From contig JACPBG010000002.1 in NCBI GenBank assembly GCA_016180435.1, positions 60,342 through 124,341 on the forward strand: a stretch of 64,000 nucleotides of DNA. The letters are read 5' to 3'. Shown piece by piece: positions 1 to 64,000 of the stretch. Origin of the DNA: Candidatus Sungiibacteriota bacterium (lineage in GTDB: Bacteria; Patescibacteriota; Minisyncoccia; Sungbacterales; HO2-52-23). The translations under genes were made by a program, and so were the position numbers. The notes under the pieces are model-generated. The model was not told the origin of the DNA and did no database searches. It worked only from the letters and a program-made list of their open reading frames with translations. Position 1 is the first letter of the stretch. The number at the start of each line of letters is the position of its first letter.

Positions 1-947
1 TTCCTAACCCGGATGTGATGTGTAACCGTCATATTAAGTTCGGGCTGTTTCTTAAACGTGCTCTGAAAGAGGGGGCGGATTTTATAGCGACCGGACACTA
101 TGTGCGCTTAAGCGCAAGAACTAAGAGCTTAGAACTTAGAACTAAGAAAAATCTGATGCTAAGTTCTAAGTCCTATATTCTAAGTTCTGCGGCCGATGCC
201 GCCAAGGACCAGTCCTATTTCCTTTGGACTCTTGCGCAAGACCAATTAAAACATTGTCTTTTTCCGATCGGGGAATACACTAAGCCCGCGGTACGGGAAA
301 TGGCGCGAAAATTCGGTTTGCCGGTTGCGGAAAAGCCGGATTCGCAAGGAGTGTGTTTTATCGGGGAATTTGACATGAAAGAATTTTTAAAAAAGCGGAT
401 TCCAGAATCGCGCGGACCGGTTGTGACAACCAGCGGCAAAAAAGTGGGGGAGCATGAGGGGCTTTCGTTTTATACCATTGGACAGCGACATGGGATGGGG
501 ATTGGGGGCCGCCCCGCAGAGCGGGGCGAGCCTCGCCCCAAAGGGGCGGGCGGGATTCCATATTATGTCGTGGCTAAGGATTTTAAAACCGACACGCTTA
601 TTGTCGGAGAGGGGCCTTATGACGAGAAATTATTCAAGAAAGAACTTATCGCCACAAATGTAAATTGGATTTTCGGGAAAGAGCCAAAATTACCTTTAAA
701 ATGCGAGGCGCGAATTAGGTATCGCCAGCCGTTACAACGCTGTCGCGTTGAAGCAAATAAAGAACTTAGAACTAAGAACTTAGAAAGAAAACTAAGTTCT
801 AAGTTCTATATGCTAAATGCTTGCCGCGTCAAAGTTATTTTTGATGCGGTACAACGCGCCGTAACTCCCGGCCAGTCAGTGGTATTTTATCAGGGAGATG
901 AAATGTTGGGGGGCGGAATTATTTACCCCGTTAGAGATGCGGAATAA
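1..947 (+). CDS. mnmA: tRNA 2-thiouridine(34) synthase MnmA, 5'-truncated at window edge; carries three in-frame repeat insertions
   Basis: ORF 15..947 is open to the window start. Contains GADFIATGHYVR, KDQSYFLW, ARIRYRQ and VTPGQSVVFYQGDEMLGGGII, typical of the MnmA C-terminal half. Confidence 0.85.
   Translation, partial: PNPDVMCNRHIKFGLFLKRALKEGADFIATGHYVRLSARTKSLELRTKKNLMLSSKSYILSSAADAAKDQSYFLWTLAQDQLKHCLFPIGEYTKPAVREMARKFGLPVAEKPDSQGVCFIGEFDMKEFLKKRIPESRGPVVTTSGKKVGEHEGLSFYTIGQRHGMGIGGRPAERGEPRPKGAGGIPYYVVAKDFKTDTLIVGEGPYDEKLFKKELIATNVNWIFGKEPKLPLKCEARIRYRQPLQRCRVEANKELRTKNLERKLSSKFYMLNACRVKVIFDAVQRAVTPGQSVVFYQGDEMLGGGIIYPVRDAE
113..190. repeat. TAGAAC-family palindromic element inserted in frame in mnmA (extra peptide RTKSLELRTKKNLMLSSKSYILSS)
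   Basis: agaactaagagcttagaacttagaactaag...ctaagttctaagtcctatattctaagttctg; the same unit family occurs in intergenic copies elsewhere in the window. Confidence 0.7.
508..561. repeat. GC-rich palindromic element (GGGGCGAGCCTCGCCCC core) in frame in mnmA (peptide RPAERGEPRPKGAGG)
   Basis: cagagcggggcgagcctcgccccaaaggggcgggcgggattc; a near-identical copy lies in gdh at 54571 and an inverted copy at 52578. Confidence 0.7.
759..826. repeat. TAGAAC-family palindromic element, second in-frame copy in mnmA (peptide NKELRTKNLERKLSSKFYMLNA)
   Basis: aaagaacttagaactaagaacttagaaag...ctaagttctaagttctatatgc. Confidence 0.7.
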
Positions 948-1096
948 AATAATGCTGGCGTGGATACATTTGATTGCGGAACAGATATTATTCAAAGTTT
1001 TATCTTGTACTAAATCTCTAACGACGGGGTTGACTCTTAAATCGGCTTATGCTACATTGCGTCCAGTACTTTAATTTATATACAGAGGATAAAGTC

Positions 1097-1723
1097 ATGG
1101 AAGAGAAGAAAAGCACTAACGTAAAGCGCGGAGAGTGGTTGAAATTTGCGTATGACGTCTTTCAGAAAGCTAAGGGGGAGGGCCTTCCTTTTATTTCTCC
1201 GTCCAGTTTTGTAACCAGGGTAACGGAGTTTGCGGGAAAGTCAGACCGGAATTATAAACATCTTTACCAGATTCCCGGGCTTAGGCGGGCTGTTGATTTT
1301 CTTTTGCAGTGCGGAGCAATTGAGCGCATAGAAATAGAAAAAGAAGAAGGTAATGCGCATGGTTTTCGTATTACCGCGAAAACTATTTTGCCTGAAGTGC
1401 TTGCGGCCGAGTTTAATTCTATACGGGTACAAAAGAAGACGCGAGCATCAGAGCAGACCGATTCTGAGGATGTTTCAACCTTAGAGCTTGTTGGTCAGGT
1501 GGTTCTGGAACTTGCAAAACTTGAAAAAGTAAGAGAAGAACGTCTTCAGGCGGCCGAAGATGCGGTTAGCAAGTTGCGTTCGGATGCGTCCGGTGCGCTG
1601 GCGTTATCTAGGCATGCCATGGAGCTCCGGCAGAATCTTGTTGACGCATTGCAGAAGTTGCGTGCGCAAAATTCATCCAGCCAACCCGTTGTAAAAATGC
1701 GGCGTGCGAGACAATCAGTATGA
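1097..1723 (+). CDS. hypothetical protein with coiled-coil C-terminus
   Basis: ORF 1049..1723; start taken at ATG 1097 behind AGAGGA. Its stop overlaps the rpoD start by 4 bp (ATGA). Confidence 0.45.
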
Positions 1724-3297
1724 GAATCAGATCACTTATCCGGGAGCCATCAGTTCAAGAACTAATCCGTCTTGCCGTACAGGACGGATTTATTACAAGA
1801 GAATATTTGTCCTATCTTCCTGTAAAAGTACTTTCTTGGGATGACGCACCCGGCGTTCTTGCTGATTTGCTTATTGGTGCGGCGTATCCATTCAAACTCT
1901 TGGATGTTAAAACAAATATACGGAAAGCGAGTGTTGATGTTTTTGACCGCGGGCCGTTACGCATACGAGATGATGATATATTGCCGGGCGGCGAAATTGA
2001 CTTTGAAGATGATGCAGAGGTTGAGCCGGAAGAAAATGATCTTCCAGGCAGTGCGGTTCCGAGCAAGAAGTCCGATGTTGAGTCCTATATTTTAATGCGA
2101 TATCTTACCGAGACCAGAAAAATTCCGCTTCTGAAAAGGGACGAAGAACTGCAAGGGTTTATGCAGTATGAAGAAGAAAAAGAGCGCCTGCTGCAGATCT
2201 TTCTGGAATTTGCGGAATTTCGCGAATGGGTGATTGGGCGAATTGAAAGTATTTATGTCCAAAGCGCGGTTCAAGACGAGGATGGCATTGAAACAGAGGA
2301 GGAAGAGGAACTCGACAAACCGGAGAAAAAATACGCCCCCATCCTTGATGCTTTTCGTTCCATTCATGATGAAATTATTCTTCTGGAATCAGGCGAACCA
2401 TATCCGGGCGCGCAAAAAAGCGTTTATGAAAATTTGCGTACTGCGGCAAAATTATTCGGGCAGTGCGGAATAAATCCGGATATGTTTGAGTTCGAAAATT
2501 GGGCGGTACGCCTTCCCGTGGATAAAGCGGCTTTTGACAGGGCCTATAAGGCCATGGTTTTGCGTAGAAATATGTTGGCCGAACCCAATGTCCGGCTGGT
2601 AATAAGTATTGCCAAGAAATACAAGCACGGAAGATTGTCGTTTCTGGATAGGATTCAGGAGGGAAATACGGGACTTTTGAAAGCCGTGGACAGGTTTGAA
2701 TATCAAAAGGGGTTTCGTTTTTCCACCTATGCTACCTGGTGGATTCGCCAGTCCGTTGATCGTGCGATTTACGATACCGGAAGCACCATCCGCATTCCCA
2801 TACATAGGCGGGAAGGCATGCGGAAAGTTTTTAAAGCCATAGAGAAACTTAAACGGCGCTACGGATATCAACATGAGCCGACCTTGAAAGATATAGCAAG
2901 ATTACTCGGATGGCCCGTTTGGGAAGTTCAGAAAAATATGAATATCGTCGGCGAGCCGTTAAGTCTGGATGTGGCCATAGGAGATTCGGGCGAAGATACG
3001 CTAGGGGATTTTCTGGCTGACGACAAAATTGATCGCCCGCATGATTCCGCAGATTGCGCAAACAGGAGGCAAAAACTGGACCGCTTTATTTCACGTCTTC
3101 CGCCGCGTGAAGAAATAATTGTGCGTTTGCGGTTTGGTTTCTCGTTTAGGGGCAAGCAGGAGCAGTGGACACTTGAGGAGCTGGGTAAAAAATTCGGAAT
3201 GACCCGTGAGCGCATCAGACAGCTTGAGGACAAAGGCATCCAGAAAATCAAAGATTTCATGCAAAAAGAAGGAATTCGCGAAGAAGATTTTTGGTAA
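1720..3297 (+). CDS. rpoD: RNA polymerase sigma factor, sigma-70 family (RpoD-like)
   Basis: Region 2 [48 protein letters not shown] and region 4 [20 protein letters not shown]. Confidence 0.9.
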
Positions 3298-3302
3298 ATT
3301 TA

Positions 3303-3326
3303 AGACCGACAGTTCGGTCTTTTTTA
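3303..3326 (+). terminator. rho-independent terminator after rpoD
   Basis: agaccgacagttcggtct followed by tttttt. Confidence 0.65.
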
Positions 3327-3407
3327 ATTGTCCTCGAGACGCCCTTGTATTTTATAGTAGATTATGGTAAGCTAATTTCAGTAAATTTCCAATCTGGGGA
3401 GATAAAA

Positions 3408-3914
3408 ATGCGCAGATCAAAGGTAAAGGTGGAGACGAAAAAGGTGAAGCACGAGTGGGGGAAAAATCGCATGGTGGTTTTGGAAGCTGGCGAGAATTTG
3501 GACCTCGGTAAGCTCTTTGAAAAGGACACTCTTGTGTCCCATGAGTATTGGGATTCGCTTAAAAGAAAAATGCAGCTTGATCCGGAAAAACAGCTTTTGT
3601 TTGCGGTGTTGGAAGACGCAGTGCATTGTTTTCAGAAATATATTAGTTTTTCCAGCCGGAGAGGCCGCACACTTTTTTTAGACGCCGATACCTGGATTCA
3701 GGAAAAAGACGCAAATGACCTGTTTTCGTTTGAGGGCGTTTGCGATCATCTCGGATTTGATGCGGATTATGTTCGGGAGGGTCTGAATCGTTGGAAAGAG
3801 CGGAATCGGTGTCCGGTAGAAATCCAGGTGAGCCGGAAAAGAAGAGGGCGTAAGCTGCGCGATCTTACGGTTTTTGAAGTATATGAAAAACCACCAAATG
3901 CGGCGGTTGTATAA
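3408..3914 (+). CDS. hypothetical protein
   Basis: ORF 3291..3914; start taken at ATG 3408 behind GGGGAG. Confidence 0.45.
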   Translation: MRRSKVKVETKKVKHEWGKNRMVVLEAGENLDLGKLFEKDTLVSHEYWDSLKRKMQLDPEKQLLFAVLEDAVHCFQKYISFSSRRGRTLFLDADTWIQEKDANDLFSFEGVCDHLGFDADYVREGLNRWKERNRCPVEIQVSRKRRGRKLRDLTVFEVYEKPPNAAVV

Positions 3915-3960
3915 TGCAGCCGTCTTTTTTTATCCCCGATTTTATGATATAGTGTGGACT

Positions 3961-5811
3961 ATGAATGCAGATGAATTACGTCAAAAATTCCTGGATTTTT
4001 TTGAGAAAAACGGACATACAGTTGTGCCGTCGTCCTCCCTGATTCCCGATGACCCGTCAGTTCTTTTAACAACCGCCGGCATGCAGCAATTCAAGCCATA
4101 TTATTCGGAGCTTGATCCGGAAAAAACTATACATCCGTCCCTTGGAAAACCGATTGGAAAAAATGTGGTATCCGTGCAAAAATCGTTTCGTACTTCGGAC
4201 ATTGACGAGGTGGGAGACGATTCCCATCTTACATTTTTTGAAATGTTGGGCAATTTTTCGTTTGGCGGATATTTTAAAAAAGAAGCGATTACATTTGCGT
4301 TTGATTTTATCACCAAGGAATTAAGAATTCCGATCTCTTTTGTAACTGTATTTGAGGGATCGCATGGTGTTGCCAAAGACGAAGAATCCCGCGCTATTTG
4401 GAAAAAACTTGGTGTTTCGGATGTGAGGGAGCAGGGGATTGAGGATGTGTTCTGGGGACCGACCGGATCAGCCGGACCATGCGGCCCCACCACCGAAATT
4501 TATTGCGAAAATGCGGCAGGCGGAAAAGCGGAAATTTGGAATATTGTTTTTAACGAATTTTATTTTCCCGGCTCGCGAGAGGAACTTTTGTCCGGTTCGT
4601 CCGGAAAATCGCTTGAGCGATTGAAAACTCCGGGCGTGGATACCGGCATGGGATTGGAACGCCTCGCGATGATTGCGCAGAACAAGAAAAATATCTTTGA
4701 GACGGATTTGTTTGTGCCTTTTTTCGAACTGTTGCCATCCGAATTGCCTGAACGCGAAAAAAGGATTATCGCGGATCATCTGCGCGGAGCCGTTTTTTTA
4801 ATAGCCGATGGTGTGCGTCCTTTGAATAAAGAAGCAGGATATATTTTGCGTCGTCTTATGCGACGAGCCTTAGTTTATGAATATAAATATAAAATTTCTC
4901 CGGAATTTTTCATCTCAATTATGGGTGAAACCATTTCTAATTATGGGAAATTTTATAGCCAACTTGTAAAGGAAAGTGAAAATATTCGGATAGAATTTGA
5001 AAATGAGCGAAAAAAATTTAGGAAATTATTACCTCACGGTTTGATACAAATAAATCATCACATTGCTTTAGATCAAGAGTTATTGAAAAAAGATTCTCCT
5101 AATATAAATAAGGAAAGGGCATTATCTGGTTTTCAGGCGGGTTTATTCGCATTTGATCTTTTTCAAGATTCCGGTTTTCCTACCGAAGTGAGTAAAGAGT
5201 TATTTGAACAAGCCAACTATGATCTTACTCGCTTTGAGGCGGGTGTCCTGGAGAAAGCTAAAAAACACCAAGAGATTTCGCGTCGGGGCACCGAAAAAAA
5301 ATTCGGGGGGCATGGATTATTGCTGGACACCGGGGAACTTAAAGCCGCGGATGAAAATGAATTAAAAATCGTAACGCGGCTCCATACCGCAACCCATATG
5401 CTCCAGCAGGCCTTGCGGGAGGTTTTAGGGCCGGACGTGCATCAGGCCGGATCGGACATTACCGTGGAGCGCACGCGGTTTGATTTCACGTTTCAGCGAA
5501 AACTGACTTCCGAGGAGATAAAGCAGGTGGAGGATTTGGTTAATCAAAAAATAAAAGAGGATTTGCCTATGCAAAAAAAAGTGCTTCCGAAGTCGGAAGC
5601 GGAAAAAACCGGCGCGCTTTATTTTTTCAAAGAAAAATATCCGGATCCGGTGAATGTTTATTTTATCGGGAAAGATTTGGAAAATGCTTGGAGCAAAGAA
5701 TTTTGCGGAGGTCCGCATGTAATGCATACCGGCGAGATCGGTAAATTTAGAATTGCTAAAGAAGAAGCAGTGGGGGCGGAAGTTCGTAGAATCCGTGCGG
5801 TTGTGGAATAA
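3961..5811 (+). CDS. alaS: alanine--tRNA ligase, compact form lacking the C-terminal C-Ala domain
   Basis: N-terminus MNADELRQKFLDFFEKNGHTVVPSSSLIPDDPSVLLTTAGMQQFKPYY; GPTGSAGPCGPTTEIY; editing-domain motifs HTATHMLQQALREVLG...HQAGS and CGGPHV. Start taken at ATG 3961. Confidence 0.85.
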   Translation: MNADELRQKFLDFFEKNGHTVVPSSSLIPDDPSVLLTTAGMQQFKPYYSELDPEKTIHPSLGKPIGKNVVSVQKSFRTSDIDEVGDDSHLTFFEMLGNFSFGGYFKKEAITFAFDFITKELRIPISFVTVFEGSHGVAKDEESRAIWKKLGVSDVREQGIEDVFWGPTGSAGPCGPTTEIYCENAAGGKAEIWNIVFNEFYFPGSREELLSGSSGKSLERLKTPGVDTGMGLERLAMIAQNKKNIFETDLFVPFFELLPSELPEREKRIIADHLRGAVFLIADGVRPLNKEAGYILRRLMRRALVYEYKYKISPEFFISIMGETISNYGKFYSQLVKESENIRIEFENERKKFRKLLPHGLIQINHHIALDQELLKKDSPNINKERALSGFQAGLFAFDLFQDSGFPTEVSKELFEQANYDLTRFEAGVLEKAKKHQEISRRGTEKKFGGHGLLLDTGELKAADENELKIVTRLHTATHMLQQALREVLGPDVHQAGSDITVERTRFDFTFQRKLTSEEIKQVEDLVNQKIKEDLPMQKKVLPKSEAEKTGALYFFKEKYPDPVNVYFIGKDLENAWSKEFCGGPHVMHTGEIGKFRIAKEEAVGAEVRRIRAVVE

Positions 5812-5859
5812 AATATAAGCGTTGTCACGGACAGTGACAACGCGCAATCCTTTCGTAGC

Positions 5860-6245
5860 TTTCTTGACCTCCGAAGTTTTAACGAAGTAGGTAGCGAAGT
5901 CTGAATACGCCACCCGTCTGGCGTATTCAGAAAGAAACAAAAGCCCCGCGAATGCGAGACTTCTGCCTGATCTCAACGTAATACGAGATACAGGATTATC
6001 ACCTAATTGTATTGTAGCAGATCATAATATTCTGTCAATAGCGGGGCCTGTGGATATCCTTGAAGCGGTGGAGGTGCGGGGAATTGCACCCCGGAGATCA
6101 TGGGTGATAATCCTGAACTCGCACTACGCCACCCCCACCGCAGATTCAGAATATCAGGACGAGTGATTATTGTAAATAATTCCTGTGGCATTTCGAGTAG
6201 TGGGAAAAGTGTATGAAGTGTCATAGTGATTAAATGGTGTTAGAG
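5860..6245. ncRNA. structured non-coding region, candidate ncRNA of unknown class, with a tRNA-like T-arm/acceptor mimic on the - strand (~6067-6136)
   Basis: No ORF. Long-range inverted repeats caggattatcacc (5989-6001) / ggtgataatcctg (6092-6104), gccccgc / gcggggc, and a 12-bp hairpin ctgaatacgcca...tggcgtattcag. On the - strand, GGGGGTG...CGGGG-TGCAATT-CCCCG-CACCTCC-A resembles an acceptor plus T-arm. Confidence 0.3.
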
Positions 6246-6252
6246 TATACGT

Positions 6253-6597
6253 ATGTCTATAAAAATCATTAAAAACAAAATATTTAAATCCGAGCTTTCG
6301 GAAATTGCCCAAAATCAATTCGGCGATTTTGTGAAAGCTGTGGTGGACATAAAAAAAGGGATAATGGCAGTCGGCGGTGAACTTCATGCTGATGAAGAAG
6401 CCCTGCTTTTAGAAGATGGCTCCCGGCAAGAAAATTTGTGGGGCATAAATTTGTATCCGAATAAAACCGCCAAGGATCGGATTGAATTTAATTCCATGAT
6501 AAATGTCCGGCCGTCCCAGGGAAATCGTTCGCGAGGGGTGGAGAATCCGGATATTCAGGAGAAGATAAAAACAATAGTTAAAAAGTTAGTTTCTTGA
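6253..6597 (+). CDS. hypothetical protein
   Basis: 114-aa ORF with coding-like composition; no recognisable motif. Confidence 0.45.
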   Translation: MSIKIIKNKIFKSELSEIAQNQFGDFVKAVVDIKKGIMAVGGELHADEEALLLEDGSRQENLWGINLYPNKTAKDRIEFNSMINVRPSQGNRSRGVENPDIQEKIKTIVKKLVS

Positions 6598-6601
6598 TGC
6601 C

Positions 6602-6931
6602 ATGCCCTTAGTACATAAAAATTTAGCGCGCGGAGCATGGCATAAACTCTCTTTAATTGAGCAATTGGCAAATATAGGCAGTGAAATAAGCCGTGCCCGG
6701 AATTGGCAGAATAAGGATCAGGGTATTTTTGAAAATGCGGTGTTAAGGGCGCTTGAGCTTTTTGATCTGACCCTGGCTGATCCGCGCTGGCGCGGCCGGC
6801 TGCGAGAAATAGCGCGGACACGAGAAGTATTTTTGGATGCGTTATCCGGCGGCAAAGAATATCAAAGTTCGCTGGATGACCTGGATCGATATTTTCTAAG
6901 TTTTGCCTATTGCGCCCGTTTAAATTTATAA
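6602..6931 (+). CDS. hypothetical protein
   Basis: 109-aa ORF beginning 5 bp after the previous gene. Confidence 0.4.
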   Translation: MPLVHKNLARGAWHKLSLIEQLANIGSEISRARNWQNKDQGIFENAVLRALELFDLTLADPRWRGRLREIARTREVFLDALSGGKEYQSSLDDLDRYFLSFAYCARLNL

Positions 6932-6957
6932 AAGAACGGCCATTTAATATAAAGCCA

Positions 6958-7491
6958 ATGATTCATTTCATCACCGGGAACAAGGATAAATTTGAGGAAA
7001 TAAAAGCGATTTTGCCCGAAATCGAGCGGATGAAAATTGATCTGCCGGAAATTCAGGAAATTGACGCCCATGAAATCATCCGGCAAAAATTAGAAAGCGC
7101 GCAAAAGCACGCCAAAGGCGAGTTTATGGTAGAGGACACCTCGCTTTATTTGGAATGTTTGAATGGTCTGCCCGGACCTCTGATAAAATGGTTTTTGAAA
7201 ACTATCGGCGTCGGGGGTTTAGCGGGCTTGGCAGAGAAATTGGAAAATACGAAAGCAGAAGCGAAGACCGTTATTGGATATATGAGTGGCAGTGGAGAAA
7301 TTAGATTTTTTGAAGGAATCGTAAAAGGACAGATTATTTCTCCGCGCGGGGAGAAACGTTTTGAGTGGGACCGGATTTTTAGGCCCGATGGTCATGATAA
7401 AACATTTGCCGAAATGGGAATGGAGGAGAAAAATAAGATCAGCATGCGCCGGATTGCGGTGAATAGATTAAAGAAGTTTTTGAAAGCGTAA
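6958..7491 (+). CDS. rdgB: non-canonical purine NTP pyrophosphatase (Ham1/ITPase, RdgB family)
   Basis: MIHFITGNKDKFEE, VEDTSLYLECLNGLPGP and FEWDRIFRPDG match Ham1-family motifs. Confidence 0.75.
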   Translation: MIHFITGNKDKFEEIKAILPEIERMKIDLPEIQEIDAHEIIRQKLESAQKHAKGEFMVEDTSLYLECLNGLPGPLIKWFLKTIGVGGLAGLAEKLENTKAEAKTVIGYMSGSGEIRFFEGIVKGQIISPRGEKRFEWDRIFRPDGHDKTFAEMGMEEKNKISMRRIAVNRLKKFLKA

Positions 7492-7844
7492 GTGTACGAA
7501 TAATAAACGAATTACTTAACGAATTTGAACGAATCACGAATACATAAATAATAAAAAGTGTAGAACCCCCGGGAGCACGAGGCTCGCGGGGGTTCAACTT
7601 GGCTAGGCGTATTTCTACGCCGGCGCCGACGACCTAGGTTAACGCATTCAAATTAAACGCGTTTTTGGTCTTCACGTCATGGTTCCTCCTTTCTTTGGCC
7701 TCCACACGTCGTGTGGATAGGGTAACGATGACACTTCAAGAACCATTTTTAAGTATACTCTTCGTATATTTATTGTCAAGTCGCATAAGAGGGGATAGCC
7801 CTGCTTTTTTGTTTACCCGCCTTACTATATAATAGAAATAAGCC

Positions 7845-9041
7845 ATGTTTTCTTTATTTAAAAACAGAAAAGCGCCCTTATACGCAGCTATAGACGTCGG
7901 ATCCCATGCGGTAAAAGCCGTTATTTTCGAGAAGACGCGGGATAAAAAAAATCCCAAGGTTTTGAAAAAAATAATCATGAAGCTGCCTCCGGCATTTGAG
8001 CCGATTCGAATGGTGCATAAGCTCCGGGAGATACTTTTCGTAGTGGTAAAGGAACTTGGGCGCATTCCGGAGAAATTGGTGATCGCGTTCGGGACATCTC
8101 TGGCCGCGCATACGTTTGAGGTCTGGAATGCGGGTACGCTGTCGGCGGAAGAGGTATCGGCCGAGGCACTTGGCCGTTTATTCAAAAGTATCGCCGATTC
8201 GCATATATCGGCCGGACGTTTTATTTTCGCCTATCCCATTGAGGCCTTGGTCAATGGATATACGGTTGCATATTTTAAAACCGGAAATTGGATTTCGGCG
8301 GGTCTTGGAAAAAACGGCGCGTCAGGCGAGATATTTAAAAAAATAGCATTGTATCCGGGCAGTGCCATAAGTTTTCGCGCCTTGATTCTCACTTGCGCTG
8401 AAGACGTGGGCGAGGGTCTGCTTAATTTAAAGAAAAGTTTCGGGGGCATGCCGATTGAGTTTATCCCCATATCTTTTGCGCATCAGCATGCCGCTACGCG
8501 GGTTTTGGGATATCGCGATGTCATGCTGATTGATATTGGCGGGGAAATGACGGTTTTGGCCGAGATTCAAGAATCCGTGATCGGCGAAATCGCTTCAATC
8601 GAGGTTGGCGGCAGGAATTTTGTACGCGGAATTGCGCGGGTAGCCGGGATTTCCTTTGATGAGGCCGAGGATTTGAAGCGCCAGTATGCCAGCGATCAAA
8701 TCAGCGAGGAGCGAAAAAAAATGATCCGCTCATTCATAGGGCAGGAAGCAGATTTTTGGAAAAAAAAGTTTTTGGAATCGCTGGATGCGTTTTATCGCCT
8801 CGGACCCCTGCCGCCCGAGGTCCTGCTTTTCGGAGGCGGCTCAAACCTGGAGGATATTGCCTCATATCTCCGCGAAGGCGGATGGCTGGAAGATTTTTCG
8901 TACGCGAAATCAGCTACGGTACGATTGATGCGCGGCTCCGATTTGTTCGATGGATCATCCCTGAAAGGTTTTTTACAGGGTCCGGATGAATTTGCTATAG
9001 GGTCGCTGATTCATTATGCGTTGGAAGAATCAAATCACTAA
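7845..9041 (+). CDS. ftsA: actin-like ATPase, divergent cell-division protein FtsA-like
   Basis: N-terminal AAIDVGSHAVKAVIFE and later MLIDIGGEMTVLAEI...EVGGRNFVRGIARVAGISFDEAEDLKRQYA resemble FtsA phosphate and adenosine motifs; ~400 aa. Confidence 0.55.
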   Translation: MFSLFKNRKAPLYAAIDVGSHAVKAVIFEKTRDKKNPKVLKKIIMKLPPAFEPIRMVHKLREILFVVVKELGRIPEKLVIAFGTSLAAHTFEVWNAGTLSAEEVSAEALGRLFKSIADSHISAGRFIFAYPIEALVNGYTVAYFKTGNWISAGLGKNGASGEIFKKIALYPGSAISFRALILTCAEDVGEGLLNLKKSFGGMPIEFIPISFAHQHAATRVLGYRDVMLIDIGGEMTVLAEIQESVIGEIASIEVGGRNFVRGIARVAGISFDEAEDLKRQYASDQISEERKKMIRSFIGQEADFWKKKFLESLDAFYRLGPLPPEVLLFGGGSNLEDIASYLREGGWLEDFSYAKSATVRLMRGSDLFDGSSLKGFLQGPDEFAIGSLIHYALEESNH

Positions 9042-9052
9042 TTTTTGCGAAA

Positions 9053-10675
9053 ATGTATAAAAAAGTACCCACCGATGGAATTCGGAAAAAATCAAAACCC
9101 AATCGGCTGGAATCAATTCCGGTAGAGGATCCGTTTGTGGAGCCGTCCACCGAGTTGATACCCGCCGCCGTGCAGGAAAAAATCCAAGAAGGAGCGGAAG
9201 CGCTGGAGCGTTTTATGCGTAGAAAAAGCATGCCCGCTGCAGATATGGAGAGGGCCGAAGAAGAGGAGAATTCGGTTGCTCCGGAAGAGAATCCATCCGA
9301 AGGGATGGAAACCGTTTCCTCGCCCGAAGGAGAAATTTTGATCATTGAACCGCCCCCTGATCAGATAACTGTTACGGATGAAGATCAAGACGGCTGGAGA
9401 AAAATGCAGGTGATTCGCGGCTGGCTCGCGCGTGTCGCTATTTTGGTTTCTAAAAAATTCTTTACGCGCAGAAACGCCGAACCGGAAGAATCCCGGCCGA
9501 GCAATTTTATTTCCCAGTCCCGTAAGATAATGAGCATTAAGGGCGGGATAATAACGGGATTGGGGGCGGTAATAATTATTTTTATTCTTTTGTCCACGGT
9601 TTTTGCGCGGCTTACGGTGCATATATCGCCGCGGGCGGAGCAGATAAATATTCGCGATGTAACGGCTCTTTTTGATGCGTCAGTAGTCAAGCTTATGCCC
9701 GAAAAAAAAGTTATTCCGGCCGAACGGCTTGAATTCACCCGGAATATTTCCAAGGAATTTGAAACAACCGGCAAGGAACTTGTGGAAGAACGCGCCCGAG
9801 GAAAAGTAAAAATTTATAATCGTTTCAGTTCCTCACCCCAAGGGCTTATCGCCAATACAAGATTTCTAACCGATTCCGGAGTTTTGTATCGATTATCTTC
9901 GGCAGTTATTATTCCGGGCGCTAAAATAGAGAATGGATCAATTGTTCCGCAATTTATTGAGGCCGAACTGCTGGCGGATAGTGCGGGTACGGAGGCTAAT
10001 TTGGATGGCGAGATCCGTCTAAATATACCTGCTTTTAAAGGGGGGCCGAAGTATGATGGATTTTATGCTATGGCATCTGCCGGATTTTCCGGGGGGTTTG
10101 AGGGAGAGGCGCGGGTCATTTCGAAAGAAGATCTTTCGGCGGCTGAGAAAGCCGTTACCAAGACCGTTTTTGATGAACTGCGTGATGAGATGAAGCGGAA
10201 AATTCCACCAGAATTTAAATCTGTTGAGGAGTTTTCCGAAACAGAAATTACGAAAGTTGTCTCGCCGCAGGCGCGTATGCGGACCGAGAAGTTCGTAGTG
10301 GAAGCATCTGCCCGCGGGCGCGTACTTATTTTCCGCGAGCGCGACGTCCGTGATTTGGTGCGTTTCATTGTTATCGGAGATGATGCCTCCAAAAAATTGG
10401 TGGATCAATCCGCAGAATTAAATTATAGGATTCGCAGCGGAGATTTGAAGTCCGGTCGGGTTGAAGCCGTAATAAACGGAAAGGTTCGAACGGAATTTAT
10501 CATTCCGCGGGAATCTCTTGTACAGGATTTTCTGGCTAAAAAAGAGGGGACTATCGCCGAAATAATGAAGTCCCGAGCCGATATCGCCGGATTCCGTATA
10601 TCAATTTTCCCGCCGTGGCGGGCCAGCGCTCCCGGTAATCCGGATAAAATAAAGTTGATCGTGGAGGGACAATAG
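9053..10675 (+). CDS. membrane-anchored hypothetical protein: acidic N-terminus, one TM helix, large C-terminal domain
   Basis: TM segment IITGLGAVIIIFILLSTVFA; no recognisable enzymatic motif. Sits where a divisome partner is expected, directly after ftsA. Confidence 0.45.
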   Translation: MYKKVPTDGIRKKSKPNRLESIPVEDPFVEPSTELIPAAVQEKIQEGAEALERFMRRKSMPAADMERAEEEENSVAPEENPSEGMETVSSPEGEILIIEPPPDQITVTDEDQDGWRKMQVIRGWLARVAILVSKKFFTRRNAEPEESRPSNFISQSRKIMSIKGGIITGLGAVIIIFILLSTVFARLTVHISPRAEQINIRDVTALFDASVVKLMPEKKVIPAERLEFTRNISKEFETTGKELVEERARGKVKIYNRFSSSPQGLIANTRFLTDSGVLYRLSSAVIIPGAKIENGSIVPQFIEAELLADSAGTEANLDGEIRLNIPAFKGGPKYDGFYAMASAGFSGGFEGEARVISKEDLSAAEKAVTKTVFDELRDEMKRKIPPEFKSVEEFSETEITKVVSPQARMRTEKFVVEASARGRVLIFRERDVRDLVRFIVIGDDASKKLVDQSAELNYRIRSGDLKSGRVEAVINGKVRTEFIIPRESLVQDFLAKKEGTIAEIMKSRADIAGFRISIFPPWRASAPGNPDKIKLIVEGQ

Positions 10676-10683
10676 TTTGCCGC

Positions 10684-10712
10684 TTGACCTCCTAATATTT
10701 ATTTGTTAATAT
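10684..10712 (+). promoter_or_regulatory. sigma-70-type promoter upstream of infA
   Basis: TTGACC, 17-bp spacer, TAATAT. Confidence 0.55.
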
Positions 10713-10736
10713 AGTTTATACGTTTTTATATACTGT

Positions 10737-10952
10737 ATGAAAAAAGAAAAAAATTATAAGGAGGGTATAGTCAATGAAAATTTACCGAACACGTTTTTTA
10801 AAGTTACGCTGGATGACGGCCGGGAAATTTTGGCCCACCTATCAGGAAAAATGCGCCTGAATTATATTAAAGTTCTTCCCGGGGACCGGGTGCGGATGGA
10901 AATGACGCCCTATGATGAGACTAAGGGGAGGATAGTACATCGCTTGAAATAA
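10737..10952 (+). CDS. infA: translation initiation factor IF-1
   Basis: [63 protein letters not shown]. Confidence 0.9.
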
Positions 10953-10957
10953 TTTCA

Positions 10958-11071
10958 ATTTCAGACACGACTCAACCGCTCCGGCGGCGGTCTCGCTAAG
11001 GGTCGGACAAATTTTCGTCCCGATTGCGATCGGGATGATCCAAGCAAATTTGTCCTCCCATTGTCTGAAAT
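10958..11071 (+). repeat. repeat family A copy 1: ~115-nt structured element with terminal TTTCAGACACG...CATTGTCTGAAA and conserved CTAAGGGTCGG core
   Basis: Near-identical to 14068..14181; 23851..23956 is a diverged copy with compensatory changes; degenerate copies near 30228, 30975 and 34295. Confidence 0.7.
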
Positions 11072-11106
11072 TTAAATTATTTCCTCGCTTATTTTTTAAA
11101 AAATGT

Positions 11107-11223
11107 ATGAAGGTACAAGCTTCCGTAAAACCAAGATGCGCCAAGTGTAAGACGGTCCGACGGAAAGGTCGGCTGTTTGTTATATGCCGCGTAAATAAGA
11201 AGCATAAGCAGAGGCAGGGATAA
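11107..11223 (+). CDS. rpmJ: 50S ribosomal protein L36
   Basis: [38 protein letters not shown]. Confidence 0.85.
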
Positions 11224-11243
11224 GGCTCTTACGAGCCAGCATC

Positions 11244-11307
11244 AAGAACTAAGATTTTAGAACTTAGCAAATTTTCTAAGTTCTAAGTTCTGGGTTCTAA
11301 GTTCTAT
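11244..11307. repeat. TAGAAC-family palindromic element, intergenic copy between rpmJ and rpsM
   Basis: atcaagaactaagattttagaacttagc...ttctaagttctaagttctgggttctaagttctat. Confidence 0.7.
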
Positions 11308-11309
11308 TT

Positions 11310-11696
11310 GTGAGAATTGTAGGTATTAACATTCCGGATAATAAAAAAATAGAATTTGCCCTCCCGTATATTTACGGGGTTGGTTTGCCGGCTGCGCGTA
11401 AAATTCTGCGCTCGTCCCAGGTTGATCCGCAAAAAACCGCAAAAGATCTGACTCCGCCGGAGATAAACCGCATTCGCGAGATTATTGAGCGAAATTATAA
11501 AATCGAGGGTGACTTGCGCCGCGATATCATGTTAAATATCAAGCGCTTGAAGGAGATTCAAACTTATCGCGGGGCGCGCCATATCCGCGGGCTCCCGGTA
11601 AGAGGCCAGCGAACCAAAACAAATTCCAGGACGCGCCGCGGCAATGTGCGTAAAACCATGGGATCGGGAAGAAAACCAGCAGCAAGCCCCACTTAA
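11310..11696 (+). CDS. rpsM: 30S ribosomal protein S13 (GTG start)
   Basis: MRIVGINIPDNKKIEFALPYIYGVGL...YRGARHIRGLPVRGQRTKTNSRTRRG. Confidence 0.9.
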   Translation: MRIVGINIPDNKKIEFALPYIYGVGLPAARKILRSSQVDPQKTAKDLTPPEINRIREIIERNYKIEGDLRRDIMLNIKRLKEIQTYRGARHIRGLPVRGQRTKTNSRTRRGNVRKTMGSGRKPAASPT

Positions 11697-11699
11697 AAT

Positions 11700-11786
11700 A
11701 AAGCACTTAGAACTTAGAACCTAGAACTTAGTAAATCTGCTAAGATCTAAGTTCTTGAATGCTAAGTTCTATGTTGCGAAGCAACA
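11700..11786. repeat. TAGAAC-family palindromic element plus mini-hairpin ATGTTGCGAAGCAACAT abutting the rpsK start
   Basis: aaagcacttagaacttagaacctagaacttag...ctaagatctaagttcttgaatgctaagttctatgttgcgaagcaacat; begins right after the rpsM stop. Confidence 0.7.
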
Positions 11787-12230
11787 TTGGGTAAAAAGCG
11801 TATCATAACTAAATCTACCGAGTCATCCGAATCGAAAAAATCCGATAGCCAGCCGCCAGCCGGAATTTCGGTAACGCGGCGTGGCATACTGCGCGGTTGC
11901 GCTTATATTCAGGCAACTTATAATAACACCATTATTACCATAACCGACGAAAAGGGCGGCGTGATAGCGTGGTCTTCGGCCGGGTCCGTTGGATTTTCGG
12001 GAACCAAGAAAGCCACTCCGTTTGCAGCAGCGCGAGTCGCGGAATTCCTTGCTGAAAAAATGCGTAAAGCCGGTATTCAGGAGCTTATGGTTTTTGTAAA
12101 AGGGGTTGGATCAGGGCGTGATTCGGCGATTCGTGCGCTTGCCAATCAGGGGTTTGCCATTTCGCGCATCAAAGATATTACCCCCATCCCGCATAACGGG
12201 CCGAGACCCAGGAAACCAAGAAGAGTATAA
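11787..12230 (+). CDS. rpsK: 30S ribosomal protein S11 (TTG start)
   Basis: [50 protein letters not shown]... Confidence 0.9.
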
Positions 12231-12323
12231 AGCACTTAGAACTTAGAACCTAGAACTTAGAATTTATAATTAAAGTATTTACTAAGTTCTAAATACTAAG
12301 ATCTAAGTTCTTTTGCGAAGCAA
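12231..12323. repeat. TAGAAC-family palindromic element plus mini-hairpin TTTTGCGAAGCAAA immediately 5' of the rpsD ATG
   Basis: agcacttagaacttagaacctagaacttagaattt...actaagttctaaatactaagatctaagttcttttgcgaagcaaATG. Confidence 0.7.
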
Positions 12324-12944
12324 ATGCCAAAGGTATTAGAAAAAGTAGAAAGGCGTCTTGGCGAAAAACTCTTTTTAAAAGGGGATCGTTGCGCTGGGCC
12401 GAAGTGCGCGGCAGTTCGCCATCCGAGTCCTCCGGGGATTCACGGCAAAACCCGCCGTCGCGCTCCTTCGGAATTCGGACAATATCTGCAGGGAAAACAA
12501 AAGGTTCGTTTTCTGTACGGTCTTGACGATCGTGATTTAAATCGGTATGCTAAGAAAGCCGAATCAATGCGCGGCGCATTTGCCGCGAAATTTTTGCAAT
12601 TACTTGAGCGGCGTCTTGATAACGTGGTGTTTCGTTTGGGATTTACCGGGTCGCGCCGGTCAGCGCGCCAAGCCGTATCACACGGCCATATTAGGGTGAA
12701 TGGCCGGCGTGTCAGTGTGCCGTCGTATCAGGTTAAAATCGGTGAAGTTGTTTCCATAAATCCCGGCGCCCGGCAAAGTTCTCATTTTGCCGATTTGGAA
12801 CATCGCTTGAAAAAGTATACTCCGCCCGTTTGGCTCGCTTTGGAAAAGGATCAAGTTGCGGGCAAGGTTGTCGGGTCCGCCGAATCAGATATGTCCGGAA
12901 CGTCCGGCGAACTTATAAAAATAAAAGAGTTTTATTCGAGATAA
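12324..12944 (+). CDS. rpsD: 30S ribosomal protein S4
   Basis: MPKVLEKVERRLGEKLFLKGDRCAGPKCA...VVFRLGFTGSRRSARQAVSHGHIRVNGRRVSVPSYQVK. Confidence 0.9.
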   Translation: MPKVLEKVERRLGEKLFLKGDRCAGPKCAAVRHPSPPGIHGKTRRRAPSEFGQYLQGKQKVRFLYGLDDRDLNRYAKKAESMRGAFAAKFLQLLERRLDNVVFRLGFTGSRRSARQAVSHGHIRVNGRRVSVPSYQVKIGEVVSINPGARQSSHFADLEHRLKKYTPPVWLALEKDQVAGKVVGSAESDMSGTSGELIKIKEFYSR

Positions 12945-12950
12945 ACACTA

Positions 12951-13074
12951 GACAGTGATGCCAATCCGATGCGAATTTAATGCCAATTTGGCGAATTGCG
13001 AATGAATTTAAAGATTAGCAATTTGTAGATTAGCATTTTATTTGTAGATTTGCATCATTGCGTGCGAAGCATAT
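12951..13074 (+). repeat. repeat family B copy 1: conserved ~120-bp leader upstream of rpoA
   Basis: gtgatgccaatccgatgcgaatttaatgccaa...ggcgaattgcgaat...agcaatttgtagattagcat...tttgtagatttgcatcattgcgtgcgaagca; second copy at 29548..29671 ends the same way before the frr ATG. Confidence 0.7.
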
Positions 13075-14043
13075 ATGAGTATTCCACTTCCTTTAGCACC
13101 GAAGGCCGTTAGCGAAGAAGGAAATCGCGCTGTTTTTGATATAGAGGGGCTTTATCCGGGTTACGGCCATACCATCGGCAACAGTATGCGCCGCGTTTTA
13201 TTGTCATCTTTGCGTGGCGCGGCTATAACGTCCGTAAAAATAGAAGGCGTTTCCCACGAATTTTCTACTATAGAAGGAATTATGGAAGATGCGGTGGAGA
13301 TCATTCTAAACTTGAAACAGCTTCGTTTTCGCTTATATCAGGAAGAACCGGTCATGATCTCTCTTTCGGTTAAAGGCGAGCGGGAAGTAATCGGCAAGGA
13401 CTTTAAACTCCCGTCACAGGTGGAATTAATCAATCCGGATTTGCATATAGCGACTATTTCGTCCAAAAAATCCGGTTTGAGCATGGAGGCCACTGTGGAG
13501 GCGGGCATGGGTTACATTCCGGTGGAGGAGCGCACCAAGGAAAAAGTTGAAATAGGCGTGATCGCTTTAGATGCCGCATTTTCTCCGGTTCGCTATGTAA
13601 ATTATGATGTAGAGAATATGCGAGTCGGAGATCGCACCGATTATAATCGTCTGCGCCTTACCGTTGAGACTGATGGCTCGATTACTCCGCGTGAGGCATT
13701 TTTGCAGGCGGCCAGTATATTGGTTGAACAATTTTCCGTTCTAATCAAGGAAATGGAATCAAGTTCGGTAGAAATTGCACCTTCCGAAGAATATGCGCGG
13801 GGCGTATCCGAAGAGGCGGAAAAATCCGCCGGAGGCGAGGAGGATACATCCAAAATGAAGCTGGATGATCTGAAGTTATCCGGGCGCACCTTGAATATTC
13901 TGAAAGAATCCGGTATCAAGACCGTGGGAGGCCTTTCGCGTAAAAAAGAATCGGCGCTTCGGGAACTTGAAGGGATGGGGGATAAAGGGATGCAGGAAAT
14001 AAAGAAAGCGCTTGGAAATTTTGGAATTACTTTGAAGCCGTAA
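13075..14043 (+). CDS. rpoA: DNA-directed RNA polymerase subunit alpha
   Basis: LYPGYGHTIGNSMRRVLLSSLRGAAITSVKIEGVSHEFSTIEGIMEDAVEIILNLKQ; C-terminal domain present. Confidence 0.9.
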   Translation: MSIPLPLAPKAVSEEGNRAVFDIEGLYPGYGHTIGNSMRRVLLSSLRGAAITSVKIEGVSHEFSTIEGIMEDAVEIILNLKQLRFRLYQEEPVMISLSVKGEREVIGKDFKLPSQVELINPDLHIATISSKKSGLSMEATVEAGMGYIPVEERTKEKVEIGVIALDAAFSPVRYVNYDVENMRVGDRTDYNRLRLTVETDGSITPREAFLQAASILVEQFSVLIKEMESSSVEIAPSEEYARGVSEEAEKSAGGEEDTSKMKLDDLKLSGRTLNILKESGIKTVGGLSRKKESALRELEGMGDKGMQEIKKALGNFGITLKP

Positions 14044-14067
14044 TATTATAAATCTTCGGCTAATTTG

Positions 14068-14181
14068 ATTTCAGACACGACTCGGCGGCTCCGGCGGCCG
14101 CCTCGCTAAGGGTCGGACAAATTTTCGTCCCGATTGCGATCGGGACGATCCGAGCAAATTTGTCCTCCCATTGTCTGAAAT
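14068..14181 (+). repeat. repeat family A copy 2, upstream of rplQ
   Basis: tttcagacacgactcggcggctccggcggccgcctcgctaagggtcggacaaattttcgtcccgattgcgatcgggacgatccgagcaaatttgtcctcccattgtctgaaa. Confidence 0.7.
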
Positions 14182-14250
14182 CAAAATAGCCTCGATTTAA
14201 TCCAAGCTAATTACGAATTCTAAAATTTCCAACGCTAACGATGAAAAAAT

Positions 14251-14595
14251 ATGAGGAAGTTGAAAAAAGGGAGAAAATTTGGGAGAGAACGGGATCAAAG
14301 GAGGGCGTTACTTAAAAGTCTCGCCTCCTCATTTTTTATTGCGGGACGAATGAAAACAACGGAAGCCAAAGCCAAAGAACTCCGCCCGTATGTCGAGAAA
14401 TTCATTACCCGAGCCAAGGATCCGACACTCGCAAATCGAAGATTCATGCTGCGTTTTTTTTCGAGCGCAATTGTTGATAAAATTATTAAGCGTGGTGAGG
14501 AAATGCGTGAGAGAGCCGGAGGATATACCAGGGTTATTAAATTGGGACAGAGAAAACGAGATAGCGCGAGGATGGCGATATTGGAATTTGTTTAA
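14251..14595 (+). CDS. rplQ: 50S ribosomal protein L17
   Basis: RKFGRERDQRRALLKSLASSFFIAGRMKTTEAKAKELRPYVEKFITRAK. Confidence 0.9.
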   Translation: MRKLKKGRKFGRERDQRRALLKSLASSFFIAGRMKTTEAKAKELRPYVEKFITRAKDPTLANRRFMLRFFSSAIVDKIIKRGEEMRERAGGYTRVIKLGQRKRDSARMAILEFV

Positions 14596-14667
14596 AGAAC
14601 TTAGAACTTAGAACTTAGAACTTAGATATCTACTAAGTTTTAAATGCTAAGTTCTAAATGCTATGCG
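14596..14667. repeat. TAGAAC-family palindromic element plus mini-hairpin TGCGATGGAGCATCGCA spanning the rplM start
   Basis: aaagaacttagaacttagaacttagaacttagatatctactaagttttaaatgctaagttctaaatgctatgcgatggagcatcgca. Confidence 0.7.
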
Positions 14668-15009
14668 ATGGAGCATCGCATTGATGCAGCTAATCAAATA
14701 CTCGGACGTCTGGCAACTCGCGTTGCGGTTCTTTTGCGCGGTAAAGATCGGCCTGATTTTGATCCGGCGCGTTTTTCCGATAACAAGGTGGCGGTTCATA
14801 ATACCGATAAAATGCGCGTGACCGGAAAGAAGATGCCGCAAAAAAAATATCGGCGGCATTCCGGTTACCCCGGCGGCTTGAAAGAAGAAGCGCTTGAGCG
14901 CCTTTTCGCACGCGACTCGCGTGAGGTTTTGCGCCGCGCGGTTTTAGGGATGCTCCCGAAAAATCGCCTGCGCAGTAGATGGATAAAGAATCTGATACTA
15001 CGTAAATAA
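14668..15009 (+). CDS. rplM: 50S ribosomal protein L13
   Basis: HRIDAANQILGRLATRVAVLLRGKDRPDFDPARFSDNKVAVHNTDKMRVTGKKMPQKKYRRHSGYPGGLKEE. Start taken at ATG 14668 inside the hairpin; the ORF track starts at 14644. Confidence 0.85.
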   Translation: MEHRIDAANQILGRLATRVAVLLRGKDRPDFDPARFSDNKVAVHNTDKMRVTGKKMPQKKYRRHSGYPGGLKEEALERLFARDSREVLRRAVLGMLPKNRLRSRWIKNLILRK

Positions 15010-15026
15010 CAAATGGTAAATGGCAG

Positions 15027-15061
15027 ACAACTAACAACTAACAACTAACAACTAACAACTT
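15027..15061. repeat. tandem heptamer (ACAACTA/CAACTAA) x ~4.5 directly upstream of rpsI
   Basis: acaactaacaactaacaactaacaactaacaact. Confidence 0.8.
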
Positions 15062-15066
15062 AGGGT

Positions 15067-15666
15067 ATGCCAAAGGCAATTAAGAAAAAAATAGAAAGTA
15101 AGCCCGTGGAAAAAGAAGCGGAAACGCCGAAAAAGAAAGTTGAAGAAAAAGAAAATAAGATTAAAACCGCGGTGAAAGTAAAAAAACCTTCTAAACAGGG
15201 GGCAGAAGTTCCGGCACAAGAAATCTCGTCAGGATTCTCGGAACATAAAACGGATAAAGCAGAAAAGCCCAAAAAACCGGAGCGTTATTTTGAGGCGGTG
15301 GGCAGAAGAAAAACCGCAGTGGCTCGCGTGCGGTTATTTACCCGGCCCGGGGACTTTACGGTAAATGGCAGGTTATACAGTTTATATTTTCCGACTTTAA
15401 CGCTCCAGCAAATTATTGAGGATTCGTTGAAGAAAATGAAGCTTTTGGGAAGATTCAGGGTGTCAATTAAGGTCTCCGGCGGAGGAACTCATGCCCAAGC
15501 CGAGGCCATTCGCCACGGACTCGCGCGCTGTTTGGTTAAATTCAATCCGGATTTTCGCAAGCGTTTGCGACGTGCCGGATACATTACACGCGACCCACGC
15601 GCCAAAGAAAGGAAGAAATTCGGCTTGAAAAAGGCGCGTAAAGCTCCGCAGTGGGCGAAGCGGTAA
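15067..15666 (+). CDS. rpsI: 30S ribosomal protein S9 with ~75-aa Lys/Glu-rich N-terminal extension
   Basis: C-terminal YFEAVGRRKTAVARVRLF...GGGTHAQAEAIRHGLARCL...RDPRAKERKKFGLKKARKAPQWAKR is canonical S9; N-terminus MPKAIKKKIESKPVEKEAETPKKKVEEKENK... is low-complexity. Confidence 0.85.
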   Translation: MPKAIKKKIESKPVEKEAETPKKKVEEKENKIKTAVKVKKPSKQGAEVPAQEISSGFSEHKTDKAEKPKKPERYFEAVGRRKTAVARVRLFTRPGDFTVNGRLYSLYFPTLTLQQIIEDSLKKMKLLGRFRVSIKVSGGGTHAQAEAIRHGLARCLVKFNPDFRKRLRRAGYITRDPRAKERKKFGLKKARKAPQWAKR

Positions 15667-15810
15667 TTGCGCTCCCCAGACACGCTGTCTGCATCAATGT
15701 TTATGAGGATTTTTGAAAAACACGGGTTCACGACAAAAGTATGAGAAGCGCACAAATAGCACCGCATACGCGGCGTCTTCAGGGATTTGAAAATAACTGA
15801 ATTTGAACAA

Positions 15811-15836
15811 TAGCCGCGATGACCGCGGCTATTGTG
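15811..15836 (+). terminator. hairpin, candidate terminator or boundary of the r-protein transcription unit
   Basis: aatagccgcgatgaccgcggctattg. Confidence 0.4.
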
Positions 15837-15897
15837 TTATTATTACTTCTATGTTACTATTATTTCGGTTCATTTTCATAAATTATGGAGGAAGCAA

Positions 15898-16932
15898 ATG
15901 AGTGATAGGAAAGCACCGTATGACACCAATGAAGGAATTCAGCGTGCCGTCAAAACGTTGCATAAACTTAACGAGTTGGTGGCGAATCGCCATAGGGCTG
16001 GGTATGAAAGACATGAACGACTCAAGGAATTCTATGTCCTTGGACGGTGGCGTACTGACTCTTGTGGCAATTTTGGAAAGATCATCTCTGAGTTTATCCC
16101 GAAATTAAAGTTCCCCCAGATCCCCGACGTTTTAACCAACGAAGAGTTTTGGGCATTCTTGGGGGCGCAAGGGCTTGATGTTGAGAAAACCTTTGTTTCA
16201 AGCGGAATGTCGAACGACCTACCGCCTGATGACATCGTATGTTGTGTTTGCCAGCAGTCGTGGACTATTGAAAATTGCCATGACGTAGTTATCACCCATC
16301 AGCATCAGGATTTTTCATTGTCAGAGTTCGTTGGGAGACAGCTTTGGGAGGTACAACGGGTATACGGTATGCGAATTGATGCTTGCTACCGTATGCAGCC
16401 AGACATTCTTATTCGTAACGATCGATTCATTGATCTACGTCCGGAGCCAGAATTTGAAACGCTCAAAAGGAATGAGCATGGATGGGTGGGCAAAGAAGAT
16501 GGAGTTACGGAAAACTATGTGATTCAGTCAGGTGATGATGGGTTTTTCAACGTCTGGCATTTTCATCATCATGCGTGTAGTCGGAAAAAGCTCGAAGCTG
16601 ATATGCGGCAGCAATTCCGTGATGTACTCACAAAAGCGGGTTTTGCTAACACAATCCTCAAGTCAATTCCGAATCAGTATTGCCCATGTGAGCATTGTGC
16701 TCCGTGGTTCGTGGTACGGACTGAACATGGTACATTTACGATCGGATGGCGAAAGCGCGTCATCAATATCGATTGGAAGGCGACTGGTAAGAACTTTCTG
16801 CCGCTTTTCGACGATCAGGACGTTACGAAAGACAACCACTTGATTCATGCATGGGGTTACGAAAAAGCTACTGAATATTTTACGAGGATTAAGGGGTTTC
16901 TCATTCAGTCCGAGGCGTTAACTCAACGTTAA
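15898..16932 (+). CDS. Cys/His-rich hypothetical protein, putative metal-binding, unknown function
   Basis: ORF 15832..16932; start taken at ATG 15898 behind GGAGGAAGC. Contains CCVCQQSW, HQHQD, WHFHHHACSRKK and CPCEHCAPW. Codon usage unlike neighbouring core genes. Confidence 0.5.
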   Translation: MSDRKAPYDTNEGIQRAVKTLHKLNELVANRHRAGYERHERLKEFYVLGRWRTDSCGNFGKIISEFIPKLKFPQIPDVLTNEEFWAFLGAQGLDVEKTFVSSGMSNDLPPDDIVCCVCQQSWTIENCHDVVITHQHQDFSLSEFVGRQLWEVQRVYGMRIDACYRMQPDILIRNDRFIDLRPEPEFETLKRNEHGWVGKEDGVTENYVIQSGDDGFFNVWHFHHHACSRKKLEADMRQQFRDVLTKAGFANTILKSIPNQYCPCEHCAPWFVVRTEHGTFTIGWRKRVINIDWKATGKNFLPLFDDQDVTKDNHLIHAWGYEKATEYFTRIKGFLIQSEALTQR

Positions 16933-16938
16933 ACAAGA

Positions 16939-16967
16939 CTGCCTGGCTCTGCCAGCAGTTTTTATTT
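16939..16967 (+). terminator. rho-independent terminator after the Cys/His-rich gene
   Basis: ctgcctggctctgccagcag followed by tttttatttt. Confidence 0.7.
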
Positions 16968-17136
16968 TCAAAAACCTAAAGTCCACCACGCCTCAAAGCA
17001 TTGCAGTGGGCGAAGAGATAGACTAGCTTTCGTATGTTGACCCCAAAGACCGAACTAAAAAGTTTGGTCTTTTGGGTGAGGGGTAGGCGGGGAAGACCGA
17101 AATATTCTTGAGTCTTGGGTGGGGAAAAGCCCCTAC

Positions 17137-17193
17137 TTGACAAATTACCGGGATTCCCGGTAAGATTAATTTAATATCTAATTCCCGGTATTT
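17137..17193 (+). promoter_or_regulatory. candidate promoter with operator-like palindrome upstream of the GHKL ATPase gene
   Basis: TTGACA (17137-17142); palindrome ACCGGGATTCCCGGT in the spacer; half-site ATTCCCGGTA repeated at 17181-17190 just before ATG 17194. Confidence 0.45.
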
Positions 17194-18156
17194 ATGAAAA
17201 TATATCTTCCCCATAGTGCATTTTTAGGGAATATTGATCCATTCCTGGCGGCCTTTGACCCTAGCCATAAGGAAAAGCTCGAAATTACCGCTAATAAAAA
17301 TTGGATTTTTGTTCACCCCGTTGTATTAGCAATGGTAGCGGCGTTAGGTTTAACAGTTTATCGAAAAAATATTAAATGTGAAAAGATAGTGGCACGTTCG
17401 GGTCACTACCTTGAAAGGATGGGTTTATTCAAATTTCTTGATATTAAATCAGGGATGAAGATAACCGAACACGATCCATCGGGGCGATTCGTTCCACTAA
17501 CACAGATAAAAACCTCTGAACAACTCACAAAGTTTCTAACCGAAATGATTCCACTGCTTCATTTAGAACCTCGACATGCCGAACCAATCAAATATATTAT
17601 TAGTGAATTGGTGAGAAACGTGTTAGAGCACGCTCGTGCACCACAAGGAGCTATCGTATCTGCTCAATATCATGCAAAAAATAAAACAATTCGCATAGGA
17701 ATAGTTGATCGTGGTAGTGGTATAAAAAGCACAATTAATCAATCATGGGATGCAAGTAATGATCTTGAGGCTATTAAGTTGGCACTTATGCCGGGAGTTA
17801 CAGGAACTACAAAAAGAGAAGGCGGAACAGAACAAAATGCTGGAGCAGGTTTATTTTTTATTAAATCAATTGCTTATGTGAATCGTAATTTTTTTATGAT
17901 CTATAGCGGAAACGCAATGTATAAACTTCTGAAAAGAAGTGGCGCTAAAAAAATTATGCTTCATGCTAACCCCAATCTTGACAGACACTCAGAAAGAAAT
18001 AACTTACCTTATTGGGATGGTACGGCGGTGGGTGTAGATATTTCTTTAGATACTACACAAGAATTTACTGCACTTCTTGATCTTATAAGAGATACTTACT
18101 CGGAGGCAGTTAAAGAGCGTAAGCGTAATAGATATAAAAGGGCTAAATTTATTTAA
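17194..18156 (+). CDS. GHKL-superfamily (histidine-kinase-like / RsbW-like) ATP-binding protein with ~110-aa N-terminal domain of unknown function
   Basis: N-box ELVRNVLEHA, G1 IGIVDRGSGI, G2 GAGLFFIKS. Low GC (~37%) versus ~48% in flanks. Confidence 0.6.
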   Translation: MKIYLPHSAFLGNIDPFLAAFDPSHKEKLEITANKNWIFVHPVVLAMVAALGLTVYRKNIKCEKIVARSGHYLERMGLFKFLDIKSGMKITEHDPSGRFVPLTQIKTSEQLTKFLTEMIPLLHLEPRHAEPIKYIISELVRNVLEHARAPQGAIVSAQYHAKNKTIRIGIVDRGSGIKSTINQSWDASNDLEAIKLALMPGVTGTTKREGGTEQNAGAGLFFIKSIAYVNRNFFMIYSGNAMYKLLKRSGAKKIMLHANPNLDRHSERNNLPYWDGTAVGVDISLDTTQEFTALLDLIRDTYSEAVKERKRNRYKRAKFI

Positions 18157-18161
18157 ATATT

Positions 18162-18449
18162 ATGGTTACTATCGAACTTTTTCCCTTAGTGGGGGGCTTT
18201 GCGGAAAACAAGGATATTGCAAGAGACATAAGACGAGACCAAATTCTTCCAGCTCTGAAGAATGGAGAAAGTGTTGTCTTGGATTTTAGTGGCATAGAAT
18301 CTACAACACAATCTTTCGTTCACTCCTTAATTAGTGATGTAATGAGGGAATACGGGAGTGACGTTATGGATAAATTAGTATTTAAAAATTGCAGTGAAAC
18401 CATACAAAAAATCATCAGTATAGTTGTGGACTATATGCAGCAAACATAA
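18162..18449 (+). CDS. small STAS-like (anti-sigma-antagonist-like, DUF4325-like) protein, probable partner of the upstream ATPase
   Basis: 95 aa starting 6 bp after the ATPase gene; VVLDFSGIESTTQSFVHSLI resembles STAS-like folds. Assignment is from memory of the family and is tentative. Confidence 0.4.
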   Translation: MVTIELFPLVGGFAENKDIARDIRRDQILPALKNGESVVLDFSGIESTTQSFVHSLISDVMREYGSDVMDKLVFKNCSETIQKIISIVVDYMQQT

Positions 18450-18590
18450 TTTGTCTCAGTTAAAGACGTATTACGGTTCGCCCTGCGGAATTTTTTATAC
18501 GGACTTTTTATTTTCTCGCGTAAATTTTATTTGAAAAAACGCGAAAATAAAATGTCATCCGAAAGGATGACGTTTCTATATAGATACGCC

Positions 18591-19148
18591 CTAATGATAT
18601 GGAGAAAATGTCGCCTCTTTTAATCGCCAGTGTAATTTTATTCCCGCTTGATCTTCCGCAAAAATATCTTTCACGAAGTTGTCGAAACGAGCCGAGAATG
18701 GATACTTTTGCAAAGTAAGGTCGGCCAGAAGATGCAGCTTGTCTATCGGAAAGCGCTTCAGGCAAAATACATATGCCTCGGCAATGTCTGATCTTGAGCA
18801 TCCCTCGTCCCTTTCCCGCGGCCAGATACGATGCAGTACTGAAATCATCTTCAGTTTAAATTCGGAGTTTCCGAACCGCAAAAGAAAAAGAAGGAGCTGG
18901 CGGATTGTTCCTGCAAAAAAGATTTCCCAGCTCCTGCTTTTTCGTGCGGCTGAACCTTGTTTATAAAGACCCAATTTCCACCATAGTTCGGCGGGTCTGC
19001 TGTCCGGCATTTTCAGCACTTTCCATTGATATAACATCCAGTCAAGAACGCCGGGAACTGCAACCTCTTTTTGATAGCAGATTTTTTCTAAATCATGAAG
19101 CGCCAGTGGATACTTCTTTTTAAAAGTAGCACTTGTATGCCAAGGCAT
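18591..19148 (-). CDS. hypothetical protein, possibly an all-helical (heme-oxygenase/TenA-like) fold
   Basis: 185-aa ORF; RBS AGGAGA upstream of its ATG on the - strand. Confidence 0.4.
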   Translation of the reverse strand: MPWHTSATFKKKYPLALHDLEKICYQKEVAVPGVLDWMLYQWKVLKMPDSRPAELWWKLGLYKQGSAARKSRSWEIFFAGTIRQLLLFLLRFGNSEFKLKMISVLHRIWPRERDEGCSRSDIAEAYVFCLKRFPIDKLHLLADLTLQKYPFSARFDNFVKDIFAEDQAGIKLHWRLKEATFSPYH

Positions 19149-19274
19149 TTATTTATCTCCTATAGCTGGTATGAGCTTCACACAAGATAACAAAAAAACG
19201 TTATTTTGTCAATCTTGCAAAATAGTACAGATTATGCTATTTTAGTTTTAGTTCATTTTTCGCGTAGGTGCAAT

Positions 19275-19514
19275 ATGTCTAGTTGGCTGGATACGGAAAA
19301 AGGTCAAGAATTTTTCAAAAAAGCCTTTGAGGTTGCCGATTTGCCGGAGGTTGATGGAGATGTCTTGGAGCAAGGCACATACACCAACCGTCAAATCGCC
19401 GAAAAAGCCGGAAGCCCAGAAAAATTGCTGTCATTGCTTATGAATGTATCCGGTGATCGGGCGACGAAAAGATCGATCCTTAGTTTCGCCGTGGAAATGG
19501 ATTTAGAAGATTAA
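19275..19514 (+). CDS. hypothetical small protein
   Basis: ORF 19206..19514; start taken at ATG 19275 (MSSWLDTEKGQEFF...). Confidence 0.3.
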   Translation: MSSWLDTEKGQEFFKKAFEVADLPEVDGDVLEQGTYTNRQIAEKAGSPEKLLSLLMNVSGDRATKRSILSFAVEMDLED

Positions 19515-19554
19515 GTTTAGTAAGTTTTACCGCATGGTTTGCCCTGCGGCTTTT

Positions 19555-21375
19555 TTATTTAATAAACCGTTCCGCCTGCAGGGACCAAAGGCGTTTATAA
19601 ATTCCGCCGCGTGCGATTAAATCCAAATGTGTTCCTTCTTCCGCTATTTTTCCGCGGTCTATTACTATAATTCGATCCATCTGCATGATGGTGGAAAGGC
19701 GATGGGCAATTACGATCGCGGTTTTTTTCTTAAGCAAATTTTTTAAGGCATCCTGAATCAGCGCCTCTACTTCCGAGTCCAAACTTGAGGTTGCTTCGTC
19801 TAAAACCAAAATCGGCGTGTTGGCGAGGATGGCCCGCGCAATTGCTACTCTTTGCCGTTCTCCGCCGGAAAGTTTTACTCCGCGTTCTCCCACGTATGTG
19901 TCATAGCCATAAGGAAGCCGTGAAATAAATTCATGGCAGTGCGCTTTTTGGGCCGCATCCATGATCTCTTTTTCGGTCGCATTCAGGCGTCCGTAGCGTA
20001 TATTTTCGGTAAGGGTGCGGTGGAATAAAATGGTATCTTGCGGCACCAGCGCAACGGATGTGCGTATGCTGTCTTGCGTTACTTCGGCAATGTTTTGCCC
20101 GTCAATCATTATTTTTCCATTATTTATATCATGGAAACGCAAAAGAAGCGTTACCACCGTGGTTTTTCCGGCGCCGGATGATCCGACCAGCGCAATTTTT
20201 TCTCCGGGCTTGACGCGTAAACTGAAATTTTCAAGCACTTTGCGCTTATCATGAAATCCGAAAGTAACATTTTCAAATTCAACCATACCCCGGGAAACCG
20301 CAAGTTTTTTTGCGGAAGGCGCATCTTTTATATCCGGAGGTGTATTTAAAATTTCCACCATTTCAGCCGCATCGGCAAGCGACTCATAAACTCGGCGCAC
20401 CACCCGGCCAAAGTCCCAGATTCTGTGAAATAGCACGATCAAATACCCTTGAATCAGGGCAAAATCTCCGACGGTAACCTGGCCGCTTGACCAGAGCCGG
20501 ATCCAGGCATAAAACAAACCCACTTCAATTGCGATCATGAGAAGCGCTTGAATCCCGTCAGCTGCTTCTCCGATGCCCCATCCCCAAAAACGCAGGCGTT
20601 TTAATTCATTCATGACGTTACGGTAAATAGTTTTTTCATGATCATAATTGGAAAATAGTTTTATGGTAATGACGTTAGTCAGGGCGTCGGAAAGCGTTCC
20701 GGTTGCTTCCGAGTCCTTTTCGGCCCGGGCCCGGTCATATTTTAATTTCCAGCCCGCGATAAAATAATAGATGACTCCAAAGAGCAAAATCCAGATTGCC
20801 AAAGCAATTCCGAGGACGATGTGGCGTTTGAAAAGAACAATAAGTATCCCGGTAACTATGACAAAAAGCGGAATGATGCTGAATAAAATCTGATCGGTTA
20901 TCTCCTCAAACGAACGGGACAGGCGCGCCACCTTTCTTACCAGCGATCCGGTGAAATTGTTTGTAAAGAAGCGGTGCGAGTGCCCGAGTAGATTTGAGAA
21001 AGCGGTCAGGGACAGGTCATTCATCACGTTGGCCCGCATATATATATTTGCTATGCCGAACAGACGATGTATGGTCCAGCGCGATATTTCCAAAGCCGCG
21101 ATAATGCCGAGGATCCACATGAGTTGGCGGTTGATTTCTGCCGCTTGAAGCGCCGTATTCGTAACCGTGTCAAGAAACATTTTTAAGAACCAGGGCATGG
21201 TTACCGCAATAATCTGCATCGCGATTGCGGACAAGAAGACCACAATCGATGTCCCGGGATATTTTCGGGCGTGTTCCCAAAATACCCGCCATATCAGGCG
21301 AAGTGTATGGCGGTTTAATTCCGGCTTTTTTATTTTGGCGGATGCCAATTGCGTCATAACTCGATTTTTTTCCAT
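19555..21375 (-). CDS. ABC transporter, fused permease/ATP-binding protein (MsbA-like exporter)
   Basis: Six predicted TM helices; Walker A GSSGAGKTT; signature LSGGERQRVAIARAIL; Walker B ILVLDEATSSLD. Confidence 0.9.
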   Translation of the reverse strand: MEKNRVMTQLASAKIKKPELNRHTLRLIWRVFWEHARKYPGTSIVVFLSAIAMQIIAVTMPWFLKMFLDTVTNTALQAAEINRQLMWILGIIAALEISRWTIHRLFGIANIYMRANVMNDLSLTAFSNLLGHSHRFFTNNFTGSLVRKVARLSRSFEEITDQILFSIIPLFVIVTGILIVLFKRHIVLGIALAIWILLFGVIYYFIAGWKLKYDRARAEKDSEATGTLSDALTNVITIKLFSNYDHEKTIYRNVMNELKRLRFWGWGIGEAADGIQALLMIAIEVGLFYAWIRLWSSGQVTVGDFALIQGYLIVLFHRIWDFGRVVRRVYESLADAAEMVEILNTPPDIKDAPSAKKLAVSRGMVEFENVTFGFHDKRKVLENFSLRVKPGEKIALVGSSGAGKTTVVTLLLRFHDINNGKIMIDGQNIAEVTQDSIRTSVALVPQDTILFHRTLTENIRYGRLNATEKEIMDAAQKAHCHEFISRLPYGYDTYVGERGVKLSGGERQRVAIARAILANTPILVLDEATSSLDSEVEALIQDALKNLLKKKTAIVIAHRLSTIMQMDRIIVIDRGKIAEEGTHLDLIARGGIYKRLWSLQAERFIK

Positions 21376-22460
21376 AATTTGTTTCTTCTTAAATATATGG
21401 ACCTTGGATAATCGGCGGCAGTCACCAGTTCATCAATTCTTTCACTGATCAGCTCGCCGGTATTTCTTCCTCCGCGTCCGTCAATCTCGGTAAAATATAC
21501 TCCGTCTTTGGTGAGCATGACAATATGAGCGTCGTCGTAATAATACCAGCGCGCATCCAGAATCGGTTCCTGCAGGGTTATAATCTGTTCTATTAGGCCC
21601 TTTTTTTGAAACGGCTGGTATTCATTATCCTGCAGCCATAATATTTCTATACTGTTTTCTTTTTTTAAGATAAGTTTTTCTCCTTCCGTATCAAATGAAA
21701 TTGCTTTAGCGCCTCCGGCCAGGGGTTTCAATTCATTGGTTTCACTTTCTATTATAAAAAGTCCTCCGCCGGCATCCAAAATCGCCAATTCGCTGCGCGG
21801 CGATATGAAAAATTGCGCCGGTATTTTGTCAGAAAGGAAAAATCCCGGTCGGCCCAGCGTTTCAATCATCCCGTTACTATTTAATTTTGCCGCAAAACCG
21901 GCTTCGGTAATAAAAAATATAGCGCCGTCGATATAGGCAAATGAATTCACTCCGGGTGTCAGCACGGTTGTCGTGGCGCGGCCGTTTAGCACGCGGTCTT
22001 CAACCAGATTGTTTTTTTTATCAAGCCGAATTTTACGCGCGGAAGTGGTAGTCGCCAATCCCAAAGATATGATTTCGTCGCGTGTTGCCGTGGCGGTCAT
22101 GACCGGTGAGGGGATCAGGATGACATTTCGTATTTCGGTTACGGCGGCTTTTTCCACGGTTACGGTTTTTGACCAAGGCCGGTAATTTTCCTTTTCCAGA
22201 CGTAGCAGATGTATGCCGGGCCTGATTTCGGTCAATAGCGCCCCGCCGGAAAAAATTGATGTCTCTTTCTGAAATTCGTTGTCCAGAAAAATTGAGATGC
22301 TTGCGATCGTGGATTTTATAAAAATACCGCCGCGCTGCTCCAGCGAGCGTGATGATAAATTGATCGTATAGCCGAGCGAATGAGCAATTACTATCGGCAA
22401 AAGCACGATAAATGCGGCCAGCAGGAGATAAAAAATTTTTTTTCTGGTTGCCAGCTTCAT
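21354..22460 (-). CDS. membrane-anchored hypothetical protein
   Basis: N-terminal TM helix FYLLLAAFIVLLPIVIAHSL; no catalytic motif recognised. Confidence 0.45.
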   Translation of the reverse strand: MKLATRKKIFYLLLAAFIVLLPIVIAHSLGYTINLSSRSLEQRGGIFIKSTIASISIFLDNEFQKETSIFSGGALLTEIRPGIHLLRLEKENYRPWSKTVTVEKAAVTEIRNVILIPSPVMTATATRDEIISLGLATTTSARKIRLDKKNNLVEDRVLNGRATTTVLTPGVNSFAYIDGAIFFITEAGFAAKLNSNGMIETLGRPGFFLSDKIPAQFFISPRSELAILDAGGGLFIIESETNELKPLAGGAKAISFDTEGEKLILKKENSIEILWLQDNEYQPFQKKGLIEQIITLQEPILDARWYYYDDAHIVMLTKDGVYFTEIDGRGGRNTGELISERIDELVTAADYPRSIYLRRNKLWKKIEL

Positions 22461-22517
22461 ACTTATATTGTAGCAATTTTGCGGGCGTTTGAAAATAACG
22501 CCTTTTCACGCTACGAT

Positions 22518-23831
22518 ATGTTTATGTCTGTAGATAAATTTATTATTAAGGGCGGTAAGCCGTTGGCGGGTGAGATTGAGGTACGCGGATCCAAAAATGC
22601 CGCGACCAAATTGATGATTGCCTCACTTCTTACGGATGAGCCCTGTGTTATTGAAAATGTCCCGCTGTCGCAGGATACGGATATTACTTCAGAACTTTGC
22701 GGGAAAATCGGAAGCAATGTGGAGCTTGATCGTGATTTACATGCGATTAAAATCCATACGCCGAAGGTCTTGCATCCGGTTGTGCCGGAATTATCGCGGA
22801 AAAATCGCATACCCGTACTGGCTATCGGGCCGCTTTTGCATCGTACGGGCATTGCGGAAGTACCGGTGCTGGGCGGGTGCCCGATCGGGCACCGTCCCAT
22901 AAATTTTCACGTCGAGGCATTGTCTAAAATGGGGGTAGAGGTTGAGCGCCGGCCGCAATCATATTTTGCCAAGACCTCGGAGATCCATGGAGCTGAAATA
23001 GACCTTCCGTTCCCGTCTGTCGGCGCTACCGAAAATATAATCTTATTTGCGGTACTTGCCCGCGGGAAAACATTGATCCGGAATGCGGCCGTGGAGCCGG
23101 AAATTTTCAATCTGGTTGAGATGCTTCGCGGGATGGGAGCTGAAATTCTTTGGAGATCTGACGAGAGGATCATAGAAATAGAGGGAGTAAGCCGGCTCCG
23201 CGGAGTTTCGATAGAAACAATTCCGGATAGGAATGAGGCGGTATCATTTGCCGTGGCCGCCCTGGCAACCGGCGGAGAGGTTTTTGTGCGCGGGGCGCGC
23301 GAGGATCATCTGAAATCATTTATTGCTAAAGCGGTTGATGCGGGGGGATCGGTCTTTGTGCAGGATGGCGGCATTAAGTTTAAAGCCGGTAAGCGGTATG
23401 GGCCGGTTAAAATTGAAACCTCGCCACACCCGGGATTTATGACTGATTGGCAGCAGCCGTTTTGCGTTCTCTTGACGAAGGCGGACGGAGAATCAATAAT
23501 ACATGAGACGGTTTATGAGGATAGATTTGGTTATGTAAAGGATTTGACCCGCATGGGGGCGCGGATTGAGGTATCGGATAAATGTTGGGGTGATATGAAA
23601 TGCCGGTTTGCGGGCGTCTCCGCCATGCATAGTATCAGTATTAACGGGCCATCCCGTCTTCATGGGACAGATATTACCATGATTGATATCCGCGCCGGCA
23701 TGGCGCATATCATTGCCGCGCTTTCCGCTGAAGGAGAGTCGGTTATTACGGGGATTGAACACATTGATAGGGGATATGAGAAGATTGAGGAGAGGTTAAG
23801 AAAATTAGGGGCGGAAATTAGGAGGGTGTGA
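22518..23831 (+). CDS. murA: UDP-N-acetylglucosamine 1-carboxyvinyltransferase
   Basis: DKFIIKGGKPLAGEIEVRGSKNAATKLMIASLLTDEPCVIENVP. Start taken at ATG 22518; the ORF track start at 22380 is upstream. Confidence 0.9.
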   Translation: MFMSVDKFIIKGGKPLAGEIEVRGSKNAATKLMIASLLTDEPCVIENVPLSQDTDITSELCGKIGSNVELDRDLHAIKIHTPKVLHPVVPELSRKNRIPVLAIGPLLHRTGIAEVPVLGGCPIGHRPINFHVEALSKMGVEVERRPQSYFAKTSEIHGAEIDLPFPSVGATENIILFAVLARGKTLIRNAAVEPEIFNLVEMLRGMGAEILWRSDERIIEIEGVSRLRGVSIETIPDRNEAVSFAVAALATGGEVFVRGAREDHLKSFIAKAVDAGGSVFVQDGGIKFKAGKRYGPVKIETSPHPGFMTDWQQPFCVLLTKADGESIIHETVYEDRFGYVKDLTRMGARIEVSDKCWGDMKCRFAGVSAMHSISINGPSRLHGTDITMIDIRAGMAHIIAALSAEGESVITGIEHIDRGYEKIEERLRKLGAEIRRV

Positions 23832-23850
23832 TTATCGCTCGGCATTTCGT

Positions 23851-23956
23851 TTTCAAGACACGCAAATTTTTGCCAGCGCAAAAATTTGCTAAGGGTCGGC
23901 GAAGTTTTCCGCCAAAGGCGGAACCATGCAAACTTCGCCTCCCATTGTCTTGAAAA
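23851..23956 (+). repeat. repeat family A copy 3 (diverged, compensatory substitutions keep all stems)
   Basis: ttcaagacacgcaaatttttgccagcgcaaaaatttgctaagggtcggcgaagttttccgccaaaggcggaaccatgcaaacttcgcctcccattgtcttgaa. Confidence 0.65.
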
Positions 23957-24014
23957 CAAAATGCTTCGCATAATTTCAATCTTTTGGTGAGAGGAGAGGA
24001 AAAGGAGCAATTTT

Positions 24015-25025
24015 ATGTTTATTAGAAAAATAGGAATTGATCTTGGCACTGCCAACACCTTGGTGTTTGTGCCCAAAAAAGGGGTGGTGGTGAATGAGCC
24101 ATCCGTGGTTGCGGTTTCCAAATACGAGAACGCGGTTTTGGCCGTGGGAAATGAAGCGCGGGATATGATCGGCAGAACACCCGAAACCATTGTGGCGTAC
24201 CGTCCTTTGCGGGATGGAGTTATTGCGGATTATCGCGTGACCGAGGCCATGTTGCGCTATTTTATTTCCAAAGCCAGCGGCCGGGTTCGGCTTTTTCGTC
24301 CGGAAGTAATGGTTTCGGTGCCGGCCGGAGTCACATCCACCGAGCGTCGGGCCGTGATTGAAGCTACGGTGCAGGCCGGGGCCAAGGCCGCTTATGTGGT
24401 AAAAGAGCCGGTGTTGGCCGCCATCGGCGCCGGAATCCCTATTAATGAGCCGGCCGGACATATGGTGGTGGATATTGGCGGAGGCACATCGGATGTGGCG
24501 GTTATTTCACTTGGCGGAATAGTGGCATCCACTTCGGTAAAAGTTGCCGGAAACAAATTGGATCAGGCCATTGCCGATTATATCAAGCGCCATTATAATC
24601 TTGCGATCGGCGACCGGACTGCGGAAAATATGAAAATAAAAATTGGGTCAGCCGTGCCTATGGATGATCCAAAAATGAAAATGGAAATCAAGGGGCGCGA
24701 TTTGATGTCCGGTTTGCCGCGCACCATAGAGATCCATTCTATGGAAGTTACCGAGGCGATTTCGGATGAGTTGGATGAGATAATCCATGCGGTAAAATCC
24801 GTTTTGCATGATACTCCGCCCGAACTCGCGGCAGATATAATGGACCGGGGAATTGTAATGACCGGAGGCGGATCGCTTCTGCGAAATATTGACGAGCTGG
24901 TATTTCAGGAAACCGGCGTGCCGGCGCATGTGGCGGATGAGGCGCTTTTATGCGTGGCCAAGGGCACCGGAATCGCTTTGGAGCATTTGGATGTTTATAA
25001 ACGCAGTATCATGTCTAAGCGGTAA
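24015..25025 (+). CDS. mreB: rod shape-determining protein MreB, orphan paralog
   Basis: IGIDLGTANTLVFVPKKGVVVNEPSVVAV...VVDIGGGTSDVAVISLGGIV. Confidence 0.9.
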   Translation: MFIRKIGIDLGTANTLVFVPKKGVVVNEPSVVAVSKYENAVLAVGNEARDMIGRTPETIVAYRPLRDGVIADYRVTEAMLRYFISKASGRVRLFRPEVMVSVPAGVTSTERRAVIEATVQAGAKAAYVVKEPVLAAIGAGIPINEPAGHMVVDIGGGTSDVAVISLGGIVASTSVKVAGNKLDQAIADYIKRHYNLAIGDRTAENMKIKIGSAVPMDDPKMKMEIKGRDLMSGLPRTIEIHSMEVTEAISDELDEIIHAVKSVLHDTPPELAADIMDRGIVMTGGGSLLRNIDELVFQETGVPAHVADEALLCVAKGTGIALEHLDVYKRSIMSKR

Positions 25026-25161
25026 AGCGCGGCTCCCTTGGTATATTACAGAAAAAAGACGCTCGCAGGGTGTTAAATCTTTAAATTCTTAAATTTTAGC
25101 GATCCCATTACTTACTGTTATAAAAAATAGTTCCCGAGTTAAGTTAAGGGACTACCCTTGA

Positions 25162-25812
25162 ATGATAATAAAAAAATTTTTACATTCCTGTATTTTACTT
25201 GAGGAACAAGGGCGAAGACTCCTTATTGACCCCGGTGATATGTCGTTTTTCGAGAAGAAAATATCACCCGAAGATATCGGTGGGGCGGATGTTATAGTTT
25301 TTACTCATAGGCATAGTGACCATTTAGATCTAGACATATTAAAAAAATTTTTAAGTTTGAAACAAGCTAAAATTTTGGCTCATGAAGAAATTGGTAAAAA
25401 ACTAAAGGAGTCGGATATTCCATACACATCGATATCTGCGGGTGAGACGAAAATAGTTGAAGGATTTACTATCGAAACAATTGAGGCGCCGCATGGACAT
25501 GGTTTAAGTGTGCCCTCGCCGTATAATCTCGGCTTTAAAATAGACAATGCATTTTTTCATCCCGGCGACTGTGTCTCGTTAGAAAACATTGAAACTAAAG
25601 TTTTGGCACTTCCCGTTATGGGTTCTTGGATGCGTTTTCCGGAGGCAGTATTATTTGCTAAACGAGTAAAGCCACAGTATGTAATTCCTATTCATGATGC
25701 ACTTATTGGGGACGTATTCATTGATAGGGTTTACGACTATTATCGAGGGCCATTAGAAAAAGACGGCATTTCCTTTTATCAGCTTGGATTAGATAATTCG
25801 CTTGAGATATAA
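25162..25812 (+). CDS. MBL-fold metallo-hydrolase
   Basis: VIVFTHRHSDHLD (HxHxDH motif). Confidence 0.65.
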   Translation: MIIKKFLHSCILLEEQGRRLLIDPGDMSFFEKKISPEDIGGADVIVFTHRHSDHLDLDILKKFLSLKQAKILAHEEIGKKLKESDIPYTSISAGETKIVEGFTIETIEAPHGHGLSVPSPYNLGFKIDNAFFHPGDCVSLENIETKVLALPVMGSWMRFPEAVLFAKRVKPQYVIPIHDALIGDVFIDRVYDYYRGPLEKDGISFYQLGLDNSLEI

Positions 25813-25909
25813 CCCCATGTCGCTAACATTAAATTGAATACTTGGAGAAAAGAATGGTTTGCTGAAGACAGCCGTCTTCGGTGGGTAGTATTAAAATATT
25901 TTAAATTTT

Positions 25910-26302
25910 ATGTCGCGTGAAGGATTACAACCAATTGTTCCGGAATCCAATCCGGCGGTTAAGAAATTAAGCCCGCATGAGATAAGTGCGCAAAAAGTGC
26001 GTAAAGAATTTAATGAGAACGTGCAAGATGTTTTACCGCTGGTTAAACGTGCGCACTCTTTGAAAGAGCTTTGGCAAGCAGTTGATACCATAGAAAAATG
26101 GAGGAGTGACGTAGATCTTGCCAAAGATCAGGGCCAAGATATACCAGATCCGCGCGAGGACGAACAAGTAATGAAAGAATATTTGCTTCGATATACGTCA
26201 GGACCGCATCGGGATATTTCTCCGATTTTTAAAGAAGGAAGAAATATATTAAAAGACGAAGTCGCGAAAAAAATTAAAGAACTGGGATTATCTGAGAAAT
26301 AG
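25910..26302 (+). CDS. hypothetical protein
   Basis: 130-aa acidic ORF. Confidence 0.35.
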   Translation: MSREGLQPIVPESNPAVKKLSPHEISAQKVRKEFNENVQDVLPLVKRAHSLKELWQAVDTIEKWRSDVDLAKDQGQDIPDPREDEQVMKEYLLRYTSGPHRDISPIFKEGRNILKDEVAKKIKELGLSEK

Positions 26303-26322
26303 TCAAAGAATTCCTCAATTTT

Positions 26323-26703
26323 ATGTCTGGAGGAAATCCATTTAAAGGATTAAAACTTAAACCAGCGCAGGAGAAAGAAGAAGTTAAAGAACAACCGGCT
26401 CCGGCGCCGCGGATTATCACCAAGCCAAAAAAATATTTGGAATCCGTGGGCATTACTGATTATACCTACGAAGAAAAAGCGGACGGAGTGCATTTTTATA
26501 TTAAGTTGTCCCCGGAAGACATGGAGGAAAAAATAAAACAAGCTCGATATGTTATTAATGCGCCGCCGTTAACTCCATTTCAAAGAGAAAAGTTGTTGCC
26601 ATTTGTAAAATTGATGAAACAGGATAGGAAGCTTGATTGTAAAGTTTTAGACGGAAATGCGTCCCGTCCCAATTTATTGGAGGTAGTTGTCTTTAAAAAG
26701 TAA
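26323..26703 (+). CDS. hypothetical protein
   Basis: 126-aa ORF. Confidence 0.35.
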   Translation: MSGGNPFKGLKLKPAQEKEEVKEQPAPAPRIITKPKKYLESVGITDYTYEEKADGVHFYIKLSPEDMEEKIKQARYVINAPPLTPFQREKLLPFVKLMKQDRKLDCKVLDGNASRPNLLEVVVFKK

Positions 26704-26727
26704 ACCACCCGACTGGATGTCGGGCGG
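26703..26727 (-). terminator. terminator hairpin of paralog P1, conserved with the one after P2
   Basis: - strand: cgcccgacatccagtcgggtgg followed by tttacttttt. Confidence 0.55.
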
Positions 26728-26760
26728 CGATATGATGGGAAAGGATGGCGGGTTTTGTGA

Positions 26761-27153
26761 TCACGAGGCGGTGATATTTAGAAAAAATCCGTCGGGATGA
26801 TGCGTGATAGAAAGACCCGGGCCAGTGGTGCGAAGGAAAAGGTTTCCTTCAAGATCGGGATTCTCGGCAAACGTTTTACGCGTTTTCCGTTCAAGCACTG
26901 GCAACCTGCATAGGTCTGGAATATCCAGGCCGGTAGCGCCATCTATCACGCTTAGATAGAAATCCGCACCATCCCTTTCTATCCGTATGTTCGCATCTCC
27001 ATCGGTAAAAATAGTGACTGCGTCTATACCTATTGTAGGAGAGAGCACGCGATGGAGTGATGTTGCGACCGCATCCGTTCCTCCCATCAAAACCAGTTGT
27101 CCGTCCTCGTCCTTAAACTGGGATAATATAGCCCTGAGATTTGTGAGATCCAT
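26761..27153 (-). CDS. hypothetical protein, paralog P1 of 31390..31875
   Basis: ORF 26761..27186; start taken at ATG 27153 behind GAGGAGG. Shares IFTDGDANIRIERDGADFYLSV with P2 (LVTDGDADITIIRRDDELFYVTV) and a similar N-terminus. Confidence 0.45.
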   Translation of the reverse strand: MDLTNLRAILSQFKDEDGQLVLMGGTDAVATSLHRVLSPTIGIDAVTIFTDGDANIRIERDGADFYLSVIDGATGLDIPDLCRLPVLERKTRKTFAENPDLEGNLFLRTTGPGLSITHHPDGFFLNITAS

Positions 27154-27170
27154 ATGTAAAAGTCCTCCTC

Positions 27171-27199
27171 TGACTAAGATACCCAAATTATACTATAAT
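27171..27199 (+). promoter_or_regulatory. sigma-70-type promoter for holB
   Basis: TGACTA, 17-bp spacer, TATAAT; GTG start follows 17 nt later. Confidence 0.5.
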
Positions 27200-27215
27200 A
27201 GTATTTAAAAGTCAA

Positions 27216-28199
27216 GTGATTATCGGGCACGAACGGCAAATTGAATATCTGGAAAAAATCATAAGACGCGGGCGCATGTCCCACGCCTATTTATTTTTTG
27301 GTCCGGAACATGTAGGAAAATTCGCATTAGCCAAGGAAATTGCGCGTGTTTTAATGTGCCCGAATAAGAATAAGATCGGCGATGCCGGAGACGGATGCGC
27401 GGATTGCCGTCAAATTGAACAGGATATTCATCCCGGCGTAATAATTCTTGATATTGAACACACTCTTGTCTCCAAGAAAGAAATTCGTAAAGACATTCCG
27501 ATTGAAGATATACGGGAACTGAAACGCCGATTTTCTTTTGCTCCGGAGCAAGGAAAGTGGCGGATCGCTATAATTAATGAAGCGGAGAAATTAAGTGCCG
27601 AGGCCGCCAATGCGTTTTTGAAATTATTGGAAGAGCCGGGAGCGCGGACTCTTTTTTTGCTGGTAAGTTCGACGTATGATTCGGTTTTGCCGACCATTGT
27701 TTCGCGCGCCGAGCCGCTTAGATTTTCTTTGGTGTCAGATGCGATTTTGCGTGAATTTTTAGAACAAAAAAAGATAAGTCAAGATCAACGGGAATCTATT
27801 TTGAAACTTGCGGCCGGGCGCTCCGGGATTGCCATAAGATCCGTCGAGGATCCGTCTTATTTCATAAAACAGAAAAAAATACGGGATGAAATTGAATCAA
27901 TCCTCTCGTGCAAAGATATTCCGTCGGCTCTGGCCCTTACCGAGCGGGTTGCCAAAGACAAGGAGATGTTGAAAACCGCGGCTGATTTTTTGATCCGTTC
28001 ATTGCGCGATAACATCATCGCAACCATTCTGGAGTCCAAGACGTATCATACCAAAGTGGGACGGCTTAAAGAGATCCACCGCATTCTTTCCATAATAGAG
28101 TCCACCAACGTCAATCCGCGTCTGGCTATGGATGTGATGTTGATGGAGGCGTTAACCACTAACAGCACGAACAGCTTTGTCTATGGGTTTAGGTTGTAG
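27216..28199 (+). CDS. holB: DNA polymerase III delta-prime subunit (clamp-loader AAA+); last ~20 codons supplied by repeat E
   Basis: MSHAYLFFGPEHVGKFALAKEIARVLMCP...GCADCRQI; SRAEPLRF. Confidence 0.8.
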   Translation: MIIGHERQIEYLEKIIRRGRMSHAYLFFGPEHVGKFALAKEIARVLMCPNKNKIGDAGDGCADCRQIEQDIHPGVIILDIEHTLVSKKEIRKDIPIEDIRELKRRFSFAPEQGKWRIAIINEAEKLSAEAANAFLKLLEEPGARTLFLLVSSTYDSVLPTIVSRAEPLRFSLVSDAILREFLEQKKISQDQRESILKLAAGRSGIAIRSVEDPSYFIKQKKIRDEIESILSCKDIPSALALTERVAKDKEMLKTAADFLIRSLRDNIIATILESKTYHTKVGRLKEIHRILSIIESTNVNPRLAMDVMLMEALTTNSTNSFVYGFRL

Positions 28200-28275
28200 A
28201 TGCCGGTATGGCGGGAGGGTTTTAGGCATAAGGCCCTAAAACTAATACCCTAAAACCGGACCGGCTTCTAAAACA
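28140..28275. repeat. repeat family E copy 1 (~130 bp), inverted relative to 43141..43270
   Basis: Reverse complement of 28165-28275 aligns base for base, with few mismatches, to gttttagaagccagtctggttttggggtattagttttaaggccttatacctaaaaccc...gcatctacaacctaaacccatagacaa at 43141. Confidence 0.7.
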
Positions 28276-28292
28276 TACACCTCATAACAGTT

Positions 28293-29543
28293 TTGTTGGT
28301 GTTGTTTGCGAAATTGAGAATTTTACTTGCTATTTTAGTTGTTATACTTGTAATTGTCGTTGTCTTCCCGTTTGTTTTGAATATGGCAGGTTTATCTGCG
28401 CCGCAGTTTGCTTTCGTAGGAGATGCGGCAAGCGAACGCGCCGGTGAAGCCGGCATATGGCGTTCGGAAAACGGCGGCATATCCTGGAAAGAAATAAGAT
28501 TTCAAACCGGAGGCAACCCATTGCCGTTATCCATCCATGATTTGACGTTCCATCCCCATTATCGCGATACAGTATTGATGGGAACGCGGGGAAATGGACT
28601 TTGGAAAAGCGATAATAACGGCATGTCATGGAAAAGAATCAATGACCGCGCGGGTATTTTGCAAAATAATGCGGATATTTACGGGGCGGCAGTAAGTCCG
28701 GCAAGCCCCGCGGTTTGGTATGTGGCTGCATATCAAAACGGCCGCGGGGAAGTATTGAAGAGTTTGGACGGCGGATCAAGTTTTGCAAAGATATATCATT
28801 TAAACGGGGGCGGAATTCCGATTGTCGGCCTATTCGCATATGCCGATAATTCTGAGCGGGTTCTTATTGCTACGGCCAATGGCGGTTTTTTGCAGACAAG
28901 CGACGGAGGCGCAAGTTGGGGATCCGTTTCATGGAGTTCCGGAAATATTACAGCCATACGCGTGAACCCGGCAAACCCGGACGAAATAATTATTTGGATA
29001 GCCGGAGGTAAAATAATGCGCTCGCAAGATGGCGGCCTGACTTGGCGTAGTGTTAATTCACCGGACCGGGGCGAAACTTCCGGGATGTTTTCGTATAATG
29101 GTCCGCGCGTGGGACAAGAATCCGCCGGTTTGAGTACTGATTCCTTGCCGCCGGATAATTCATCCAAGCCGGGTTTTCAATTTGATCTTGGAGCGATTTT
29201 TTCACCCTTGAATAAGGGATCCGATGATTTTATAATAAGTCCATCGGATAGGAGAGCGCGTTATTTAAAATCCGGAAGTAATATTTATCGTTCGGGAGAC
29301 GGCGGCGGCTCATGGAATCCGGTCCACACCTCGCTTTCTCCGCGTACGCGTTTGGATGCGGTTGCCGTTGATCCGTTCAATGCTGATAATGTTTTTTTTA
29401 CAGCGTCCGGGGAATTTCATAAGAGTACGGATGGCGGCGCTACGTGGGAAATGCGCGATTTGCCGCCCAATATGAAGGGAAGAATTAGAATATTACGGAT
29501 AAGTACGCATAATCCAGAGATAATGTTTGCGGTGACACAATAA
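28293..29543 (+). CDS. BNR/Asp-box repeat protein, membrane-anchored (Ycf48/sialidase-like beta-propeller)
   Basis: Seven S-x-D-x-G-x-T/S-W boxes: SENGGISW, SDNNGMSW, SLDGGSSF, TSDGGASW, SQDGGLTW, SGDGGGSW, STDGGATW; N-terminal TM. Confidence 0.7.
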   Translation: MLVLFAKLRILLAILVVILVIVVVFPFVLNMAGLSAPQFAFVGDAASERAGEAGIWRSENGGISWKEIRFQTGGNPLPLSIHDLTFHPHYRDTVLMGTRGNGLWKSDNNGMSWKRINDRAGILQNNADIYGAAVSPASPAVWYVAAYQNGRGEVLKSLDGGSSFAKIYHLNGGGIPIVGLFAYADNSERVLIATANGGFLQTSDGGASWGSVSWSSGNITAIRVNPANPDEIIIWIAGGKIMRSQDGGLTWRSVNSPDRGETSGMFSYNGPRVGQESAGLSTDSLPPDNSSKPGFQFDLGAIFSPLNKGSDDFIISPSDRRARYLKSGSNIYRSGDGGGSWNPVHTSLSPRTRLDAVAVDPFNADNVFFTASGEFHKSTDGGATWEMRDLPPNMKGRIRILRISTHNPEIMFAVTQ

Positions 29544-29547
29544 AAGC

Positions 29548-29671
29548 AGTGATGCCAATCCTATGCGAATTTAATGCCAAGCTGGCGAATTGCGAATAAT
29601 TATTAGCATAATTAGCAATTTGTAGATTAGCATAAGATTTGTAGATTTGCATCATTGCGGTGCGAAGCACA
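29548..29671 (+). repeat. repeat family B copy 2, leader upstream of frr
   Basis: agtgatgccaatcctatgcgaatttaatgccaagctggcgaattgcgaat...tttgtagatttgcatcattgcggtgcgaagcacaATG. Confidence 0.7.
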
Positions 29672-30214
29672 ATGCTGGAGTTTAAAGTAAAACTTGAAAA
29701 AATAATTGAGCATCTCAAAACCGAGATCGCGTCTTTGCGCACCGGACGGGCAAGTCCGGCGCTGGTGGAGGATTTGGAAGTGGATTATTACGGCGCCAAG
29801 ACCCCGTTAAAAGCCGTGGCAGCAATTTCCTCTCCCGATGCTCGCCAGATTTTAATTCAGCCCTGGGATAAAAATGCGGTTCAGCCCATTGAGCGCGCGA
29901 TTCAGTCCTCGTCACTCGGGTTAAATCCTATTACGGATAAGGATTCCATCCGCCTTTCAATTCCTTCGCTTACCGAGGAGCGCAGAAGAGAGCTCACCAA
30001 AATTTTGGGGAAACACCTGGAAGAAGCGCGGATTGCGGTGCGGCGCGATCGGGAAGAAATGTTGAGAGAAATTGATAAACAGGAGAAAGACAAAAAAATT
30101 TCTGAAGATGAAAAATTCAGGCAGAAGCATGAAGCGCAGAAGATAATTGATGAGATAAATAAAAAAATAGAGGATATGGGGAAGGCGAAAGAGAAGGAGA
30201 TTATGACGGTATGA
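29672..30214 (+). CDS. frr: ribosome recycling factor
   Basis: MLEFKVKLEKIIEHLKTEIASLRTGRASPALVEDLEVDYYGAKTPLKAVAAISSPDARQILIQPWDK. Confidence 0.9.
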   Translation: MLEFKVKLEKIIEHLKTEIASLRTGRASPALVEDLEVDYYGAKTPLKAVAAISSPDARQILIQPWDKNAVQPIERAIQSSSLGLNPITDKDSIRLSIPSLTEERRRELTKILGKHLEEARIAVRRDREEMLREIDKQEKDKKISEDEKFRQKHEAQKIIDEINKKIEDMGKAKEKEIMTV

Positions 30215-30227
30215 TGTATTTGCTTAG

Positions 30228-30400
30228 ATATTTCAATTTTCAAACACGATTTGCTCGGAAACTACTTTTAAAAAACTTCGCGCCGACCCACCGTGTCGGC
30301 GCTCATCACGGGTCGGCCTCACTCGTTTCGCTTCGCTCAACACCGTGGCCGTTCGGCCTCCCAGTGTTTTTAAAAGCAGTTTTCCTCGCCTGCTGTATTG
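30228..30400. repeat. degenerate family-A-like structured element
   Basis: tttcaaacacg...cgggtcggcc...ggcctcccagtgtttttaaaag parallels the A-family termini and core. Confidence 0.35.
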
Positions 30401-30431
30401 TTTCAGTTAATTTTATTCAAGGGAGGTAGAT

Positions 30432-30463
30432 GGGTTTGCTGAATGTAGCCGCCTGCGGCTTGT
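30432..30463 (+). repeat. conserved motif GGGTTTGCTGAATGTAGCCGC plus hairpin, copy 1 of 3
   Basis: gggtttgctgaatgtagccgcctgcggcttgtttgt; preceded by GGGAGG; copies at 31251 and 34452. Confidence 0.55.
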
Positions 30464-30532
30464 TTGTAATATTCAATAAATTATGATATTATATTTAGGT
30501 TGCCGCTATATGGGCGCAAAAGAGGAGGTTCT

Positions 30533-30961
30533 ATGTTAGGAACCGTATTTCTGCTTTTGGCTATTTATCAGATTAAGCACTTTCTTGCCGATTTCCCTTT
30601 ACAAACGGAATATATGTTGGGCAAATTTAAGGATGGCTGGGGGTTTCTGCCGCCTCTCTTGGCACATGCAGGCGTTCACGCGGTCTTTACCATAATTATC
30701 GTGGCATACTTTAGTGGATCATTATATTTGGCGTTCGCGTTGGGGGTATTTGACTTTGTCATACACTTTTTTATGGATAGAATCAAAGCCGGCGGTAAAT
30801 ATCTTGGCCGATATAAAGCGCTTACTGCCAAAGAATATATATTGGCAACTCCAAAACAAAAGCAACATAACAAATTCTTCTGGTGGTCATTGGGTTTGGA
30901 TCAAATGGTTCACCACTTTACACATTACACGATAATTGTTTGTATAATCACATTGCCATAA
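30533..30961 (+). CDS. DUF3307-like small multi-pass membrane protein
   Basis: MLGTVFLLLAIYQIKHFLADFPLQTEYM...; four hydrophobic segments. Start taken at ATG 30533. Confidence 0.45.
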   Translation: MLGTVFLLLAIYQIKHFLADFPLQTEYMLGKFKDGWGFLPPLLAHAGVHAVFTIIIVAYFSGSLYLAFALGVFDFVIHFFMDRIKAGGKYLGRYKALTAKEYILATPKQKQHNKFFWWSLGLDQMVHHFTHYTIIVCIITLP

Positions 30962-30974
30962 GCAATATGGTTTC

Positions 30975-31090
30975 TATTTTTTGTGTCGAATCAGATTCGG
31001 CACATTTCATTTTAAAACACGTTCGGTTCGTTCAGCGACGAACCTCACTAAGCATCCGGCGATTCGCCGAGCACTCAATTTATCCCAAAA
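30975..31090. repeat. degenerate family-A-like element
   Basis: ttttaaaacacgttcgg...ctcactaagcatccggcg... resembles tttcagacacg...ctcgctaagggtcggcg. Confidence 0.25.
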
Positions 31091-31250
31091 TAGTTCCCGA
31101 GCCAGTCGAGGGACTACCTTTAGGGAAGTAAGTGTTGTAACAATAGGTTGAGTGTTCGGACCATGCCGAATCGCTTTCTGATTGTTTTAAAATCATATTG
31201 CCTCAGACCGCATCGCTCGCTTAAAATTTTTACTCAATGAAGAAAAAAGG

Positions 31251-31283
31251 GGGTTTGCTGAATGTAGCCGCCTGCTTGTCTAT
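31251..31283 (+). repeat. GGGTTTGCTGAATGTAGCCGC motif, copy 2
   Basis: gggggtttgctgaatgtagccgcctgcttgtc. Confidence 0.5.
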
Positions 31284-31331
31284 CCGAAGTCGAAAGGCAT
31301 AGGAGGGCGGCGGCCTCTTATATAAAAATTC

Positions 31332-31356
31332 CACCCGACTGGATGCCGGGTGGCAC
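31332..31356 (-). terminator. terminator hairpin of paralog P2, conserved with 26703..26727
   Basis: - strand: cacccggcatccagtcgggtgg followed by aattttt. Confidence 0.55.
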
Positions 31357-31389
31357 ATATTGATTGCGGCGGCGGAGGCGGGGAAACTA

Positions 31390-31875
31390 TTACTTCCAAG
31401 ACACGCTTGCGTTACAGCCGTAGCCAATCGCGCAACTGTAGGCCATCGCGGTTTTTGTATGGCTGAGAGAAATACTGTAATCTCTGGTGGCAAGTAGAAG
31501 AGAAATACCACGATCGTTAAGGAAGATTTTGAATGCATTCTCGACGTCCTCTGCTCCGCCTATATATGATTCTTTAAACGGGTGCTGTGTGCGGGCCGTA
31601 GAAATAACAGGCGGTTGGTCAAGGGGGAATATAGATTTTCCGTCTTCCTTGTTATCCACGGTTACATAGAAGAGCTCATCATCCCTGCGGATGATAGTGA
31701 TGTCGGCATCGCCATCCGTTACTAACTTTATTTTTGGCCTACGGAATCTGTTGTCGAGGAATTGCCTCAATTCCATCTGGCAGTTACCCCCAAATTGTGT
31801 CGGTTGATGACTGTTGTCACTGGTTATGGCCTCCAAAACGCGCATATTATTCAATCGCATGGCATCTAAATTCAT
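31390..31875 (-). CDS. hypothetical protein, paralog P2 of 26761..27153
   Basis: RBS AGGAGG 8 nt before the ATG; shares the TDGDA-I-I motif and an M-N/D-L N-terminus with P1. Confidence 0.45.
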   Translation of the reverse strand: MNLDAMRLNNMRVLEAITSDNSHQPTQFGGNCQMELRQFLDNRFRRPKIKLVTDGDADITIIRRDDELFYVTVDNKEDGKSIFPLDQPPVISTARTQHPFKESYIGGAEDVENAFKIFLNDRGISLLLATRDYSISLSHTKTAMAYSCAIGYGCNASVSWK

Positions 31876-31925
31876 AAAAGAACCTCCTAAATTTGATTAC
31901 ATCATCATAACAAATTTTAAATCAA

Positions 31926-32666
31926 ATGTCAATAGTTCGGAAAAAACAGCGGTTGGAGGAGATACTTATAGAAAAAGGATTGGCAACGGATAAAAAAGAG
32001 GCGTTTATTATGGTTACCGAAGGGAACGTGTTGGTGGACGGCGTTAAAATGGTTTCTCCGGCGCAGATGGTGAAGCCGGATGCGGAAATTAAAATTCGCG
32101 GCCATTTGCAATACGTGGGAAGGGGAGCGCTGAAACTTGCAGGCGCGCTGGAAAAATTCGGGAAAGACGTTTCCGGTAAAATTTGTGCGGACATCGGGTC
32201 GGCCACCGGAGGATTTACGGAGGTTTTGCTGCAGCATGGAGCAAAAAATGTCTATGCCATTGATACTGCCCAGGGAAAACTTGCGCCGAAACTTCGGGAT
32301 GATCCGCGTGTTTTCGTAATGGAGGGAATGGATGTGCGCGACATAAAAGAATTGCCTGAAAAAATTGATATCGCTGTAATAGATATATCGCTTATTCCGC
32401 TTGAAGGTATTTTGCCGTCAATCAAGAAATTTCTAAAGGAAGGCGGAGAAGTGATTGCGCTTTTCAAGCCGCAATATCAGACCCGCAACCCGAAATTATT
32501 GCGTCACGGTATCATAAAGGATGATGCGGCGCGGCAAGGGCTGCTGGATGATTTTGTCGTATGGGCAAAAGACAGCGGATGGGATATAATTGGACAAATG
32601 GTGTCGCCGATTAAAGGAGGAGAAGGAAATACGGAATTTTTGCTTCACCTAAAGCAAAAATTATAG
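31926..32666 (+). CDS. tlyA: TlyA-family rRNA 2'-O-methyltransferase (S4 domain plus FtsJ-like MTase)
   Basis: RLEEILIEKGLATDKKEAFIMVTEGNVLVDG; DIGSATGGFTEVLLQHGAKNVYAIDTAQGKL. Confidence 0.8.
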   Translation: MSIVRKKQRLEEILIEKGLATDKKEAFIMVTEGNVLVDGVKMVSPAQMVKPDAEIKIRGHLQYVGRGALKLAGALEKFGKDVSGKICADIGSATGGFTEVLLQHGAKNVYAIDTAQGKLAPKLRDDPRVFVMEGMDVRDIKELPEKIDIAVIDISLIPLEGILPSIKKFLKEGGEVIALFKPQYQTRNPKLLRHGIIKDDAARQGLLDDFVVWAKDSGWDIIGQMVSPIKGGEGNTEFLLHLKQKL

Positions 32667-32738
32667 AATATTTAATTGCTCTAATTATTTTACTTGACCT
32701 GATAATTTTAAATTTTATGATTCTTAAAAACAATTTAT

Positions 32739-33056
32739 ATGCCTAAAGAAAATAAATTCAACAAGCCTTCAGAAGAAATCTTTCCCCGGCCTGAGAAGAA
32801 AGTGGTTTTTCTTATGAAACTAAGAAAAGAACTAAAAGTGTTTAGTGATTCGGTATTAGTAATCGATATGGCGAAATATAACGAAGAAAATAACCCACAC
32901 GGGGAAAGAGCAGACATAGCTGTATTGGTAAAGAAAAATCTTAAAGATGTAAAAGATTATCTTGAGGGCGAAGCTGGATTTAAAATAATAAGGGAAGGCC
33001 CAAGCCCAATATTTAGTAAAGATGATACTGCGTTTTGGCTCAAGATAACCGATTGA
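32739..33056 (+). CDS. hypothetical protein (AT-rich)
   Basis: 105-aa ORF; no motif recognised. Confidence 0.3.
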   Translation: MPKENKFNKPSEEIFPRPEKKVVFLMKLRKELKVFSDSVLVIDMAKYNEENNPHGERADIAVLVKKNLKDVKDYLEGEAGFKIIREGPSPIFSKDDTAFWLKITD

Positions 33057-33095
33057 AGTGCCGTATGGGCGGCTTCTATTTTAGTCGAAGTAATT

Positions 33096-34166
33096 ATGAT
33101 TACACTTATTCTTATTATTGTCGTAATTAGTATCCTCATTTTGGTCCACGAATGGGGTCATTTTTATTCGGCGCGGCGCCTGGGCATTAAAGTCGAGGAA
33201 TTCGGATTCGGGTTTCCGCCCAAAGTTTTTTCCCGTGTTAAAAACGGCATTACTTATTCTTTCAATCTTCTGCCTTTCGGCGGTTTCGTAAGGATTTTCG
33301 GGGAACACGGAGAAGGCGAAGGAGAAACGGATAGTTTTATTTCCCGCCCGCCCTGGCAAAGATTCATTATTCTGGGCGCGGGAGTATTTATGAATTTGGT
33401 GCTTGCCTGGGTATTTTTTAGCGCAGGCAGCGTTGCCGGGGTTCCGCGTCTTAGCGATGATGAAAATTTATCCGGCGTACCCGTGTCTATTATAGGGGTT
33501 ATGCCCGATTCTCCGGCTATGCAGGCCGGCATAAGATTTGGGGATGCGATTTTTGAACTGCGCTCGCGTGATATCTCGCTTCGGGTTGAGACGGAGGATG
33601 ATGTGCGGGATTTTGTTGCGGCATATCGCGGCGAGGAAATAACCATGGTACTTAAGCGGGGGAGCGAAATCCGCGAGGTATTTCTTAGGCCGAGGGTAAA
33701 TGTTCCGGAGGGAGAGGGGCCAATCGGAGTGGCGCTGGGCAGGATTGAATTTATAAAGACATCTTGGTATCTGGCGCCGATTGAAGGCGGGAGGGTTTTG
33801 GTCAGGACAGTGAGCGCGACTGTATCGGGTTTTTGGGAATTAATCAGGGAGCTTGCGGTATCCGGCCGGGCTCCGGTTGCGGTTTCGGGTCCGGTTGGGA
33901 TTTTTTTTGTGGCTGATGATACGCGCTCGCTCGGTGTTACTTACTTTCTGCAATTTATCGGGATTTTGTCGGTGAATTTGGCGATTTTGAATTTTTTGCC
34001 TATTCCGGCGCTGGATGGAGGCAGGGTGCTGTTTTTGGTGATAGAAAAAATAAAAGGCAGCCGCGTGGATCCCCGTGTTGAGAATATGATCCATGCCGCG
34101 GGATTTGTGCTTTTGGTGGTTCTTATGATTTTGGTGACGTATCGGGATGTTGTAAAGATTTTGTGA
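33096..34166 (+). CDS. rseP: RIP site-2 zinc metalloprotease RseP-like
   Basis: HEWGHF (HExxH) in TM1, PDZ-like middle region, C-terminal NFLPIPALDGG. Confidence 0.85.
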   Translation: MITLILIIVVISILILVHEWGHFYSARRLGIKVEEFGFGFPPKVFSRVKNGITYSFNLLPFGGFVRIFGEHGEGEGETDSFISRPPWQRFIILGAGVFMNLVLAWVFFSAGSVAGVPRLSDDENLSGVPVSIIGVMPDSPAMQAGIRFGDAIFELRSRDISLRVETEDDVRDFVAAYRGEEITMVLKRGSEIREVFLRPRVNVPEGEGPIGVALGRIEFIKTSWYLAPIEGGRVLVRTVSATVSGFWELIRELAVSGRAPVAVSGPVGIFFVADDTRSLGVTYFLQFIGILSVNLAILNFLPIPALDGGRVLFLVIEKIKGSRVDPRVENMIHAAGFVLLVVLMILVTYRDVVKIL

Positions 34167-34294
34167 TGGGAAAAATTGTATTTTGCTCGGCAACATTATT
34201 TTGAAACATTTTTATTCGCCCTGCAGCCATAAATTTTCCAGAACTCCTATTCGGACAAAAATAATCGCTTCATACCCCGCATTTTTTAACGGGC

Positions 34295-34345
34295 TTCGGC
34301 CGCTCCGGCGGCGGCCTGCAGGGTCGGCGACTCGCTCATGCGTAA
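34295..34345. repeat. partial family-A element (5' half)
   Basis: cggccgctccggcggcggcctgcagggtcggcga versus ccgctccggcggcggtctcgctaagggtcggaca. Confidence 0.4.
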
Positions 34346-34451
34346 TCATACCGAACCTACGTTAATGGAAAATTTCCGGCAAACAGGGCTCGCTTTATTT
34401 GATTTTTAGAATCAAATTGTCTCGTTGTAATTTTTCCTCATTGTGGAGTAG

Positions 34452-34491
34452 GGAGTTTGCTGAATGTAGCCGCGTTGCGCGGCTTTTTTAT
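34452..34491 (+). terminator. GGGTTTGCTGAATGTAGCCGC motif, copy 3, forming a terminator
   Basis: gggagtttgctgaatgtagccgcgttgcgcggcttttttatt. Confidence 0.55.
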
Positions 34492-34502
34492 TGATTTTTA
34501 AA

Positions 34503-34544
34503 CTGTATCTAAAATTACGCTTAAGCGTAATTTTAGATACAGTT
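34503..34544. promoter_or_regulatory. perfect 20-bp-arm palindrome, operator or terminator candidate
   Basis: ctgtatctaaaattacgcttaagcgtaattttagatacag. Confidence 0.5.
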
Positions 34545-34621
34545 ATTTCTGTGGAAAACTTTGGTTGAAAGTATTATGGGTGCGTGCTATTATCCTTTTC
34601 AGATCGTTGAGGAGTATTGAT

Positions 34622-34876
34622 ATGAAAGAACAGCCGAAGCAAATTCCGCATCCGAGAGACGGAAAAGTGTGGGTTAATGAGACAACCGAGGCTTGGCGTA
34701 AAGATGAGTGTTTGTGTCTGAACGGGTGTGCGAATATGAAACCCGGTCAGCCGGATCATTGCCAGATCGCCCAGCGTCTTTTTGATGCGTGCGTAGATGG
34801 GCGAGCGGCGCTTATGGTTACGCGCTGCGGTCTCTATAAGCCGGTCAAGGCGGACCCCGTGTTAACTTGTTCATAA
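34622..34876 (+). CDS. small Cys-rich hypothetical protein
   Basis: ORF 34565..34876; start taken at ATG 34622 (MKEQPKQIPH...); 8 Cys in 85 aa. Confidence 0.3.
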   Translation: MKEQPKQIPHPRDGKVWVNETTEAWRKDECLCLNGCANMKPGQPDHCQIAQRLFDACVDGRAALMVTRCGLYKPVKADPVLTCS

Positions 34877-34908
34877 AAAAAGCGGGCAGAAAATTCTGTC
34901 CGCTATTA

Positions 34909-35439
34909 TTATTTTACTTCAATTTGGATTTCATAAGAGAAGAGCACTTCCTCGCTCTTCACGACTCGGAAACGGATGACAGCATCTCCGAATGCCATCT
35001 TTTTGGAAATGTCGCCGGGTATCGAGATTGAATAATGGTTTTTTCCTCCATCGGTTTGAAAATCATCCCAAAGTATTCGCACTCGGTTTTCGTCGTTCTC
35101 TCCCTTTTCGATAACCTCGTGGAGAAATGTACATTTTTTTTCACTCCGGCGCGAACAAGGACTTTTTAAGCCGTCTCGGAGTGTGATTGCTATCCATACT
35201 CTGTATTCATCGCCGAGATATAAATATGTTTTGGGAAGTGGGGCGTGAATGAGGTGGATGGGTTGACTATTGCGGACTTGAAAATACCCATCCATCATCT
35301 GGAAAATGTATTGCTCTTGCGGTTTTTCTTGCGCAAGTGCTAAACGGAGTGTTAATTGTCCTGCAAACGCGAAGAGCGTAGAAATAAAGGCAAGTGCGAT
35401 TGAAAACCGATGCCATCGTAGAGTCAATTTTGTTTTCAT
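34909..35439 (-). CDS. secreted or membrane-anchored hypothetical protein
   Basis: ORF 34909..35505; start taken at MKTKLTLRWHRFSIALAFISTLFAFAG (signal-peptide-like). Confidence 0.4.
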   Translation of the reverse strand: MKTKLTLRWHRFSIALAFISTLFAFAGQLTLRLALAQEKPQEQYIFQMMDGYFQVRNSQPIHLIHAPLPKTYLYLGDEYRVWIAITLRDGLKSPCSRRSEKKCTFLHEVIEKGENDENRVRILWDDFQTDGGKNHYSISIPGDISKKMAFGDAVIRFRVVKSEEVLFSYEIQIEVK

Positions 35440-35603
35440 CTTTTTTCCGCCACGTGAAGGTACTATTGAAATGGTATGGCTGGGGATAAATAAAGTCAAA
35501 TACAAATACTTGCATTGTTAGTACAGTTATGCTATACTGTAATGTATAAGCTTAGTATTAAAACAATATAGGTCTTAGATATCAACATTTCTGTTGATGT
35601 TGA

Positions 35604-35706
35604 CCCCGTTAGAAAGAAACAAACATAGTAGTTCCAAAATTCCAAGCAATTTTTAACACAAGCCACGAATACGGCAATTAAAAACCTTTGTTTTTTTCTA
35701 ACGGGG
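35604..35706. repeat. repeat family D copy 1: CCCCGTTAGAA...TTCTAACGGGG terminal inverted repeats around ~80 nt of unique sequence
   Basis: ccccgttagaaagaaac...tttttttctaacgggg; same termini at 61000..61105 with unrelated interior. Confidence 0.6.
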
Positions 35707-35716
35707 TTGAAAGGCC

Positions 35717-35835
35717 ATCCATACTCCCAACTTTTTGCATCCGGAGTTTCAGCTTATGATTCAGCAATGAATTAAGACGCTAAAGGTATACGAAATCCTA
35801 CAGCAAATAGAGCACGGCTGCAAAAAGTTGGGAGG
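35717..35835. repeat. long hairpin: 15-bp inverted repeat enclosing ~80 nt
   Basis: ctcccaactttttgc ... gcaaaaagttgggag. Confidence 0.5.
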
Positions 35836-36003
35836 ACAAGTTTTAAGAGGAGCGAGGTCGTTAATAGTCAGAAAATTCGAAATTCGAATAATGAAATTCG
35901 AAACAAATCCCAAATCATAAATTCAAATGTTTCAAACGTTTAGAATTTAGAATTTTGATATTGTTTAGAATTTAGAATTTAGAGTTTCGGATTTAGTATT
36001 ATA

Positions 36004-36204
36004 GTGGCTTTTCAAGATCAACAGGGAGGATTCCAGGATGATCGCCCGAAATACGACATCACCTGTTCCAAATGTGGTAATCAAGGAACGGTTCCGTTCC
36101 CGCCCACACCGGGACGCGATGTCTTCTGCCGCGATTGTTTCCGTCAGAATAATCCGAATCCCCGCCGCGAATTTCGCGGACGCGGAGGATACGGATCAAG
36201 ATAA
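36004..36204 (+). CDS. small zinc-ribbon protein (CxxC-x17-PPTP-x5-CxxC, YacG-like pattern), standalone version of the ribbon found in the large Cys-rich paralogs
   Basis: CSKCGNQGTVPFPPTPGRDVFCRDC parallels CQNCKNEF...VPPPTWCPECR at 38815 and 41377. GTG start with no RBS. An overlapping frame (36038..36235) has a strong RBS (GGGAGGA) but a non-protein-like product. Confidence 0.35.
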   Translation: MAFQDQQGGFQDDRPKYDITCSKCGNQGTVPFPPTPGRDVFCRDCFRQNNPNPRREFRGRGGYGSR

Positions 36205-36301
36205 ATCTAAAGGCCGGGCATTGTCCGGCTTTTAGATTTATCAATCTCTAAGTTCTAATCTCTAATTTCTAATAAAACACTAAAAATGTTATTATAGCAG
36301 A

Positions 36302-37531
36302 ATGCGTTACGATTATCTCATTATAGGCGGAGGCATTGCCGGAGTTACTGCGGCCGAAACTATCCGGGAGGAAGACGCCCAAGCCACTATTGCCCTTGTT
36401 TCGGAAGAAACGCATCCTTTGTATTCAAGAGTCATGCTGCCGCGCTATCTAAAAAGAAAAATCCAGCGTGAGCAGCTTTTTTTGCGGACCGAGCATCAAT
36501 TTACCCAAAAAAGCATTGATTTACGGCTGGCGCAGGAGGTTTCATTTGTTGATACTAAGCGCGGGGAGATCGGATTGGTGAACCGCGCGATTCTTGGTTT
36601 TAAAAAACTTTTGATCGCAAGCGGAGGCCGGGTAAAAAGCATTCCGGAGAATTTGCGCGGCGAATTTTCATACCGCCTGCAAACTCTTGAGGATGCCGAC
36701 CGGCTTTTTAAGAATTTATATAAAATCACAAGCCCGATCGTAGTCGGATCGTCTTTGATCAGCTTGGAATTATTGGAAATTTTTGCCGTTCACAAAACCC
36801 CTCCCGTAGTTTTGGTGCGCGGCCCGCATTTTTTTCGGGAATTTTTGGACGCATCCGGCGCTGAAATTCTTCATGCCAATTTCCGGGCACACGGCATTGA
36901 CGCGCAATATAATACGACCGTAACGTCGGCCGAACCGAAGGATAACATGCTTAAAGTGCTGACCAGCCGGTATAGTGAAATAATTTGCGATGCCATGGCG
37001 TTTGGCATAGGCATTGAGCGAAATATTGGATTTCTGCATGGATCAGGAATAGAATGCGGGAAGGCCGGCGTCAAAACCAATGAGTTTTTGGAAACAAATG
37101 CCGAGGGAGTTTTTGCCGCCGGGGATGTTGCGGAATTTCAGGATGTTATTTCGGGCAAGCAACACGTTGTCGGCACCTGGACCAATGCGTTTTTACAGGG
37201 CAAGTGTGCGGGCTTGAATATGGTCGGAAAGCGGGAAATATTCAAGCGTGTTTCCTCGTATTCCATAACCAATCTCGGATTTCACATTACGATACTGGGC
37301 GAATGCGATGGTGAAGGAGTAGAGGATATTATTCGGATTGATTCGGCGCACAGGCAATATGAGCGTTTTTTTCTCAAAGATGGAATTATCTGCGGCACGG
37401 CGCTTATCAATCGTTTTCCGGATAAGCCCATTTTGGCAAAACTTATTGAAACCAGAACTCCGGTTGGTGAATACGCGGAACAATTGCGTGATTTCAGATT
37501 TGACATCGGGAGTATTCCGGTGATACAATAG
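36302..37531 (+). CDS. FAD-dependent pyridine nucleotide-disulfide oxidoreductase
   Basis: MRYDYLIIGGGIAGVTAAE (GxGxxG); second Rossmann motif IVVGSSLISLE; GDVAEF. Confidence 0.8.
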   Translation: MRYDYLIIGGGIAGVTAAETIREEDAQATIALVSEETHPLYSRVMLPRYLKRKIQREQLFLRTEHQFTQKSIDLRLAQEVSFVDTKRGEIGLVNRAILGFKKLLIASGGRVKSIPENLRGEFSYRLQTLEDADRLFKNLYKITSPIVVGSSLISLELLEIFAVHKTPPVVLVRGPHFFREFLDASGAEILHANFRAHGIDAQYNTTVTSAEPKDNMLKVLTSRYSEIICDAMAFGIGIERNIGFLHGSGIECGKAGVKTNEFLETNAEGVFAAGDVAEFQDVISGKQHVVGTWTNAFLQGKCAGLNMVGKREIFKRVSSYSITNLGFHITILGECDGEGVEDIIRIDSAHRQYERFFLKDGIICGTALINRFPDKPILAKLIETRTPVGEYAEQLRDFRFDIGSIPVIQ

Positions 37532-37611
37532 TTTTAAATTCACGAATCTAGCCCGAATTTTATTCGCGAATATTCGCGAATTTAATTCGTGATTGATTAG
37601 CGAAAAATTTT

Positions 37612-38352
37612 ATGGACGACATTGAATCACAAAACGAAGTAAAAACAGATGATAAAAAAGAAAATACATTTTTAATTCCGGCGTCAATCATTGTGGCCGG
37701 TGTTCTGATTGCGTTTGCGGTCTTTTATTCCGGACGCGGAGGAAATATGGCACCGTCGCGTCAGCCATCCGCGGCAAATAACACAGCACCCGCGGCTCCG
37801 GTTATCTCGGGAGATTTGGCTGATGACGATCCCACGCTTGGCAATCCGGACGCCCCGGTTACCATGGTTGAATTTAGTGATTTTCAGTGTCCGTTTTGCC
37901 GTTCCATGTGGCGCAATATCCTGCCGCAAATAAAAGAAAATTACATAAAAACCGGAAAAGTTAAATTTGTATACCGTGATTTTCCGTTAACATCCATTCA
38001 TCCCGGAGCAGAACCAGCGGCTTTGGCCGGCGAGTGTGCGGATGAGCAGGGAAAATTCTGGACTTTTCACGATAAAGTTTTCGAGGAACAGGATAAAAAA
38101 GGGCAGGGAACAGTGGAATTTGGCGCAGCGGATCTGAAACAATGGGCGCGCGCGGCAGGTTTGGATGGAGTTCAATTTGATTCTTGTCTGGGTTCGCGCA
38201 AATATGCGGATGAGGTTGCAAAGGACTTGCAGGACGGGGTAGCCGCCGGAGTTACCGGCACGCCCGCGACCTTTGTGAACGGCCGTTTGATTTCCGGCGC
38301 CCTTCCGTATGCGCAGTTTGAAGCGATAATTGAGGAGGCGTTCAAGAGATAG
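37612..38352 (+). CDS. DsbA-family thiol:disulfide oxidoreductase, membrane-anchored
   Basis: N-terminal TM; FSDFQCPFCR active site. Confidence 0.8.
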   Translation: MDDIESQNEVKTDDKKENTFLIPASIIVAGVLIAFAVFYSGRGGNMAPSRQPSAANNTAPAAPVISGDLADDDPTLGNPDAPVTMVEFSDFQCPFCRSMWRNILPQIKENYIKTGKVKFVYRDFPLTSIHPGAEPAALAGECADEQGKFWTFHDKVFEEQDKKGQGTVEFGAADLKQWARAAGLDGVQFDSCLGSRKYADEVAKDLQDGVAAGVTGTPATFVNGRLISGALPYAQFEAIIEEAFKR

Positions 38353-38401
38353 AATTAATTGGGCAATGGTAATTTATCTGGTAACGTGATATAATGGGTT
38401 T

Positions 38402-38617
38402 ATGAAGAAAACATATTTTACATCAGTTATATGGAAAGAAGGAAAATATTATGTTGCCCAGTGTCTTAATATTGATGTATCAAGTTTTGGTAAAACCAAA
38501 CGTGAAGCTCTAAAAAATCTGGAAGAGGCAGTGGAACTTTATTTGGAAGATAAACCGATTCGCGTTCAACGTGTTGTTTCGCCGTCTATTGTGGTGAGAG
38601 AATTGCAATATGCCTAA
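38402..38617 (+). CDS. hicB: HicB-family antitoxin (UPF0150-like)
   Basis: YYVAQCLNIDVSSFGKTKREALKNLEEAVELYLE. Confidence 0.65.
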   Translation: MKKTYFTSVIWKEGKYYVAQCLNIDVSSFGKTKREALKNLEEAVELYLEDKPIRVQRVVSPSIVVRELQYA

Positions 38618-38822
38618 GTTGTTTTCATCGCGGCGTGTCATTCAGGTCCTGGAGCGCCAGGGCTTTGTTTTTATTTCTCAACGGGGAAGTCACGCCAAAT
38701 ATCGCAAAACCGGTCCGCATACATTTACCGCGATTGTCCCTGTTGGGAAAAAGGAGATTCCACACGGAACTTTTCGTTCTATTGTACGCCAATCAGGATT
38801 ACAGGAGGAGAATTTTGAATAA
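38610..38822 (+). CDS. hicA: HicA-family toxin (YcfA-like)
   Basis: VLERQGFVFISQRGSHAKYRK...VPVGKKEIPHGTFRSIVRQSGL; overlaps hicB by 8 bp. Confidence 0.65.
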   Translation: MPKLFSSRRVIQVLERQGFVFISQRGSHAKYRKTGPHTFTAIVPVGKKEIPHGTFRSIVRQSGLQEENFE

Positions 38823-40593
38823 AATTATAAGCAATCAAGAAACAAAAATCTGTCAAAATTGTAAAAACGAGTTCACCATTGAATCGGTTGACTTTGCATT
38901 CTACGAAAAAATCCGTGTGCCGCCGCCCACCTGGTGTCCGGAGTGTAGGATGGTGCGGAGGATGGTGTTTAGAAACGAGCGCAAACTTTTTCGCATAAAA
39001 AGCGCGAAATCCGGCAAAGAAATTTTATCGTTAAATCCGCCGGAAGCCGGTGTTGCGGTTTATGATGAAAAAGAATGGTGGTCGGATGATTGGGATGCCC
39101 GAGAATACGGGAGAGAATATGATTTCTCGCGGCCGTTTTTTGATCAGTTTTTCGAGTTGTCGAGGGTTGTTCCGCGTTACAGCCGCGATGTCCTGAATAT
39201 GGTCAATAGCGATTATTCCGCCAATGCCGCTGATCTAAAAAATTGTTACCTTTTGTTTAACTCAAATTACAGCGAGGATTCTTCATACGGAAACGCCGTG
39301 GATAAATCACATTTTTGTTTTGATAATTCGCATATTCAAAAATGTGAAAGATGTTACGAGTCATTTTGGCTGGCAAATTGTTACCAGACCCATTTTTCCT
39401 CCAAGTGCGAGGATTGCCAGAGTGTATGGTTCTCAAAAAATTTACGCGGATGCAGCAATTGTTTCGGATGCGTGAATCTGCGCGGGAAAAATTACTGCAT
39501 TTTCAACAAGCAATATTCCAAAGAAGATTATATCAAAAAGTTGGAATCGTTTTCTTTGCATACTTTTTCCGGAATCACGGCAGTAAAGAAAACGGCGCTG
39601 GATTTTTGGTTAAAATTTCCCAACAAATATATTGAGGGCGTTAAAAATCTAAATTCATCCGGGGAATATGTTACGCATTCCAAAAATGTGCATCATGGTT
39701 ATTTGGTGCGTGAAGGGGAAGATTTGCGCTATGTCCAGTATGTGCAGCTGCCGCCCTCTAAAGATCTGATGGATATAACTGTCGGAGGGAACGGCATGGA
39801 ATTATCATATGAAAATGCGACAAGCGGTTGGGGCAGGGTTTATAACTTGAAATTTTGTGCGGAATGCTGGCCGGAGGTTCGGGATATGGAATATTCAATG
39901 TTTTGTACCTCATCCTCCAATCTTTTCGGGTGCGTGGGTCTTCATAAAAAAGAATTTTGCATTTTAAATAGGCAATATACGAAAGAATCCTTTGACCAGC
40001 TCAAGATAAAGATTATTAAACATATGGATGAAATGCCATATGTTGATTCGCGCGGCCGGGCGTATAAATATGGGGAGTTTTTTCCGCCGGAATTGTCGCC
40101 GTTTGCCTATAATCAAACTATTGCCATTGAGCATTTTCCTTTAACCAAAGAAGAAGCCGAGAAAGCGGGGTACAGATGGCAGGAGCCGACAAGGCGCGAA
40201 TATGAAATAACCATGACTGTGGATGAAATTCCGGATTCGATCAGGGATATCCGCGAAGACATTCTAAAAGAAGTTATTCAATGCGCGAGTTGCAAACGGG
40301 CGTATCGCCTGATACGTTCCGAATTGGAATTTTTGAAGAAAGAAGGCATTCCGGCGCCCAGAGTTTGCATTGACTGCCGGCATGACGAGCGTATCAGCCA
40401 AAGAAACAAAGCAATTTTTTATTCGCGCCGATGCGCGTGCAGCGGCCAAAATTCCGGGAACGGGGCGTATAAAAATACTGCTACTCATTTCCATGGTCCA
40501 AATCAGTGCCTTAATGAATTTAAAACAAGTTATGCGCCGGACAGGCCGGAGATAGTGTATTGCGAAGCGTGCTACAATTCTGAAGTTGTATAA
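38815..40593 (+). CDS. large cysteine-rich multi-zinc-ribbon protein, paralog A (~592 aa), unknown function
   Basis: TTG start behind AGGAGGAG, overlapping the hicA stop. N-terminal ribbon CQNCKNEF...VPPPTWCPECR, C-terminal ribbons CASCKRAY...CIDCR and YCEACYNSEVV; central Cys repeats. Collinear homolog of 41377..43101. Confidence 0.6.
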   Translation: MNKIISNQETKICQNCKNEFTIESVDFAFYEKIRVPPPTWCPECRMVRRMVFRNERKLFRIKSAKSGKEILSLNPPEAGVAVYDEKEWWSDDWDAREYGREYDFSRPFFDQFFELSRVVPRYSRDVLNMVNSDYSANAADLKNCYLLFNSNYSEDSSYGNAVDKSHFCFDNSHIQKCERCYESFWLANCYQTHFSSKCEDCQSVWFSKNLRGCSNCFGCVNLRGKNYCIFNKQYSKEDYIKKLESFSLHTFSGITAVKKTALDFWLKFPNKYIEGVKNLNSSGEYVTHSKNVHHGYLVREGEDLRYVQYVQLPPSKDLMDITVGGNGMELSYENATSGWGRVYNLKFCAECWPEVRDMEYSMFCTSSSNLFGCVGLHKKEFCILNRQYTKESFDQLKIKIIKHMDEMPYVDSRGRAYKYGEFFPPELSPFAYNQTIAIEHFPLTKEEAEKAGYRWQEPTRREYEITMTVDEIPDSIRDIREDILKEVIQCASCKRAYRLIRSELEFLKKEGIPAPRVCIDCRHDERISQRNKAIFYSRRCACSGQNSGNGAYKNTATHFHGPNQCLNEFKTSYAPDRPEIVYCEACYNSEVV

Positions 40594-40785
40594 TGAAAGC
40601 ACGCGGAGTCCCGCCTCAATTCAAGAATTGATTTTGTATATAGATGTAGTAAGCCGAAGGCGTTGCTGCGCTATGATCCTAATTTTACTGCTGACTTCGC
40701 ACGGAATTGAGGCGGACGAAAATTGCTACAATAATGAAGTGGTATGATGTTTGACCGTTATATCTATGTTTGTTATTATTGAACC

Positions 40786-41013
40786 ATGGCTAATCATAAG
40801 CGACAATTTGTACATTATGATCCGGAGGCTGACGTTATTGCCATGTATAACGGTAAGGGGCGTGAAGAGGAGTTCGTGGAAGTGGCGCCCAATGTTTCTT
40901 TAGAATTAGACAAAAAAGGGTCGGTAATCGGTATTGAAATTTTGAACGCATCTAAAGTGTTGCGTCCTTTTTGGAACTCATTGCGTAAACGGCAATCTTC
41001 TTACATAAAGTAA
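40786..41013 (+). CDS. DUF2283-like small protein, candidate antitoxin partner
   Basis: VHYDPEADVIAMYNGKG...ELDKKGSVIGIEILNAS. Confidence 0.5.
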   Translation: MANHKRQFVHYDPEADVIAMYNGKGREEEFVEVAPNVSLELDKKGSVIGIEILNASKVLRPFWNSLRKRQSSYIK

Positions 41014-41304
41014 ATGGAAGTTCGCTACAGTCAACATCTTGAAATTCGTCTCACAATGCGCGGCATACCACACGAGTTGCCGCGCATTGTATATGAAAAT
41101 GCCAAGCGGCGGTTTCATGATACTGACTCGGATCTTGACATTGCGGTGCTGCGTACCGCTTTTTACGGACGGCAACGGGATGTTGTGGTTGCCTATCGTA
41201 TATATTCAGATTATGTTTTGCTGATTACTATCCACCCACTTAAAGAAGGACAATTCGAAAACCGGATTCGCTCTGGACGTTGGACGGAGATTCCATCGTT
41301 ATGA
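41014..41304 (+). CDS. DUF4258-like small protein, candidate toxin partner
   Basis: Begins 1 nt after the previous stop; HLEIRLTMRGIPHELPRIVYENA...VVVAYRIYSDYVLLITIH. Confidence 0.45.
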   Translation: MEVRYSQHLEIRLTMRGIPHELPRIVYENAKRRFHDTDSDLDIAVLRTAFYGRQRDVVVAYRIYSDYVLLITIHPLKEGQFENRIRSGRWTEIPSL

Positions 41305-41376
41305 GTTGTGATGTAAAAGAATATTTACCCTCCCAAATTTTACAAAGTAAAACTTGGGAGGGCGGGCGAAAAAAAT

Positions 41377-43101
41377 ATGACACGACAATGCCAAAATTGT
41401 AACCAGAGCTTTGAAATTGCCCCCGAGGACCTTTCGTTTTACGACCGCATTCATGTCCCGCCGCCCACCTGGTGTCCAAGATGCCGGTTTCAGAGACGGC
41501 TCGCATTTTTTAATTTAACCGCGCTTTACAAGCGAAAATGCGATCTTTGCGGCGAGGAAAAAATTTCCATTTATCGTCCGGATGCGCCTTATAGAGTTTA
41601 TTGTCCGCCCTGCTGGTGGTCGGATAAGTGGGACCCTATGCAATATGGACGTGATTACGATTTTTCACGATCGTTTTTTGAGCAATACGCTGATCTTGTG
41701 CATGAGGTCCCGCACTGCGGCTTGGCAACTGACCATACGACGGTCATCAATTCAACCTATACCAATCACGCCGGAAATCTCAAAAATTGCTATTTGTTAT
41801 TCCAGGCGGATTTTAATGAGGACTGCGCGCACGGAGTATATGTTAAAAATTCAAGGTCCACGCTTGATTCCTCATTGATATTGAAATCCGAACTCTGCTA
41901 TGACTCCATGCACTCATATAAAAATAGCCATTGTGCGGGACTGCGAAGCCAGGTGACCAATTCGCTTGATTGTTACTTTCTCAAGGACTCATTTAATTGC
42001 CAGTATTGTTTTGCATCCGCCAATTTGCGAAATCGGAAGCATGTTATTTTTAATAAGCAATATTCTCCGGAAGATTATTTTAAGGAAATCGCGAGATGGG
42101 ATTTAGGTTCGTACGCCAAGTATCAAGAGATCAAATGTCTTGCCGAGGCGCACTGGAAAACTTTGCCGCCCAAGCCGCATATGGATGATTTTTCCGTAAA
42201 TTCATCGGGCAGCCATTACTTCCAGTGCAAAAACTGCAAGGATTGTTTTGAGGTGTGGGGCGAGGCCGAAGACAGTAAGTTTCTTTTTATGCTTTCCATT
42301 CCTCCGTTGAAAGATTGTTACGACGTATCAACCTGGGGCAATAATTTGCAGTTATCGTATGAATCATATGCAGTGGGCGAGCAGGGCGCCAATCTTAAAT
42401 TTTGTGCGGAGTCGGGTATCAATGCGCATTTACTGGAATATTGCAAGTTTACATTCGGAGGGGTGGAGGATTTCGGATGCGTTGGGTTGCGAAAGAAACA
42501 ATACTGTATCTTGAATAAACAATATACGAAAGAGGAGTATGAGAAAATGGTGCCAAAAATCAAGAAGCATATGGATGAAATGCCGTATATTTCAGAAATC
42601 CGAAATCCGAAGCACGAAATCCGAAAGATAATATATAAATACGGGGAATTTTTTCCGATAGAATTGAGTCCGTTTCCTTATAACGATACTGTGGCGCATA
42701 ATTTTTTCCCGCTTACCAAAGAAGATGCGTTGGCACGGGGATATAAATGGGGCGATAAAGAAAAAAGAGCTTATCCCATCACAATAAAGGCAAGCGATCT
42801 GCCGGATCATATCAAAGATGCGCCAGGTACCATTTTACAGGAAGTGATAGAATGTGTTGCATGCGGCCGGGGATTTAGAATCATTCCGATGGAGTTTAAA
42901 TTTTTACGAAAAATGAATTTGCCTTTGCCTCGGCAATGCCCGTTTTGCCGGATTGATGAGAAATTCACACTGTGGGTTAAAGATTTACGGGTTATCCCGC
43001 GGACGTGCGATAAGTGCGGCACATCGCTCACGACCAATTACACGCAAGAGGAAGCCCCTGTGATTTATTGCAAAGCATGCTATAATAATGAAGTAATATA
43101 A
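41377..43101 (+). CDS. large cysteine-rich multi-zinc-ribbon protein, paralog B (574 aa)
   Basis: RBS GGGAGGG; CQNCNQSF...VPPPTWCPRCR; CVACGRGF...CPFCR; YCKACYNNEVI; shares GCVGL, KHMDEMPY and YKYGEFFP...ELSPF blocks with paralog A. Confidence 0.6.
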   Translation: MTRQCQNCNQSFEIAPEDLSFYDRIHVPPPTWCPRCRFQRRLAFFNLTALYKRKCDLCGEEKISIYRPDAPYRVYCPPCWWSDKWDPMQYGRDYDFSRSFFEQYADLVHEVPHCGLATDHTTVINSTYTNHAGNLKNCYLLFQADFNEDCAHGVYVKNSRSTLDSSLILKSELCYDSMHSYKNSHCAGLRSQVTNSLDCYFLKDSFNCQYCFASANLRNRKHVIFNKQYSPEDYFKEIARWDLGSYAKYQEIKCLAEAHWKTLPPKPHMDDFSVNSSGSHYFQCKNCKDCFEVWGEAEDSKFLFMLSIPPLKDCYDVSTWGNNLQLSYESYAVGEQGANLKFCAESGINAHLLEYCKFTFGGVEDFGCVGLRKKQYCILNKQYTKEEYEKMVPKIKKHMDEMPYISEIRNPKHEIRKIIYKYGEFFPIELSPFPYNDTVAHNFFPLTKEDALARGYKWGDKEKRAYPITIKASDLPDHIKDAPGTILQEVIECVACGRGFRIIPMEFKFLRKMNLPLPRQCPFCRIDEKFTLWVKDLRVIPRTCDKCGTSLTTNYTQEEAPVIYCKACYNNEVI

Positions 43102-43140
43102 ATAATTGCGAACAGCGCGAACCGAATTGTTATAGAGTGT

Positions 43141-43270
43141 AAGTTTTAGAAGCCAGTCTGGTTTTGGGGTATTAGTTTTAAGGCCTTATACCTAAAACCC
43201 CATGACTATACGGGCATCTACAACCTAAACCCATAGACAATTCAGATGTTAGTGCTGTTAGTGTTTCATT
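43141..43270. repeat. repeat family E copy 2, upstream of the glutaredoxin gene
   Basis: See 28140..28275. Confidence 0.7.
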
Positions 43271-43276
43271 AAATAT

Positions 43277-43510
43277 ATGGCTAATGTAAAAATCTATACC
43301 ACTCCATCCTGCGTTTACTGCAAAATGGCCAAGGAGTTTTTCAAAAATAATAATGTCGCGTATGAGGAAAAAAACGTGGCCCAAGATGCGGCGGCGCGGG
43401 ATGAGATGATTCAAAAATCCGGCCAGCTCGGGGTACCGGTCATAGACATTGACGGGAAAATTATCGTGGGATTTGATCAGCCGGAGTTAAAAGAAGCGCT
43501 TCATATATGA
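43277..43510 (+). CDS. glutaredoxin-like protein (NrdH/YruB family)
   Basis: VKIYTTPSCVYCKMAKEFF...GVPVIDIDGKIIVGFD. Confidence 0.75.
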   Translation: MANVKIYTTPSCVYCKMAKEFFKNNNVAYEEKNVAQDAAARDEMIQKSGQLGVPVIDIDGKIIVGFDQPELKEALHI

Positions 43511-44058
43511 GCGGCAAGATATTTTGGTTTATTATAGCGATTGTTATGGCCGCGGGGGTTGTTTATTATATTTTAAGCTGGCGCGGAGCGGTTGATATGC
43601 CTGTCCCTCCGACGGCTAAGCCAATGCCGGAATTAATCTTTAGCGATTATGAGGGGAAGATTGTTAATTTATCCGAATTTCGAGGCCCGCTTCGCTCTCG
43701 CGAAAGCGAGGCGAGCAAGCCGTTGATAATAAACGTCTGGGCTTCATGGTGTTCATATTGTAAAAAAGAATTATCGGATTTTGCCGTAATCCAGCAGGAA
43801 TTCGGTGAAAAAATCACGGTGATTGCGATTGATCGCAGAGAAACGCCCGAGGCCGTTAAAAAGTATTCCGATGATCTGGGCGTGACCGGAAAAATTATTT
43901 TACTGCTTGATCCGGATGATTCTTTATATAAAGCCATCAGTGGTTTTTCCATGCCCGAAACCTTATTTGTGGACCGTGAAGGATCTATTCGTTATCATAA
44001 GCGCGGCCCCATGGAGTTAGAAGAAATTAGAAGGAGGGCGCAGAAAATTTTATTATAA
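43507..44058 (+). CDS. TlpA/ResA-like thiol-disulfide oxidoreductase (redoxin), membrane-anchored; in-frame GC-rich repeat near the active site
   Basis: N-terminal TM; VWASWCSYCKKE. Confidence 0.75.
   Translation: MSGKIFWFIIAIVMAAGVVYYILSWRGAVDMPVPPTAKPMPELIFSDYEGKIVNLSEFRGPLRSRESEASKPLIINVWASWCSYCKKELSDFAVIQQEFGEKITVIAIDRRETPEAVKKYSDDLGVTGKIILLLDPDDSLYKAISGFSMPETLFVDREGSIRYHKRGPMELEEIRRRAQKILL
43684..43716. repeat. GC-rich palindromic element, family 2 (GCTTCGCTCTCGC...GCGAGGCGAGC), in frame in the redoxin (peptide PLRSRESEAS)
   Basis: ccgcttcgctctcgcgaaagcgaggcgagcaag; second copy nested in repeat C at 63738. Confidence 0.6.
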
Positions 44059-44076
44059 AAAGTAAGTATTAATGTT

Positions 44077-44835
44077 ATGGAAATAATTCGATGTCAAAAT
44101 AATATGGATGCGTTGCGGCGCGCTGGTAATGTGATCAATCTTTCTTTTGAATCCTGCGAGCCGAGTCCGGCGCTTTTTCTCGTATCCGGCGGGTCTGCTT
44201 TCCACTTGCTCAAAGGAATAAATATCGGGCATTTCGGCGCTCGTATAACCATAAGCGTTTTGGATGAGCGCTACAGTCCGGACATTTCTGCCAGTAATTT
44301 TTTGTCTCTGCAAAGTTCTTCATTTTATCTTCAAGCCCAGCAGGCCGGCGCCGTCTTTTTGCATCCCTGGGGCGGAAAGACCAATGATGTTATCGCTGAA
44401 GAATGGCGTCAGGGCAAGGTACTTGAGGGATTGCAGGAAAGCGTCCGTTCGTACGAATCAGAGCTTCGCGCTTGGAAAGAGGCGCATCCGGACGGGAAAA
44501 TTTTTGCAACGCAAGGCATTGGAAACGATGGACATACTGCTGGCATTCTGCCGTATCCGGAAAATCCGGCGTTATTTCATAAAATATTTGAGGACGGAGA
44601 AAAATGGGTGGCGGGGTATGATACCACGCCGCAAAAAAGTTTGACTCCTTTGCGTATCACTTTGCGCTTGCCTTTTTTGCGCAACGAAATTCACCAATCA
44701 ATCGTATATGTTGCAGGCGAGGACAAAAGAATTGCGCTTGAAAGAGTATTGCAAGATTCCGGATCGCTGGCTGAAACACCGGCGCGTATTTTGCGTGAGA
44801 TGAAAGATGCCCGCATATTCACCGATATTGCCTAA
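44077..44835 (+). CDS. 6-phosphogluconolactonase-like (NagB/RpiA/CoA-transferase-like fold)
   Basis: FLVSGGSAFHLL and ISVLDERYSPDISASN resemble Pgl/DevB motifs. Confidence 0.5.
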   Translation: MEIIRCQNNMDALRRAGNVINLSFESCEPSPALFLVSGGSAFHLLKGINIGHFGARITISVLDERYSPDISASNFLSLQSSSFYLQAQQAGAVFLHPWGGKTNDVIAEEWRQGKVLEGLQESVRSYESELRAWKEAHPDGKIFATQGIGNDGHTAGILPYPENPALFHKIFEDGEKWVAGYDTTPQKSLTPLRITLRLPFLRNEIHQSIVYVAGEDKRIALERVLQDSGSLAETPARILREMKDARIFTDIA

Positions 44836-44838
44836 ATT

Positions 44839-46032
44839 ATGTCTAAAATATCCACTCCGGGGCTTATTATTTTAGGGATTGCGCTTATTGCTGGAAGCGC
44901 GTACTGGTTTTGGCTTGATGATATTAAGCCACGGCTTGCGGATAATGATAAAATTGTCTGTATTCAAGACGCTAAACTCTGCCCCGACGGTTCAAAAGTC
45001 GGCCGCACCGGCCCGAGTTGCGAGTTTGCGTCTTGCCCGCCGCCACCCGTAGACCCGTCAAAAATTAAGGTTGATGATCATCAAGATGATATTTCGTATC
45101 TGCCAAGTTCCATATCCGGCTGGAAAAAATATAAGAACGGCAAATATGGTTTTGAATTTGATCTGCCTGAAGAATGGAGTGTCAAAGATGCCACCGGTGG
45201 TTTGCTGTCAAAAGGTAGCACGGAAAAATTTTATACCGCTTCGCCCGTACCTTATGACCATATTTTCGCCGTTTTAATTAAAACGAAATCCGTAGAAGAA
45301 TTAATTCAGCCGTATAAAAATAATTTAAACGCCGATCTCAATCAAAAAATTTTAGGAATTGAAAATATCGAAAAATTCGGACACCATACCGTGAGATTAA
45401 GATTGCAAAATATAACTACGGGACAGAAATTTTCTGAATATTTCGTTCGGCCATTCGGGCATAATTGGACATTCATTATAATCGGCGAAGGTGACGTTAC
45501 GCATCCTTATCATGATGTCGGCAACGAAATTGTTAATACTTTTAAATTTGTTGAACCGATAGATACCTCAACCTGGAAAACCTATCGTAACGAAAAATAC
45601 GGGTTTGAGGTGAAGTATCCAAGAGAGTGGGGAGAGGTTAAATTTCAAGCATTTGATCGGCTTTCCGGAAGTTGTATTGCACAAGGGATTGTTATTCGCG
45701 GTTCATTTACAAATAAAAAATTAAATTATTTTTGTAGCGAGTCTTTAGATTACAAACCGTGCGGCGATAGAGGCGGCTCTGTTTGTGATATCAAGAACTT
45801 CACTATCGAGAACGGTCAAATAGCAGATAACTCAGGAGGTAAGTATGACATTCTAAAAAGCGTAAAAACCAGTTCCGCGGGCATTGAAGGATATATTTTT
45901 GTAGATCCATATGGAGATATAGTAGGAATCATTAAATTTACGCATGGCGAGCTAGGCACCATTTCTTTCGGTTCTTACGAAGATGTTTTAATTTTAGAAC
46001 AAATCCTTTCCACTTTTAAATTTTTGAAATAA
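44839..46032 (+). CDS. secreted hypothetical protein with internally duplicated domain
   Basis: N-terminal TM/signal; repeats WKKYKNGKYGFEFDLPEEW and WKTYRNEKYGFEVKYPREW. Confidence 0.4.
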   Translation: MSKISTPGLIILGIALIAGSAYWFWLDDIKPRLADNDKIVCIQDAKLCPDGSKVGRTGPSCEFASCPPPPVDPSKIKVDDHQDDISYLPSSISGWKKYKNGKYGFEFDLPEEWSVKDATGGLLSKGSTEKFYTASPVPYDHIFAVLIKTKSVEELIQPYKNNLNADLNQKILGIENIEKFGHHTVRLRLQNITTGQKFSEYFVRPFGHNWTFIIIGEGDVTHPYHDVGNEIVNTFKFVEPIDTSTWKTYRNEKYGFEVKYPREWGEVKFQAFDRLSGSCIAQGIVIRGSFTNKKLNYFCSESLDYKPCGDRGGSVCDIKNFTIENGQIADNSGGKYDILKSVKTSSAGIEGYIFVDPYGDIVGIIKFTHGELGTISFGSYEDVLILEQILSTFKFLK

Positions 46033-46076
46033 AGCGTCGGTTTGACGGAGAGCATTAAATTGTCTATTATAAATAT

Positions 46077-46286
46077 ATGAATACGGTTACTATACCTAAA
46101 AAAGAATACTATACTCTTGTGAGTCGTCAGGAAAAGATGGAAGAAGAGCTGGACATTCTGAAGACAATGGTTCGCGCCGAAATAGATGAGGGATATATAC
46201 GTCCTACAATATTGCGCCGCTGGGAGCGAATCAGCCGTGACCTTGACCGTGGAAAAGGGCGCGTATTTAATTTTCATGATGTATGA
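46077..46286 (+). CDS. small hypothetical protein translationally coupled to pgi
   Basis: 69 aa; stop overlaps the PGI/PMI start. Confidence 0.3.
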   Translation: MNTVTIPKKEYYTLVSRQEKMEEELDILKTMVRAEIDEGYIRPTILRRWERISRDLDRGKGRVFNFHDV

Positions 46287-47247
46287 CTCCATTAAAAATT
46301 TTAATCAGCAGTTTCTGTTTGAGCCGAAAATTGAGAATAAGGCCTGTTTGGGAAAATATGGGTATTTTGTGATTGCCGGAATGGGCGGATCTGGTCTTGC
46401 GGCAGAACTTCTTTTAACTTATGATCCGGCATTGCCTGTTATCATCCATAAAGATTATGGCCTGCCGGAAATTGCAATTCGAGACAGAAAAAAAACCCTT
46501 GTTATCGTTGATTCTTATTCGGGCAATACCGAGGAGGCGCTGGATGCTTTTAGGACGGCTCGAGCGCGTGGTTTTCCACTTGCCGCAATCTCTATCGGCG
46601 GCAAGCTTTTGGATCTGGCGCGTAAATATAACGTGCCGTACGTGCAGATGCCGGATATCGGGATACAGCCGCGGATGGGCCTCGGATTTAATTTTGGGGC
46701 GCTTCTTAAAATAATACGAAAAGAGCAGGCACTGGCTGCAACCAATAAATTATATAATTTTATTAATGCGTCGTTTTATCGTACAAAGGGGATTGTCTTG
46801 GCAAAAAAATTACGAAAAAACGTTCCGATTATTTACGCTTCAATGCGTAACCGCGCAATAGGATATGCCTGGAAAATAAAACTTAATGAAACCGGGAAAA
46901 TTCCGGCATTTGCGAATGTTTTGCCGGAACTTAATCATAATGAAATGAATGGTTTTGACTCGGTTTCAAAAACGCGGGAACTCTCCAGTAATTTTCATTT
47001 TATTTTCTTAAAAGACACGAAGGATCATCCGCGGATTCAATTGCGTATGAAAGTGCTTGAGAAGCTTTATCGTAGCCGTAAGCTTCCGGTGGAAATAGTT
47101 CAGCTGGCCGGGCGCAACCGCGCCCATGCCGTTTTCTCATCATTGCTTCTGGCGGATTGGACCGCGCTTTTCTTGGCCGAATACTATGGCGTTGAACCGG
47201 AACAGGTGCCCATGGTGGAGGAATTCAAGATTTTAATCAGCGAATAA
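46276..47247 (+). CDS. bifunctional phosphoglucose/phosphomannose isomerase (SIS domain, archaeal-type PGI/PMI)
   Basis: GYFVIAGMGGSGLAAELLL...; two SIS-like halves. Start taken at ATG 46276/46279. Confidence 0.65.
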   Translation: MMYDSIKNFNQQFLFEPKIENKACLGKYGYFVIAGMGGSGLAAELLLTYDPALPVIIHKDYGLPEIAIRDRKKTLVIVDSYSGNTEEALDAFRTARARGFPLAAISIGGKLLDLARKYNVPYVQMPDIGIQPRMGLGFNFGALLKIIRKEQALAATNKLYNFINASFYRTKGIVLAKKLRKNVPIIYASMRNRAIGYAWKIKLNETGKIPAFANVLPELNHNEMNGFDSVSKTRELSSNFHFIFLKDTKDHPRIQLRMKVLEKLYRSRKLPVEIVQLAGRNRAHAVFSSLLLADWTALFLAEYYGVEPEQVPMVEEFKILISE

Positions 47248-47273
47248 CGAATTTTTAACTTGATAATTTCGAT

Positions 47274-47413
47274 CAGCTTGCTGGTCGGTCATCATCGGTA
47301 GGTTCTCGACAGGCTCGAACAATATTTATAGTGAGCCGCGTCGAACTATTCTTCGAGCGAAGTCGAGAAGATACCTTTGATACCGACCTGCTTGCAGGTC
47401 GGAGGTTCATTAC
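47274..47413. repeat. repeat family C copy 1 (~140 bp)
   Basis: agcttgctggtcggt...ggtaggttctcgacaggctcgaacaatattt...tcgagcgaagtcgagaagatacctttgataccgacctgcttgcaggtcggaggttcatt; second copy at 63712..63848. Confidence 0.7.
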
Positions 47414-47425
47414 GGGAATAATTTT

Positions 47426-49030
47426 ATGAAATTTACCGATGATTTTATGGGATTTTTTGGGAAAAGACCTCGTTTAAAGGTTCTTTTTGTAACTTCCGAG
47501 GAAACGCCATTTGCCAAAGTCGGGGGTCTGGGCGAGATAATGTTTTCTTTGCCGAGAGCTTTAAATAAATTGGGGCATGATGCGCGGGTCATGATTCCGC
47601 GTTATGGCACGATTGAACGGCCTTTTCCCCCGTTTAGCATGGAATATGAAGGTCTGGATGTGCCTACGGCTCCGGAACAAAGCGGTACGCGCTTGATTTG
47701 TAATGTGCTTCGTTATGATCCGACGGATGATCCGCATGCTCCAGCCATCACTTATTTTTTGGAAAATAAAGAATATTACGAATTACGCTCCAATATTTAC
47801 GGATACAAAGACGATGCGGTGCGTTTTGCGCTTCTTGCGCGCGGTTGTCTGGAATTTTTAAATTCCGGAGGCGGCTGGCTGCCGGATGTTTTGGTGGCTA
47901 CCGACTGGATGACAGGTTTTTTGCCCAATTTTTTGGCGACGGATTACCGCGAATACAAAAAATTGCGGAAAATTGCCAGCGTATTTTCTATCCATAATTT
48001 GAATTCGCAGGGGCCGCAGGGCGATCATAGATTCGTTCCGGAATCCGATCTGGATAACGGCTATGGATCCATGCCGGATTTTTTTGATCCGCGCATGGAA
48101 AATATCAATGCGATGCGTCGCGGCATTCTGTATGCCGATGCCATCAATACGGTTTCGCAGAAATACGCGCAAGAGATTATGACCGAAGAATTCGGTGAGG
48201 GTCTGGATGGAATTTTGCGCGAACGGCGTGATCGCATTTTCGGAATTTTAAACGGGATTGATTACGAAACCAATAATCCGGCCTCCGATAATTATTTGGC
48301 CGCTAATTTTTCCGTAAAAAATCTGGAACGAAGAGGCGAAAATAAAATATATCTGCAGAAACATTTTGGTTTGCCGCAGGGTCAGCAGATTTTTTTATCC
48401 GGAATTGTCTCGCGGTTAACAAGGCAAAAAGGGTTCTCGTTATTTCCGCAGGTCATAGAATCTTTTCTCAAAGAAACTCGGTCGCAGATAATAATCATGG
48501 GTACGGGCGAGATTGAAATCATGACCTATTTTCAGGATCTTGAGAAAAAATTTCCGGATCAAGTAAGGGTGCGTTTGCAATTTGACGGAATATTGCCCCA
48601 TTTGATTTTTGCGGGAGCGGATGTGGTGTTGGTGCCTTCTAATTTTGAGCCCTCGGGTCTTACCCAGATGGAGGCCATGCGTTACGGAGCTATTCCGGTG
48701 GCGCGTCGCGTCGGGGGACTGGCCGATACAATTGAAGATTTTAATCCGGAAACCCTGGAAGGAACCGGTTTCCTTTTCGATGAATTTAATCCCATGGCAT
48801 TTTTGATCGCGCTTATACGTTCATTCGTAAATTGGAAGCATCATGCATCCTGGCGAAAGCTCCAATGTTCGGCCATGGAGAAAGATTTTTCCTGGGAAAG
48901 ATCGGCTAAGGAATACGAACGTCTTTTCTATCTTGCCGCGGATTTTCATGCCAGAAACGGCATAAAACCGCGTTATATTCCTTCGGATACTTCGCATCAC
49001 TTGACTCATGGCTTGAAGCCGGATTTATGA
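47426..49030 (+). CDS. glgA: glycogen/starch synthase (GT5)
   Basis: KVLFVTSEETPFAKVGGLGEIMFSLPRAL (KVGGL motif). Confidence 0.85.
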   Translation: MKFTDDFMGFFGKRPRLKVLFVTSEETPFAKVGGLGEIMFSLPRALNKLGHDARVMIPRYGTIERPFPPFSMEYEGLDVPTAPEQSGTRLICNVLRYDPTDDPHAPAITYFLENKEYYELRSNIYGYKDDAVRFALLARGCLEFLNSGGGWLPDVLVATDWMTGFLPNFLATDYREYKKLRKIASVFSIHNLNSQGPQGDHRFVPESDLDNGYGSMPDFFDPRMENINAMRRGILYADAINTVSQKYAQEIMTEEFGEGLDGILRERRDRIFGILNGIDYETNNPASDNYLAANFSVKNLERRGENKIYLQKHFGLPQGQQIFLSGIVSRLTRQKGFSLFPQVIESFLKETRSQIIIMGTGEIEIMTYFQDLEKKFPDQVRVRLQFDGILPHLIFAGADVVLVPSNFEPSGLTQMEAMRYGAIPVARRVGGLADTIEDFNPETLEGTGFLFDEFNPMAFLIALIRSFVNWKHHASWRKLQCSAMEKDFSWERSAKEYERLFYLAADFHARNGIKPRYIPSDTSHHLTHGLKPDL

Positions 49031-49054
49031 TTCCTGATTGTACGTTAATAAAAA

Positions 49055-49085
49055 TCACTCGAGCTTTCACGCGCGAGTGGATTTT
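49055..49085 (+). terminator. hairpin after glgA
   Basis: cactcgagctttcacgcgcgagtg followed by gattttgtt. Confidence 0.4.
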
Positions 49086-49454
49086 GTTACCCAACATTAA
49101 TTTCGTATTTTTTACCCCGTCTCGATCGAGTCCGTTCTTTCTAAAACTTCTTTTTCTTATGAATAATTAGTTTCTGCTGGTGGGACAATTCTTGACGTAA
49201 AAGGGAATATTCCGATTCATCACTTAGCTGGCAAGTTGTATAAAATGCCCGCCATAGTTCGTCAATTGTAAACCCCACCAAAGGTGCTAGGCAAGAATAA
49301 ACAGTAGAGAATTTGCCTCGCTTTAATGCTTTTTCTGCTTTTCTCAGTGTTCTATTCGCTTGACTAGAAAATAGCCAGAAACGCACGGAATTCCACATAT
49401 GTACCTTGGGTGAAATATTGTACTACCTTTAATATACATAGCCATGTGTCATAG

Positions 49455-50735
49455 TCAAGTTTTTTTCTTCTCGAGGATGCGTTTCTTGATAAAACTCAAC
49501 AATGAATCCGGATTTTTTTGCTGAATCTCCGCAAGATCCCAATCAAATTTTCCGCGTACATGGCGTCTCGTATCGCGCGGTACTCCGATCGTGGTATCAT
49601 TTTTCATTCCAATCTCGTCTCCGTAGTAAATAATCTGGCACCCAGGCAGATTAAACAGAATATCGAATGCGGTTTTGATTTTTTCCGGATTTTTTTTGAA
49701 AATATCTGCGATCCGCATGGATATTCCGTTTTCTCCGCTTTTAAATACGAATTTCCGTTCCGGATCGCAATATGCCAAAAATTCCTTTTGTTCCGTTTCG
49801 GTCATGGAGCCGAAGGATAGCTGGTCGTGACTGCGCAAGAAAACCGCCCAGCGGCAGTTCATCGGAATATTTTCGGATGCATTTACGATATCTTTAATCA
49901 AAGAAGCGTCGTTTTTTAATGCGGCCAGAAAAATCCGTTCCGCCAGGGGAAAATTATACGCCAAGTGGCATTCGTCCCCGGTTCCGTCGCCGAAATATTT
50001 TTTAATTTCATATATGGAGTCATGCGCTTCTGCCAGAAGTATCGTGTGGGGAGCGATTTTTTCAAGATGCGCCCGGATTTGTTTCAAGACCGCATGCGTT
50101 TCGGGAAGTCCTTTAGCGGCGGCATTCTCCTTTTTGATAAGATATGGAGCGGCATCTAATCTGAATCCGCTAACGCCTAAATTGATCCAAAAGTCCATAA
50201 TTCCCGATATTTCCGAAAATACTTTTGGATTGTTCCAATTTAAGTCCGGTTCTTCTCCGTAAAATGTGGCAAAATAGTAATCATTTGTTGCCGGATTGTA
50301 TACCCAATTCCTGGATTTTAGATGCGGAAATGTGTTAATAGAATTTTTTAGTTCTTCTCCGGTGTCGGACCAAAGAAAAAAATCGCGTTTTGGGCCGATT
50401 TTTGAATCTCGCGCAGCTTTGAACCAGGGGTGTTCCTGCGATACATGGTTCAGCACCAAATCAAGAATTACGTGAATTCCGCGCTGTTTCGCTTCGCGTA
50501 TGAATAGTTCAAAATCCCGTAAGGTTCCGAGTCCCGGCCGGATATTCCGATAATCAGAAACATCATATCCGTCATCTACCATGGGAGACGGGTAATGGGG
50601 AAGAATATGGATAGCGGTTATGCCCAGGGTCTGAAGATAATCAAGGCGTTCAGCCAGGCCGCGGAAATTATCCGCGAATTTATCCACATATAGTTCATAG
50701 AAAATGGCCGATTGCCACCATTTTGTTGCCTTCAT
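49455..50735 (-). CDS. GH13-family alpha-amylase/glucosidase-like enzyme
   Basis: GIHVILDLVLNHVS, GFRLDAAPY and EAHD match GH13 conserved regions. Confidence 0.8.
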   Translation of the reverse strand: MKATKWWQSAIFYELYVDKFADNFRGLAERLDYLQTLGITAIHILPHYPSPMVDDGYDVSDYRNIRPGLGTLRDFELFIREAKQRGIHVILDLVLNHVSQEHPWFKAARDSKIGPKRDFFLWSDTGEELKNSINTFPHLKSRNWVYNPATNDYYFATFYGEEPDLNWNNPKVFSEISGIMDFWINLGVSGFRLDAAPYLIKKENAAAKGLPETHAVLKQIRAHLEKIAPHTILLAEAHDSIYEIKKYFGDGTGDECHLAYNFPLAERIFLAALKNDASLIKDIVNASENIPMNCRWAVFLRSHDQLSFGSMTETEQKEFLAYCDPERKFVFKSGENGISMRIADIFKKNPEKIKTAFDILFNLPGCQIIYYGDEIGMKNDTTIGVPRDTRRHVRGKFDWDLAEIQQKNPDSLLSFIKKRILEKKKT

Positions 50736-50954
50736 AATTCCATAGTATCACTATTTCAAAGTCCGCAAAATTAGGTGTATAATAAAGACCTCCTGCATAA
50801 TAAGCTTTCGTGACGAAATTTCAGAATTTTGTGCGAAAACGGCGAAGCGCGAGGCGGCGTATATGGCATATATACGCCAACGAGCGATGAGCCGTTTGCA
50901 GCCAAAATTCTGAAATTGCAGTAGAAATGTTATTTTGCAGGAGGTCTTATGATT

Positions 50955-51800
50955 ATGGCATATATTTTTTTTGATCTTGGAGGCACTAAAACCCGGATAG
51001 CTATATCTTCCGACGGAAAACGGCTTGGGAAAGTTAAAGTTATACCAACACCGCGCGATGCGAAGAGCGGTATTACGGTTTTAAAATCGGTCGCGGAAGA
51101 GCTTGCGGCCGGAAAGAGAATCAAAGCGATCTGCGGGGGAATCGCCGGCTCTTTTGACCGAAGAAAATCGGTAATCGTGGGCGGGGGACCGAATATCAAG
51201 GGGTGGATGGGCGCGCATTTGAAAGAAAAATTTGAGAAAGCATTTCATGCGCCGGTGTATCTGGAAAATGATGCGGCTTTGGCGGGTTTGGGAGAGGTAA
51301 AATTCGGAGCGGGTCAAGGAAAAGAAATCGTTGCATATATTACGGTAAGCACGGGTTATGGCGGGGCTAAGATTATAAACGGAATTATTGATCCGCATGC
51401 CCGAGGATACGAACCCTCATATGAAATTGTGAATGCCATGGCGTATCGTAAAAGTTGGGATGATACGCGCCTTCGTATTTATCTTTCCGGCAGCGGCATA
51501 AAAAAACGTTTTCATAAAGACCCCGCATTAATAAAAAGCCGGGCTATACAAGACGAGTTGGCGTGCTGGCTTGCGGTTGCTTTGAATAACGTAATTGTGT
51601 TCTGGTCGCCGGATGTTATTGTGGTCGGAGGGTCGGTGATGAATATTATTCCTATGGCGCGTGTACGGGCGCATTTGGATAAAATCTATCAGCGCATCTT
51701 GCCTCCGCCGCCTATAAAAAAAGCCGCTTTAGGCGACCTTGGAGGGCTTTATGGCGCGCTTATATATCTGCAGCAGCAACGTATGAAGAAAAATTTGTAA
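50955..51800 (+). CDS. ROK-family sugar kinase (glucokinase-like)
   Basis: YIFFDLGGTKTRIAI...ICGGIAGSF...YLENDAALAGLGE. Confidence 0.7.
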   Translation: MAYIFFDLGGTKTRIAISSDGKRLGKVKVIPTPRDAKSGITVLKSVAEELAAGKRIKAICGGIAGSFDRRKSVIVGGGPNIKGWMGAHLKEKFEKAFHAPVYLENDAALAGLGEVKFGAGQGKEIVAYITVSTGYGGAKIINGIIDPHARGYEPSYEIVNAMAYRKSWDDTRLRIYLSGSGIKKRFHKDPALIKSRAIQDELACWLAVALNNVIVFWSPDVIVVGGSVMNIIPMARVRAHLDKIYQRILPPPPIKKAALGDLGGLYGALIYLQQQRMKKNL

Positions 51801-51829
51801 AAAAAGATAACCCGTGATATTTTATATAT

Positions 51830-52465
51830 ATGGCAGACACTAACTTTTCAAAAGGAGAATTAAAGAAAATACGCGCCACAGACGCACTTAAAAGAAAGAA
51901 ACTAAAGCGAATTATTTGGATTATCGCGGTTGTGGTTGTATTGGCGGGCGGAATCTATTGGATTGTGCGTTATAATAAAGAAAAAAAGGCGAACCTTCCG
52001 GGTATATTTTATACAGATGTGGGGCAAGACCATATTGGATTAAATGATGCGCCGCCCAAGCCCTATAGTTCCAATCCACCCTCATCCGGCGGGCACTACG
52101 GCCAGTGGGCCAATTGGGGCGTGTATGATTATGAAGTGAATGATAAGATATTTATGCATAACCTTGAGCATGGGGGAATTTGGATCGCGTACCGGCCGAC
52201 CGTATCACCGCCAATTATTGATGATTTGAAGGGAATCGTAAAAGAGTTCGGCGGATCAAAATTAGTTATGGCGCCGCGCTCGGCTAATGATGCGGATATC
52301 GCAATTGTATCGTGGGCCAGAGTTTTTAAATTTGATGTATCAGGGAAAAATTTGACCGATTCGGAAAAAGAGCAAATTCGCGCATTTTATCGGGGATTTA
52401 AAAATCGAGGTTTGGAATTTGTGCCCGACACCATGCCGGGAGTTGATCCGAAGAGTATTCAATAA
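51830..52465 (+). CDS. DUF3105-like membrane-anchored protein
   Basis: N-terminal TM; HNLEHGGIWIAYRP. Confidence 0.5.
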   Translation: MADTNFSKGELKKIRATDALKRKKLKRIIWIIAVVVVLAGGIYWIVRYNKEKKANLPGIFYTDVGQDHIGLNDAPPKPYSSNPPSSGGHYGQWANWGVYDYEVNDKIFMHNLEHGGIWIAYRPTVSPPIIDDLKGIVKEFGGSKLVMAPRSANDADIAIVSWARVFKFDVSGKNLTDSEKEQIRAFYRGFKNRGLEFVPDTMPGVDPKSIQ

Positions 52466-52553
52466 AAGCACTTAGAACTTAGAACTTAGAACTTAGAAAA
52501 ATAACTAAGATCTAAGTTCTTAATGCTAAGTTCTACGTTGCCGAGCAACGTTG
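52466..52553. repeat. TAGAAC-family palindromic element plus mini-hairpin CGTTGCCGAGCAACG abutting an in-frame TTG (vestigial trxB start)
   Basis: aaaagcacttagaacttagaacttagaacttag...ctaagatctaagttcttaatgctaagttctacgttgccgagcaacgttg. Confidence 0.7.
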
Positions 52554-52577
52554 TTGTATGACGTTATCATCATCGGC

Positions 52578-52620
52578 GGCCCGCCCCGATTTCTGTCGGG
52601 GCGAGGCTCGCCCACAACCT
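52578..52620. repeat. GC-rich palindromic element family 1, inverted copy interrupting the ancestral 5' end of trxB
   Basis: ccgccccgatttctgtcggggcgaggctcgcccacaacc is the reverse-complement core of the copies at 508 and 54571. Confidence 0.6.
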
Positions 52621-52621
52621 T

Positions 52622-53593
52622 ATGTTATATGATGTAATAGTGGTGGGCGGCGGACCGGCCGCAGTTGCGGCGGCGGTTTATTGCGCGCGCAAACGCCTAA
52701 AGACCGTATTGATTACCGAATCATTCGGCGGGCAATCTATTGTTTCGGATGATATTCAGAATTGGATCGGCGAGCCGCATATTTCCGGTTTTGATTTGGC
52801 TAAAAAATTTGAAGATCATGTGCGAACATATCCTGATGTGGTTGATATTAAGATGCCGGAAAGGGCGATGGAAGTAAAATCAATTAAATGTACGGACGAC
52901 ACCCGCAACTGCGATTTTCAGGTAAAAACCGAGCAAGGGAATATATATGAAGGAAAAGCGGTAATTCTTACTGCTGGCGCGAGCCGCCGAAAACTTGGCA
53001 TACCCGGAGAGGAAAGGTTAAACGGCAAAGGAGTGGCGTATTGTTCAACCTGTGATGCTCCGTTATTCTCCGGCAAAAAAGTCGCGGTGGTGGGTGGAGG
53101 AAATGCCGGGCTGGAAGCGGTGATTGATCTTTTCCCTTATGCCGAGGAAGTTTATCTGGTGGAATACGGGGAGGCATTGAAAGGCGATCCGGTTACGCAG
53201 GAGGAAATTAAGAAAAATCCGAAATTAAAAGCAGTTATTTTGAACGCGCAAACATTAGAAGTGCTCGGTGATAAATTCGTGGCCGGATTAAAATATAAGG
53301 ATCGCATAACCAATGAAGAAAAGATTTTGGAGGTTGACGGGATATTTGTTGAAATCGGCTCGGTTCCTAACTCCGAAATGGTTAAAGGTTTGGTGGACTT
53401 GGATAAATACGGGCAGGTGGTTATTGATTCCAAGCACGCCTCCACCTCGCATCCGGGAATTTTTGCCGCCGGAGACATTACGGATGATCCGTATAAGCAA
53501 AATAACATCTCGGCCGGGGATGCGGTAAAAGCCGCTTTGGGCGCGTATAATTATTTATTGCAGAGAAAAAAAGAGAGTCCGGCGAGCGAATAA
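52622..53593 (+). CDS. trxB: thioredoxin-disulfide reductase
   Basis: YDVIVVGGGPAAVAAAVY; redox-active CSTCDAPLF; GGGNAGLEAV. Confidence 0.85.
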   Translation: MLYDVIVVGGGPAAVAAAVYCARKRLKTVLITESFGGQSIVSDDIQNWIGEPHISGFDLAKKFEDHVRTYPDVVDIKMPERAMEVKSIKCTDDTRNCDFQVKTEQGNIYEGKAVILTAGASRRKLGIPGEERLNGKGVAYCSTCDAPLFSGKKVAVVGGGNAGLEAVIDLFPYAEEVYLVEYGEALKGDPVTQEEIKKNPKLKAVILNAQTLEVLGDKFVAGLKYKDRITNEEKILEVDGIFVEIGSVPNSEMVKGLVDLDKYGQVVIDSKHASTSHPGIFAAGDITDDPYKQNNISAGDAVKAALGAYNYLLQRKKESPASE

Positions 53594-53595
53594 AA

Positions 53596-53634
53596 AATGG
53601 CATCAAGTGATGTTATTGATGCCGTATAGCCTTT
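53596..53634. terminator. bidirectional hairpin between trxB and the convergent NUDIX gene
   Basis: aaaaaatggcatcaagtgatgttattgatgccgtatagcctttttt. Confidence 0.5.
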
Positions 53635-53966
53635 TTTATCATTCGTTTATATCGCCAATACATTTTTGGTAGCTCATGGATATTAAACCAGTTAGGAGAT
53701 AGTCCTACCCTTTTTTGTTTTTGCTTAAGTAGCCCGCCTATAATTCTTACGACAAAACAGAATTCCTGGTCAGTTACATGGTCCACCCTATTAGATGTTT
53801 TAACTATTAATTCGGTTTCTTCTGCAAATTCTCTACAAGTTGCTGCATTGGCGTCTTCCCCGATTTTTAATTTACCGCCGGGCGGCCTCCATGATCCATT
53901 TTCGTAAATGAGCAAAACGTATTTTTTTTCTTTATCAAGGCAGATTCCTCTCGAACTGTTTTTCAA
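53613..53966 (-). CDS. NUDIX hydrolase
   Basis: Nudix box GGKLKIGEDANAATCREFAEETEL. Confidence 0.7.
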   Translation of the reverse strand: MKNSSRGICLDKEKKYVLLIYENGSWRPPGGKLKIGEDANAATCREFAEETELIVKTSNRVDHVTDQEFCFVVRIIGGLLKQKQKRVGLSPNWFNIHELPKMYWRYKRMIKKAIRHQ

Positions 53967-54015
53967 TCCGGTCTCCTAGATGAACTGATAATAATTTTAT
54001 CATATTCATTGATTT

Positions 54016-64000: not shown

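Follow-up and report, generated by a model that had tools for sequence, protein, structure and literature searches.

Repeat family A is an undescribed, multi-copy, intergenic family of Parcubacteria, which are tiny, uncultured bacteria; it folds into a three-armed hairpin, and its pairing does not look like that of ordinary RNA. With a probability of about 0.5, we regard it as a non-coding, non-autonomous, structure-dependent mobile repeat of Parcubacteria, REPIN-like in kind. Three main copies lie within a 64,000-nt stretch of a Candidatus Sungbacteria genome (hereafter the window), all on the + strand:

10946..11091, +: copy 1, between infA and rpmJ; rod 10946-11083; 121.6 bits
10948-11080, +: core model match of copy 1
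10995-11006 and 11054-11066, +: invariant GCTAAGGGTCGG and invariant CCTCCCATTGTCT of copy 1
11084-11091, +: 3' terminal motif CTCGCTTA of copy 1
14044..14195, +: copy 2, between rpoA and rplQ; 128 bits
14054-14059 and 14190-14195, +: CTTCGG and CCTCGA of copy 2
14060-14077, paired with 14172-14189: stem of copy 2
14105-14116 and 14164-14176, +: core motifs of copy 2
23832..23973, +: copy 3, between murA and mreB; 113 bits
23842-23860, paired with 23946-23964: stem of copy 3
23888-23899 and 23938-23950, +: core motifs of copy 3

All three copies were present where the preliminary description had placed them. Copies 1 and 2, described as nearly identical, share 93% identity over 120 nt, and copy 3 is altered in sequence in every helix with its pairing retained, each quoted stem change being right. 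The bit scores above come from a covariance model, a check that had been proposed, which was built from 35 homologues. The folds of copies 1-3 gave z-scores of −6.3, −6.3 and −8.8 against shuffled sequences, and none of 200 shuffles was equally stable. The copies had been drawn too short, as the closing stem extends well past the ends first assigned, giving rods at 10946-11083, 14054-14195 and 23832-23973. The 5' arm of copy 1 starts within the final codons and stop of infA, and the block of copy 2 that is conserved among relatives begins at 14044, directly 3' of the rpoA stop. At the outer end of copy 3, TTAT/ATAA pairs are followed by a CGCTCG/TTCGC internal loop.

Across genomes of Parcubacteria/Patescibacteria and metagenomes from groundwater, the family numbers at least 114 distinct copies, a unique set obtained by pooling 52 and 108 covariance-model matches. 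Exact-core loci numbered 35 in genomes and 113 in metagenomes, and one genome carries at least 14 exact-core copies. The core of ~125 nt is a three-way junction formed by an inner closing stem (ACA/UGU), a hairpin P2 with the loop C-CNGC-G, and an arm P3-P4-P5 that bears a UC/U internal loop and an ACCAAGC bulge. Hairpin P2, the fourth helix, and the conserved 7-nt bulge were both missing from the preliminary description. The core is closed by a long stem whose sequence varies, and the resulting rods of ~140-250 nt have GCTCG-type motifs at their ends and are interrupted by a conserved 2x2 internal loop, CUCG/CUCG; P2 of copy 3 is paired throughout, without the CUCG loop. Some P5 loops are C(UUCG)G tetraloops, as seen directly in the sequences.

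Double compensatory changes were found at 41 of the 43 modelled base pairs. They affect all 11 pairs of helix 1, the terminal stem, which covaries freely, and across the 114 copies the outer stem has no sequence conservation, the conserved part being the internal junction. Of all cells, 92.6% were paired, compared with ~45% in slid controls, and ~45 junction, loop and bulge bases are invariant. Mutual information was confined to the modelled, nested helices and one C-G/U-A pair flanking the CUCG loop, and it revealed no pseudoknot or tertiary covariation. The structure and its compensatory covariation, as originally claimed, are real and under selection, and the variation among copies is compensatory, not random. 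More than 40 covarying pairs together with ~45 invariant bases imply that the structure has a specific molecular partner. The invariant runs had been taken to be single-stranded, which is correct for the junction and loop bases CUAA, UC/U and AU only; GGG..GG and CC.CCC are paired in P3 and at the base of P4, as are ACA and UGU in inner P1. CCUCCC, thought to be free for contact with Shine-Dalgarno-like sequences, is paired within P3 in every copy, and nothing was found in favour of such an interaction.

The covariation had also been taken to imply an RNA structure rather than a mobile repeat. This conclusion does not follow, because the hairpins of mobile REPINs carry compensatory changes as well (PMC3116915). 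The G·U enrichment typical of RNA is missing here. On the strand of the preliminary description, 91.4% of pairs were Watson-Crick, 1.4% were G·U and 2.8% were A·C; tRNA stems from the same loci contained 5.9% G·U. A·C exceeded G·U in the outer stem (78 versus 23 cells), and the complementary strand gave the more stable fold in 99 of 114 copies, although phylogenetic non-independence of the copies means that both figures overstate significance, and the energy difference derives partly from the invariant core. The A·C excess was present in sense and antisense copies alike, so that the wobble asymmetry does not flip with orientation. On the complementary strand, G·U amounted to 2.8%, and only there does the conserved CUCG/CUCG loop become a tandem G·A motif. 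The wobble statistics and this reading of the loop point to the complementary strand, most simply as single-stranded DNA. For motif hunting in general, plentiful compensatory covariation alone is not proof of RNA function, and wobble balance and orientation should be checked too.

The element follows the stop codons of ~50 different, unrelated housekeeping genes, including frr, murA, rpoA, rpoC, mreB, rplC, dnaK, recA and pilB, at a median distance of 18 nt from stop codon to model match. Among copies in tandem-gene contexts, 39 were sense and 8 antisense; convergent-gene spacers held 12 copies and divergent ones 0-1. The antisense copies are intact, and three lie inside a pilM-pilB operon, two of these scoring 117-121 bits. 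The same upstream gene recurred in different genomes (frr three times; rpoA, murA, rpoC, mreB and rplC twice each). Terminator-like hairpins were found downstream of 19 of 100 copies versus 4-5 of 100 controls, and bottom-strand terminators followed only 5 of 100. Local GC skew tracks the coding strand (r = 0.77) and therefore cannot separate replication bias from transcription bias. A promoter consensus scan gave nothing at the copies, the CTCGCTTA...TTAATGTA flank inspected by hand had no sigma-70-compatible spacing, and neither strand showed a conserved upstream promoter by scan and flank inspection. We rejected an intrinsic terminator, as none was called at the three copies and T-runs, if any, lie 8-20 nt past the rod, and a small ORF inside the element, since the compensatory helix changes ignore any reading frame.

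A gene-specific regulator of rpmJ, rplQ and mreB, as first suggested, is not compatible with a dispersed family that occurs in both orientations, after ~50 different genes, and whose spacer occupancy differs among close relatives; the same spacers are empty in relatives with 84% RpoA identity. Presence and absence vary at three spacers of one ribosomal operon. Between rpoA and rplQ, the window and the relatives L039, L040 and L041 carry the element, and L036-L038 have an empty spacer of 66 nt; between infA and rpmJ, the window alone carries it, and the spacer of L036-L038 is empty; between rpsK and rpsD, L036 and L037 carry it, and L038 has an empty spacer of 18 nt. This distribution conflicts with the rpoA phylogeny. 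The copies of L040 and L041 are each 98% identical to window copy 2, though their rpoA DNA is 85.7% and only 74.7% identical, respectively; both sequences terminate inside the element, so part of the 98% identity could be an assembly effect. In L039, rpoA DNA is 78.6% identical, yet the copy differs in every helix. The 98% identity beside a saturated rpoA could also arise if the resident element is functional and under strong purifying selection, comparable to that on tRNA and rRNA.

Copies are also mosaic. Window copies 1 and 2 have P3-P5 in common but not P2 and the outer stem, and in the pair L007/L008 P1 and P2 are common but P4 and P5 are not. Near-identical copies occur in different flanks in L019 and L025. 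GCTCG/CTCGC direct motifs flank many copies; they are of constant sequence, occur inside the element around P2 as well, and are absent in L036. An alignment of filled with empty sites did not reach single-base precision, and no precise insertion or excision junction or target duplication was definable between them. When folded with 90-nt flanks, the minimum-energy structure over-extended into unrelated flanking sequence and hence defined no element ends. Half-elements flanking an ORF, as in an autonomous version, were not found.

As a mobile repeat, the element would spread and be homogenised as a folded single strand, presumably a single-stranded DNA intermediate acted on by a moving enzyme. 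A putative trans-acting protein would read the ~45 invariant bases, and the helices would need only to pair, which would explain why their sequences drift by strictly Watson-Crick double changes. New copies would be gained at gene 3' ends, inside existing spacers or in place of them, that is, after stops, before terminators and within operons. Sense copies would be co-transcribed, so that the mRNA carries a very stable rod (−50 to −120 kcal/mol), which probably acts like REP or ERIC as a 3' exonuclease barrier or a processing site. REPIN/REP repeats, when transcribed, stabilise the upstream mRNA. An mRNA effect of this kind, or harm by antisense copies, would explain the 4-5:1 sense bias. Against mobility, the element is linked to no transposase or recombinase and to no HUH enzyme, the type that nicks single-stranded DNA: no transposase, recombinase or reverse transcriptase was found among 40 window proteins, six further proteins of L002 and 52 genes upstream of copies, and neither the 64-kb window nor the neighbourhood of 52 copies contained a gene for RAYT, a Y1 HUH transposase. 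Moreover, classical mobile repeats have conserved terminal repeats, whereas the termini here vary.

The strong sense bias and post-stop position are what an RNA-level function predicts, and the foremost alternative, possible though clearly less probable than mobility, is a structured RNA module under host selection, carried in the 3' UTRs and operon spacers of mRNAs and active on the strand originally described. A host protein or RNase bound at its three-way junction would stabilise, process or punctuate transcripts, and the spread of the module, by duplication or gene conversion, would be secondary. The preference for convergent over divergent spacers and the short distance to the stop codon fit this explanation, as do the downstream terminator-like hairpins, the recurrence after the same genes, the invariant unpaired and junction bases, the UUCG tetraloops, and the near-identical orthologous copy beside a diverged rpoA. 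However, G·U is scarce on that strand and A·C commoner, CUCG/CUCG would there form a destabilising tandem U·C mismatch, antisense copies within an operon score as high as 117-121 bits with the wobble asymmetry unchanged by orientation, and in close relatives the same spacers are without the element and have no obvious substitute for it.

The more stable folding of the complementary strand, its tolerance of G·U and its tandem G·A motifs could also be accounted for by an RNA made from that strand, either a small RNA or the self-cleaving ribozyme of a retro- or RNA-mobilised element. The transcript would be independent and antisense to most host genes, with the invariant junction as a catalytic or protein-binding core; invariant junctions with freely covarying helices resemble small ribozymes and protein-binding RNAs. 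CUAA|GGGUCGG equals the substrate used for the antigenomic HDV ribozyme, and GCUAAGGG equals the HDV J4/2-P2 segment. We nevertheless consider this unlikely, given the lack of any Rfam ribozyme or HDV match at E <= 10, of the CCGACCY partner, of pseudoknot covariation, of a visible conserved promoter and of a nearby reverse transcriptase, together with the scarcity of bottom-strand terminators and the G·U frequency, which at 2.8% is still low. More improbable still is an immobile DNA-level host site, for instance a cruciform or hairpin to which a nucleoid, replication or recombination protein binds. In E. coli, IHF, gyrase and Pol I are known to bind BIME/REP clusters, and almost purely Watson-Crick pairing is expected if the duplex or both strands matter; copies also function or persist in both orientations. 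Yet movement or copying is implied by the variable presence of the element among close relatives and by near-identical copies whose flanks differ, the wobble asymmetry and asymmetric conserved loops favour one folded strand, and a bias relative to gene orientation would be unexpected.

No Rfam 15 family matched the window at gathering thresholds, and around copies 1 and 3 a search at E <= 10 returned chance-level matches only (<=19 bits against thresholds of 35-85). Neither a scan of viral contigs nor BLAST searches of phages and plasmids gave a match, and a search of the literature on candidate-phyla-radiation repeats and structured RNAs, and on the invariant motifs, retrieved only the HDV ribozyme substrate. 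We treated this 11-nt identity as a coincidence: HDV-like ribozymes, too, often occur in many copies and in association with mobile elements, but no HDV-family model matched even at E <= 10, and the fold was rejected because GGGUCGG has no CCGACCY partner on the same strand, making the nested double pseudoknot impossible.

The closest likeness is to REPIN/REP-BIME repeats, which are likewise short, non-coding, multi-copy, extragenic and non-autonomous and are enriched at gene 3' ends and between convergent genes. REPINs consist of REP repeats in pairs. In single-stranded DNA or mRNA they are predicted to fold into long imperfect hairpins, along which compensatory changes occur (PMC3116915). 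Family A shares the covarying, extragenic, multi-copy hairpin but has no sequence similarity to REPINs and lacks the inverted terminal REP palindromes with their conserved 'GTAG'; what is conserved in it is not the ends, which vary, but an asymmetric three-way junction in its interior, no RAYT gene is linked to it, and its hosts are Patescibacteria, not Proteobacteria. ERIC/IRU, Correia (NEMIS), RUP, BOX and bcr1-type MITE-like repeats have orientation-dependent effects on mRNA stability or processing and show insertion polymorphism between strains. They too are intergenic repeats of 100-200 bp that are co-transcribed as stable RNA hairpins, but they keep terminal inverted repeats and usually a defined target duplication, whereas the terminal stem here is unconserved, and no similarity to repeats of this type was found in Rfam or by BLAST. 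A MITE of a DDE transposon was rejected, as the terminal stems covary freely and no half-elements flank an ORF. Integron attC sites resemble the element in that structure is conserved over sequence, one folded strand is the substrate and the central structure is variable, and in being imperfect palindromes directly after the stop of the preceding gene with an orientation bias. The stem bases, however, are ...ACACG / CATTGT... and CTCGG / CCTCGA, without R''/R' core sites (RYYYAAC / GTTRRRY), and the element lies in ribosomal, pilus and cell-wall operons among syntenic core genes, not in cassette arrays beside an integrase.

Patescibacteria genomes are small and streamlined, and the element is nonetheless found in the spacers of their most conserved operons (ribosomal proteins, RNA polymerase, pilus and cell wall). 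It may also, with a probability well below one half, be either the substrate of a new structure-specific enzyme, of a mobile class or domesticated as 'operon punctuation', or a new class of complementary-strand ribozyme or protein-binding RNA. A substrate would define a new class by its asymmetric three-way junction, not by terminal repeats, with an enzyme from candidate-phyla-radiation bacteria. In either case, the family would be among the most strongly covarying undescribed bacterial nucleic-acid structures and a handle on expression and dynamics in reduced genomes. Mobile DNA of this kind would point to an unrecognised transposition or gene-conversion system and to a cause of assembly breaks in metagenome-assembled genomes; activity in mRNA would make it a post-transcriptional module that is widespread among organisms in which regulation has hardly been studied.

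Degenerate relatives had been reported near 30228, 30975 and 34295. The first two are real, divergent members on the + strand, and the third is a weak remnant:

30228..30390, +: divergent relative downstream of frr; model match 30257-30383, 39.6 bits, E = 4e-9
30999..31223, +: divergent relative; model match 30999-31201, 46.5 bits
31215-31223, +: terminal GCTCGCTTA of this relative
34272..34396, +: degenerate remnant; model match 34272-34381, 14 bits, E = 0.16

In the remnant, a P2-like hairpin TTCGGCCGCTCCGGCGGCGGCC, AGGGTCGG and a terminal GCTCGCTTT survive, and the remainder has decayed. Both divergent members differ from the family in the P3-P5 arm, which is different or enlarged. The relative at 30999..31223 has the family's 5' half (P1, ACACG, P2 and CUAAG), a bulge of ACCAUGC and a P5 arm ~75 nt longer. 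At 30228..30390, the 5' half is truncated (TTTCAAACACGATTTGCTCGG), a variant element with the end GGCCTCCCAGTGTTTTTAAAAGC comes next, and this variant type is also present in L038, between rpmJ and rpsM.

Three copies of family A, a structured repeat of about 115 nt, are present in the window:

10946-11091, copy 1, between infA and rpmJ
14044-14195, copy 2, between rpoA and rplQ
23832-23973, copy 3, between murA and mreB

The preliminary description had placed all three correctly, but the closing stem runs well past the ends it gave. Copies 1 and 2 were 93% identical over 120 nt, and in copy 3 every helix was changed with each pairing retained. The folds were markedly more stable than those of dinucleotide shuffles (z = -6.3, -6.3, and -8.8 for copies 1, 2, and 3). 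R1, a covariance model trained on 35 copies, scored copy 2 at 128, copy 1 at 122, and copy 3 at 113 bits and retrieved further family members. Among the three degenerate relatives proposed earlier, those at 30257-30383 and 30999-31201 are divergent relatives, but 34272-34381 is only a weak remnant by R1. In the outermost 10 bp of copy 1, the infA stop and the codons just before it (10946-10955; TTGAAATAA) pair with an exact complement at 11074-11083. This infA end is also conserved in relatives without family A there. The arrangement suggests that either the outer stem was made from the flank or the infA end was rebuilt by insertion.

On the strand read in the preliminary description (the reported strand), the core is a three-way junction composed of:

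closing stem P1, innermost pairs ACA/UGU invariant
CG(A)
hairpin P2, loop C-CNGC-G
(G/A)CUAA
P3, GGG/CCC
internal loop UC/U
P4, GG plus 8 variable pairs
hairpin P5
(A)ACCAAGC, a conserved bulge on the 3' side
AU, then return to the closing stem

RNAalifold identified compensatory changes in 35 of 43 pairs. In a 52-copy alignment, 92.6% of cells were paired, versus 34-48% with slid partners, and double changes occurred in 41 of the 43 pairs; the covariation score was 0.76 against 0.18 in shuffles, none of 500 reaching it. Covariation across the family is very strong. An independent MAFFT alignment analyzed by mutual information recovered exactly the R1 helices, added one pair (C-G ↔ U-A) next to CUCG/CUCG, a 2x2 internal loop conserved at the P2 base, and revealed no pseudoknot. 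The structure is real and under selection. When folded with their flanks, copies formed rods of ~140-250 nt (-60 to -120 kcal/mol), broken by additional CUCG-type loops and often bounded by GCTCG(G/C) at the 5' side and (G)CTCGCTTA at the 3' side. Occurrences of GCTCGCTTA in the window were concentrated at family A elements, and it is no general motif of the genome. Divergent relatives kept P1/ACACG/P2/CUAAG at one end and CCUCCCAKUGU at the other, with a different or enlarged P3-P5 arm. A relative of the 30257-type variant (…GGCCTCCCAGTGTTTTTAAAAGC) was seen in the rpmJ-rpsM spacer of the related locus L038 (~1700-1790), in a genome whose rpoA-rplQ spacer lacks family A.

Scanning species-representative genomes for the two invariant runs as an exact pattern yielded 35 loci, all in Patescibacteria and mostly in Parcubacteria, at least 14 of them contributed by genome GW2011_GWA2_45_30. 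Applied to groundwater metagenomes, the same kind of scan matched 113 stretches; viral contigs gave no match. The window genome is assigned to Candidatus Sungbacteria by RpoA. Over all fetched loci, R1 gave 52 + 108 matches, corresponding to 114 distinct sequences. No Rfam 15 family matched at gathering thresholds, and E <= 10 around the copies gave only chance-level matches; phage and plasmid collections contained no match to family A, and nothing resembling it appeared in these resources or in the searched literature.

Copies were intergenic. In tandem-gene spacers, 39 were co-oriented with the genes and 8 opposed; convergent spacers held 12 and divergent spacers 0-1. The model match typically started 18 nt past the upstream stop codon and ended 40 nt ahead of the next start (medians). 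The position upstream of rpmJ, rplQ, and mreB noted earlier holds in the window, where infA, rpoA, murA, and frr lie 5' of copies, but elsewhere copies follow a cross-section of housekeeping genes (frr, murA, rpoA, rpoC, mreB, rplC, rplN, dnaK, recA, nrd, sufB, pilB, and others), with no mobility genes among the upstream neighbors. A type IV pilus operon (pilM, pilO-like, pilB) in Parcubacteria GW2011_GWA2_45_30 (contig 9; L002, 3340-6678) carried family A in every spacer within 3.3 kb, with three antisense copies (two at 117-121 bits) and one sense.

No terminator was called at the copies, and we rejected family A as a canonical terminator. A separate terminator-like hairpin lay within 130 nt beyond the copy in 19/100 cases versus 4-5/100 controls, often preceded by a TTyTTAATGTA box at a fixed 32-33 nt. 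A conserved box (T)TTG/CTT/GAATGTA with a variable, terminator-like GC-rich hairpin behind it, often with a T-run, was also observed at window positions 25855-25879, 30432-30456, 31251-31275, and 34453-34477, and in L007, L008, L016, L017, L075, and others. It lies a fixed 32-33 nt past many copies and 57-58 nt past two window relatives; either family A has a longer form of which this is a 3' module, or the box may be a preferred neighbor.

Spacer occupancy of one ribosomal operon varied among the window's relatives (loci L036-L041). The rpoA-rplQ spacer was filled in the window, L039, L040, and L041, and was an empty 66-nt spacer in L036-L038; infA-rpmJ was filled only in the window among the relatives compared; rpsK-rpsD was filled in L036 and L037, was 18 nt long in L038, and, in the window and L041, contained other palindromes. 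This pattern of occupancy conflicts with the rpoA phylogeny. L041 rpoA DNA was 74.7% identical to that of the window (49% at third codon positions), with a copy 98% identical over the available 60 nt; L040 rpoA was 85.7% identical, and over 153 nt its copy showed 98% identity, the high identity beginning exactly at the stop codon. The L040 and L041 sequences both stop within the element. In L039, whose rpoA was 78.6% identical, every helix of the copy differed. The 98% identity could also come from a strongly constrained resident element, and filled and empty spacers are not alignable base for base, so target duplication is not demonstrated. Within genomes, near-identical copies in unrelated flanks (L019, L025) and mosaic pairs sharing some arms and not others (L007/L008; window copies 1 and 2) indicate that copies are duplicated and undergo gene conversion with one another. 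The 40 annotated proteins of the window included no partner gene; those that matched a family were all housekeeping. No half-elements were found flanking an ORF.

Over 114 copies, pair cells were 91.4% Watson-Crick, 1.4% G·U, and 2.8% A·C, and the outer stem had 78 A·C cells versus 23 G·U, whereas tRNA stems of the same DNA had 5.9% G·U. A·C on the reported strand is G·U on its complement. Since the A·C excess was alike in copies sense and antisense to neighboring genes, it is a property of the element and not of host transcription. On the reported strand, the CUCG/CUCG loop is a tandem U·C mismatch; on the complement, it is tandem G·A in a pyrimidine-G-A-purine context, a favorable, stable motif. 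The complement was more stable in 99/114 folds, with the invariant core accounting for part of the difference. Compensatory changes along the hairpin are documented in REPINs, which are mobile DNA (PMC3116915). Together with the pair census, this makes the family A signature atypical for RNA read from the reported strand; the earlier argument from covariation to RNA structure gains no support from a census with few G·U and excess A·C.

The best-supported reading, to which we assign a probability of about 0.5, treats family A as a new family of mobile repeats, non-autonomous and dependent on structure. Its helices would be required only to pair, and a putative protein would recognize the invariant junction, the CCNGC loop, and the CCAAGC bulge; the resemblance between loop and bulge hints at a dimeric reader. 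Folding probably takes place on the complement of the reported strand, most simply as ssDNA. The position at gene 3' ends and the mostly sense orientation imply that family A is co-transcribed, and in mRNA the copies probably affect stability or processing as REP or ERIC repeats do; such an effect would explain the orientation bias. The strongest alternative, a host-selected mRNA module on the reported strand, explains orientation and position well but leaves the wobble-pair balance, the U·C loop, and the intact antisense copies unexplained, and we regard it as less likely. A small RNA or ribozyme from the complementary strand seems considerably less probable still. CUAAGGGUCGG is exactly identical to the antigenomic HDV ribozyme substrate, but the defining HDV-like fold is impossible, and we take the identity as coincidence. 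A host site acting purely at the DNA level is the least probable of these readings.

In kind, family A belongs with prokaryotic structured intergenic repeats such as REP/REPIN, ERIC, and Correia. Unlike those, which have conserved terminal repeats, it has an asymmetric invariant three-way junction inside free-sequence stems, and its host range is different. The mechanism behind it has a substantial chance of being new, and the family is of real interest to specialists in RNA motifs and mobile elements.

A second repeat family in the window comprises long AT-rich palindromes of AGAACTTAG/CTAAGTTCT units:

116-188
752-821
11229-11305
11693-11756
12222-12311
14595-14662
52458-52534
54711-54755
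58768-58804

These fill other spacers of the ribosomal operon bearing family A (rpmJ-rpsM, rpsM-rpsK, rpsK-rpsD, rplQ-rplM) and also occur elsewhere; at the corresponding spacers, relatives carry family A copies or nothing. A 110-nt repeat just 5' of rpoA (12953-13062) and 5' of frr (29547-29659) showed 94% identity and many GCGAAT/ATTCGC and TAGATT motifs, with similar material in the L041 rpsK-rpsD spacer. Tandem paralogous genes without a Pfam match occupy 37000-43100 (repeat families D4, D10, D13, and D19; ORFs 38635-40593 and 41377-43101), adjoining thioredoxin/DsbA-like genes. The GC-rich 52-nt repeat GGCCGCCCCGCAGAGCGGGGCGAGCCTCGCCCCAAAGGGGCGGGCGGGATTC (507-558 and 54570-54621; 92% identity) forms nested GC hairpins, and a 73-nt intergenic repeat with 79% identity lies 5' of a glycogen-synthase-like gene (47243-47315) and past a PBP2-like gene (63670-63742).

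What the first reader, a model, noticed from the sequence alone, without database searches (positions are those of the whole stretch)
12951..29671. Conserved ~120-bp leader shared by rpoA and frr, and a TGCGAAGCA mini-hairpin placed immediately 5' of many start codons
12951-13074 and 29548-29671 align along their full length (GTGATGCCAATCC-ATGCGAATTTAATGCCAA...GGCGAATTGCGAAT...TTTGTAGATTTGCATCATTGCG-TGCGAAGCA) and end 2-5 nt before the rpoA and frr ATGs. The terminal TGCGAAGCA hairpin (stem TGC/GCA, loop GAA) also appears as TTGCGAAGCAA just before the rpsK and rpsD starts. Variants sit at rplM and at the vestigial trxB start. This points to a shared translational or transcriptional control motif for highly expressed genes. 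Because it covers the RBS position, it may be a structured initiation signal in an organism with weak SD usage.
Basis: seen in the sequence. Interest (0 to 1): 0.5.

Follow-up and report, generated by a model that had tools for sequence, protein, structure and literature searches.

The report
Palindromic repeat insertions between operon genes
The shared "leader" of rpoA and frr is two copies of a hairpin-forming repeat that this Candidatus Sungbacteria lineage acquired between its genes, and the small TGCGAAGCA hairpin is most likely the tail of such repeats, not a conserved start signal.

Summary
12953-13072 and 29546-29670 are 89% identical. Each is one long imperfect hairpin followed by a (G)TGC-GAA-GCA mini-hairpin that ends 1-3 nt before the rpoA or frr ATG. 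The exact 9-mer occurs 5 times against 0.58 expected; four copies abut start codons.

The interpretation as a conserved control leader is not supported. Relatives with 81-91% identical RpoA carry unrelated hairpin families in the rpsD-rpoA spacer. Relatives at 66-70% have plain spacers of 20-46 nt. The closest Frr relative (91%) has a plain 18-nt spacer before frr, and a complete Sungiibacteriota genome has none. None of them carries the mini-hairpin. The same 120-nt family sits in another spacer (rpsK-rpsD) in one relative.

The window holds several palindromic repeat families. Some are inserted in frame inside mnmA and gdh. Short GC-rich hairpins follow most AGAACTT-type long hairpins, including copies inside genes.

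Best reading: REP/MITE/RPE-like palindromic insertions into very short spacers, transcribed with the operon. They are probably tolerated because folding keeps the stop and start codons adjacent. An active role in SD-independent re-initiation or mRNA processing is not excluded. The genome-wide test could not be run.

The parts
12953..13060 (+). Long imperfect hairpin, copy 1 of the '120-nt' palindromic repeat, filling the rpsD-rpoA spacer
   Evidence: It has 7 G-U pairs of 46; sense strand -41.5 against antisense -26.4 kcal/mol.
13062..13072 (+). Mini-hairpin G-UGC-GAA-GCA-U, 2 nt before the rpoA ATG (13075)
29546..29658 (+). Long imperfect hairpin, copy 2 of the same repeat, filling the spacer between the BNR/Sortilin-like gene and frr
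   Evidence: Differences from copy 1 lie mainly in unpaired positions: 4/92 paired against 9/28 unpaired, p=2e-4.
29660..29670 (+). Mini-hairpin GUGC-GAA-GCAC, 1 nt before the frr ATG (29672)
11708..11771 (+). AGAACTT-heptamer long hairpin in the rpsM-rpsK spacer
11772..11786 (+). Mini-hairpin UGUUGC-GAA-GCAACA abutting the rpsK TTG start (11787)
12231..12311 (+). AGAACTT-heptamer long hairpin in the rpsK-rpsD spacer
12313..12323 (+). Mini-hairpin UUGC-GAA-GCAA abutting the rpsD ATG (12324)
14601..14657 (+). AGAACTT-heptamer long hairpin in the rplQ-rplM spacer
14663..14681 (+). 7-bp hairpin AUGCGAU-GGAGC-AUCGCAU that contains the rplM ATG (14668). Its sequence differs from the TGCGAAGCA hairpin.
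52467..52534 (+). AGAACTT-heptamer long hairpin upstream of trxB
52535..52551 (+). Variant mini-hairpin ACGUUGC-CGA-GCAACGU in front of a vestigial trxB start (TTG 52551/52554, reading LYDVIIIGG). The intact trxB starts at 52622.
11245..11298 (+). AGAACTT-heptamer long hairpin before the rpsM GTG (11310), with no mini-hairpin
116..202 (+). AGAACTT-type hairpin plus a following GCGGC-CGAT-GCCGC hairpin, inserted in frame inside mnmA
   Evidence: The segment RTKSLELRTKKNLMLSSKSYILSS aligns largely as an insertion (13 gap columns) against solved MnmA structures.
54711..54766 (+). AGAACTT-type 3' arm plus a 10-11-bp GAATCGCAAC...GTTGCGATTC hairpin, inside the glutamate dehydrogenase gene

Best explanation
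Both halves of the finding belong to lineage-specific, dispersed palindromic repeats of the REP/MITE/RPE kind. These repeats have been inserted into the very short intercistronic spacers of this Candidatus Sungbacteria genome.

Shown: the '120-nt leader' is two copies of one such family. The AGAACTT-heptamer hairpins before rpsM, rpsK, rpsD, rplM and trxB are another family.

Inferred: the TGCGAAGCA mini-hairpin is the 3'-terminal module of a composite unit (long AT-rich hairpin plus short GC-rich hairpin) that was copied within this genome. It touches start codons because the ancestral spacers were only 0-46 nt long, so any insert ends next to the start codon.

Inferred: the elements are transcribed as internal parts of the operon mRNA and extrude as a hairpin. 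This leaves the upstream stop codon and the downstream start codon close together. That would let the termination-reinitiation coupling already implied by the tight ancestral spacers continue, and would explain why the inserts are tolerated. Under this reading they carry no rpoA- or frr-specific regulatory information.
For: 1. Orthologous rpsD-rpoA spacers. The RpoA relatives at 91, 85, 84, 84 and 81% identity all carry long hairpins, belonging to four families unrelated to the window's. The relatives at 70% and 66% have plain spacers of 20 and 46 nt.

2. Spacers before frr. The Frr 91% relative has a plain 18-nt AT-rich spacer. The 86% relative has a hairpin of yet another family. The complete genome CP066690.1 has a 0-nt spacer.

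3. The 120-nt family recurs in relative L152 in the rpsK-rpsD spacer, without a mini-hairpin. The AAGCAAAA/ACGC family is shared by L152, L161 and L154 at different spacers.

4. TGCGAAGCA is absent from start regions in all relatives. One-mismatch variants occur at chance level. This fits recent copying and not a degenerate motif under selection.

5. Repeats of the other families sit in frame inside mnmA and gdh as insertions relative to solved structures.

6. Hairpin potential in the 3' flank of the 9 AGAACTT-type hairpins, including copies inside genes, exceeds that of random windows (combined p=4e-5). For the 5' flanks p=0.14.

7. The elements contain no promoter-like or terminator-like sites and match no Rfam family.

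8. Contigs from independent assemblies end inside these repeats.
Against: 1. The two 120-nt copies are strand-specific: 6-7 G-U pairs each, and the sense strand is 12-15 kcal/mol more stable than the antisense strand. Their differences avoid paired positions (p=2e-4). This could reflect selection on the transcript.

2. All six genomes with at least 81% RpoA identity have some hairpin in the rpsD-rpoA spacer. That could mean a hairpin as such is needed there.

3. The identical 9-mer follows two unrelated long-hairpin families and always precedes a start codon in the window. A purely passive origin does not predict this.

4. Genes elsewhere in the window have unstructured AT-rich initiation regions, so these genes are real exceptions.

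5. No transposase or RAYT gene was seen in the window, and no target-site duplication was found, so the means of spread is unknown.

6. Only two copies of the 120-nt family were seen.
Confidence: 0.55

Rival explanations
1. Structured, SD-independent re-initiation device. The long hairpin bridges the upstream stop codon and the downstream start codon. The GAA-capped mini-hairpin positions or stalls the terminating or scanning ribosome exactly at the start codon. The composite is therefore an active translational coupling signal in an organism without SD.
For: 1. SD-like motifs are no more frequent than chance.
2. The hairpin-preceded genes have no single-stranded AT-rich leader, unlike other genes.
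3. The hairpin begins 0-11 nt after the stop codon and ends 0-8 nt before the start codon in about 20 spacers of several families and genomes.
4. GTG and TTG starts occur among these genes.
5. The mini-hairpin lies 0-3 nt from five starts.
Against: 1. The mini-hairpin is absent from all relatives.
2. Spacers are empty in some close relatives: frr in L156 and rpsK-rpsD in L149.
3. The same kinds of hairpin also lie inside coding sequences.
4. Closeness to stop and start codons is expected anyway from ancestral spacers of 0-46 nt.
5. Predicted start-codon accessibility varies from 0.07 to 0.89.
Confidence: 0.15
2. mRNA processing and stability element. The long duplex is a site for RNase III-type cleavage, or a barrier to 3' exonucleases, that splits the operon transcript. 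The mini-hairpin then acts as a 5' stabiliser of the downstream cistron.
For: 1. The near-perfect stems have 22-51 predicted base pairs and are internal to operons.
2. Two precedents come from established knowledge and were not tested here: REP/BIME elements stabilise upstream mRNA, and Correia elements are cut by RNase III.
3. GCGAAGC-type mini-hairpins are nuclease-resistant, although this was shown for DNA (PMC13037366).
Against: 1. Equally good hairpins lie inside mnmA and gdh, where cleavage would destroy the mRNA.
2. No RNA data are available.
3. As RNA the mini-hairpins are predicted to be weak, -0.2 to -6 kcal/mol.
4. They are not conserved.
Confidence: 0.15
3. DNA-level function. The elements and the d(GCGAAGC) mini-hairpin fold in single-stranded DNA, for example the lagging-strand template, and act in replication priming, recombination or element mobility.
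For: 1. d(GCGAAGC) is the classic extraordinarily stable DNA mini-hairpin found at ssDNA origins (PMC13037366).
2. The whole window has positive GC skew with co-oriented genes, so the + strand would be the lagging-strand template (inference).
3. G-T wobble pairs are also tolerated in ssDNA.
4. The co-resident R1 family co-varies almost only Watson-Crick to Watson-Crick, as expected for DNA palindromes.
Against: Nothing links the motif to replication. Its position next to start codons is unexplained by this model. Only five copies were seen.
Confidence: 0.05
4. Conserved autoregulatory leader bound by a ribosomal protein (for example S4) or another factor that co-regulates rpoA, frr, rpsK and rpsD.
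For: 1. All the genes concerned encode translation or transcription machinery.
2. The identical 9-mer is present at four starts.
3. The 120-nt copies show structure-preserving divergence.
Against: 1. It is not conserved at orthologous positions in any relative.
2. There is no Rfam ribosomal-leader match.
3. A variant also precedes trxB, which is not a translation gene.
4. One-mismatch variants are not enriched.
Confidence: 0.03

Closest known systems
REP/BIME and REPIN elements of Proteobacteria
   Same: Short palindromic repeats dispersed in extragenic, often intercistronic, spaces. They are co-transcribed and form hairpins in the operon mRNA. They differ between close relatives.
   Different: REPs are about 20-40 nt, carry a conserved GTAG head and depend on RAYT transposases. 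Here the hairpins are 55-113 nt and their arms are built from units with a 7-11-nt period. No RAYT gene was seen in the window. Some families also insert inside genes.
Rickettsia palindromic elements (RPE; 'selfish DNA in protein-coding genes', from my own knowledge)
   Same: Palindromic repeats of about 100 bp in a reduced genome. They occur both between genes and in frame inside conserved protein genes (here mnmA and gdh).
   Different: The sequences are unrelated. In-frame copies were shown only for the AGAACTT and GC-rich families, not for the 120-nt family. RPEs have no heptamer periodicity.
MITEs such as Correia (Neisseria), ERIC, RUP and BOX (from my own knowledge)
   Same: Non-autonomous inverted-repeat elements inserted next to genes, transcribed with them, and folding into long hairpins.
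   Different: No target-site duplication, terminal signature or parent IS element was identified here.
Heptamer direct repeats just upstream of start codons (TAACTGA in Beggiatoaceae, PMC4679880; cyanobacterial STRR)
   Same: Heptamer-periodic repeats lie within a few nt of start codons, including genes inside ribosomal-protein operons (S4). Those genes lack SD. The function is unknown, and a translational role has been proposed. The window also has a pure direct array, (ACAACTA)x4.9, before rpsI.
   Different: Those are direct arrays. Here most are arranged as inverted arrays that form hairpins.
d(GCGAAGC) extraordinarily stable mini-hairpin (PMC13037366)
   Same: The same heptamer: a GC/GC stem with a GAA loop.
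   Different: It was characterised as DNA at ssDNA replication origins and promoters. There is no evidence here for a DNA-level role, and as RNA it is predicted to be only weakly stable.

Membership tests
Ribosomal-protein / alpha-operon regulatory leaders (Rfam families) | Match to a curated covariance model | tested here: not met
   No match at gathering score in the whole window. At E<=10 only generic miRNA-precursor hairpin hits, far below threshold.
Ribosomal-protein / alpha-operon regulatory leaders (Rfam families) | Conservation at the orthologous position in related genomes | tested here: not met
   Relatives at 66-91% identity carry other hairpin families or plain short spacers.
REP / REPIN | Palindrome of about 20-40 nt with a conserved 5' GT(A/G)G head | tested here: not met
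   The hairpins are 108-113 nt. GTAG occurs only inside the repeated 3'-arm unit TTTGTAGATT.
REP / REPIN | Cognate RAYT (IS200/IS605-like) transposase in the genome | not testable with these tools
   None among the 50 window ORFs scanned with Pfam.
Dispersed repeat (REP/MITE in general) | Multiple copies at non-homologous sites in one genome, and the same family at different sites in related genomes | tested here: met
   There are two copies in the window, before rpoA and before frr. A family member lies in rpsK-rpsD of L152. The AGAACTT family has 9 copies in the window.
MITE | Terminal inverted repeats flanked by a target-site duplication | tested here: inconclusive
   The whole element is an inverted repeat. 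No direct duplication is visible at the two copies. In L143 against L149, flank sequence appears as an inverted, not direct, duplication.
RPE-like in-frame coding insertions | Palindromic repeat inserted in frame in a conserved protein, seen as an insertion relative to homologues | tested here: met
   Met for the AGAACTT and GC-rich families in mnmA and gdh. Not observed for the 120-nt family.
Intrinsic terminator | GC-rich stem followed by a U-tract | tested here: not met
   No terminator-like site coincides with the elements or the mini-hairpins.
Sigma-70 promoter carried by the element | -35/-10 hexamers with 16-18-nt spacing | tested here: not met
   No promoter-like site lies in 12945-13075. 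The scan places sites upstream of infA instead.
TIGR arrays (PMC12045711) | Tandem 36-nt units of two alternating 8-12-nt repeats with 9-nt variable spacers, next to a Nop-domain Tas gene | tested here: not met
   There is no such unit structure and no Nop-domain protein in the window.
Start-codon-associated initiation motif | Enrichment at start codons genome-wide, independent of adjacent repeats | not testable with these tools
   Only 64 kb was available. Within it, 4 of 4 + strand copies abut starts, but all four also directly follow a long hairpin. The source contig is absent from the DNA collections that could be searched.

The most novel reading that the evidence does not exclude
In SD-less Sungbacteria, an extruding long hairpin spanning stop to start, together with a GAA-capped mini-hairpin abutting the start codon, forms an active 'hairpin-bridged' termination-reinitiation module. 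The sequence is free to turn over, which would explain why different families occupy the same spacer. The geometry would be the selected feature, which would explain why every genome with at least 81% RpoA identity has some hairpin between rpsD and rpoA.
Probability: 0.1. Interest if true: 0.75.

Novelty: new variant of a known kind. Interest (0 to 1): 0.35.

Why it matters
The finding shows that a candidate-phyla-radiation bacterium with a reduced genome tolerates long palindromic inserts in a constrained place: the spacers of the infA-rpsM-rpsK-rpsD-rpoA-rplQ-rplM operon and the spacer before frr. It also tolerates them in frame inside conserved enzymes. Unrelated hairpin families replace one another at the same sites among close relatives.

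This is a warning against reading within-genome repeats as regulatory leaders.

It also raises a testable question. These organisms lack SD, and the whole initiation region of these genes is replaced by structure, so how are the downstream cistrons translated? If the hairpins prove necessary, they would define a new mode of translational coupling.

Tried and rejected
1. Known RNA family. Rfam gave no match at gathering score and only noise at E<=10.

2. Promoter or terminator inside the elements. None was found.

3. Locating the source genome for a genome-wide count.
- The nearest species-representative genome in genome contigs has only 59% RpoA identity.
- The exact RpoA was found only on 1.1-kb Logan contigs.
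- A 19-mer of the element is absent from the JGI metagenome contigs.
So the genome-wide test could not be done.

4. Using the (AGAACTT)3 23-mer to collect more of this genome. It hit more than 120 unrelated contigs with GC 0.20-0.71 instead. That was no help for this organism. The arrays show no orientation bias toward nearby ORF starts, 39 against 45.

5. Strand-specific G-U pairing as a general sign of RNA-level selection. It holds for the two 120-nt copies but not for the AGAACTT family, and it is reversed for the ACGAACAG family of relatives. I rejected it as a general argument.

6. The mini-hairpin as an 'insulator' that keeps the start codon open. Predicted start-codon accessibility ranges from 0.07 to 0.89, so there is no support.

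7. A general tendency for small hairpins before starts. On the contrary, the -22..-1 regions of genes are less structured than random windows.

8. TIGR array. Rejected (together with the Pfam scans).

9. Mobility genes in the window. None was found.
Full report
**What is there**

The window comes from a Candidatus Sungbacteria (Patescibacteria/CPR) genome. Its RpoA is identical to a protein of an NCBI MAG of that name. The nearest species representative in the genome collection has only 59% identical RpoA.

The stretches 12953-13072 and 29546-29670 are 88.6% identical over 123 nt. Each folds into one long imperfect hairpin, 12953-13060 and 29546-29658, with z-scores of -4.6 and -5.0 against shuffles. 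A separate mini-hairpin follows each one: a (G)UGC/GCA(Y) stem with a GAA loop. Then comes the start codon, rpoA ATG 13075 or frr ATG 29672. The frr start is supported by nearly all listed Frr homologues being 180 aa. Pfam confirms RRF, L13, S9, TrxB and the other genes.

The 9-mer TGCGAAGCA occurs five times against 0.58 expected.
- Four copies are on the + strand. They lie directly before the starts of rpsK (TTG 11787), rpsD (ATG 12324), rpoA and frr.
- The fifth copy (23962-23970, - strand) is part of the outer stem of another repeat and is not at a start.
- A variant, ACGTTGC-CGA-GCAACGT, precedes a vestigial trxB start at 52551-52556.
- The hairpin at rplM has a different sequence and contains the start codon itself.

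**Context in the window**

The window holds several families of palindromic repeats.

1. Hairpins whose arms are tandem AGAACTT/AAGTTCT heptamers (period 7). They occur before rpsM, rpsK, rpsD, rplM and trxB, and also inside mnmA (twice), gdh and a class II aminoacyl-tRNA synthetase gene.
2. The 120-nt family, with two copies.
3. A GC-rich family at 507-558, about 52560-52610, and 54570-54621.
4. A branched element of about 115 nt, described under 'Side observations'.

Alignment to solved MnmA and glutamate dehydrogenase structures shows that the copies inside genes are translated, in-frame insertions. In mnmA the repeat reads ACT-AAG where the consensus ACT-TAG would give a stop codon.

The elements contain no promoter-like or terminator-like sites. 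The only good promoter-like sites in the region lie upstream of infA, so the hairpins are internal to the operon transcript. This last step is an inference.

**Translation signals**

SD-like 4-mers precede 8 of 70 genes, the same as in random sequence at 10%. Typical upstream regions are AT-rich, 68% against 55% for the window. They are less structured than random windows. The hairpin-preceded genes are real exceptions, because structure occupies their whole initiation region.

**Comparative test**

I fetched the same operon from relatives through RpoA and Frr homologues.

The rpsD-rpoA spacer:

| Locus | RpoA identity | Spacer content |
|---|---|---|
| L151 | 91% | ACGAACAG-type hairpin |
| L150 | 85% | CCGCAGAC-type hairpin |
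| L143 | 84% | ACGAACAG-type hairpin |
| L149 | 84% | TAGCGTA-type hairpin |
| L152 | 81% | AAGCAAAA/ACGC-type hairpin |
| L153 | 70% | 20 nt, plain |
| L154 (complete genome CP066690.1) | 66% | 46 nt, plain |

The spacer before frr:

| Locus | Frr identity | Spacer content |
|---|---|---|
| L156 | 91% | 18 nt, plain AT-rich |
| L161 | 86% | 92-nt AAGCAAAA/ACGC-type hairpin |
| L154 | not measured (RpoA 66%) | 0 nt |

The rpsK-rpsD spacer holds an AGAACTT hairpin in the window, the branched element in L143, 18 plain nt in L149 and 4 nt in L153. In L152 it holds a member of the window's own 120-nt family, with a shared 3' arm ATT(T/C)GTAGATT(A/T)GCAT...ATTTGTAGATT(T/C)GCATC and no mini-hairpin.

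TGCGAAGCA is absent from the start regions of all relatives. Its one-mismatch variants in the window are not enriched.

The '120-nt leader' is therefore a lineage-specific insertion of a dispersed repeat, not a conserved leader of rpoA and frr. The ancestral spacers were very short. That alone explains why the inserts begin 0-11 nt after a stop codon and end 0-8 nt before a start codon.

**The mini-hairpin**

Measured as percentiles of folding energy against random windows, hairpin potential in the 25 nt after the nine AGAACTT-type long hairpins is significant (Fisher-combined p=4e-5). For the 5' flanks p=0.14. By inspection, six or seven of the nine are followed within 0-3 nt by a short, GC-richer hairpin:
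- TTGCGAAGCAA, twice
- ACGTTGCCGAGCAACGT
- ATGCGATGGAGCATCGCAT
- GCGGCCGATGCCGC, inside mnmA
- GAATCGCAAC...GTTGCGATTC, inside gdh

Two of these lie inside genes with no start codon after them. The simplest reading is that a short terminal hairpin is part of a composite repeat unit. The exact TGCGAAGCA version would then have been copied a few times recently in this genome.

That reading is an inference, and the independent events are few. rpsK and rpsD share one composite; rpoA and frr share another.

**Evidence that keeps a functional reading alive**

- The two 120-nt copies have 6-7 G-U pairs each, and the sense strand is 12-15 kcal/mol more stable than the antisense strand.
- Their 13 substitutions avoid paired positions: 4/92 paired against 9/28 unpaired, p=2e-4.
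- All six genomes with at least 81% RpoA identity have some hairpin between rpsD and rpoA.
- The same 9-mer follows two unrelated long-hairpin families.

Against generalising the G-U argument: the AGAACTT family shows no strand asymmetry, and the ACGAACAG family of relatives is more stable on the antisense strand. Predicted start-codon accessibility is inconsistent, 0.07-0.89.

**Mechanism proposed**

- Shown: these are dispersed palindromic repeats. They are not conserved at orthologous sites, they insert in spacers and in genes, and they carry no promoter or terminator consensus.
- Inferred: they are co-transcribed and extrude as hairpins, leaving stop and start codons juxtaposed. The coupled translation implied by ancestral spacers of 0-46 nt would then persist, which would make such spacers permissive sites.
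- Not established: how the repeats spread. No transposase was seen in the window and there is no clear target duplication. It is also unknown whether RNase III or other nucleases act on them.

**Comparison with known systems**

They work like REP/BIME elements, MITEs such as Correia, and Rickettsia palindromic elements, which also insert in frame in genes. They differ from these in having arms built of units with a 7-11-nt period, a composite long-plus-short hairpin design, and turnover of families at fixed operon positions.

The nearest published parallel for short-period repeats abutting start codons of SD-less genes is the TAACTGA direct repeat of Beggiatoaceae. It occurs inside ribosomal-protein operons, including before the S4 gene, and its function is also unknown (PMC4679880).

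GCGAAGC is the classic extraordinarily stable DNA mini-hairpin (PMC13037366). Nothing here shows a DNA-level role.

TIGR arrays, which are common in CPR, were considered and rejected.

My literature searches found no description of such intercistronic hairpin families in CPR. The library is incomplete, so this is weak evidence of novelty.

**Side observations**

The branched element of about 115 nt has conserved GACACG, CTAAGGGTCGG and CCTCCCATTGT segments. It shows strong covariation.
- In the 10-sequence alignment, 22 of 35 pairs have compensatory changes.
- In the 16-sequence alignment, 89% of cells are paired, and the covariation score is 0.68 against 0.19 for shuffles and at most 0.16 for slid controls.
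- The window has five copies and Sungbacteria relatives have others. One copy is positionally conserved upstream of mreB in the 66% relative.
- It has no Rfam match.
- Almost all changes are Watson-Crick to Watson-Crick: 7 one-sided against 151 two-sided. Copies occur in both orientations (L157, L158). This points to a DNA-level palindrome as much as to an RNA.

**Verdict**

The 'shared control leader' interpretation is not supported. The 'structured initiation signal' idea remains an unexcluded minority reading. I classify this as a new variant of a known kind (palindromic repeat insertions), of modest interest.

Noticed in passing
window 10957-11078, 14067-14188, 23850-23962, 30265-30381, 31009-31199; also L143 2104-2217, L149 1676-1794, L150 1782-1899, L151 1665-1786, L153 (4 copies), L154 15270-15385, L157 6472-6588(-), L158 209-325(-): A branched structured repeat of about 115 nt: outer stem, two inner hairpins, and conserved GACACG / CTAAGGGTCGG / CCTCCCATTGT segments. 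Covariation is very strong: in the 16-sequence alignment 25 of 35 pairs have changes on both sides, and the score is 0.68 against 0.19 for shuffles. It has no Rfam match and was found only in Sungbacteria loci. The copy upstream of mreB is positionally conserved in a 66%-identity relative. There are almost no G-U pairs and copies occur in both orientations, so it may be a DNA-level palindromic element and not an RNA.
   Followed up: yes
window 116-188 and 760-822 (mnmA), 507-558 (mnmA), 54570-54621 and 54711-54766 (gdh), 58768-58798 (class II aaRS): Palindromic repeats of the AGAACTT and GC-rich families lie in frame inside conserved protein genes. In mnmA and gdh they appear as 14-24-residue insertions relative to solved structures, as with Rickettsia palindromic elements; the aaRS copy was not aligned to a structure. 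In mnmA the repeat reads ACT-AAG where the consensus ACT-TAG would give a stop codon.
   Followed up: partly
It is often the 5' arm of a heptamer-built hairpin. It is always outside long ORFs, since the repeat has stop codons in all frames on both strands. It is often within 150 nt of an ORF start, with no orientation bias (39 against 45). The same heptamer array across such different genomes is unexplained.
   Followed up: partly
window 15027-15060: A perfect direct heptamer array, (ACAACTA)x4.9, ends 6 nt before the rpsI ATG (15067). There is no inverted partner. It resembles the TAACTGA arrays reported upstream of start codons in Beggiatoaceae (PMC4679880).
   Followed up: no
window 52551-52621: A vestigial trxB N-terminus (TTG-TAT-GAC-GTT-ATC-ATC-ATC-GGC-GGC, reading LYDVIIIGG) is followed by a GC-rich palindromic repeat. 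The intact trxB start (ATG 52622, MLYDVI...) comes after that. The 5' end of the gene seems to have been duplicated or replaced around a repeat insertion.
   Followed up: partly
window 25855-25879, 30432-30456, 31251-31275, 34453-34477: A conserved 25-mer, GGGTTTGCTGAATGTAGCCGCCTGC-like, has four copies. In at least two of them it runs into a GC hairpin followed by a T-run, which looks like a shared terminator module.
   Followed up: no
window 30215-31925: About 1.7 kb lies between frr and the ftsJ-like gene. It holds two copies of the branched repeat, a DUF3307 gene and a minus-strand ORF. In the complete relative CP066690.1 frr and ftsJ overlap by 4 nt. The called ORF 30211-30429 is probably spurious, because it is filled by a repeat.
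   Followed up: partly
window 35603-35707; L143 4341-4535: Another palindromic family has ends ACCCCGTTAGA(A/G)AGAAAC...GTTTCT...TCTAACGGGGT. It occurs in the window and, in relative L143, nested inside an ACGAACAG-type hairpin in the rplQ-rplM spacer. Repeats therefore insert into repeats.
   Followed up: no
L143 2088-2245 against L149 2743-2760: This compares a filled and an empty rpsK-rpsD spacer. The empty site reads TGATTTAAAATAATTATT. In the filled site TGATTTAA lies 3' of the element and its reverse complement TTAAATCA lies 5' of it. This is an inverted, not direct, duplication of flank sequence. It could mean that the stem extends by fold-back copying, or that the 'empty' site is a remnant of the element.
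   Followed up: no
window 38635-40593 and 41377-43101: Two large adjacent paralogous ORFs (652 and 574 aa) share internal repeats (families D4, D10, D19) and have no Pfam match.
   Followed up: no
L008, L013, L019 (other CPR, Moranbacteria-like); L153 3126-3262: Other CPR lineages carry their own long hairpins in the rpsD-rpoA or rpsM-rpsK spacer, with an A/C-rich 5' arm and a G/T-rich 3' arm. The phenomenon extends beyond this genus, with unrelated sequences.
   Followed up: no

Follow-up and report, generated by a model that had tools for sequence, protein, structure and literature searches.

A horizontally mobile kinase/STAS gene pair with a conserved palindrome in its promoter: a candidate autoregulated switch operon in a Sungiibacteriota genome

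Introduction

Downstream of rpsI in the 64-kb stretch of Sungiibacteriota DNA analysed here (hereafter the window) lie genes for a Cys/His-rich protein (gene 1), a GHKL-type ATP-binding protein (gene 2, here called K) and a small STAS-like protein (gene 3, here called S). The original prediction was that the three genes constitute a single low-GC insertion with a possible regulatory or defence role. Which of these genes are foreign to the genome, which known systems does the K–S pair resemble, and what might the pair do?

Results and discussion

Locus organisation and composition

All three ORFs were recovered on the plus strand at the positions where they had been predicted (Table 1). Genes 2 and 3 possess GC contents of 0.371 and 0.368, respectively, compared with a mean of 0.462 for the 38 ORFs in the window that reach 200 aa. 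Their GC3 values are 0.262 and 0.344 against a mean of 0.459 (sd 0.055) for the same 38 ORFs, among which K has both the lowest GC and the lowest GC3. The low GC content (about 37%) and deviant codon usage proposed for these two genes were consequently borne out, while the same compositional analysis revealed gene 1 to be native (GC 0.457, GC3 0.470). Because genes 2 and 3 are compositional outliers, are absent from a syntenic relative (locus L018) and have homologues of 62–76% identity in unrelated bacterial and archaeal lineages, their predicted horizontal acquisition in this genome may be regarded as confirmed by sequence comparison.

The foreign unit comprises 1.3 kb (17134–18450) and contains a promoter with a palindrome, followed by K (320 aa) and S (95 aa, DUF4325). 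DNA similarity to 79 other loci is limited to this interval, its left edge falling at 17134–17146. Comparison with other loci showed no terminal repeats flanking the module, and neither a tRNA nor an Rfam RNA was found in the 64-kb window, which therefore offers no tRNA-linked integration site. A terminator-like site follows S in just one of 60 other loci; the element found here at that position is not conserved. The hairpin after rpsI, which had been described as the boundary of the insertion, does exist (15807–15835, 12-bp stem) and is an ordinary operon terminator rather than an insertion boundary.

Table 1. Features of the K–S module and its upstream context (positions are those of the window)
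Feature	Position	Strand	Remarks
Gene 1, Cys/His protein, outside the module (context)	15898–16932	+	ATG start; 344 aa; GGAGG ribosome-binding site upstream
Remnant copy of rpsI 3' end (context)	16995–17021	+	Encodes KALQWAKR-stop; 21/27 nt identical to 15640–15666
Sigma-70-type promoter of the module	17137–17166	+	-35 TTGACA 17137–17142; 18-nt spacer; -10 TAAGAT 17161–17166
Putative operator, perfect 17-bp palindrome TACCGGGATTCCCGGTA	17146–17162	.	Between -35 and -10; conserved across loci
Extra operator half-site TCCCGGTA	17183–17190	+	3 nt upstream of K start codon; arm I1
K (gene 2), 320 aa	17194–18156	+	HATPase_c_2 match, E 1.6e-6
K residues 1–124, STAS-like N-terminal domain (from model)	17194–17565	+	Invariant P42; motifs RMGLF, GRFIPLT, PLLH
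K residues 125–287, GHKL (Bergerat-fold) kinase/ATPase domain, SpoIIAB/RsbW type	17566–18054	+	
K N box, E138/N142	17617–17619 (N142 codon)	+	
K G1 box, D172–G176	17707–17721	+	
K G2 box, G217–G219	17842–17850	+	
K residues 288–320 and stop, long C-terminal helix with basic tail KERKRNRYKRAKFI	18055–18156	+	Model helix 288–314; pI 9.99
S (gene 3), 95 aa, single-domain STAS-like protein	18162–18449	+	Pfam DUF4325, E 4e-16; acidic (pI 4.6)
Weak terminator-like hairpin and T-run after S	18477–18489	+	Downstream gene on opposite strand

Gene 1 and the rpsI surroundings

The Cys/His motifs previously noticed in the gene 1 protein (CCVCQQSW, HFHHHACSRKK and CPCEHCAPW) are all present, and C115, C118, H224 and C227 are invariant in its family. 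No match to this protein was found in Pfam, NCBIfam, PHROGs or PADLOC; its homologues number 228, the named sources being exclusively Patescibacteria. The gene also has the terminator of its own that had been proposed, in the form of a short terminator-like hairpin and T-run (16943–16955), and the L018 homologue likewise possesses a hairpin and T-run downstream.

In L018 gene 1 follows rpsI and genes 2 and 3 are missing, so that the comparison did not bear out a three-gene insertion at this site. Gene 1 homologues are found at L018–L022, all without the pair, and at 80 other loci the pair is never adjoined by a member of the gene 1 family. Because of its native GC, its position after rpsI in L018, its Patescibacteria-only family and its absence from the 80 pair loci, gene 1 is, on comparative grounds, not part of the K–S cassette. 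The remnant copy of the rpsI 3' end downstream of gene 1 shares with rpsI an exact 13-nt direct repeat, GCAGTGGGCGAAG (at 15648 and 17003), and lies just beyond the point, at about 16968, where similarity to L018 stops. Gene 1 shows 78% conservation relative to L018, compared with only 44–62% for the flanking ribosomal proteins. This conservation and the rpsI remnant hint that gene 1 may have an unusual history of its own.

The K and S proteins

K is a GHKL-type protein with N, G1 and G2 boxes, as predicted; N142, D172xGxG176 and G217xG219 are invariant across 40 homologues. The domain search likewise agreed with expectation, returning HATPase_c_2 for K and DUF4325/STAS-like for S (Table 1). 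The N-terminal domain of K, originally described as some 110 aa of unknown character, probably has a STAS-like fold. This assignment comes solely from structure comparison of the model, since hhalign did not relate the domain significantly to the S family (probability <1%) and a profile search of the domain against PDB sequences gave no match. Single-sequence PDB searches with K and with S returned nothing useful, the useful matches coming from profile searches only. Pfam scans detected no HTH in K, the model of which begins directly with the STAS-like domain, and no wHTH in S; neither protein contains a recognisable DNA-binding domain. K is basic (pI 9.7), F319 in its C-terminal tail is conserved in at least 90% of sequences, and the C-terminal helix is a candidate nucleic-acid contact.

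S is, as predicted, a 95-aa STAS-like protein encoded immediately after gene 2, the spacer being 5 nt. Among 33 sequences, 13 positions are invariant, surface-type residues included, and these encompass the motif T49-Q50-S51-F52 (encoded at 18306–18317). The best PDB match to the S profile is VapS (9Z7O; E 0.0016). HMMER, hhalign and MAFFT agree that the column of the canonical phospho-serine (S48 in VapS, S58 in SpoIIAA) is occupied in S by an invariant Gln50, which retains the same +9 spacing from the LDF strand. Since the acceptor column is an invariant Gln, canonical phosphorylation of S may not occur; the invariant T49 and S51 beside it could be shifted phospho-acceptors.

Promoter and palindromic operator

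The module promoter has 10 of 12 consensus matches in a consensus scan, and a sigma-70-like promoter is found at the same place in 40 of 48 bacterial loci. The palindrome that it contains is the sole match to this sequence in the 64-kb window with up to 3 mismatches allowed. Across 80 homologous loci, counting with up to 2 mismatches permitted, there are 89 palindrome sites in 16,000 nt upstream of K versus four in 874,302 nt elsewhere, which is an enrichment of approximately 1,200-fold; at least one site is present at 67 of the 80. In bacterial loci the palindrome lies between or beside the -35 and -10 elements; archaeal loci have it just upstream of the TATA box and a half-site close to the start codon. 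Half-sites 10–30 nt upstream of the start codon are present in many loci of both domains. The operator is the same in Bacteria and Archaea while the promoter type follows the host, being sigma-70 in the former and TATA-box in the latter. In a subfamily at 46% identity, a different palindrome occupies the same position. Taken over these alignments, the palindrome sits at what would be repressor positions in the module's own promoter.

That the palindrome is a mere terminator hairpin was rejected in view of its fixed position relative to the -35/-10 or TATA elements, the lack of a T-run after it and the isolated half-sites near the start codon. When operator variants (CCWGG versus CCGGG) were compared with residues of K or S, in order to tell which protein reads the DNA, no column tracked them, the variant loci numbering only three. 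The exact palindrome is found in 29 viral contigs, in none of which K or S is nearby, and these contigs give no clear sign of a viral operator regulon. Many of the viral sites resemble terminator stems, and a few contigs carry two (L120, L134, L136 and L143).

The promoter palindrome, the Gln at the acceptor position and the STAS-like N-terminal domain of K are points which the original prediction had missed.

Pairing, neighbourhood and spread

At least 485 species genomes, bacterial and archaeal, contain the K–S pair at the identities given above, and 3,100 protein clusters were counted at 90% identity. The S partner ORF is present in all 74 loci with room for it, in 68 of which it has a 4-bp overlap with K. 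Natural K–S fusion proteins also exist (P0252, P0369, P0372 and P0379), and phrog_5816 spans both K and S, as does the N-terminus of one PADLOC DrmA model. By this measure the pairing of K and S is obligate, with stop and start codons usually overlapping. Purifying selection on the module is strong.

Metagenome-assembled genomes may carry wrong taxonomic labels; nevertheless, the promoter type splits by domain and in L111 the pair adjoins archaeal RNA polymerase genes, which argues that the two-domain spread is real. The genes flanking the pair are mostly housekeeping, and most loci lie outside defence islands. No third gene family is common to more than seven of the 80 loci. Distant pairs were observed in Streptococcus and Francisella prophages, at the ends that carry accessory genes (morons). 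A virus-borne origin was considered and found unsupported, there being only four K relatives among 2.9 million viral contigs. Distant K-like genes also occur on two plasmids, with no S gene in the (incomplete) plasmid gene tables, and this argues against K being obligatorily toxic.

Relationship to characterised systems

Only since 2026 have kinase–STAS pairs been known as modular sensors, which in the case of CapKS switch on bacterial immune operons and in that of VapKSC a PIN toxin. [quoted passage not shown]

A Deinococcus plasmid carries a K-STAS-PIN operon whose kinase was matched by the K profile over residues 24–289 (hhalign 99.1%, E 8e-19). Like VapK, K appears to consist of a STAS-like domain and then a GHKL kinase, without an HTH, and the homology extends over both domains; like VapS, S belongs to the small DUF4325/STAS proteins, and its gene directly follows that of the kinase. 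However, K is only 22% identical to the VapK-like protein, and K–S loci contain neither a VapC/PIN gene nor any third gene, the next ORF in the window being unrelated and on the opposite strand. S ends after the STAS fold and so does not have the C-terminal helix of VapS (residues 94–116) which inhibits VapC, and the absolutely conserved acceptor Ser/Thr of VapS (S48) is replaced by Gln50. In contrast to VapKSC, moreover, a palindromic operator is conserved in the promoter of the K–S module, which is present in Archaea as well as Bacteria.

With CapK/CapS the pair shares the combination of a kinase and a STAS protein, the kinase gene first, a kinase in which a STAS domain precedes the GHKL domain, and palindromic sites in its own promoter region, which would imply autoregulation. 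However, K does not have the N-terminal HTH of CapK nor S the C-terminal wHTH of CapS, the operator is TACCGGGAWTCCCGGTA whereas CapS uses TTAA half-sites, and no immune operon lies downstream of K–S. VapK/VapS and CapK/CapS are, from profile and architecture, the closest characterised relatives of the pair, which is seemingly a stripped-down relative of both. A regulatory or defence cassette, as had been suggested, is in this respect the right general class.

The organisation also recalls that of type II toxin–antitoxin operons, with two compact genes, stop/start overlap, a palindrome over the promoter, basic and acidic products, a patchy horizontal distribution, solitary placement among housekeeping genes and occasional carriage by prophages or plasmids. 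In contrast to those systems, K and S contain no known toxin or antitoxin fold and no DNA-binding antitoxin domain. Some DrmA proteins carry an N-terminal K–S-like module. Assignment to DISARM through PADLOC DrmA (PDLC02567) was rejected, since K and S match only positions 34–248 and 323–389 of 1750 and not the helicase body.

Proposed function and alternatives

The reading that we favour, with a probability of roughly 0.4, is that 17134–18450 is a self-contained, horizontally mobile, autoregulated kinase/STAS switch operon, a candidate for a toxin–antitoxin-like or defence-like role. A product of the module would bind the palindrome and repress its own operon, the candidate being the basic K, probably in the form of a dimer or of a complex with S. 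K would bind ATP, with S docking at its active site as SpoIIAA does on SpoIIAB. A cue, which to judge from CapK and VapK could be either ssDNA arising from DNA damage or infection or a shift in ATP/ADP, would then alter the K–S complex, whether through phosphorylation of T49 or S51 or through release of S as a non-phosphorylatable pseudosubstrate, an option raised by the Gln50 at the canonical acceptor position. The operon would in consequence be derepressed and K freed; the effector would then be K itself, whose kinase or ATPase activity would be toxic in a toxin–antitoxin-like or abortive-defence manner.

A bolder version, which we consider doubtful, is that the effector-less pair is already a complete minimal system in Bacteria and Archaea. 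K, alone or with S, would be a sequence-specific repressor without a canonical DNA-binding domain, and S a non-phosphorylatable pseudosubstrate locking K in an ATP-dependent complex. A cue of nucleic-acid or energy kind would release K, and this release would be both signal and output.

The alternative that survives best, although it too is unlikely, is a partner switch directed at the host, in which S (phosphorylated or not) or K binds some universally conserved part of the host (the machinery for translation, replication or nucleotides, for instance) and tunes physiology instead of serving as a toxin or defence system, on the model of SiaC and HsbA downstream of their kinases. STAS-only proteins are described as commonly acting through binding other proteins (PMC8256260), SiaB/SiaC are among the top structural matches, the loci lie among housekeeping genes, and the very high conservation of S would fit an external partner. 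Movement between Bacteria and Archaea at 62–76% identity, however, needs a target common to both, none of which is indicated, and no phosphatase accompanies the pair to reset it.

Less probable still is a controller of the CapKS kind, in which the pair would be a transcriptional switch that turns on an adjacent operon, for instance one for defence, upon DNA damage. CapK/CapS, which are homologous in kind, autoregulate via palindromes and sit upstream of immune operons; co-directional genes do lie closely behind S in L007 (FtsK) and L112 (Mur ligase), and AAA_15 and YhcG nuclease-like genes adjoin the pair at one archaeal locus. Against this, K has no HTH and S no wHTH, no downstream family is conserved, and the gene downstream of S is without orientation bias (same strand at 35 loci, opposite at 23; p = 0.15). 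Terminator-like hairpins separate S from the next gene here, which runs on the opposite strand, and the 64-kb window contains the palindrome just once.

An ordinary pair of anti-sigma and anti-anti-sigma factors for a host sigma factor, of the RsbW/RsbV or SpoIIAB/SpoIIAA type, is highly improbable. The closest solved structures and the weak NCBIfam matches of K are indeed SpoIIAB and RsbW, and homologues bear the JGI label 'anti-sigma regulatory factor', but the NCBIfam anti-sigma score is 21.9 versus a cut-off of 135. The original prediction had noted that no sigma factor or phosphatase is nearby, and neither a sigma factor nor a PP2C phosphatase was found within 11.5 kb around the pair. Unlike SpoIIAB and RsbW, K is extended by a STAS-like domain and a C-terminal helix; unlike SpoIIAA, S has Gln where the canonical Ser stands; and, unlike those modules, the pair is foreign to this genome and horizontally mobile. 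To our knowledge archaea have no sigma factors, and the presence of the same module and operator in archaeal chromosomes effectively refutes this reading.

Least probable of all, and already refuted by the comparative data, is a three-gene cassette in which the gene 1 protein works with the ATPase and the STAS protein, for although the genes are adjacent on one strand and the rpsI remnant and the high conservation of gene 1 could be cited in its favour, the GC3 of gene 1 is native, a terminator-like hairpin of its own follows it, 261 bp of spacer lie between it and K, and gene 1 and the pair each occur without the other (L018–L022; 80 of 80 other loci).

Significance

The pair described here is a far more widespread form of the kinase–STAS pairs, without an effector gene or a DNA-binding domain, and it appears to move between Bacteria and Archaea, keeping its operator while swapping a sigma-70 promoter for a TATA-box one. 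Through this cross-domain operator, what may be a new way of binding DNA becomes open to experiment. In CPR and DPANN genomes, few of the known defence systems are found. Working out the function of the pair would tell us the minimal working unit of this sensor family, and whether small CPR and DPANN genomes use it for defence or addiction. If the minimal-system reading is true, the pair would recognise DNA in a new way and bring a new logic to partner switching, and it would be a portable cassette for immunity or addiction, common among CPR bacteria and DPANN archaea.

Composition and extent of the element

The flagged region downstream of rpsI contains a real element, of two genes rather than three. 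Database records place the proteins in a Candidatus Sungbacteria (Patescibacteria/CPR) assembly. The ORFs of the original prediction were all present on the plus strand, as were the Cys/His motifs of gene 1, the hairpin after rpsI and the terminator-like hairpin belonging to gene 1; domain searches bore out the ATPase and STAS-like assignments of genes 2 and 3, whose products are referred to here as K and S. The low GC content noted for these two genes was confirmed. Among the 38 window ORFs of at least 200 aa, mean GC3 is 0.459 (sd 0.055) and gene 2 has the lowest value, while the composition of gene 1 is native.

L018, the contig with the closest homolog of gene 1 (78% identity), shares the gene order of the window from rpsK to gene 1 by way of rpoA, rplQ, rplM and rpsI, and collinearity restarts at a 368-aa gene followed by murA and mreB. 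The segment separating the two blocks holds a DUF2238 gene in L018; in the window it holds the ATPase–STAS pair, two small uncharacterised ORFs and an ABC transporter. Since the collinearity includes gene 1, this gene belongs to the backbone of the locus, and genes 2 and 3 alone are compositional outliers. Synteny and composition thus exclude the predicted three-gene cassette, the least probable of all the readings, and gene 1 is not part of the unit. The suggested foreign origin holds for genes 2 and 3, the sole compositional outliers of the three and a pair missing from L018.

DNA similarity to 79 other pair-bearing loci is limited to the promoter and the two genes, and the mobile unit is therefore about 1.32 kb long. 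No flanking repeats, tRNA or integrase were found for it. The two small ORFs, located between the pair and the ABC transporter, belong to the window-specific segment absent from L018, and had no match in any domain library searched. Two further compositional outliers in the window may be other horizontally acquired genes; listed with one of them, an MBL-fold protein, is a faint Anti-Pycsar Apyc1 match recorded for L001. One contig of Zambryskibacteria type has a serine recombinase in place of the sequence found upstream of K-S in sister contigs, a hint of rearrangement close to the module.

Features of the region and of comparison loci (window coordinates unless a contig handle is given)
Feature	Location	Strand	Description
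rpsI (ribosomal protein S9)	15067-15666		199 aa; Lys/Glu-rich N-terminal extension of ~60 aa (L018 ortholog, 138 aa)
Hairpin after rpsI	15807-15835		12-bp stem
Gene 1 ribosome-binding site	ahead of ATG 15898	+	GGAGG
Gene 1	15898-16932	+	344 aa; Cys/His motifs; GC 0.457, GC3 0.470
Terminator-like hairpin after gene 1	16943-16955		short hairpin and T-run
rpsI 3'-end remnant	16995-17021		copy of 15640-15666
Segment shared by pair loci	17134-18450		promoter, gene 2, gene 3
Predicted operator	17146-17162		perfect palindrome TACCGGGATTCCCGGTA in spacer between -35 TTGACA and -10 TAAGAT, upstream of K
Gene 2 (K)	17194-18156	+	320 aa; HATPase_c_2; GC 0.371, GC3 0.262
Gene 3 (S)	18162-18449	+	95 aa; DUF4325 (E 4e-16); GC 0.368, GC3 0.344
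Small ORF	18591-19148	-	185 aa
Small ORF	19206-19514	+	102/79 aa
Outlier ORF	25162-25812		MBL-fold (Lactamase_B_2/3); GC 0.376, GC3 0.313
Outlier ORF	44839-46032		GC 0.392, GC3 0.352
Gene 1 homolog	L018 6253-7266		78% identical to gene 1
Serine recombinase	L013 65-1651		Resolvase/Recombinase/Zn_ribbon_recom
Subfamily palindrome	L107 5948-5991		ATACCCGTAGATCGTATATT/AAAATACGACCTACGGGTAT, 20-nt arms, across -35 element
Deinococcus gobiensis plasmid P5 operon	L113 1512-3864		annotated HTH regulator, ATP-binding, STAS-like and PIN proteins

Gene 1 and the end of rpsI

Gene 1 is a separate, uncharacterised CPR protein with no match in Pfam, NCBIfam, PHROGs or PADLOC. The named sources of its 228 homologs are Patescibacteria only, with identity falling smoothly from 78% to 38%. 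C115, C118, H224 and C227 are invariant, a pattern compatible with a zinc site. Elsewhere its homologs lie in differing contexts, and none adjoins the pair in the 80 other pair loci. Within the block syntenic with L018 it exceeds all other proteins in conservation, the flanking ribosomal proteins, rpoA, murA and mreB being 44–69% identical; either unusual constraint or recent exchange would account for this.

The 3' end of rpsI recurs downstream of gene 1 as a remnant copy (21/27 nt identical) that encodes KALQWAKR-stop, against KAPQWAKR-stop in rpsI, and shares with it the exact 13-nt repeat GCAGTGGGCGAAG. It is located just beyond the end of similarity to L018, from which the repeat is absent, and may be the scar of a recombination that introduced gene 1 or the variable segment.

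Pairing and distribution

In all 74 loci with sufficient downstream sequence, K is followed by an ORF of 94–105 aa, which overlaps it by 4 bp in 68. Clustering of the 1,026 neighbouring ORFs of 80 pair loci revealed no third family in more than seven of the 80, the recurring ones being at scattered positions. The gene downstream of S runs in the same direction in 35 loci and in the opposite one in 23 (p = 0.15). Annotated contexts are mostly housekeeping (SecDF/BacA/FtsK, CCA-adding enzyme, MurJ-like protein, Phe-tRNA synthetase/TGT, RuvA/Mur ligase). Independent evidence that K and S act together comes from natural fusion proteins (P0252, P0369, P0372 and P0379); phrog_5816 and the N-terminus of one PADLOC DrmA model likewise cover both. 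The pair is a foreign, self-contained, translationally coupled operon.

Homologs of K form 3,100 clusters at 90% identity, of which the best 120 are all about 320 aa and 65–76% identical; at the 50% level, 2,025 clusters reach E 1e-3 or better. A close relative is encoded in at least 485 of 185,579 species-representative genomes. The labels of the best 80 of these (62–75% identity) include many CPR phyla, Omnitrophota, Elusimicrobia, WOR-1, Proteobacteria, Chlamydiae and Actinobacteria, and, among archaea, Woese-, Nano-, Aenigm-, Micr- and Iainarchaeota and Thermoplasmatota. That these archaeal hosts are genuine follows from one archaeal locus in which the pair adjoins the genes for the archaeal RNA polymerase subunits Rpb5, Rpb2 and Rpb1. 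Archaeal and bacterial copies of K share as much mean identity with each other (0.67) as bacterial copies do among themselves (0.66), and a crude tree requires at least three switches between domains.

Promoter and predicted operator

The module's own promoter carries a conserved palindrome at repressor positions. TACCGGGATTCCCGGTA is the single such site within the 64-kb window, and a half-site, TCCCGGTA, lies 3 nt ahead of the K start codon. Allowing up to two mismatches, 89 sites were found in 16,000 nt upstream of K versus 4 in 874,302 nt elsewhere, with at least one in 67 of 80 loci. In loci labelled bacterial the palindrome is beside or within a sigma-70 promoter (40/48); in those labelled archaeal it immediately precedes a TATA box of the TTTATAAATA type, and a half-site lies close to the start codon (26/32). 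Judged from these sequences, the promoter appears to have been swapped to suit the host domain with the operator retained, and for this reason we infer that the module itself supplies the factor binding the predicted operator. The palindrome is a different one in a K-S subfamily at 46% identity on an IMG/VR contig (L107), which suggests that operator and proteins co-evolve.

In four viral contigs (L120 1988, L134 9317, L136 1734 and L143 10953), TACCGGGAWTCCCGGTA is present twice, exactly or nearly so, inside a stretch of about 30 nt, and no K or S gene was found in the flanking sequence examined. Other viral-contig matches to TACCGGGAWTCCCGGTA resemble plain terminator stems.

The K and S proteins and related switches

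The AlphaFold2 model of K is confident (pLDDT 90.7, pTM 0.91). N142, D172xGxG and G217xG are invariant in the family and E138 is more than 90% conserved; a long helix with a basic tail forms the C-terminus. The pI values of K and S are 9.7 and 4.6.

HMMER, hhalign and MAFFT all put S48 of VapS, S58 of SpoIIAA and the serine of the VapS-like Deinococcus protein in one column. In the S family this phospho-serine column is an invariant glutamine, Q50, likewise at +9 from the conserved LDF/LNL strand and within an invariant T49-Q50-S51-F52 motif that distant K-S fusions retain. Either the acceptor may have moved by one residue, or S may be a non-phosphorylatable pseudosubstrate in a stable complex with K and ATP.

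The best PDB match of the S profile is VapS (9Z7O, E 0.0016). The VapS fragment from that alignment, used as query, led to a K-STAS-PIN operon on a Deinococcus gobiensis plasmid, a VapKSC-type locus useful as a comparison reference. The K profile matches the plasmid kinase over both domains (99.1% probability, E 8e-19) and S matches the STAS protein (78%, E 2e-5). K and S are therefore homologs of VapK and VapS, and the module is homologous to the ssDNA-activated kinase/STAS switches, on which the directly relevant study is that of Chambers et al. (EMBO J 2026; PMC13373217). Unlike VapKSC, the pair has no PIN gene and S lacks the C-terminal extension of VapS; unlike CapK/CapS, it has neither HTH or wHTH nor an adjacent immune operon.

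Proposed mechanism

The promoter would be repressed by a product of the module, the probable one being the basic K, either dimeric or complexed with S. K would bind ATP and S. A cue, by analogy possibly ssDNA or a change in energy state, would remodel the complex, derepressing the operon and releasing K as effector in a toxin-antitoxin-like or abortive-defence manner. A possible conflict-related role would fit the distant K-S pairs at accessory (moron) ends of Streptococcus and Francisella prophages, the full-length match of phrog_3364 to K and the fusion of a K-S-like module to some DrmA proteins.

It is possible but unlikely that the pair is a partner switch with a universal target in the host. 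That the pair is a CapKS-like controller of adjacent genes is decidedly improbable, being disfavoured by the lack of a common third family and the unbiased downstream orientation. An ordinary anti-sigma system has hardly any probability, as the pair occurs in archaea, which excludes it. Within the recently described kinase–STAS switch family, K-S is a new variant that lacks an effector and is very widespread, and both its cross-domain operator and the glutamine at the phospho-acceptor position are puzzling.

Follow-up and report, generated by a model that had tools for sequence, protein, structure and literature searches.

The window analysed here, a stretch of 64,000 nt (64 kb), contains two spacers that share one structured repeat, which we refer to as family E. 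The first lies between holB and a gene for a BNR/sortilin-Vps10-like protein, and the second separates the gene of a cysteine-rich, zinc-ribbon-like protein from a glutaredoxin gene (Table 1). In both cases the flanking genes are on the same strand and the repeat occupies the entire spacer. An earlier inspection of this DNA, the sequence-only reading, had called holB and the glutaredoxin gene, and the Pfam matches of both products agree with it. The best public homologs of HolB, which some sources name delta′, are 80% and 76% identical to it, and its PDB matches are gamma/tau and delta′ subunits. As for the neighboring genes, the likely TTG start of the BNR gene aligns with the ATG of its orthologs in two relatives (contigs L001 and L003), which also keep the gene order holB, BNR gene, RRF gene, while the zinc-ribbon-like protein is 100% identical to NCBI protein HYT98_02360 (Candidatus Sungbacteria bacterium).

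Table 1. Features at the two family-E sites and a sister palindrome (window coordinates)
Feature	Coordinates	Strand	Remarks
holB, DNA polymerase III delta′-like clamp-loader subunit, 327 aa	27216..28199	+	Pfam PF13177 (DNA_pol3_delta2), E=1.8e-46
holB codons 314-319 (TTNSTN)	28155..28172	+	older outer hairpin arm, (ACGAACAGC)n-type motif
holB codons 320-327 (SFVYGFRL) and stop TAG	28173..28199	+	family-E core; first codon straddles the arm/core junction
Family-E copy A with outer arms	28154..28309	-	blastn E=3e-40; long imperfect hairpin, whole holB-BNR spacer
Core of copy A	28176..28290	-	101/113 identical to core B, inverted; nhmmer E=1e-40
BNR/sortilin-Vps10-like gene	28314..29543	+	Pfam PF15902; likely start TTG 28314, 5 nt past the hairpin
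Cysteine-rich, zinc-ribbon-like protein, 574 aa	41377..43101	+	no Pfam family; widespread in Parcubacteria
Family-E copy B with outer arms	43108..43266	+	non-coding; blastn match to copy A
Core of copy B	43127..43245	+	match to core A; orthologous spacer of relatives has another interior
Glutaredoxin gene	43277..43510	+	Pfam PF00462, E=4e-20; downstream of copy B
GC-rich 30-nt palindrome, 10 codons in frame in AhpC/redoxin gene	43685..43714	+	dispersed family D17, distinct from E

Within the window, blastn aligned the two copies in inverted orientation over 159 nt at 81.8% identity (E=3e-40). On this alignment the inverted repeat is real, far beyond chance. The cores are 89% identical when inverted and 71% identical in direct orientation, the latter because each copy is itself a palindrome. 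Measuring ~113 to 120 nt as a core and up to ~160 nt with its outer arms, the element carries 2 to 5 stops in every frame of both strands. The copies lie 15 kb apart, are single and without tandem units, differ by 11 to 18% including a 3-nt indel, and have opposite orientations relative to transcription. Neither blastn nor an nhmmer profile found a third copy in the 64-kb window, and the words "family" and "mobile," as applied to E, rest on these two copies. The sequence-only reading had described inverted copies in the regions of 28140 and 43141, which the alignment bears out; its "almost base for base" overstates an identity of 82 to 89% with an indel. Relative to its proposed extents, one side runs on to 28309/43108 and the other fades at 28154/43266, not at 28140/43270. 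It had also rightly placed a non-coding copy just 5′ of the glutaredoxin gene. Copy B lies 6 nt past the stop of the upstream gene and 10 nt ahead of the glutaredoxin ATG, and is non-coding because the HolB reading frame is broken in it by a stop and the 3-nt indel (NTNSTNI-stop-IVYGFRL-stop).

Clamp-loader subunits such as HolB are regarded as essential. In an alignment of 21 HolB ortholog sequences, the conserved end reads ...NVNPRLAMDVMxxEA(L), and the tails beyond it, of 0 to 15 residues, are mutually unrelated. Here, the conserved part stops at residue 313 (...MDVMLMEAL) and is followed by a tail of 14 residues, TTNSTNSFVYGFRL, which lies wholly within the repeat; the stop TAG (28197-28199) is likewise inside copy A. 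The overlap with holB is thus 14 codons plus the stop (28155-28199), rather than the ~20 codons first proposed. That the tail is repeat-derived, as had also been proposed, is correct in that all of it falls in the repeat, but only the last 7 to 8 residues, (S)FVYGFRL, and the stop come from the E core, while TTNSTN comes from the older arm. This arm segment is identical over 28 nt in ortholog contig L002, which is without the E core and whose HolB (P0002, 76% identical) also translates the arm, giving the tail TTNSTNRNEQH-stop. Beyond TTNSTN, by contrast, the tail is unique to this genome, with (S)FVYGFRL present in none of the 21 orthologs aligned. No repeat-free ortholog among them has the tail, and residues are shared only with the one ortholog having that part of the repeat. 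The change to HolB is small: a tail that was arm-derived and variable to begin with lost about 5 residues and received about 8 different ones. There is no sign that HolB gained function from the tail, and the effect on the protein itself is probably negligible.

Core and arms together are predicted to form one continuous, spacer-filling, imperfect stem-loop with 45 to 55 pairs. Copy A reaches a minimum free energy (MFE) of -61.1 kcal/mol on the plus strand and -54.1 kcal/mol on the minus strand (z about -3.9), and 0/200 shuffles fold as well; the corresponding values for the two strands of copy B are -51.5 and -52.1 kcal/mol (z -4.0 and -4.5). Across both copies and the window spacers, folding energy shows no consistent preference for the transcribed strand. 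The copies are separated by 31 substitutions, 13 of which fall in paired columns, although these make up 112 of 163 columns. They break 7 to 9 pairs versus 11 to 16 expected at random (P = 0.001 to 0.1, depending on the reference copy), and one change, A-U to G-C, is compensatory. By this measure the predicted hairpin is maintained, as substitutions avoid paired columns. Of the 43 spacers of at least 50 nt in the window, 19 fold with z ≤ -4, and some of these lie within the ribosomal alpha operon, separating its genes, as intercistronic repeats would be expected to do.

Comparison with relatives separates the arms from the core. At the holB site, the outer arms are present in L002 with the E core absent; at the glutaredoxin site, they are present in L006 to L008, with an interior that differs from the E core. 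The same arm motif is seen again at site B and in L006 to L008. About 50 kb of the relatives' contigs contain no E core, and their orthologous spacers hold unrelated hairpins, with no bare junction as an empty site for E. Since arms without core occur at both orthologous sites, the core appears to be a later addition at two sites. Further afield, scanning GTDB genomes and JGI metagenomes for exact words returned no real match to E, nor did its six-frame peptides match any of 5.8 billion proteins.

E has company in this DNA. Several other palindromic families, with two to nine copies each, are dispersed through these 64 kb, some of them inside ORFs. Such sister palindromes sit in frame within MnmA, glutamate dehydrogenase, and ProRS, where the inserts fall exactly at the repeat coordinates, and within a redoxin. 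The palindrome in the redoxin gene has a second copy at 63730-63771, and the orthologs in L006 and L007 (75% identical) are without exactly those 30 nt (10 aa), i.e., they preserve the empty site. To judge from these comparisons, sister palindromes of this genome do insert into genes. In other Parcubacteria, the same three loops of MnmA orthologs carry inserts of unrelated sequence, a hint that such a process is common across the group.

We consider it probable that this Candidatus Sungbacteria genome (Parcubacteria, CPR) harbors in E a small dispersed palindromic repeat, non-coding and of the same kind as MITEs, ERIC, or Rickettsia palindromic elements, and that the HolB tail is a by-product. 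As in MITEs, the element is short (115 to 160 nt, where MITEs are <~500 bp) and non-coding, with stops in all frames and copy B intergenic. Terminal inverted repeats are present in that the whole element is an imperfect palindrome with 48 to 57 predicted pairs, its termini being only approximate with two copies. We infer that E spread by insertion, as follows. Older hairpin arms, with (ACGAACAGC)n flanking one side and (GCTGTTAGT)n the other, were already in place at both sites, and the core of ~115 to 120 nt would have been added at two places, each within such an older intergenic hairpin, at or near the junction of the old loop and one arm. The holB frame would already have run into the old arm before the core arrived. 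The added core would then have displaced the former stop, so that translation continues 7 to 8 codons into the core and ends at an internal TAG; the tail would thus be a by-product of repeat insertion at a place that leaves tail sequence unconstrained. A possible 5-nt direct repeat lies at the boundaries of each core, CTGTT...CTGTT for copy A (read as the reverse complement) and TGTTA...TGTTA for copy B. The same pentamer occurs within the arm motif GCTGTTAGT, and it may be part of that older motif rather than a target-site duplication. Pfam searches of about 60 window proteins found no transposase, RAYT, Y1, or integrase domain, and spread could have relied on a transposase acting in trans or on a hairpin- or recombination-based copying step. 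Transcribed E, if active at all, would act as an intercistronic RNA stem-loop (an RNA-decay barrier or processing site), not as a classical terminator.

Alternatively, E could be a selected cis-acting intercistronic stem-loop that governs mRNA 3′ ends, stability, or processing, or that couples or limits holB translation via the stop in its stem, its copies being alike by duplication and selection rather than mobility. The hairpin is indeed kept despite substitutions and fills each spacer exactly, from a few nt before or past the stop to 5 to 10 nt ahead of the next start; conservation of the outer arms extends to the orthologous sites of relatives whose proteins are only 76 to 78% identical; and no promoter-like site is predicted in either E spacer, so that the flanking genes are probably co-transcribed. 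We nonetheless find such a role unlikely as an account of E. The relatives' spacers have unrelated hairpins in place of the core, and therefore no particular sequence seems required at these sites, and the two copies face opposite ways relative to transcription. In addition, neither E spacer has a U-tract or terminator-like site on the plus strand, although canonical hairpin-plus-U-tract sites elsewhere in the window exceed expectation (44 versus 25 from shuffles), and no Rfam 15 family reached its gathering threshold anywhere in the window (best sub-threshold scores, 13 to 24 bits versus thresholds of 50 to 135). It is highly improbable that E encodes a small RNA or belongs to a guide-RNA array, e.g., a TIGR-type stem-loop array. 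While its predicted structure is strong and TIGR systems are known in CPR bacteria (PMC12045711), the weak Rfam hits it has are to plant miRNA precursors (14 to 24 bits versus thresholds of 74 to 135), look-alikes of a generic long-hairpin type, and a promoter is not predicted. Held against the definition of TIGR-Tas arrays (PMC12045711), the E copies are single and far apart instead of tandem, and no Tas (Nop-domain) or Cas protein was found in the window.

The core might also have been copied only once, by recombination or gene conversion between spacers with similar arms, involving neither element-specific mobility nor a genome-wide family. Only two copies are known; homologous arms were at both sites before the core, one flanking arm being 19/23 identical between sites A and B; and these arms would supply the homology for such copying and, being palindromic, allow it in either orientation. 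Given their divergence, such an event would have to be old or the copies would have to be evolving independently, and the several other palindromic families nearby point to a general insertion process, which leaves a one-off copy quite unlikely in our view. It is barely conceivable that the repeat arose in assembly or reflects similarity by chance, even though the source is a metagenome-assembled genome: the copies match far too well for chance, they have diverged in different, syntenically conserved contexts, and copies produced by the assembler would not differ from each other.

With E as an inserted small palindromic repeat, the HolB case is a mild instance of a known behavior of small bacterial repeats. 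Its value lies in the context. In this reduced CPR genome, long hairpins account for about half of the longer spacers, and several small palindromic families are dispersed, some of them in frame in conserved enzymes. If this pattern were general, it would add to Rickettsia and some organelles a second, independent lineage for studying how selfish palindromes get into proteins and give rise to new peptide segments. It would also alert annotators that unusual loops and tails of CPR proteins can stem from repeats, and raise the question of what copies such elements without a transposase.

Among known systems, E resembles REP/BIME elements as an intergenic hairpin repeat within operons and a possible RNA-decay barrier. 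When REPs lie near a stop codon, they can reportedly influence how the gene before them is translated (Liang, Rudd and Deutscher 2015). E is nevertheless not a REP, since REPs are 20 to 40 nt long, have a conserved head, and are RAYT-linked, whereas E spans 115 to 160 nt and no Y1/RAYT transposase is found in the window. Another likeness is to the Rickettsia palindromic elements (RPEs; Ogata et al. 2000, "Selfish DNA in protein-coding genes of Rickettsia"), which are mentioned in PMC10969869 and PMC1458961. Here as there, a palindromic non-coding repeat of ~100 to 150 bp, in the small genome of a host-dependent bacterium, adds residues to housekeeping proteins without destroying them, and the sister families, unlike E, share with RPEs the internal in-frame inserts that leave genes intact. 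E differs in overlapping only the last 14 codons of a gene and bringing its own stop, and in having two known copies versus dozens for RPE families. The host phyla are unrelated and common descent is not expected, the likeness being one of description.

The enterobacterial 127-bp repeat units (ERIC/IRU, RU-1), which occur inside genes (PMC2759123), are likewise imperfect palindromes of similar size that can lie either way round in transcribed spacers and at times form part of an ORF (PMC2759123). They belong to another lineage and the likeness is one of form; moreover, the ERIC consensus is conserved across genera, whereas the E core was found only in this window. In Coxiella burnetii, copies of QMITE1 and QMITE2 reach 1 to 50 bp into the 3′ ends of functional genes such as ruvB, recN, and mutT, and one copy extends the C terminus of EnhC by 33 residues, with a stop just beyond (PMC5896051). 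E shares with them the short structured intergenic repeat laid over a gene 3′ end, its overlap with holB being 45 nt, but QMITEs run to dozens of copies, their terminal inverted repeats and direct repeats are defined, and they are linked to IS1111, whereas E has two copies, undefined ends, and no IS partner seen in the window. More tentatively, and with some doubt on our part, E and its sisters might represent an undescribed CPR/Parcubacteria population of small mobile palindromes that spread without a nearby transposase, nest by preference into hairpins already present (possibly at a loop/arm junction by a (C)TGTT motif), and also settle in frame in essential proteins (HolB, MnmA, glutamate dehydrogenase, ProRS, redoxin), in their tails and surface loops, as the CPR counterpart of RPEs.

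The two copies of palindromic repeat E, copy A at the end of holB and copy B ahead of the glutaredoxin gene, align in inverted orientation over 159 nt with 81.8% identity (blastn, E=3e-40), which bears out the inverted repeat described in the sequence-only reading. That the copies match almost base for base, as stated there, was too strong, since even the core, comprising the inner ~115-120 nt, reaches 89% identity (101/113). The limits were also slightly off: similarity extends to 28309 and 43108 and fades at 28154 and 43266. Because each copy is itself palindromic, the cores resemble each other in direct orientation as well (71% identity).

Each copy occupies the complete spacer between two same-strand genes. 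PDB matches of the holB product are clamp-loader gamma/tau and delta' subunits, and the order of holB, the BNR/sortilin-like (BNR) gene and the ribosome recycling factor gene (frr) is the same in relatives. The 574-aa protein encoded upstream of copy B is 100% identical to an NCBI protein (locus tag HYT98_02360) from a Candidatus Sungbacteria bacterium MAG, though the window's own HolB is absent among the protein database matches (best, 80%), perhaps because it is unannotated, annotated differently or missing from that collection. The 574-aa protein (41377-43101) has a tandem paralog of 652 aa (38635-40593); both are cysteine-rich, zinc-ribbon-like and without a Pfam family, and such proteins are very common across Parcubacteria (~8,000 candidates scored, 53-79% identity). 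A Shine-Dalgarno match, even a loose one, precedes only 10 of 62 window genes, and a TATAAT-like hexamer lies 7-16 nt ahead of many start codons (e.g., 27170-27199 before holB; 57760-57785; 56000-56023), a placement which suggests leaderless or very short-leader mRNAs.

Features of the window and of repeat E, in window coordinates (MFE, predicted minimum free energy in kcal/mol, with z-score)
Feature	Position	Details
MnmA (tRNA 2-thiouridylase) gene	1-947 (+), cut by left window edge	+13, +9 and +20 aa vs solved structures
MnmA inserts	113-190, 507-558, 752-825 exactly	two heptamer-arm hairpins, one GC-rich palindrome
Heptamer-arm hairpins	116-188, 760-822, 11237-11305, 11701-11756, 12230-12313, 14595-14663, 52466-52539, 54701-54755, 58767-58804	(AGAACTT)n...(AAGTTCT)n
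Two-copy family	10958-11077 vs 14068-14187	93%
Two-copy family	12953-13062 vs 29547-29659	94%
Two-copy family	26690-26728 vs 31316-31354	
Two-copy family	47243-47381 vs 63670-63814	
holB	27216-28199	327 aa; Pfam DNA_pol3_delta2, E=1.8e-46
E copy A	28154-28309 (reverse complement); core 28176-28290	+ strand, MFE -61.1, z -3.89; - strand, MFE -54.1, z -3.92
BNR/sortilin-like gene	start most likely TTG at 28314	aligns with ATG of orthologs
Cysteine-rich protein gene	ends 43101	574 aa; upstream of copy B
E copy B	43108-43266; core 43127-43245	+ strand, MFE -51.5, z -4.03; - strand, MFE -52.1, z -4.50
Glutaredoxin gene	starts 43277	downstream of copy B
AhpC/redoxin gene	43507-44058; 250 nt downstream of copy B	in-frame 30-nt GC-rich palindrome 43685-43714, 10 aa PLRSRESEAS
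Glutamate dehydrogenase gene	54016-55410 (+)	14-aa insert at 54570-54621, GC-rich palindrome family shared with MnmA 507-558
Glutamate dehydrogenase, second segment	54701-54755	LSSKFLVLSS, encoded by heptamer arm
ProRS gene	57786-59060 (+)	5-aa insert (ELRTKNLELS) at 58767-58804, encoded by heptamer arm

On either strand, each copy is predicted to fold into a single long imperfect stem-loop, and in each of the four copy/strand cases all 200 shuffles folded less well. Folding was compared between strands as a possible sign of RNA-level function: the transcribed strand is preferred by 7 kcal/mol in copy A and by nothing in copy B, with no consistent bias across all spacers. Stop codons occur in all six frames (2-5 per frame), about as often as base composition predicts, and we therefore make no claim of a designed feature.

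Comparison with relatives, the closest being those behind Logan SRR22388256 and SRR22388211, ENA ERZ28564140 and JGI 3300025317, resolves the hairpin into two layers. The outer arms consist of short-period repeats, CACTAACAGCACGAACAG or GCGAACAGCGCGAAC in one arm and GTTAGTGCTGTTAGTG in the opposite one. They recur without the core at the orthologous holB site of contig L002 (HolB 76% identical) and at the orthologous glutaredoxin site of L006-L008 (upstream protein 78% identical), where the spacer interior is unrelated to the E core; no core turned up across ~50 kb of contigs from relatives. Since relatives keep the arms without the core, the core must have arrived later, within hairpins that already existed at both places. 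Alignment of the two copies showed a 5-nt direct repeat bounding the core in both (CTGTT...CTGTT in A, TGTTA...TGTTA in B), located at the junction of the old loop and the GT-rich arm; with two copies to judge from, either a target duplication or simply the arm motif would account for it. The outer arm shares a 28-nt identical run with L002, yet the holB body, at 78% identity, itself holds a run of 30 nt, and we thus do not claim unusual arm conservation. In four further relatives (L001, L003, L005 and L009), yet other hairpins occupy the equivalent spacers, and other short-period arms are seen 3' of holB in relatives, e.g., (TTTCAAT)n at L009 1660-1700. At L005 3470-3570, the 3' end of the 577-aa ortholog (CYNNEVI*) is present twice, on either side of a ~55-nt hairpin insert that apparently introduced or duplicated a substitute gene end.

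The proposal that HolB had acquired a repeat-derived tail was correct in substance. Across 21 aligned orthologs, conservation stops at ...NVNPRLAMDVMxxEA(L), after which come mutually unrelated tails of 0-15 residues. The tail of the window's HolB, TTNSTNSFVYGFRL (encoded by 28155-28196), derives from both layers: the old arm codes for its initial six residues, whereas everything from the serine codon on is E core, and the stop codon (TAG, 28197-28199) lies within the predicted stem. The core-derived part is not shared with these orthologs; the first six residues are common to the HolB of L002, which has the arm and whose whole tail (TTNSTNRNEQH*) is encoded by arm repeats. The same frame in copy B is broken (NTNSTNI*IVYGFRL*). 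Judged from these sequences, the net effect would be the replacement of ~5 tail residues by ~8 where orthologs show no constraint.

Several genes of the window contain repeats in frame, where the encoded proteins are longer than solved structures or orthologs. MnmA orthologs from other Parcubacteria have inserts of unrelated sequence in these three loops. The redoxin palindrome has a second copy at 63730-63771, and in L006 and L007, whose orthologs are 75% identical, exactly the 30 nt are missing, so that the gene offers a clean pair of filled and empty sites; a possible 4-nt repeat, CGAG, flanks the insert. Together, the in-gene repeats, the redoxin site and the MnmA loops argue that small palindromic repeats of this lineage do insert, proteins included, with E at the holB end the mildest case. 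Among the ~60 window proteins, transposase, integrase and REP-associated transposase (RAYT) domains were absent.

Intergenic space is similarly rich in such structures. Among the 43 spacers in the whole window that measure 50 nt or more, 19 fold with z <= -4 relative to shuffles (for instance, 23832-24014, 35506-36003, 50736-50948 and 52466-52621), and by these predictions long hairpins would be normal spacer content in the source genome. Several of the nine heptamer-arm hairpins lie between ribosomal alpha operon genes (S13, S11, S4, RpoA, L17, L13). There are also at least five other two-copy repeat families, one of which, with its copy at 29547-29659, fills the spacer between the BNR gene and frr, the next downstream of the E/holB locus.

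Searches for further E copies were negative. Neither blastn nor an nhmmer profile detected a third copy in the 64-kb window, E was absent from HolB-guided loci in GTDB and from a phage collection (blastn), and six-frame peptides of both copies, concatenated as a query for copies beneath called ORFs, returned nothing at E <= 10 from 5.8 billion proteins. Exact-word scans, which miss diverged copies, gave no match for a 21-mer from the most conserved block in 185,579 GTDB species genomes and a single match for a 19-mer in JGI metagenomes; the latter, on an AT-rich, eukaryote-like contig with nothing else similar, was judged chance and ruled out as a true copy.

The reading that we consider probable is that of a non-autonomous palindromic repeat, E having been copied into two spacers that already contained hairpins. 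A transposase encoded elsewhere in the genome could have done the copying in trans, as could a hairpin- or recombination-based process; when transcribed, E would form an intercistronic stem-loop in what are probably holB-BNR-frr and zinc-ribbon-grx transcripts. We reject an assembly artefact, the least credible reading of all, given that the copies have diverged by 11-18% and sit in different, conserved contexts. That E is instead a selected cis-acting RNA hairpin is unlikely. Of 31 substitutions between the copies, 13 fall in paired columns (112/163 columns are paired), and they break 7-9 pairs where 11-16 are expected under random placement (P = 0.001, 0.004, 0.007 and 0.10 across four choices of reference structure); one change is compensatory (A-U to G-C) and six are wobble-compatible. 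The hairpin has thus been maintained, through selection or through the mode of palindrome copying or repair. We regard a single gene-conversion event between the two arm-sharing spacers as rather doubtful.

A small-RNA gene is very improbable. The whole window has no Rfam match at gathering thresholds, which rules out a known RNA family, and sub-threshold matches are generic long-hairpin look-alikes. A classical terminator is ruled out because the transcribed strand lacks a U-tract; ordinary terminator-like sites are over-represented elsewhere in the window. Likewise, E is no TIGR or CRISPR-like guide-RNA array, as the copies are non-tandem and the associated protein is absent from the window. 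By eye, the arm heptamers do not match the RYYYAAC/GTTRRRY consensus, and an integron attC site seems improbable.

Palindromic elements and Patescibacteria were not mentioned together in any paper reached by a limited full-text search, and the wider palindrome pattern may not have been described before; possibly, palindromes of this kind are general in CPR genomes. Rickettsia palindromic elements (RPE) are coding palindromes. Together with Coxiella QMITEs and enterobacterial ERIC/RU elements, they are the nearest analogues of E, which would work alike. The likeness is one of behavior: E is known from two copies with undefined ends, without a partner transposase in the window and without a demonstrated sequence relationship to any of the three. 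QMITEs overlap gene 3' ends by 1-50 bp (ruvB, recN) and have extended EnhC (PMC5896051), while ERIC/RU elements lie between genes and occasionally inside them (PMC2759123).
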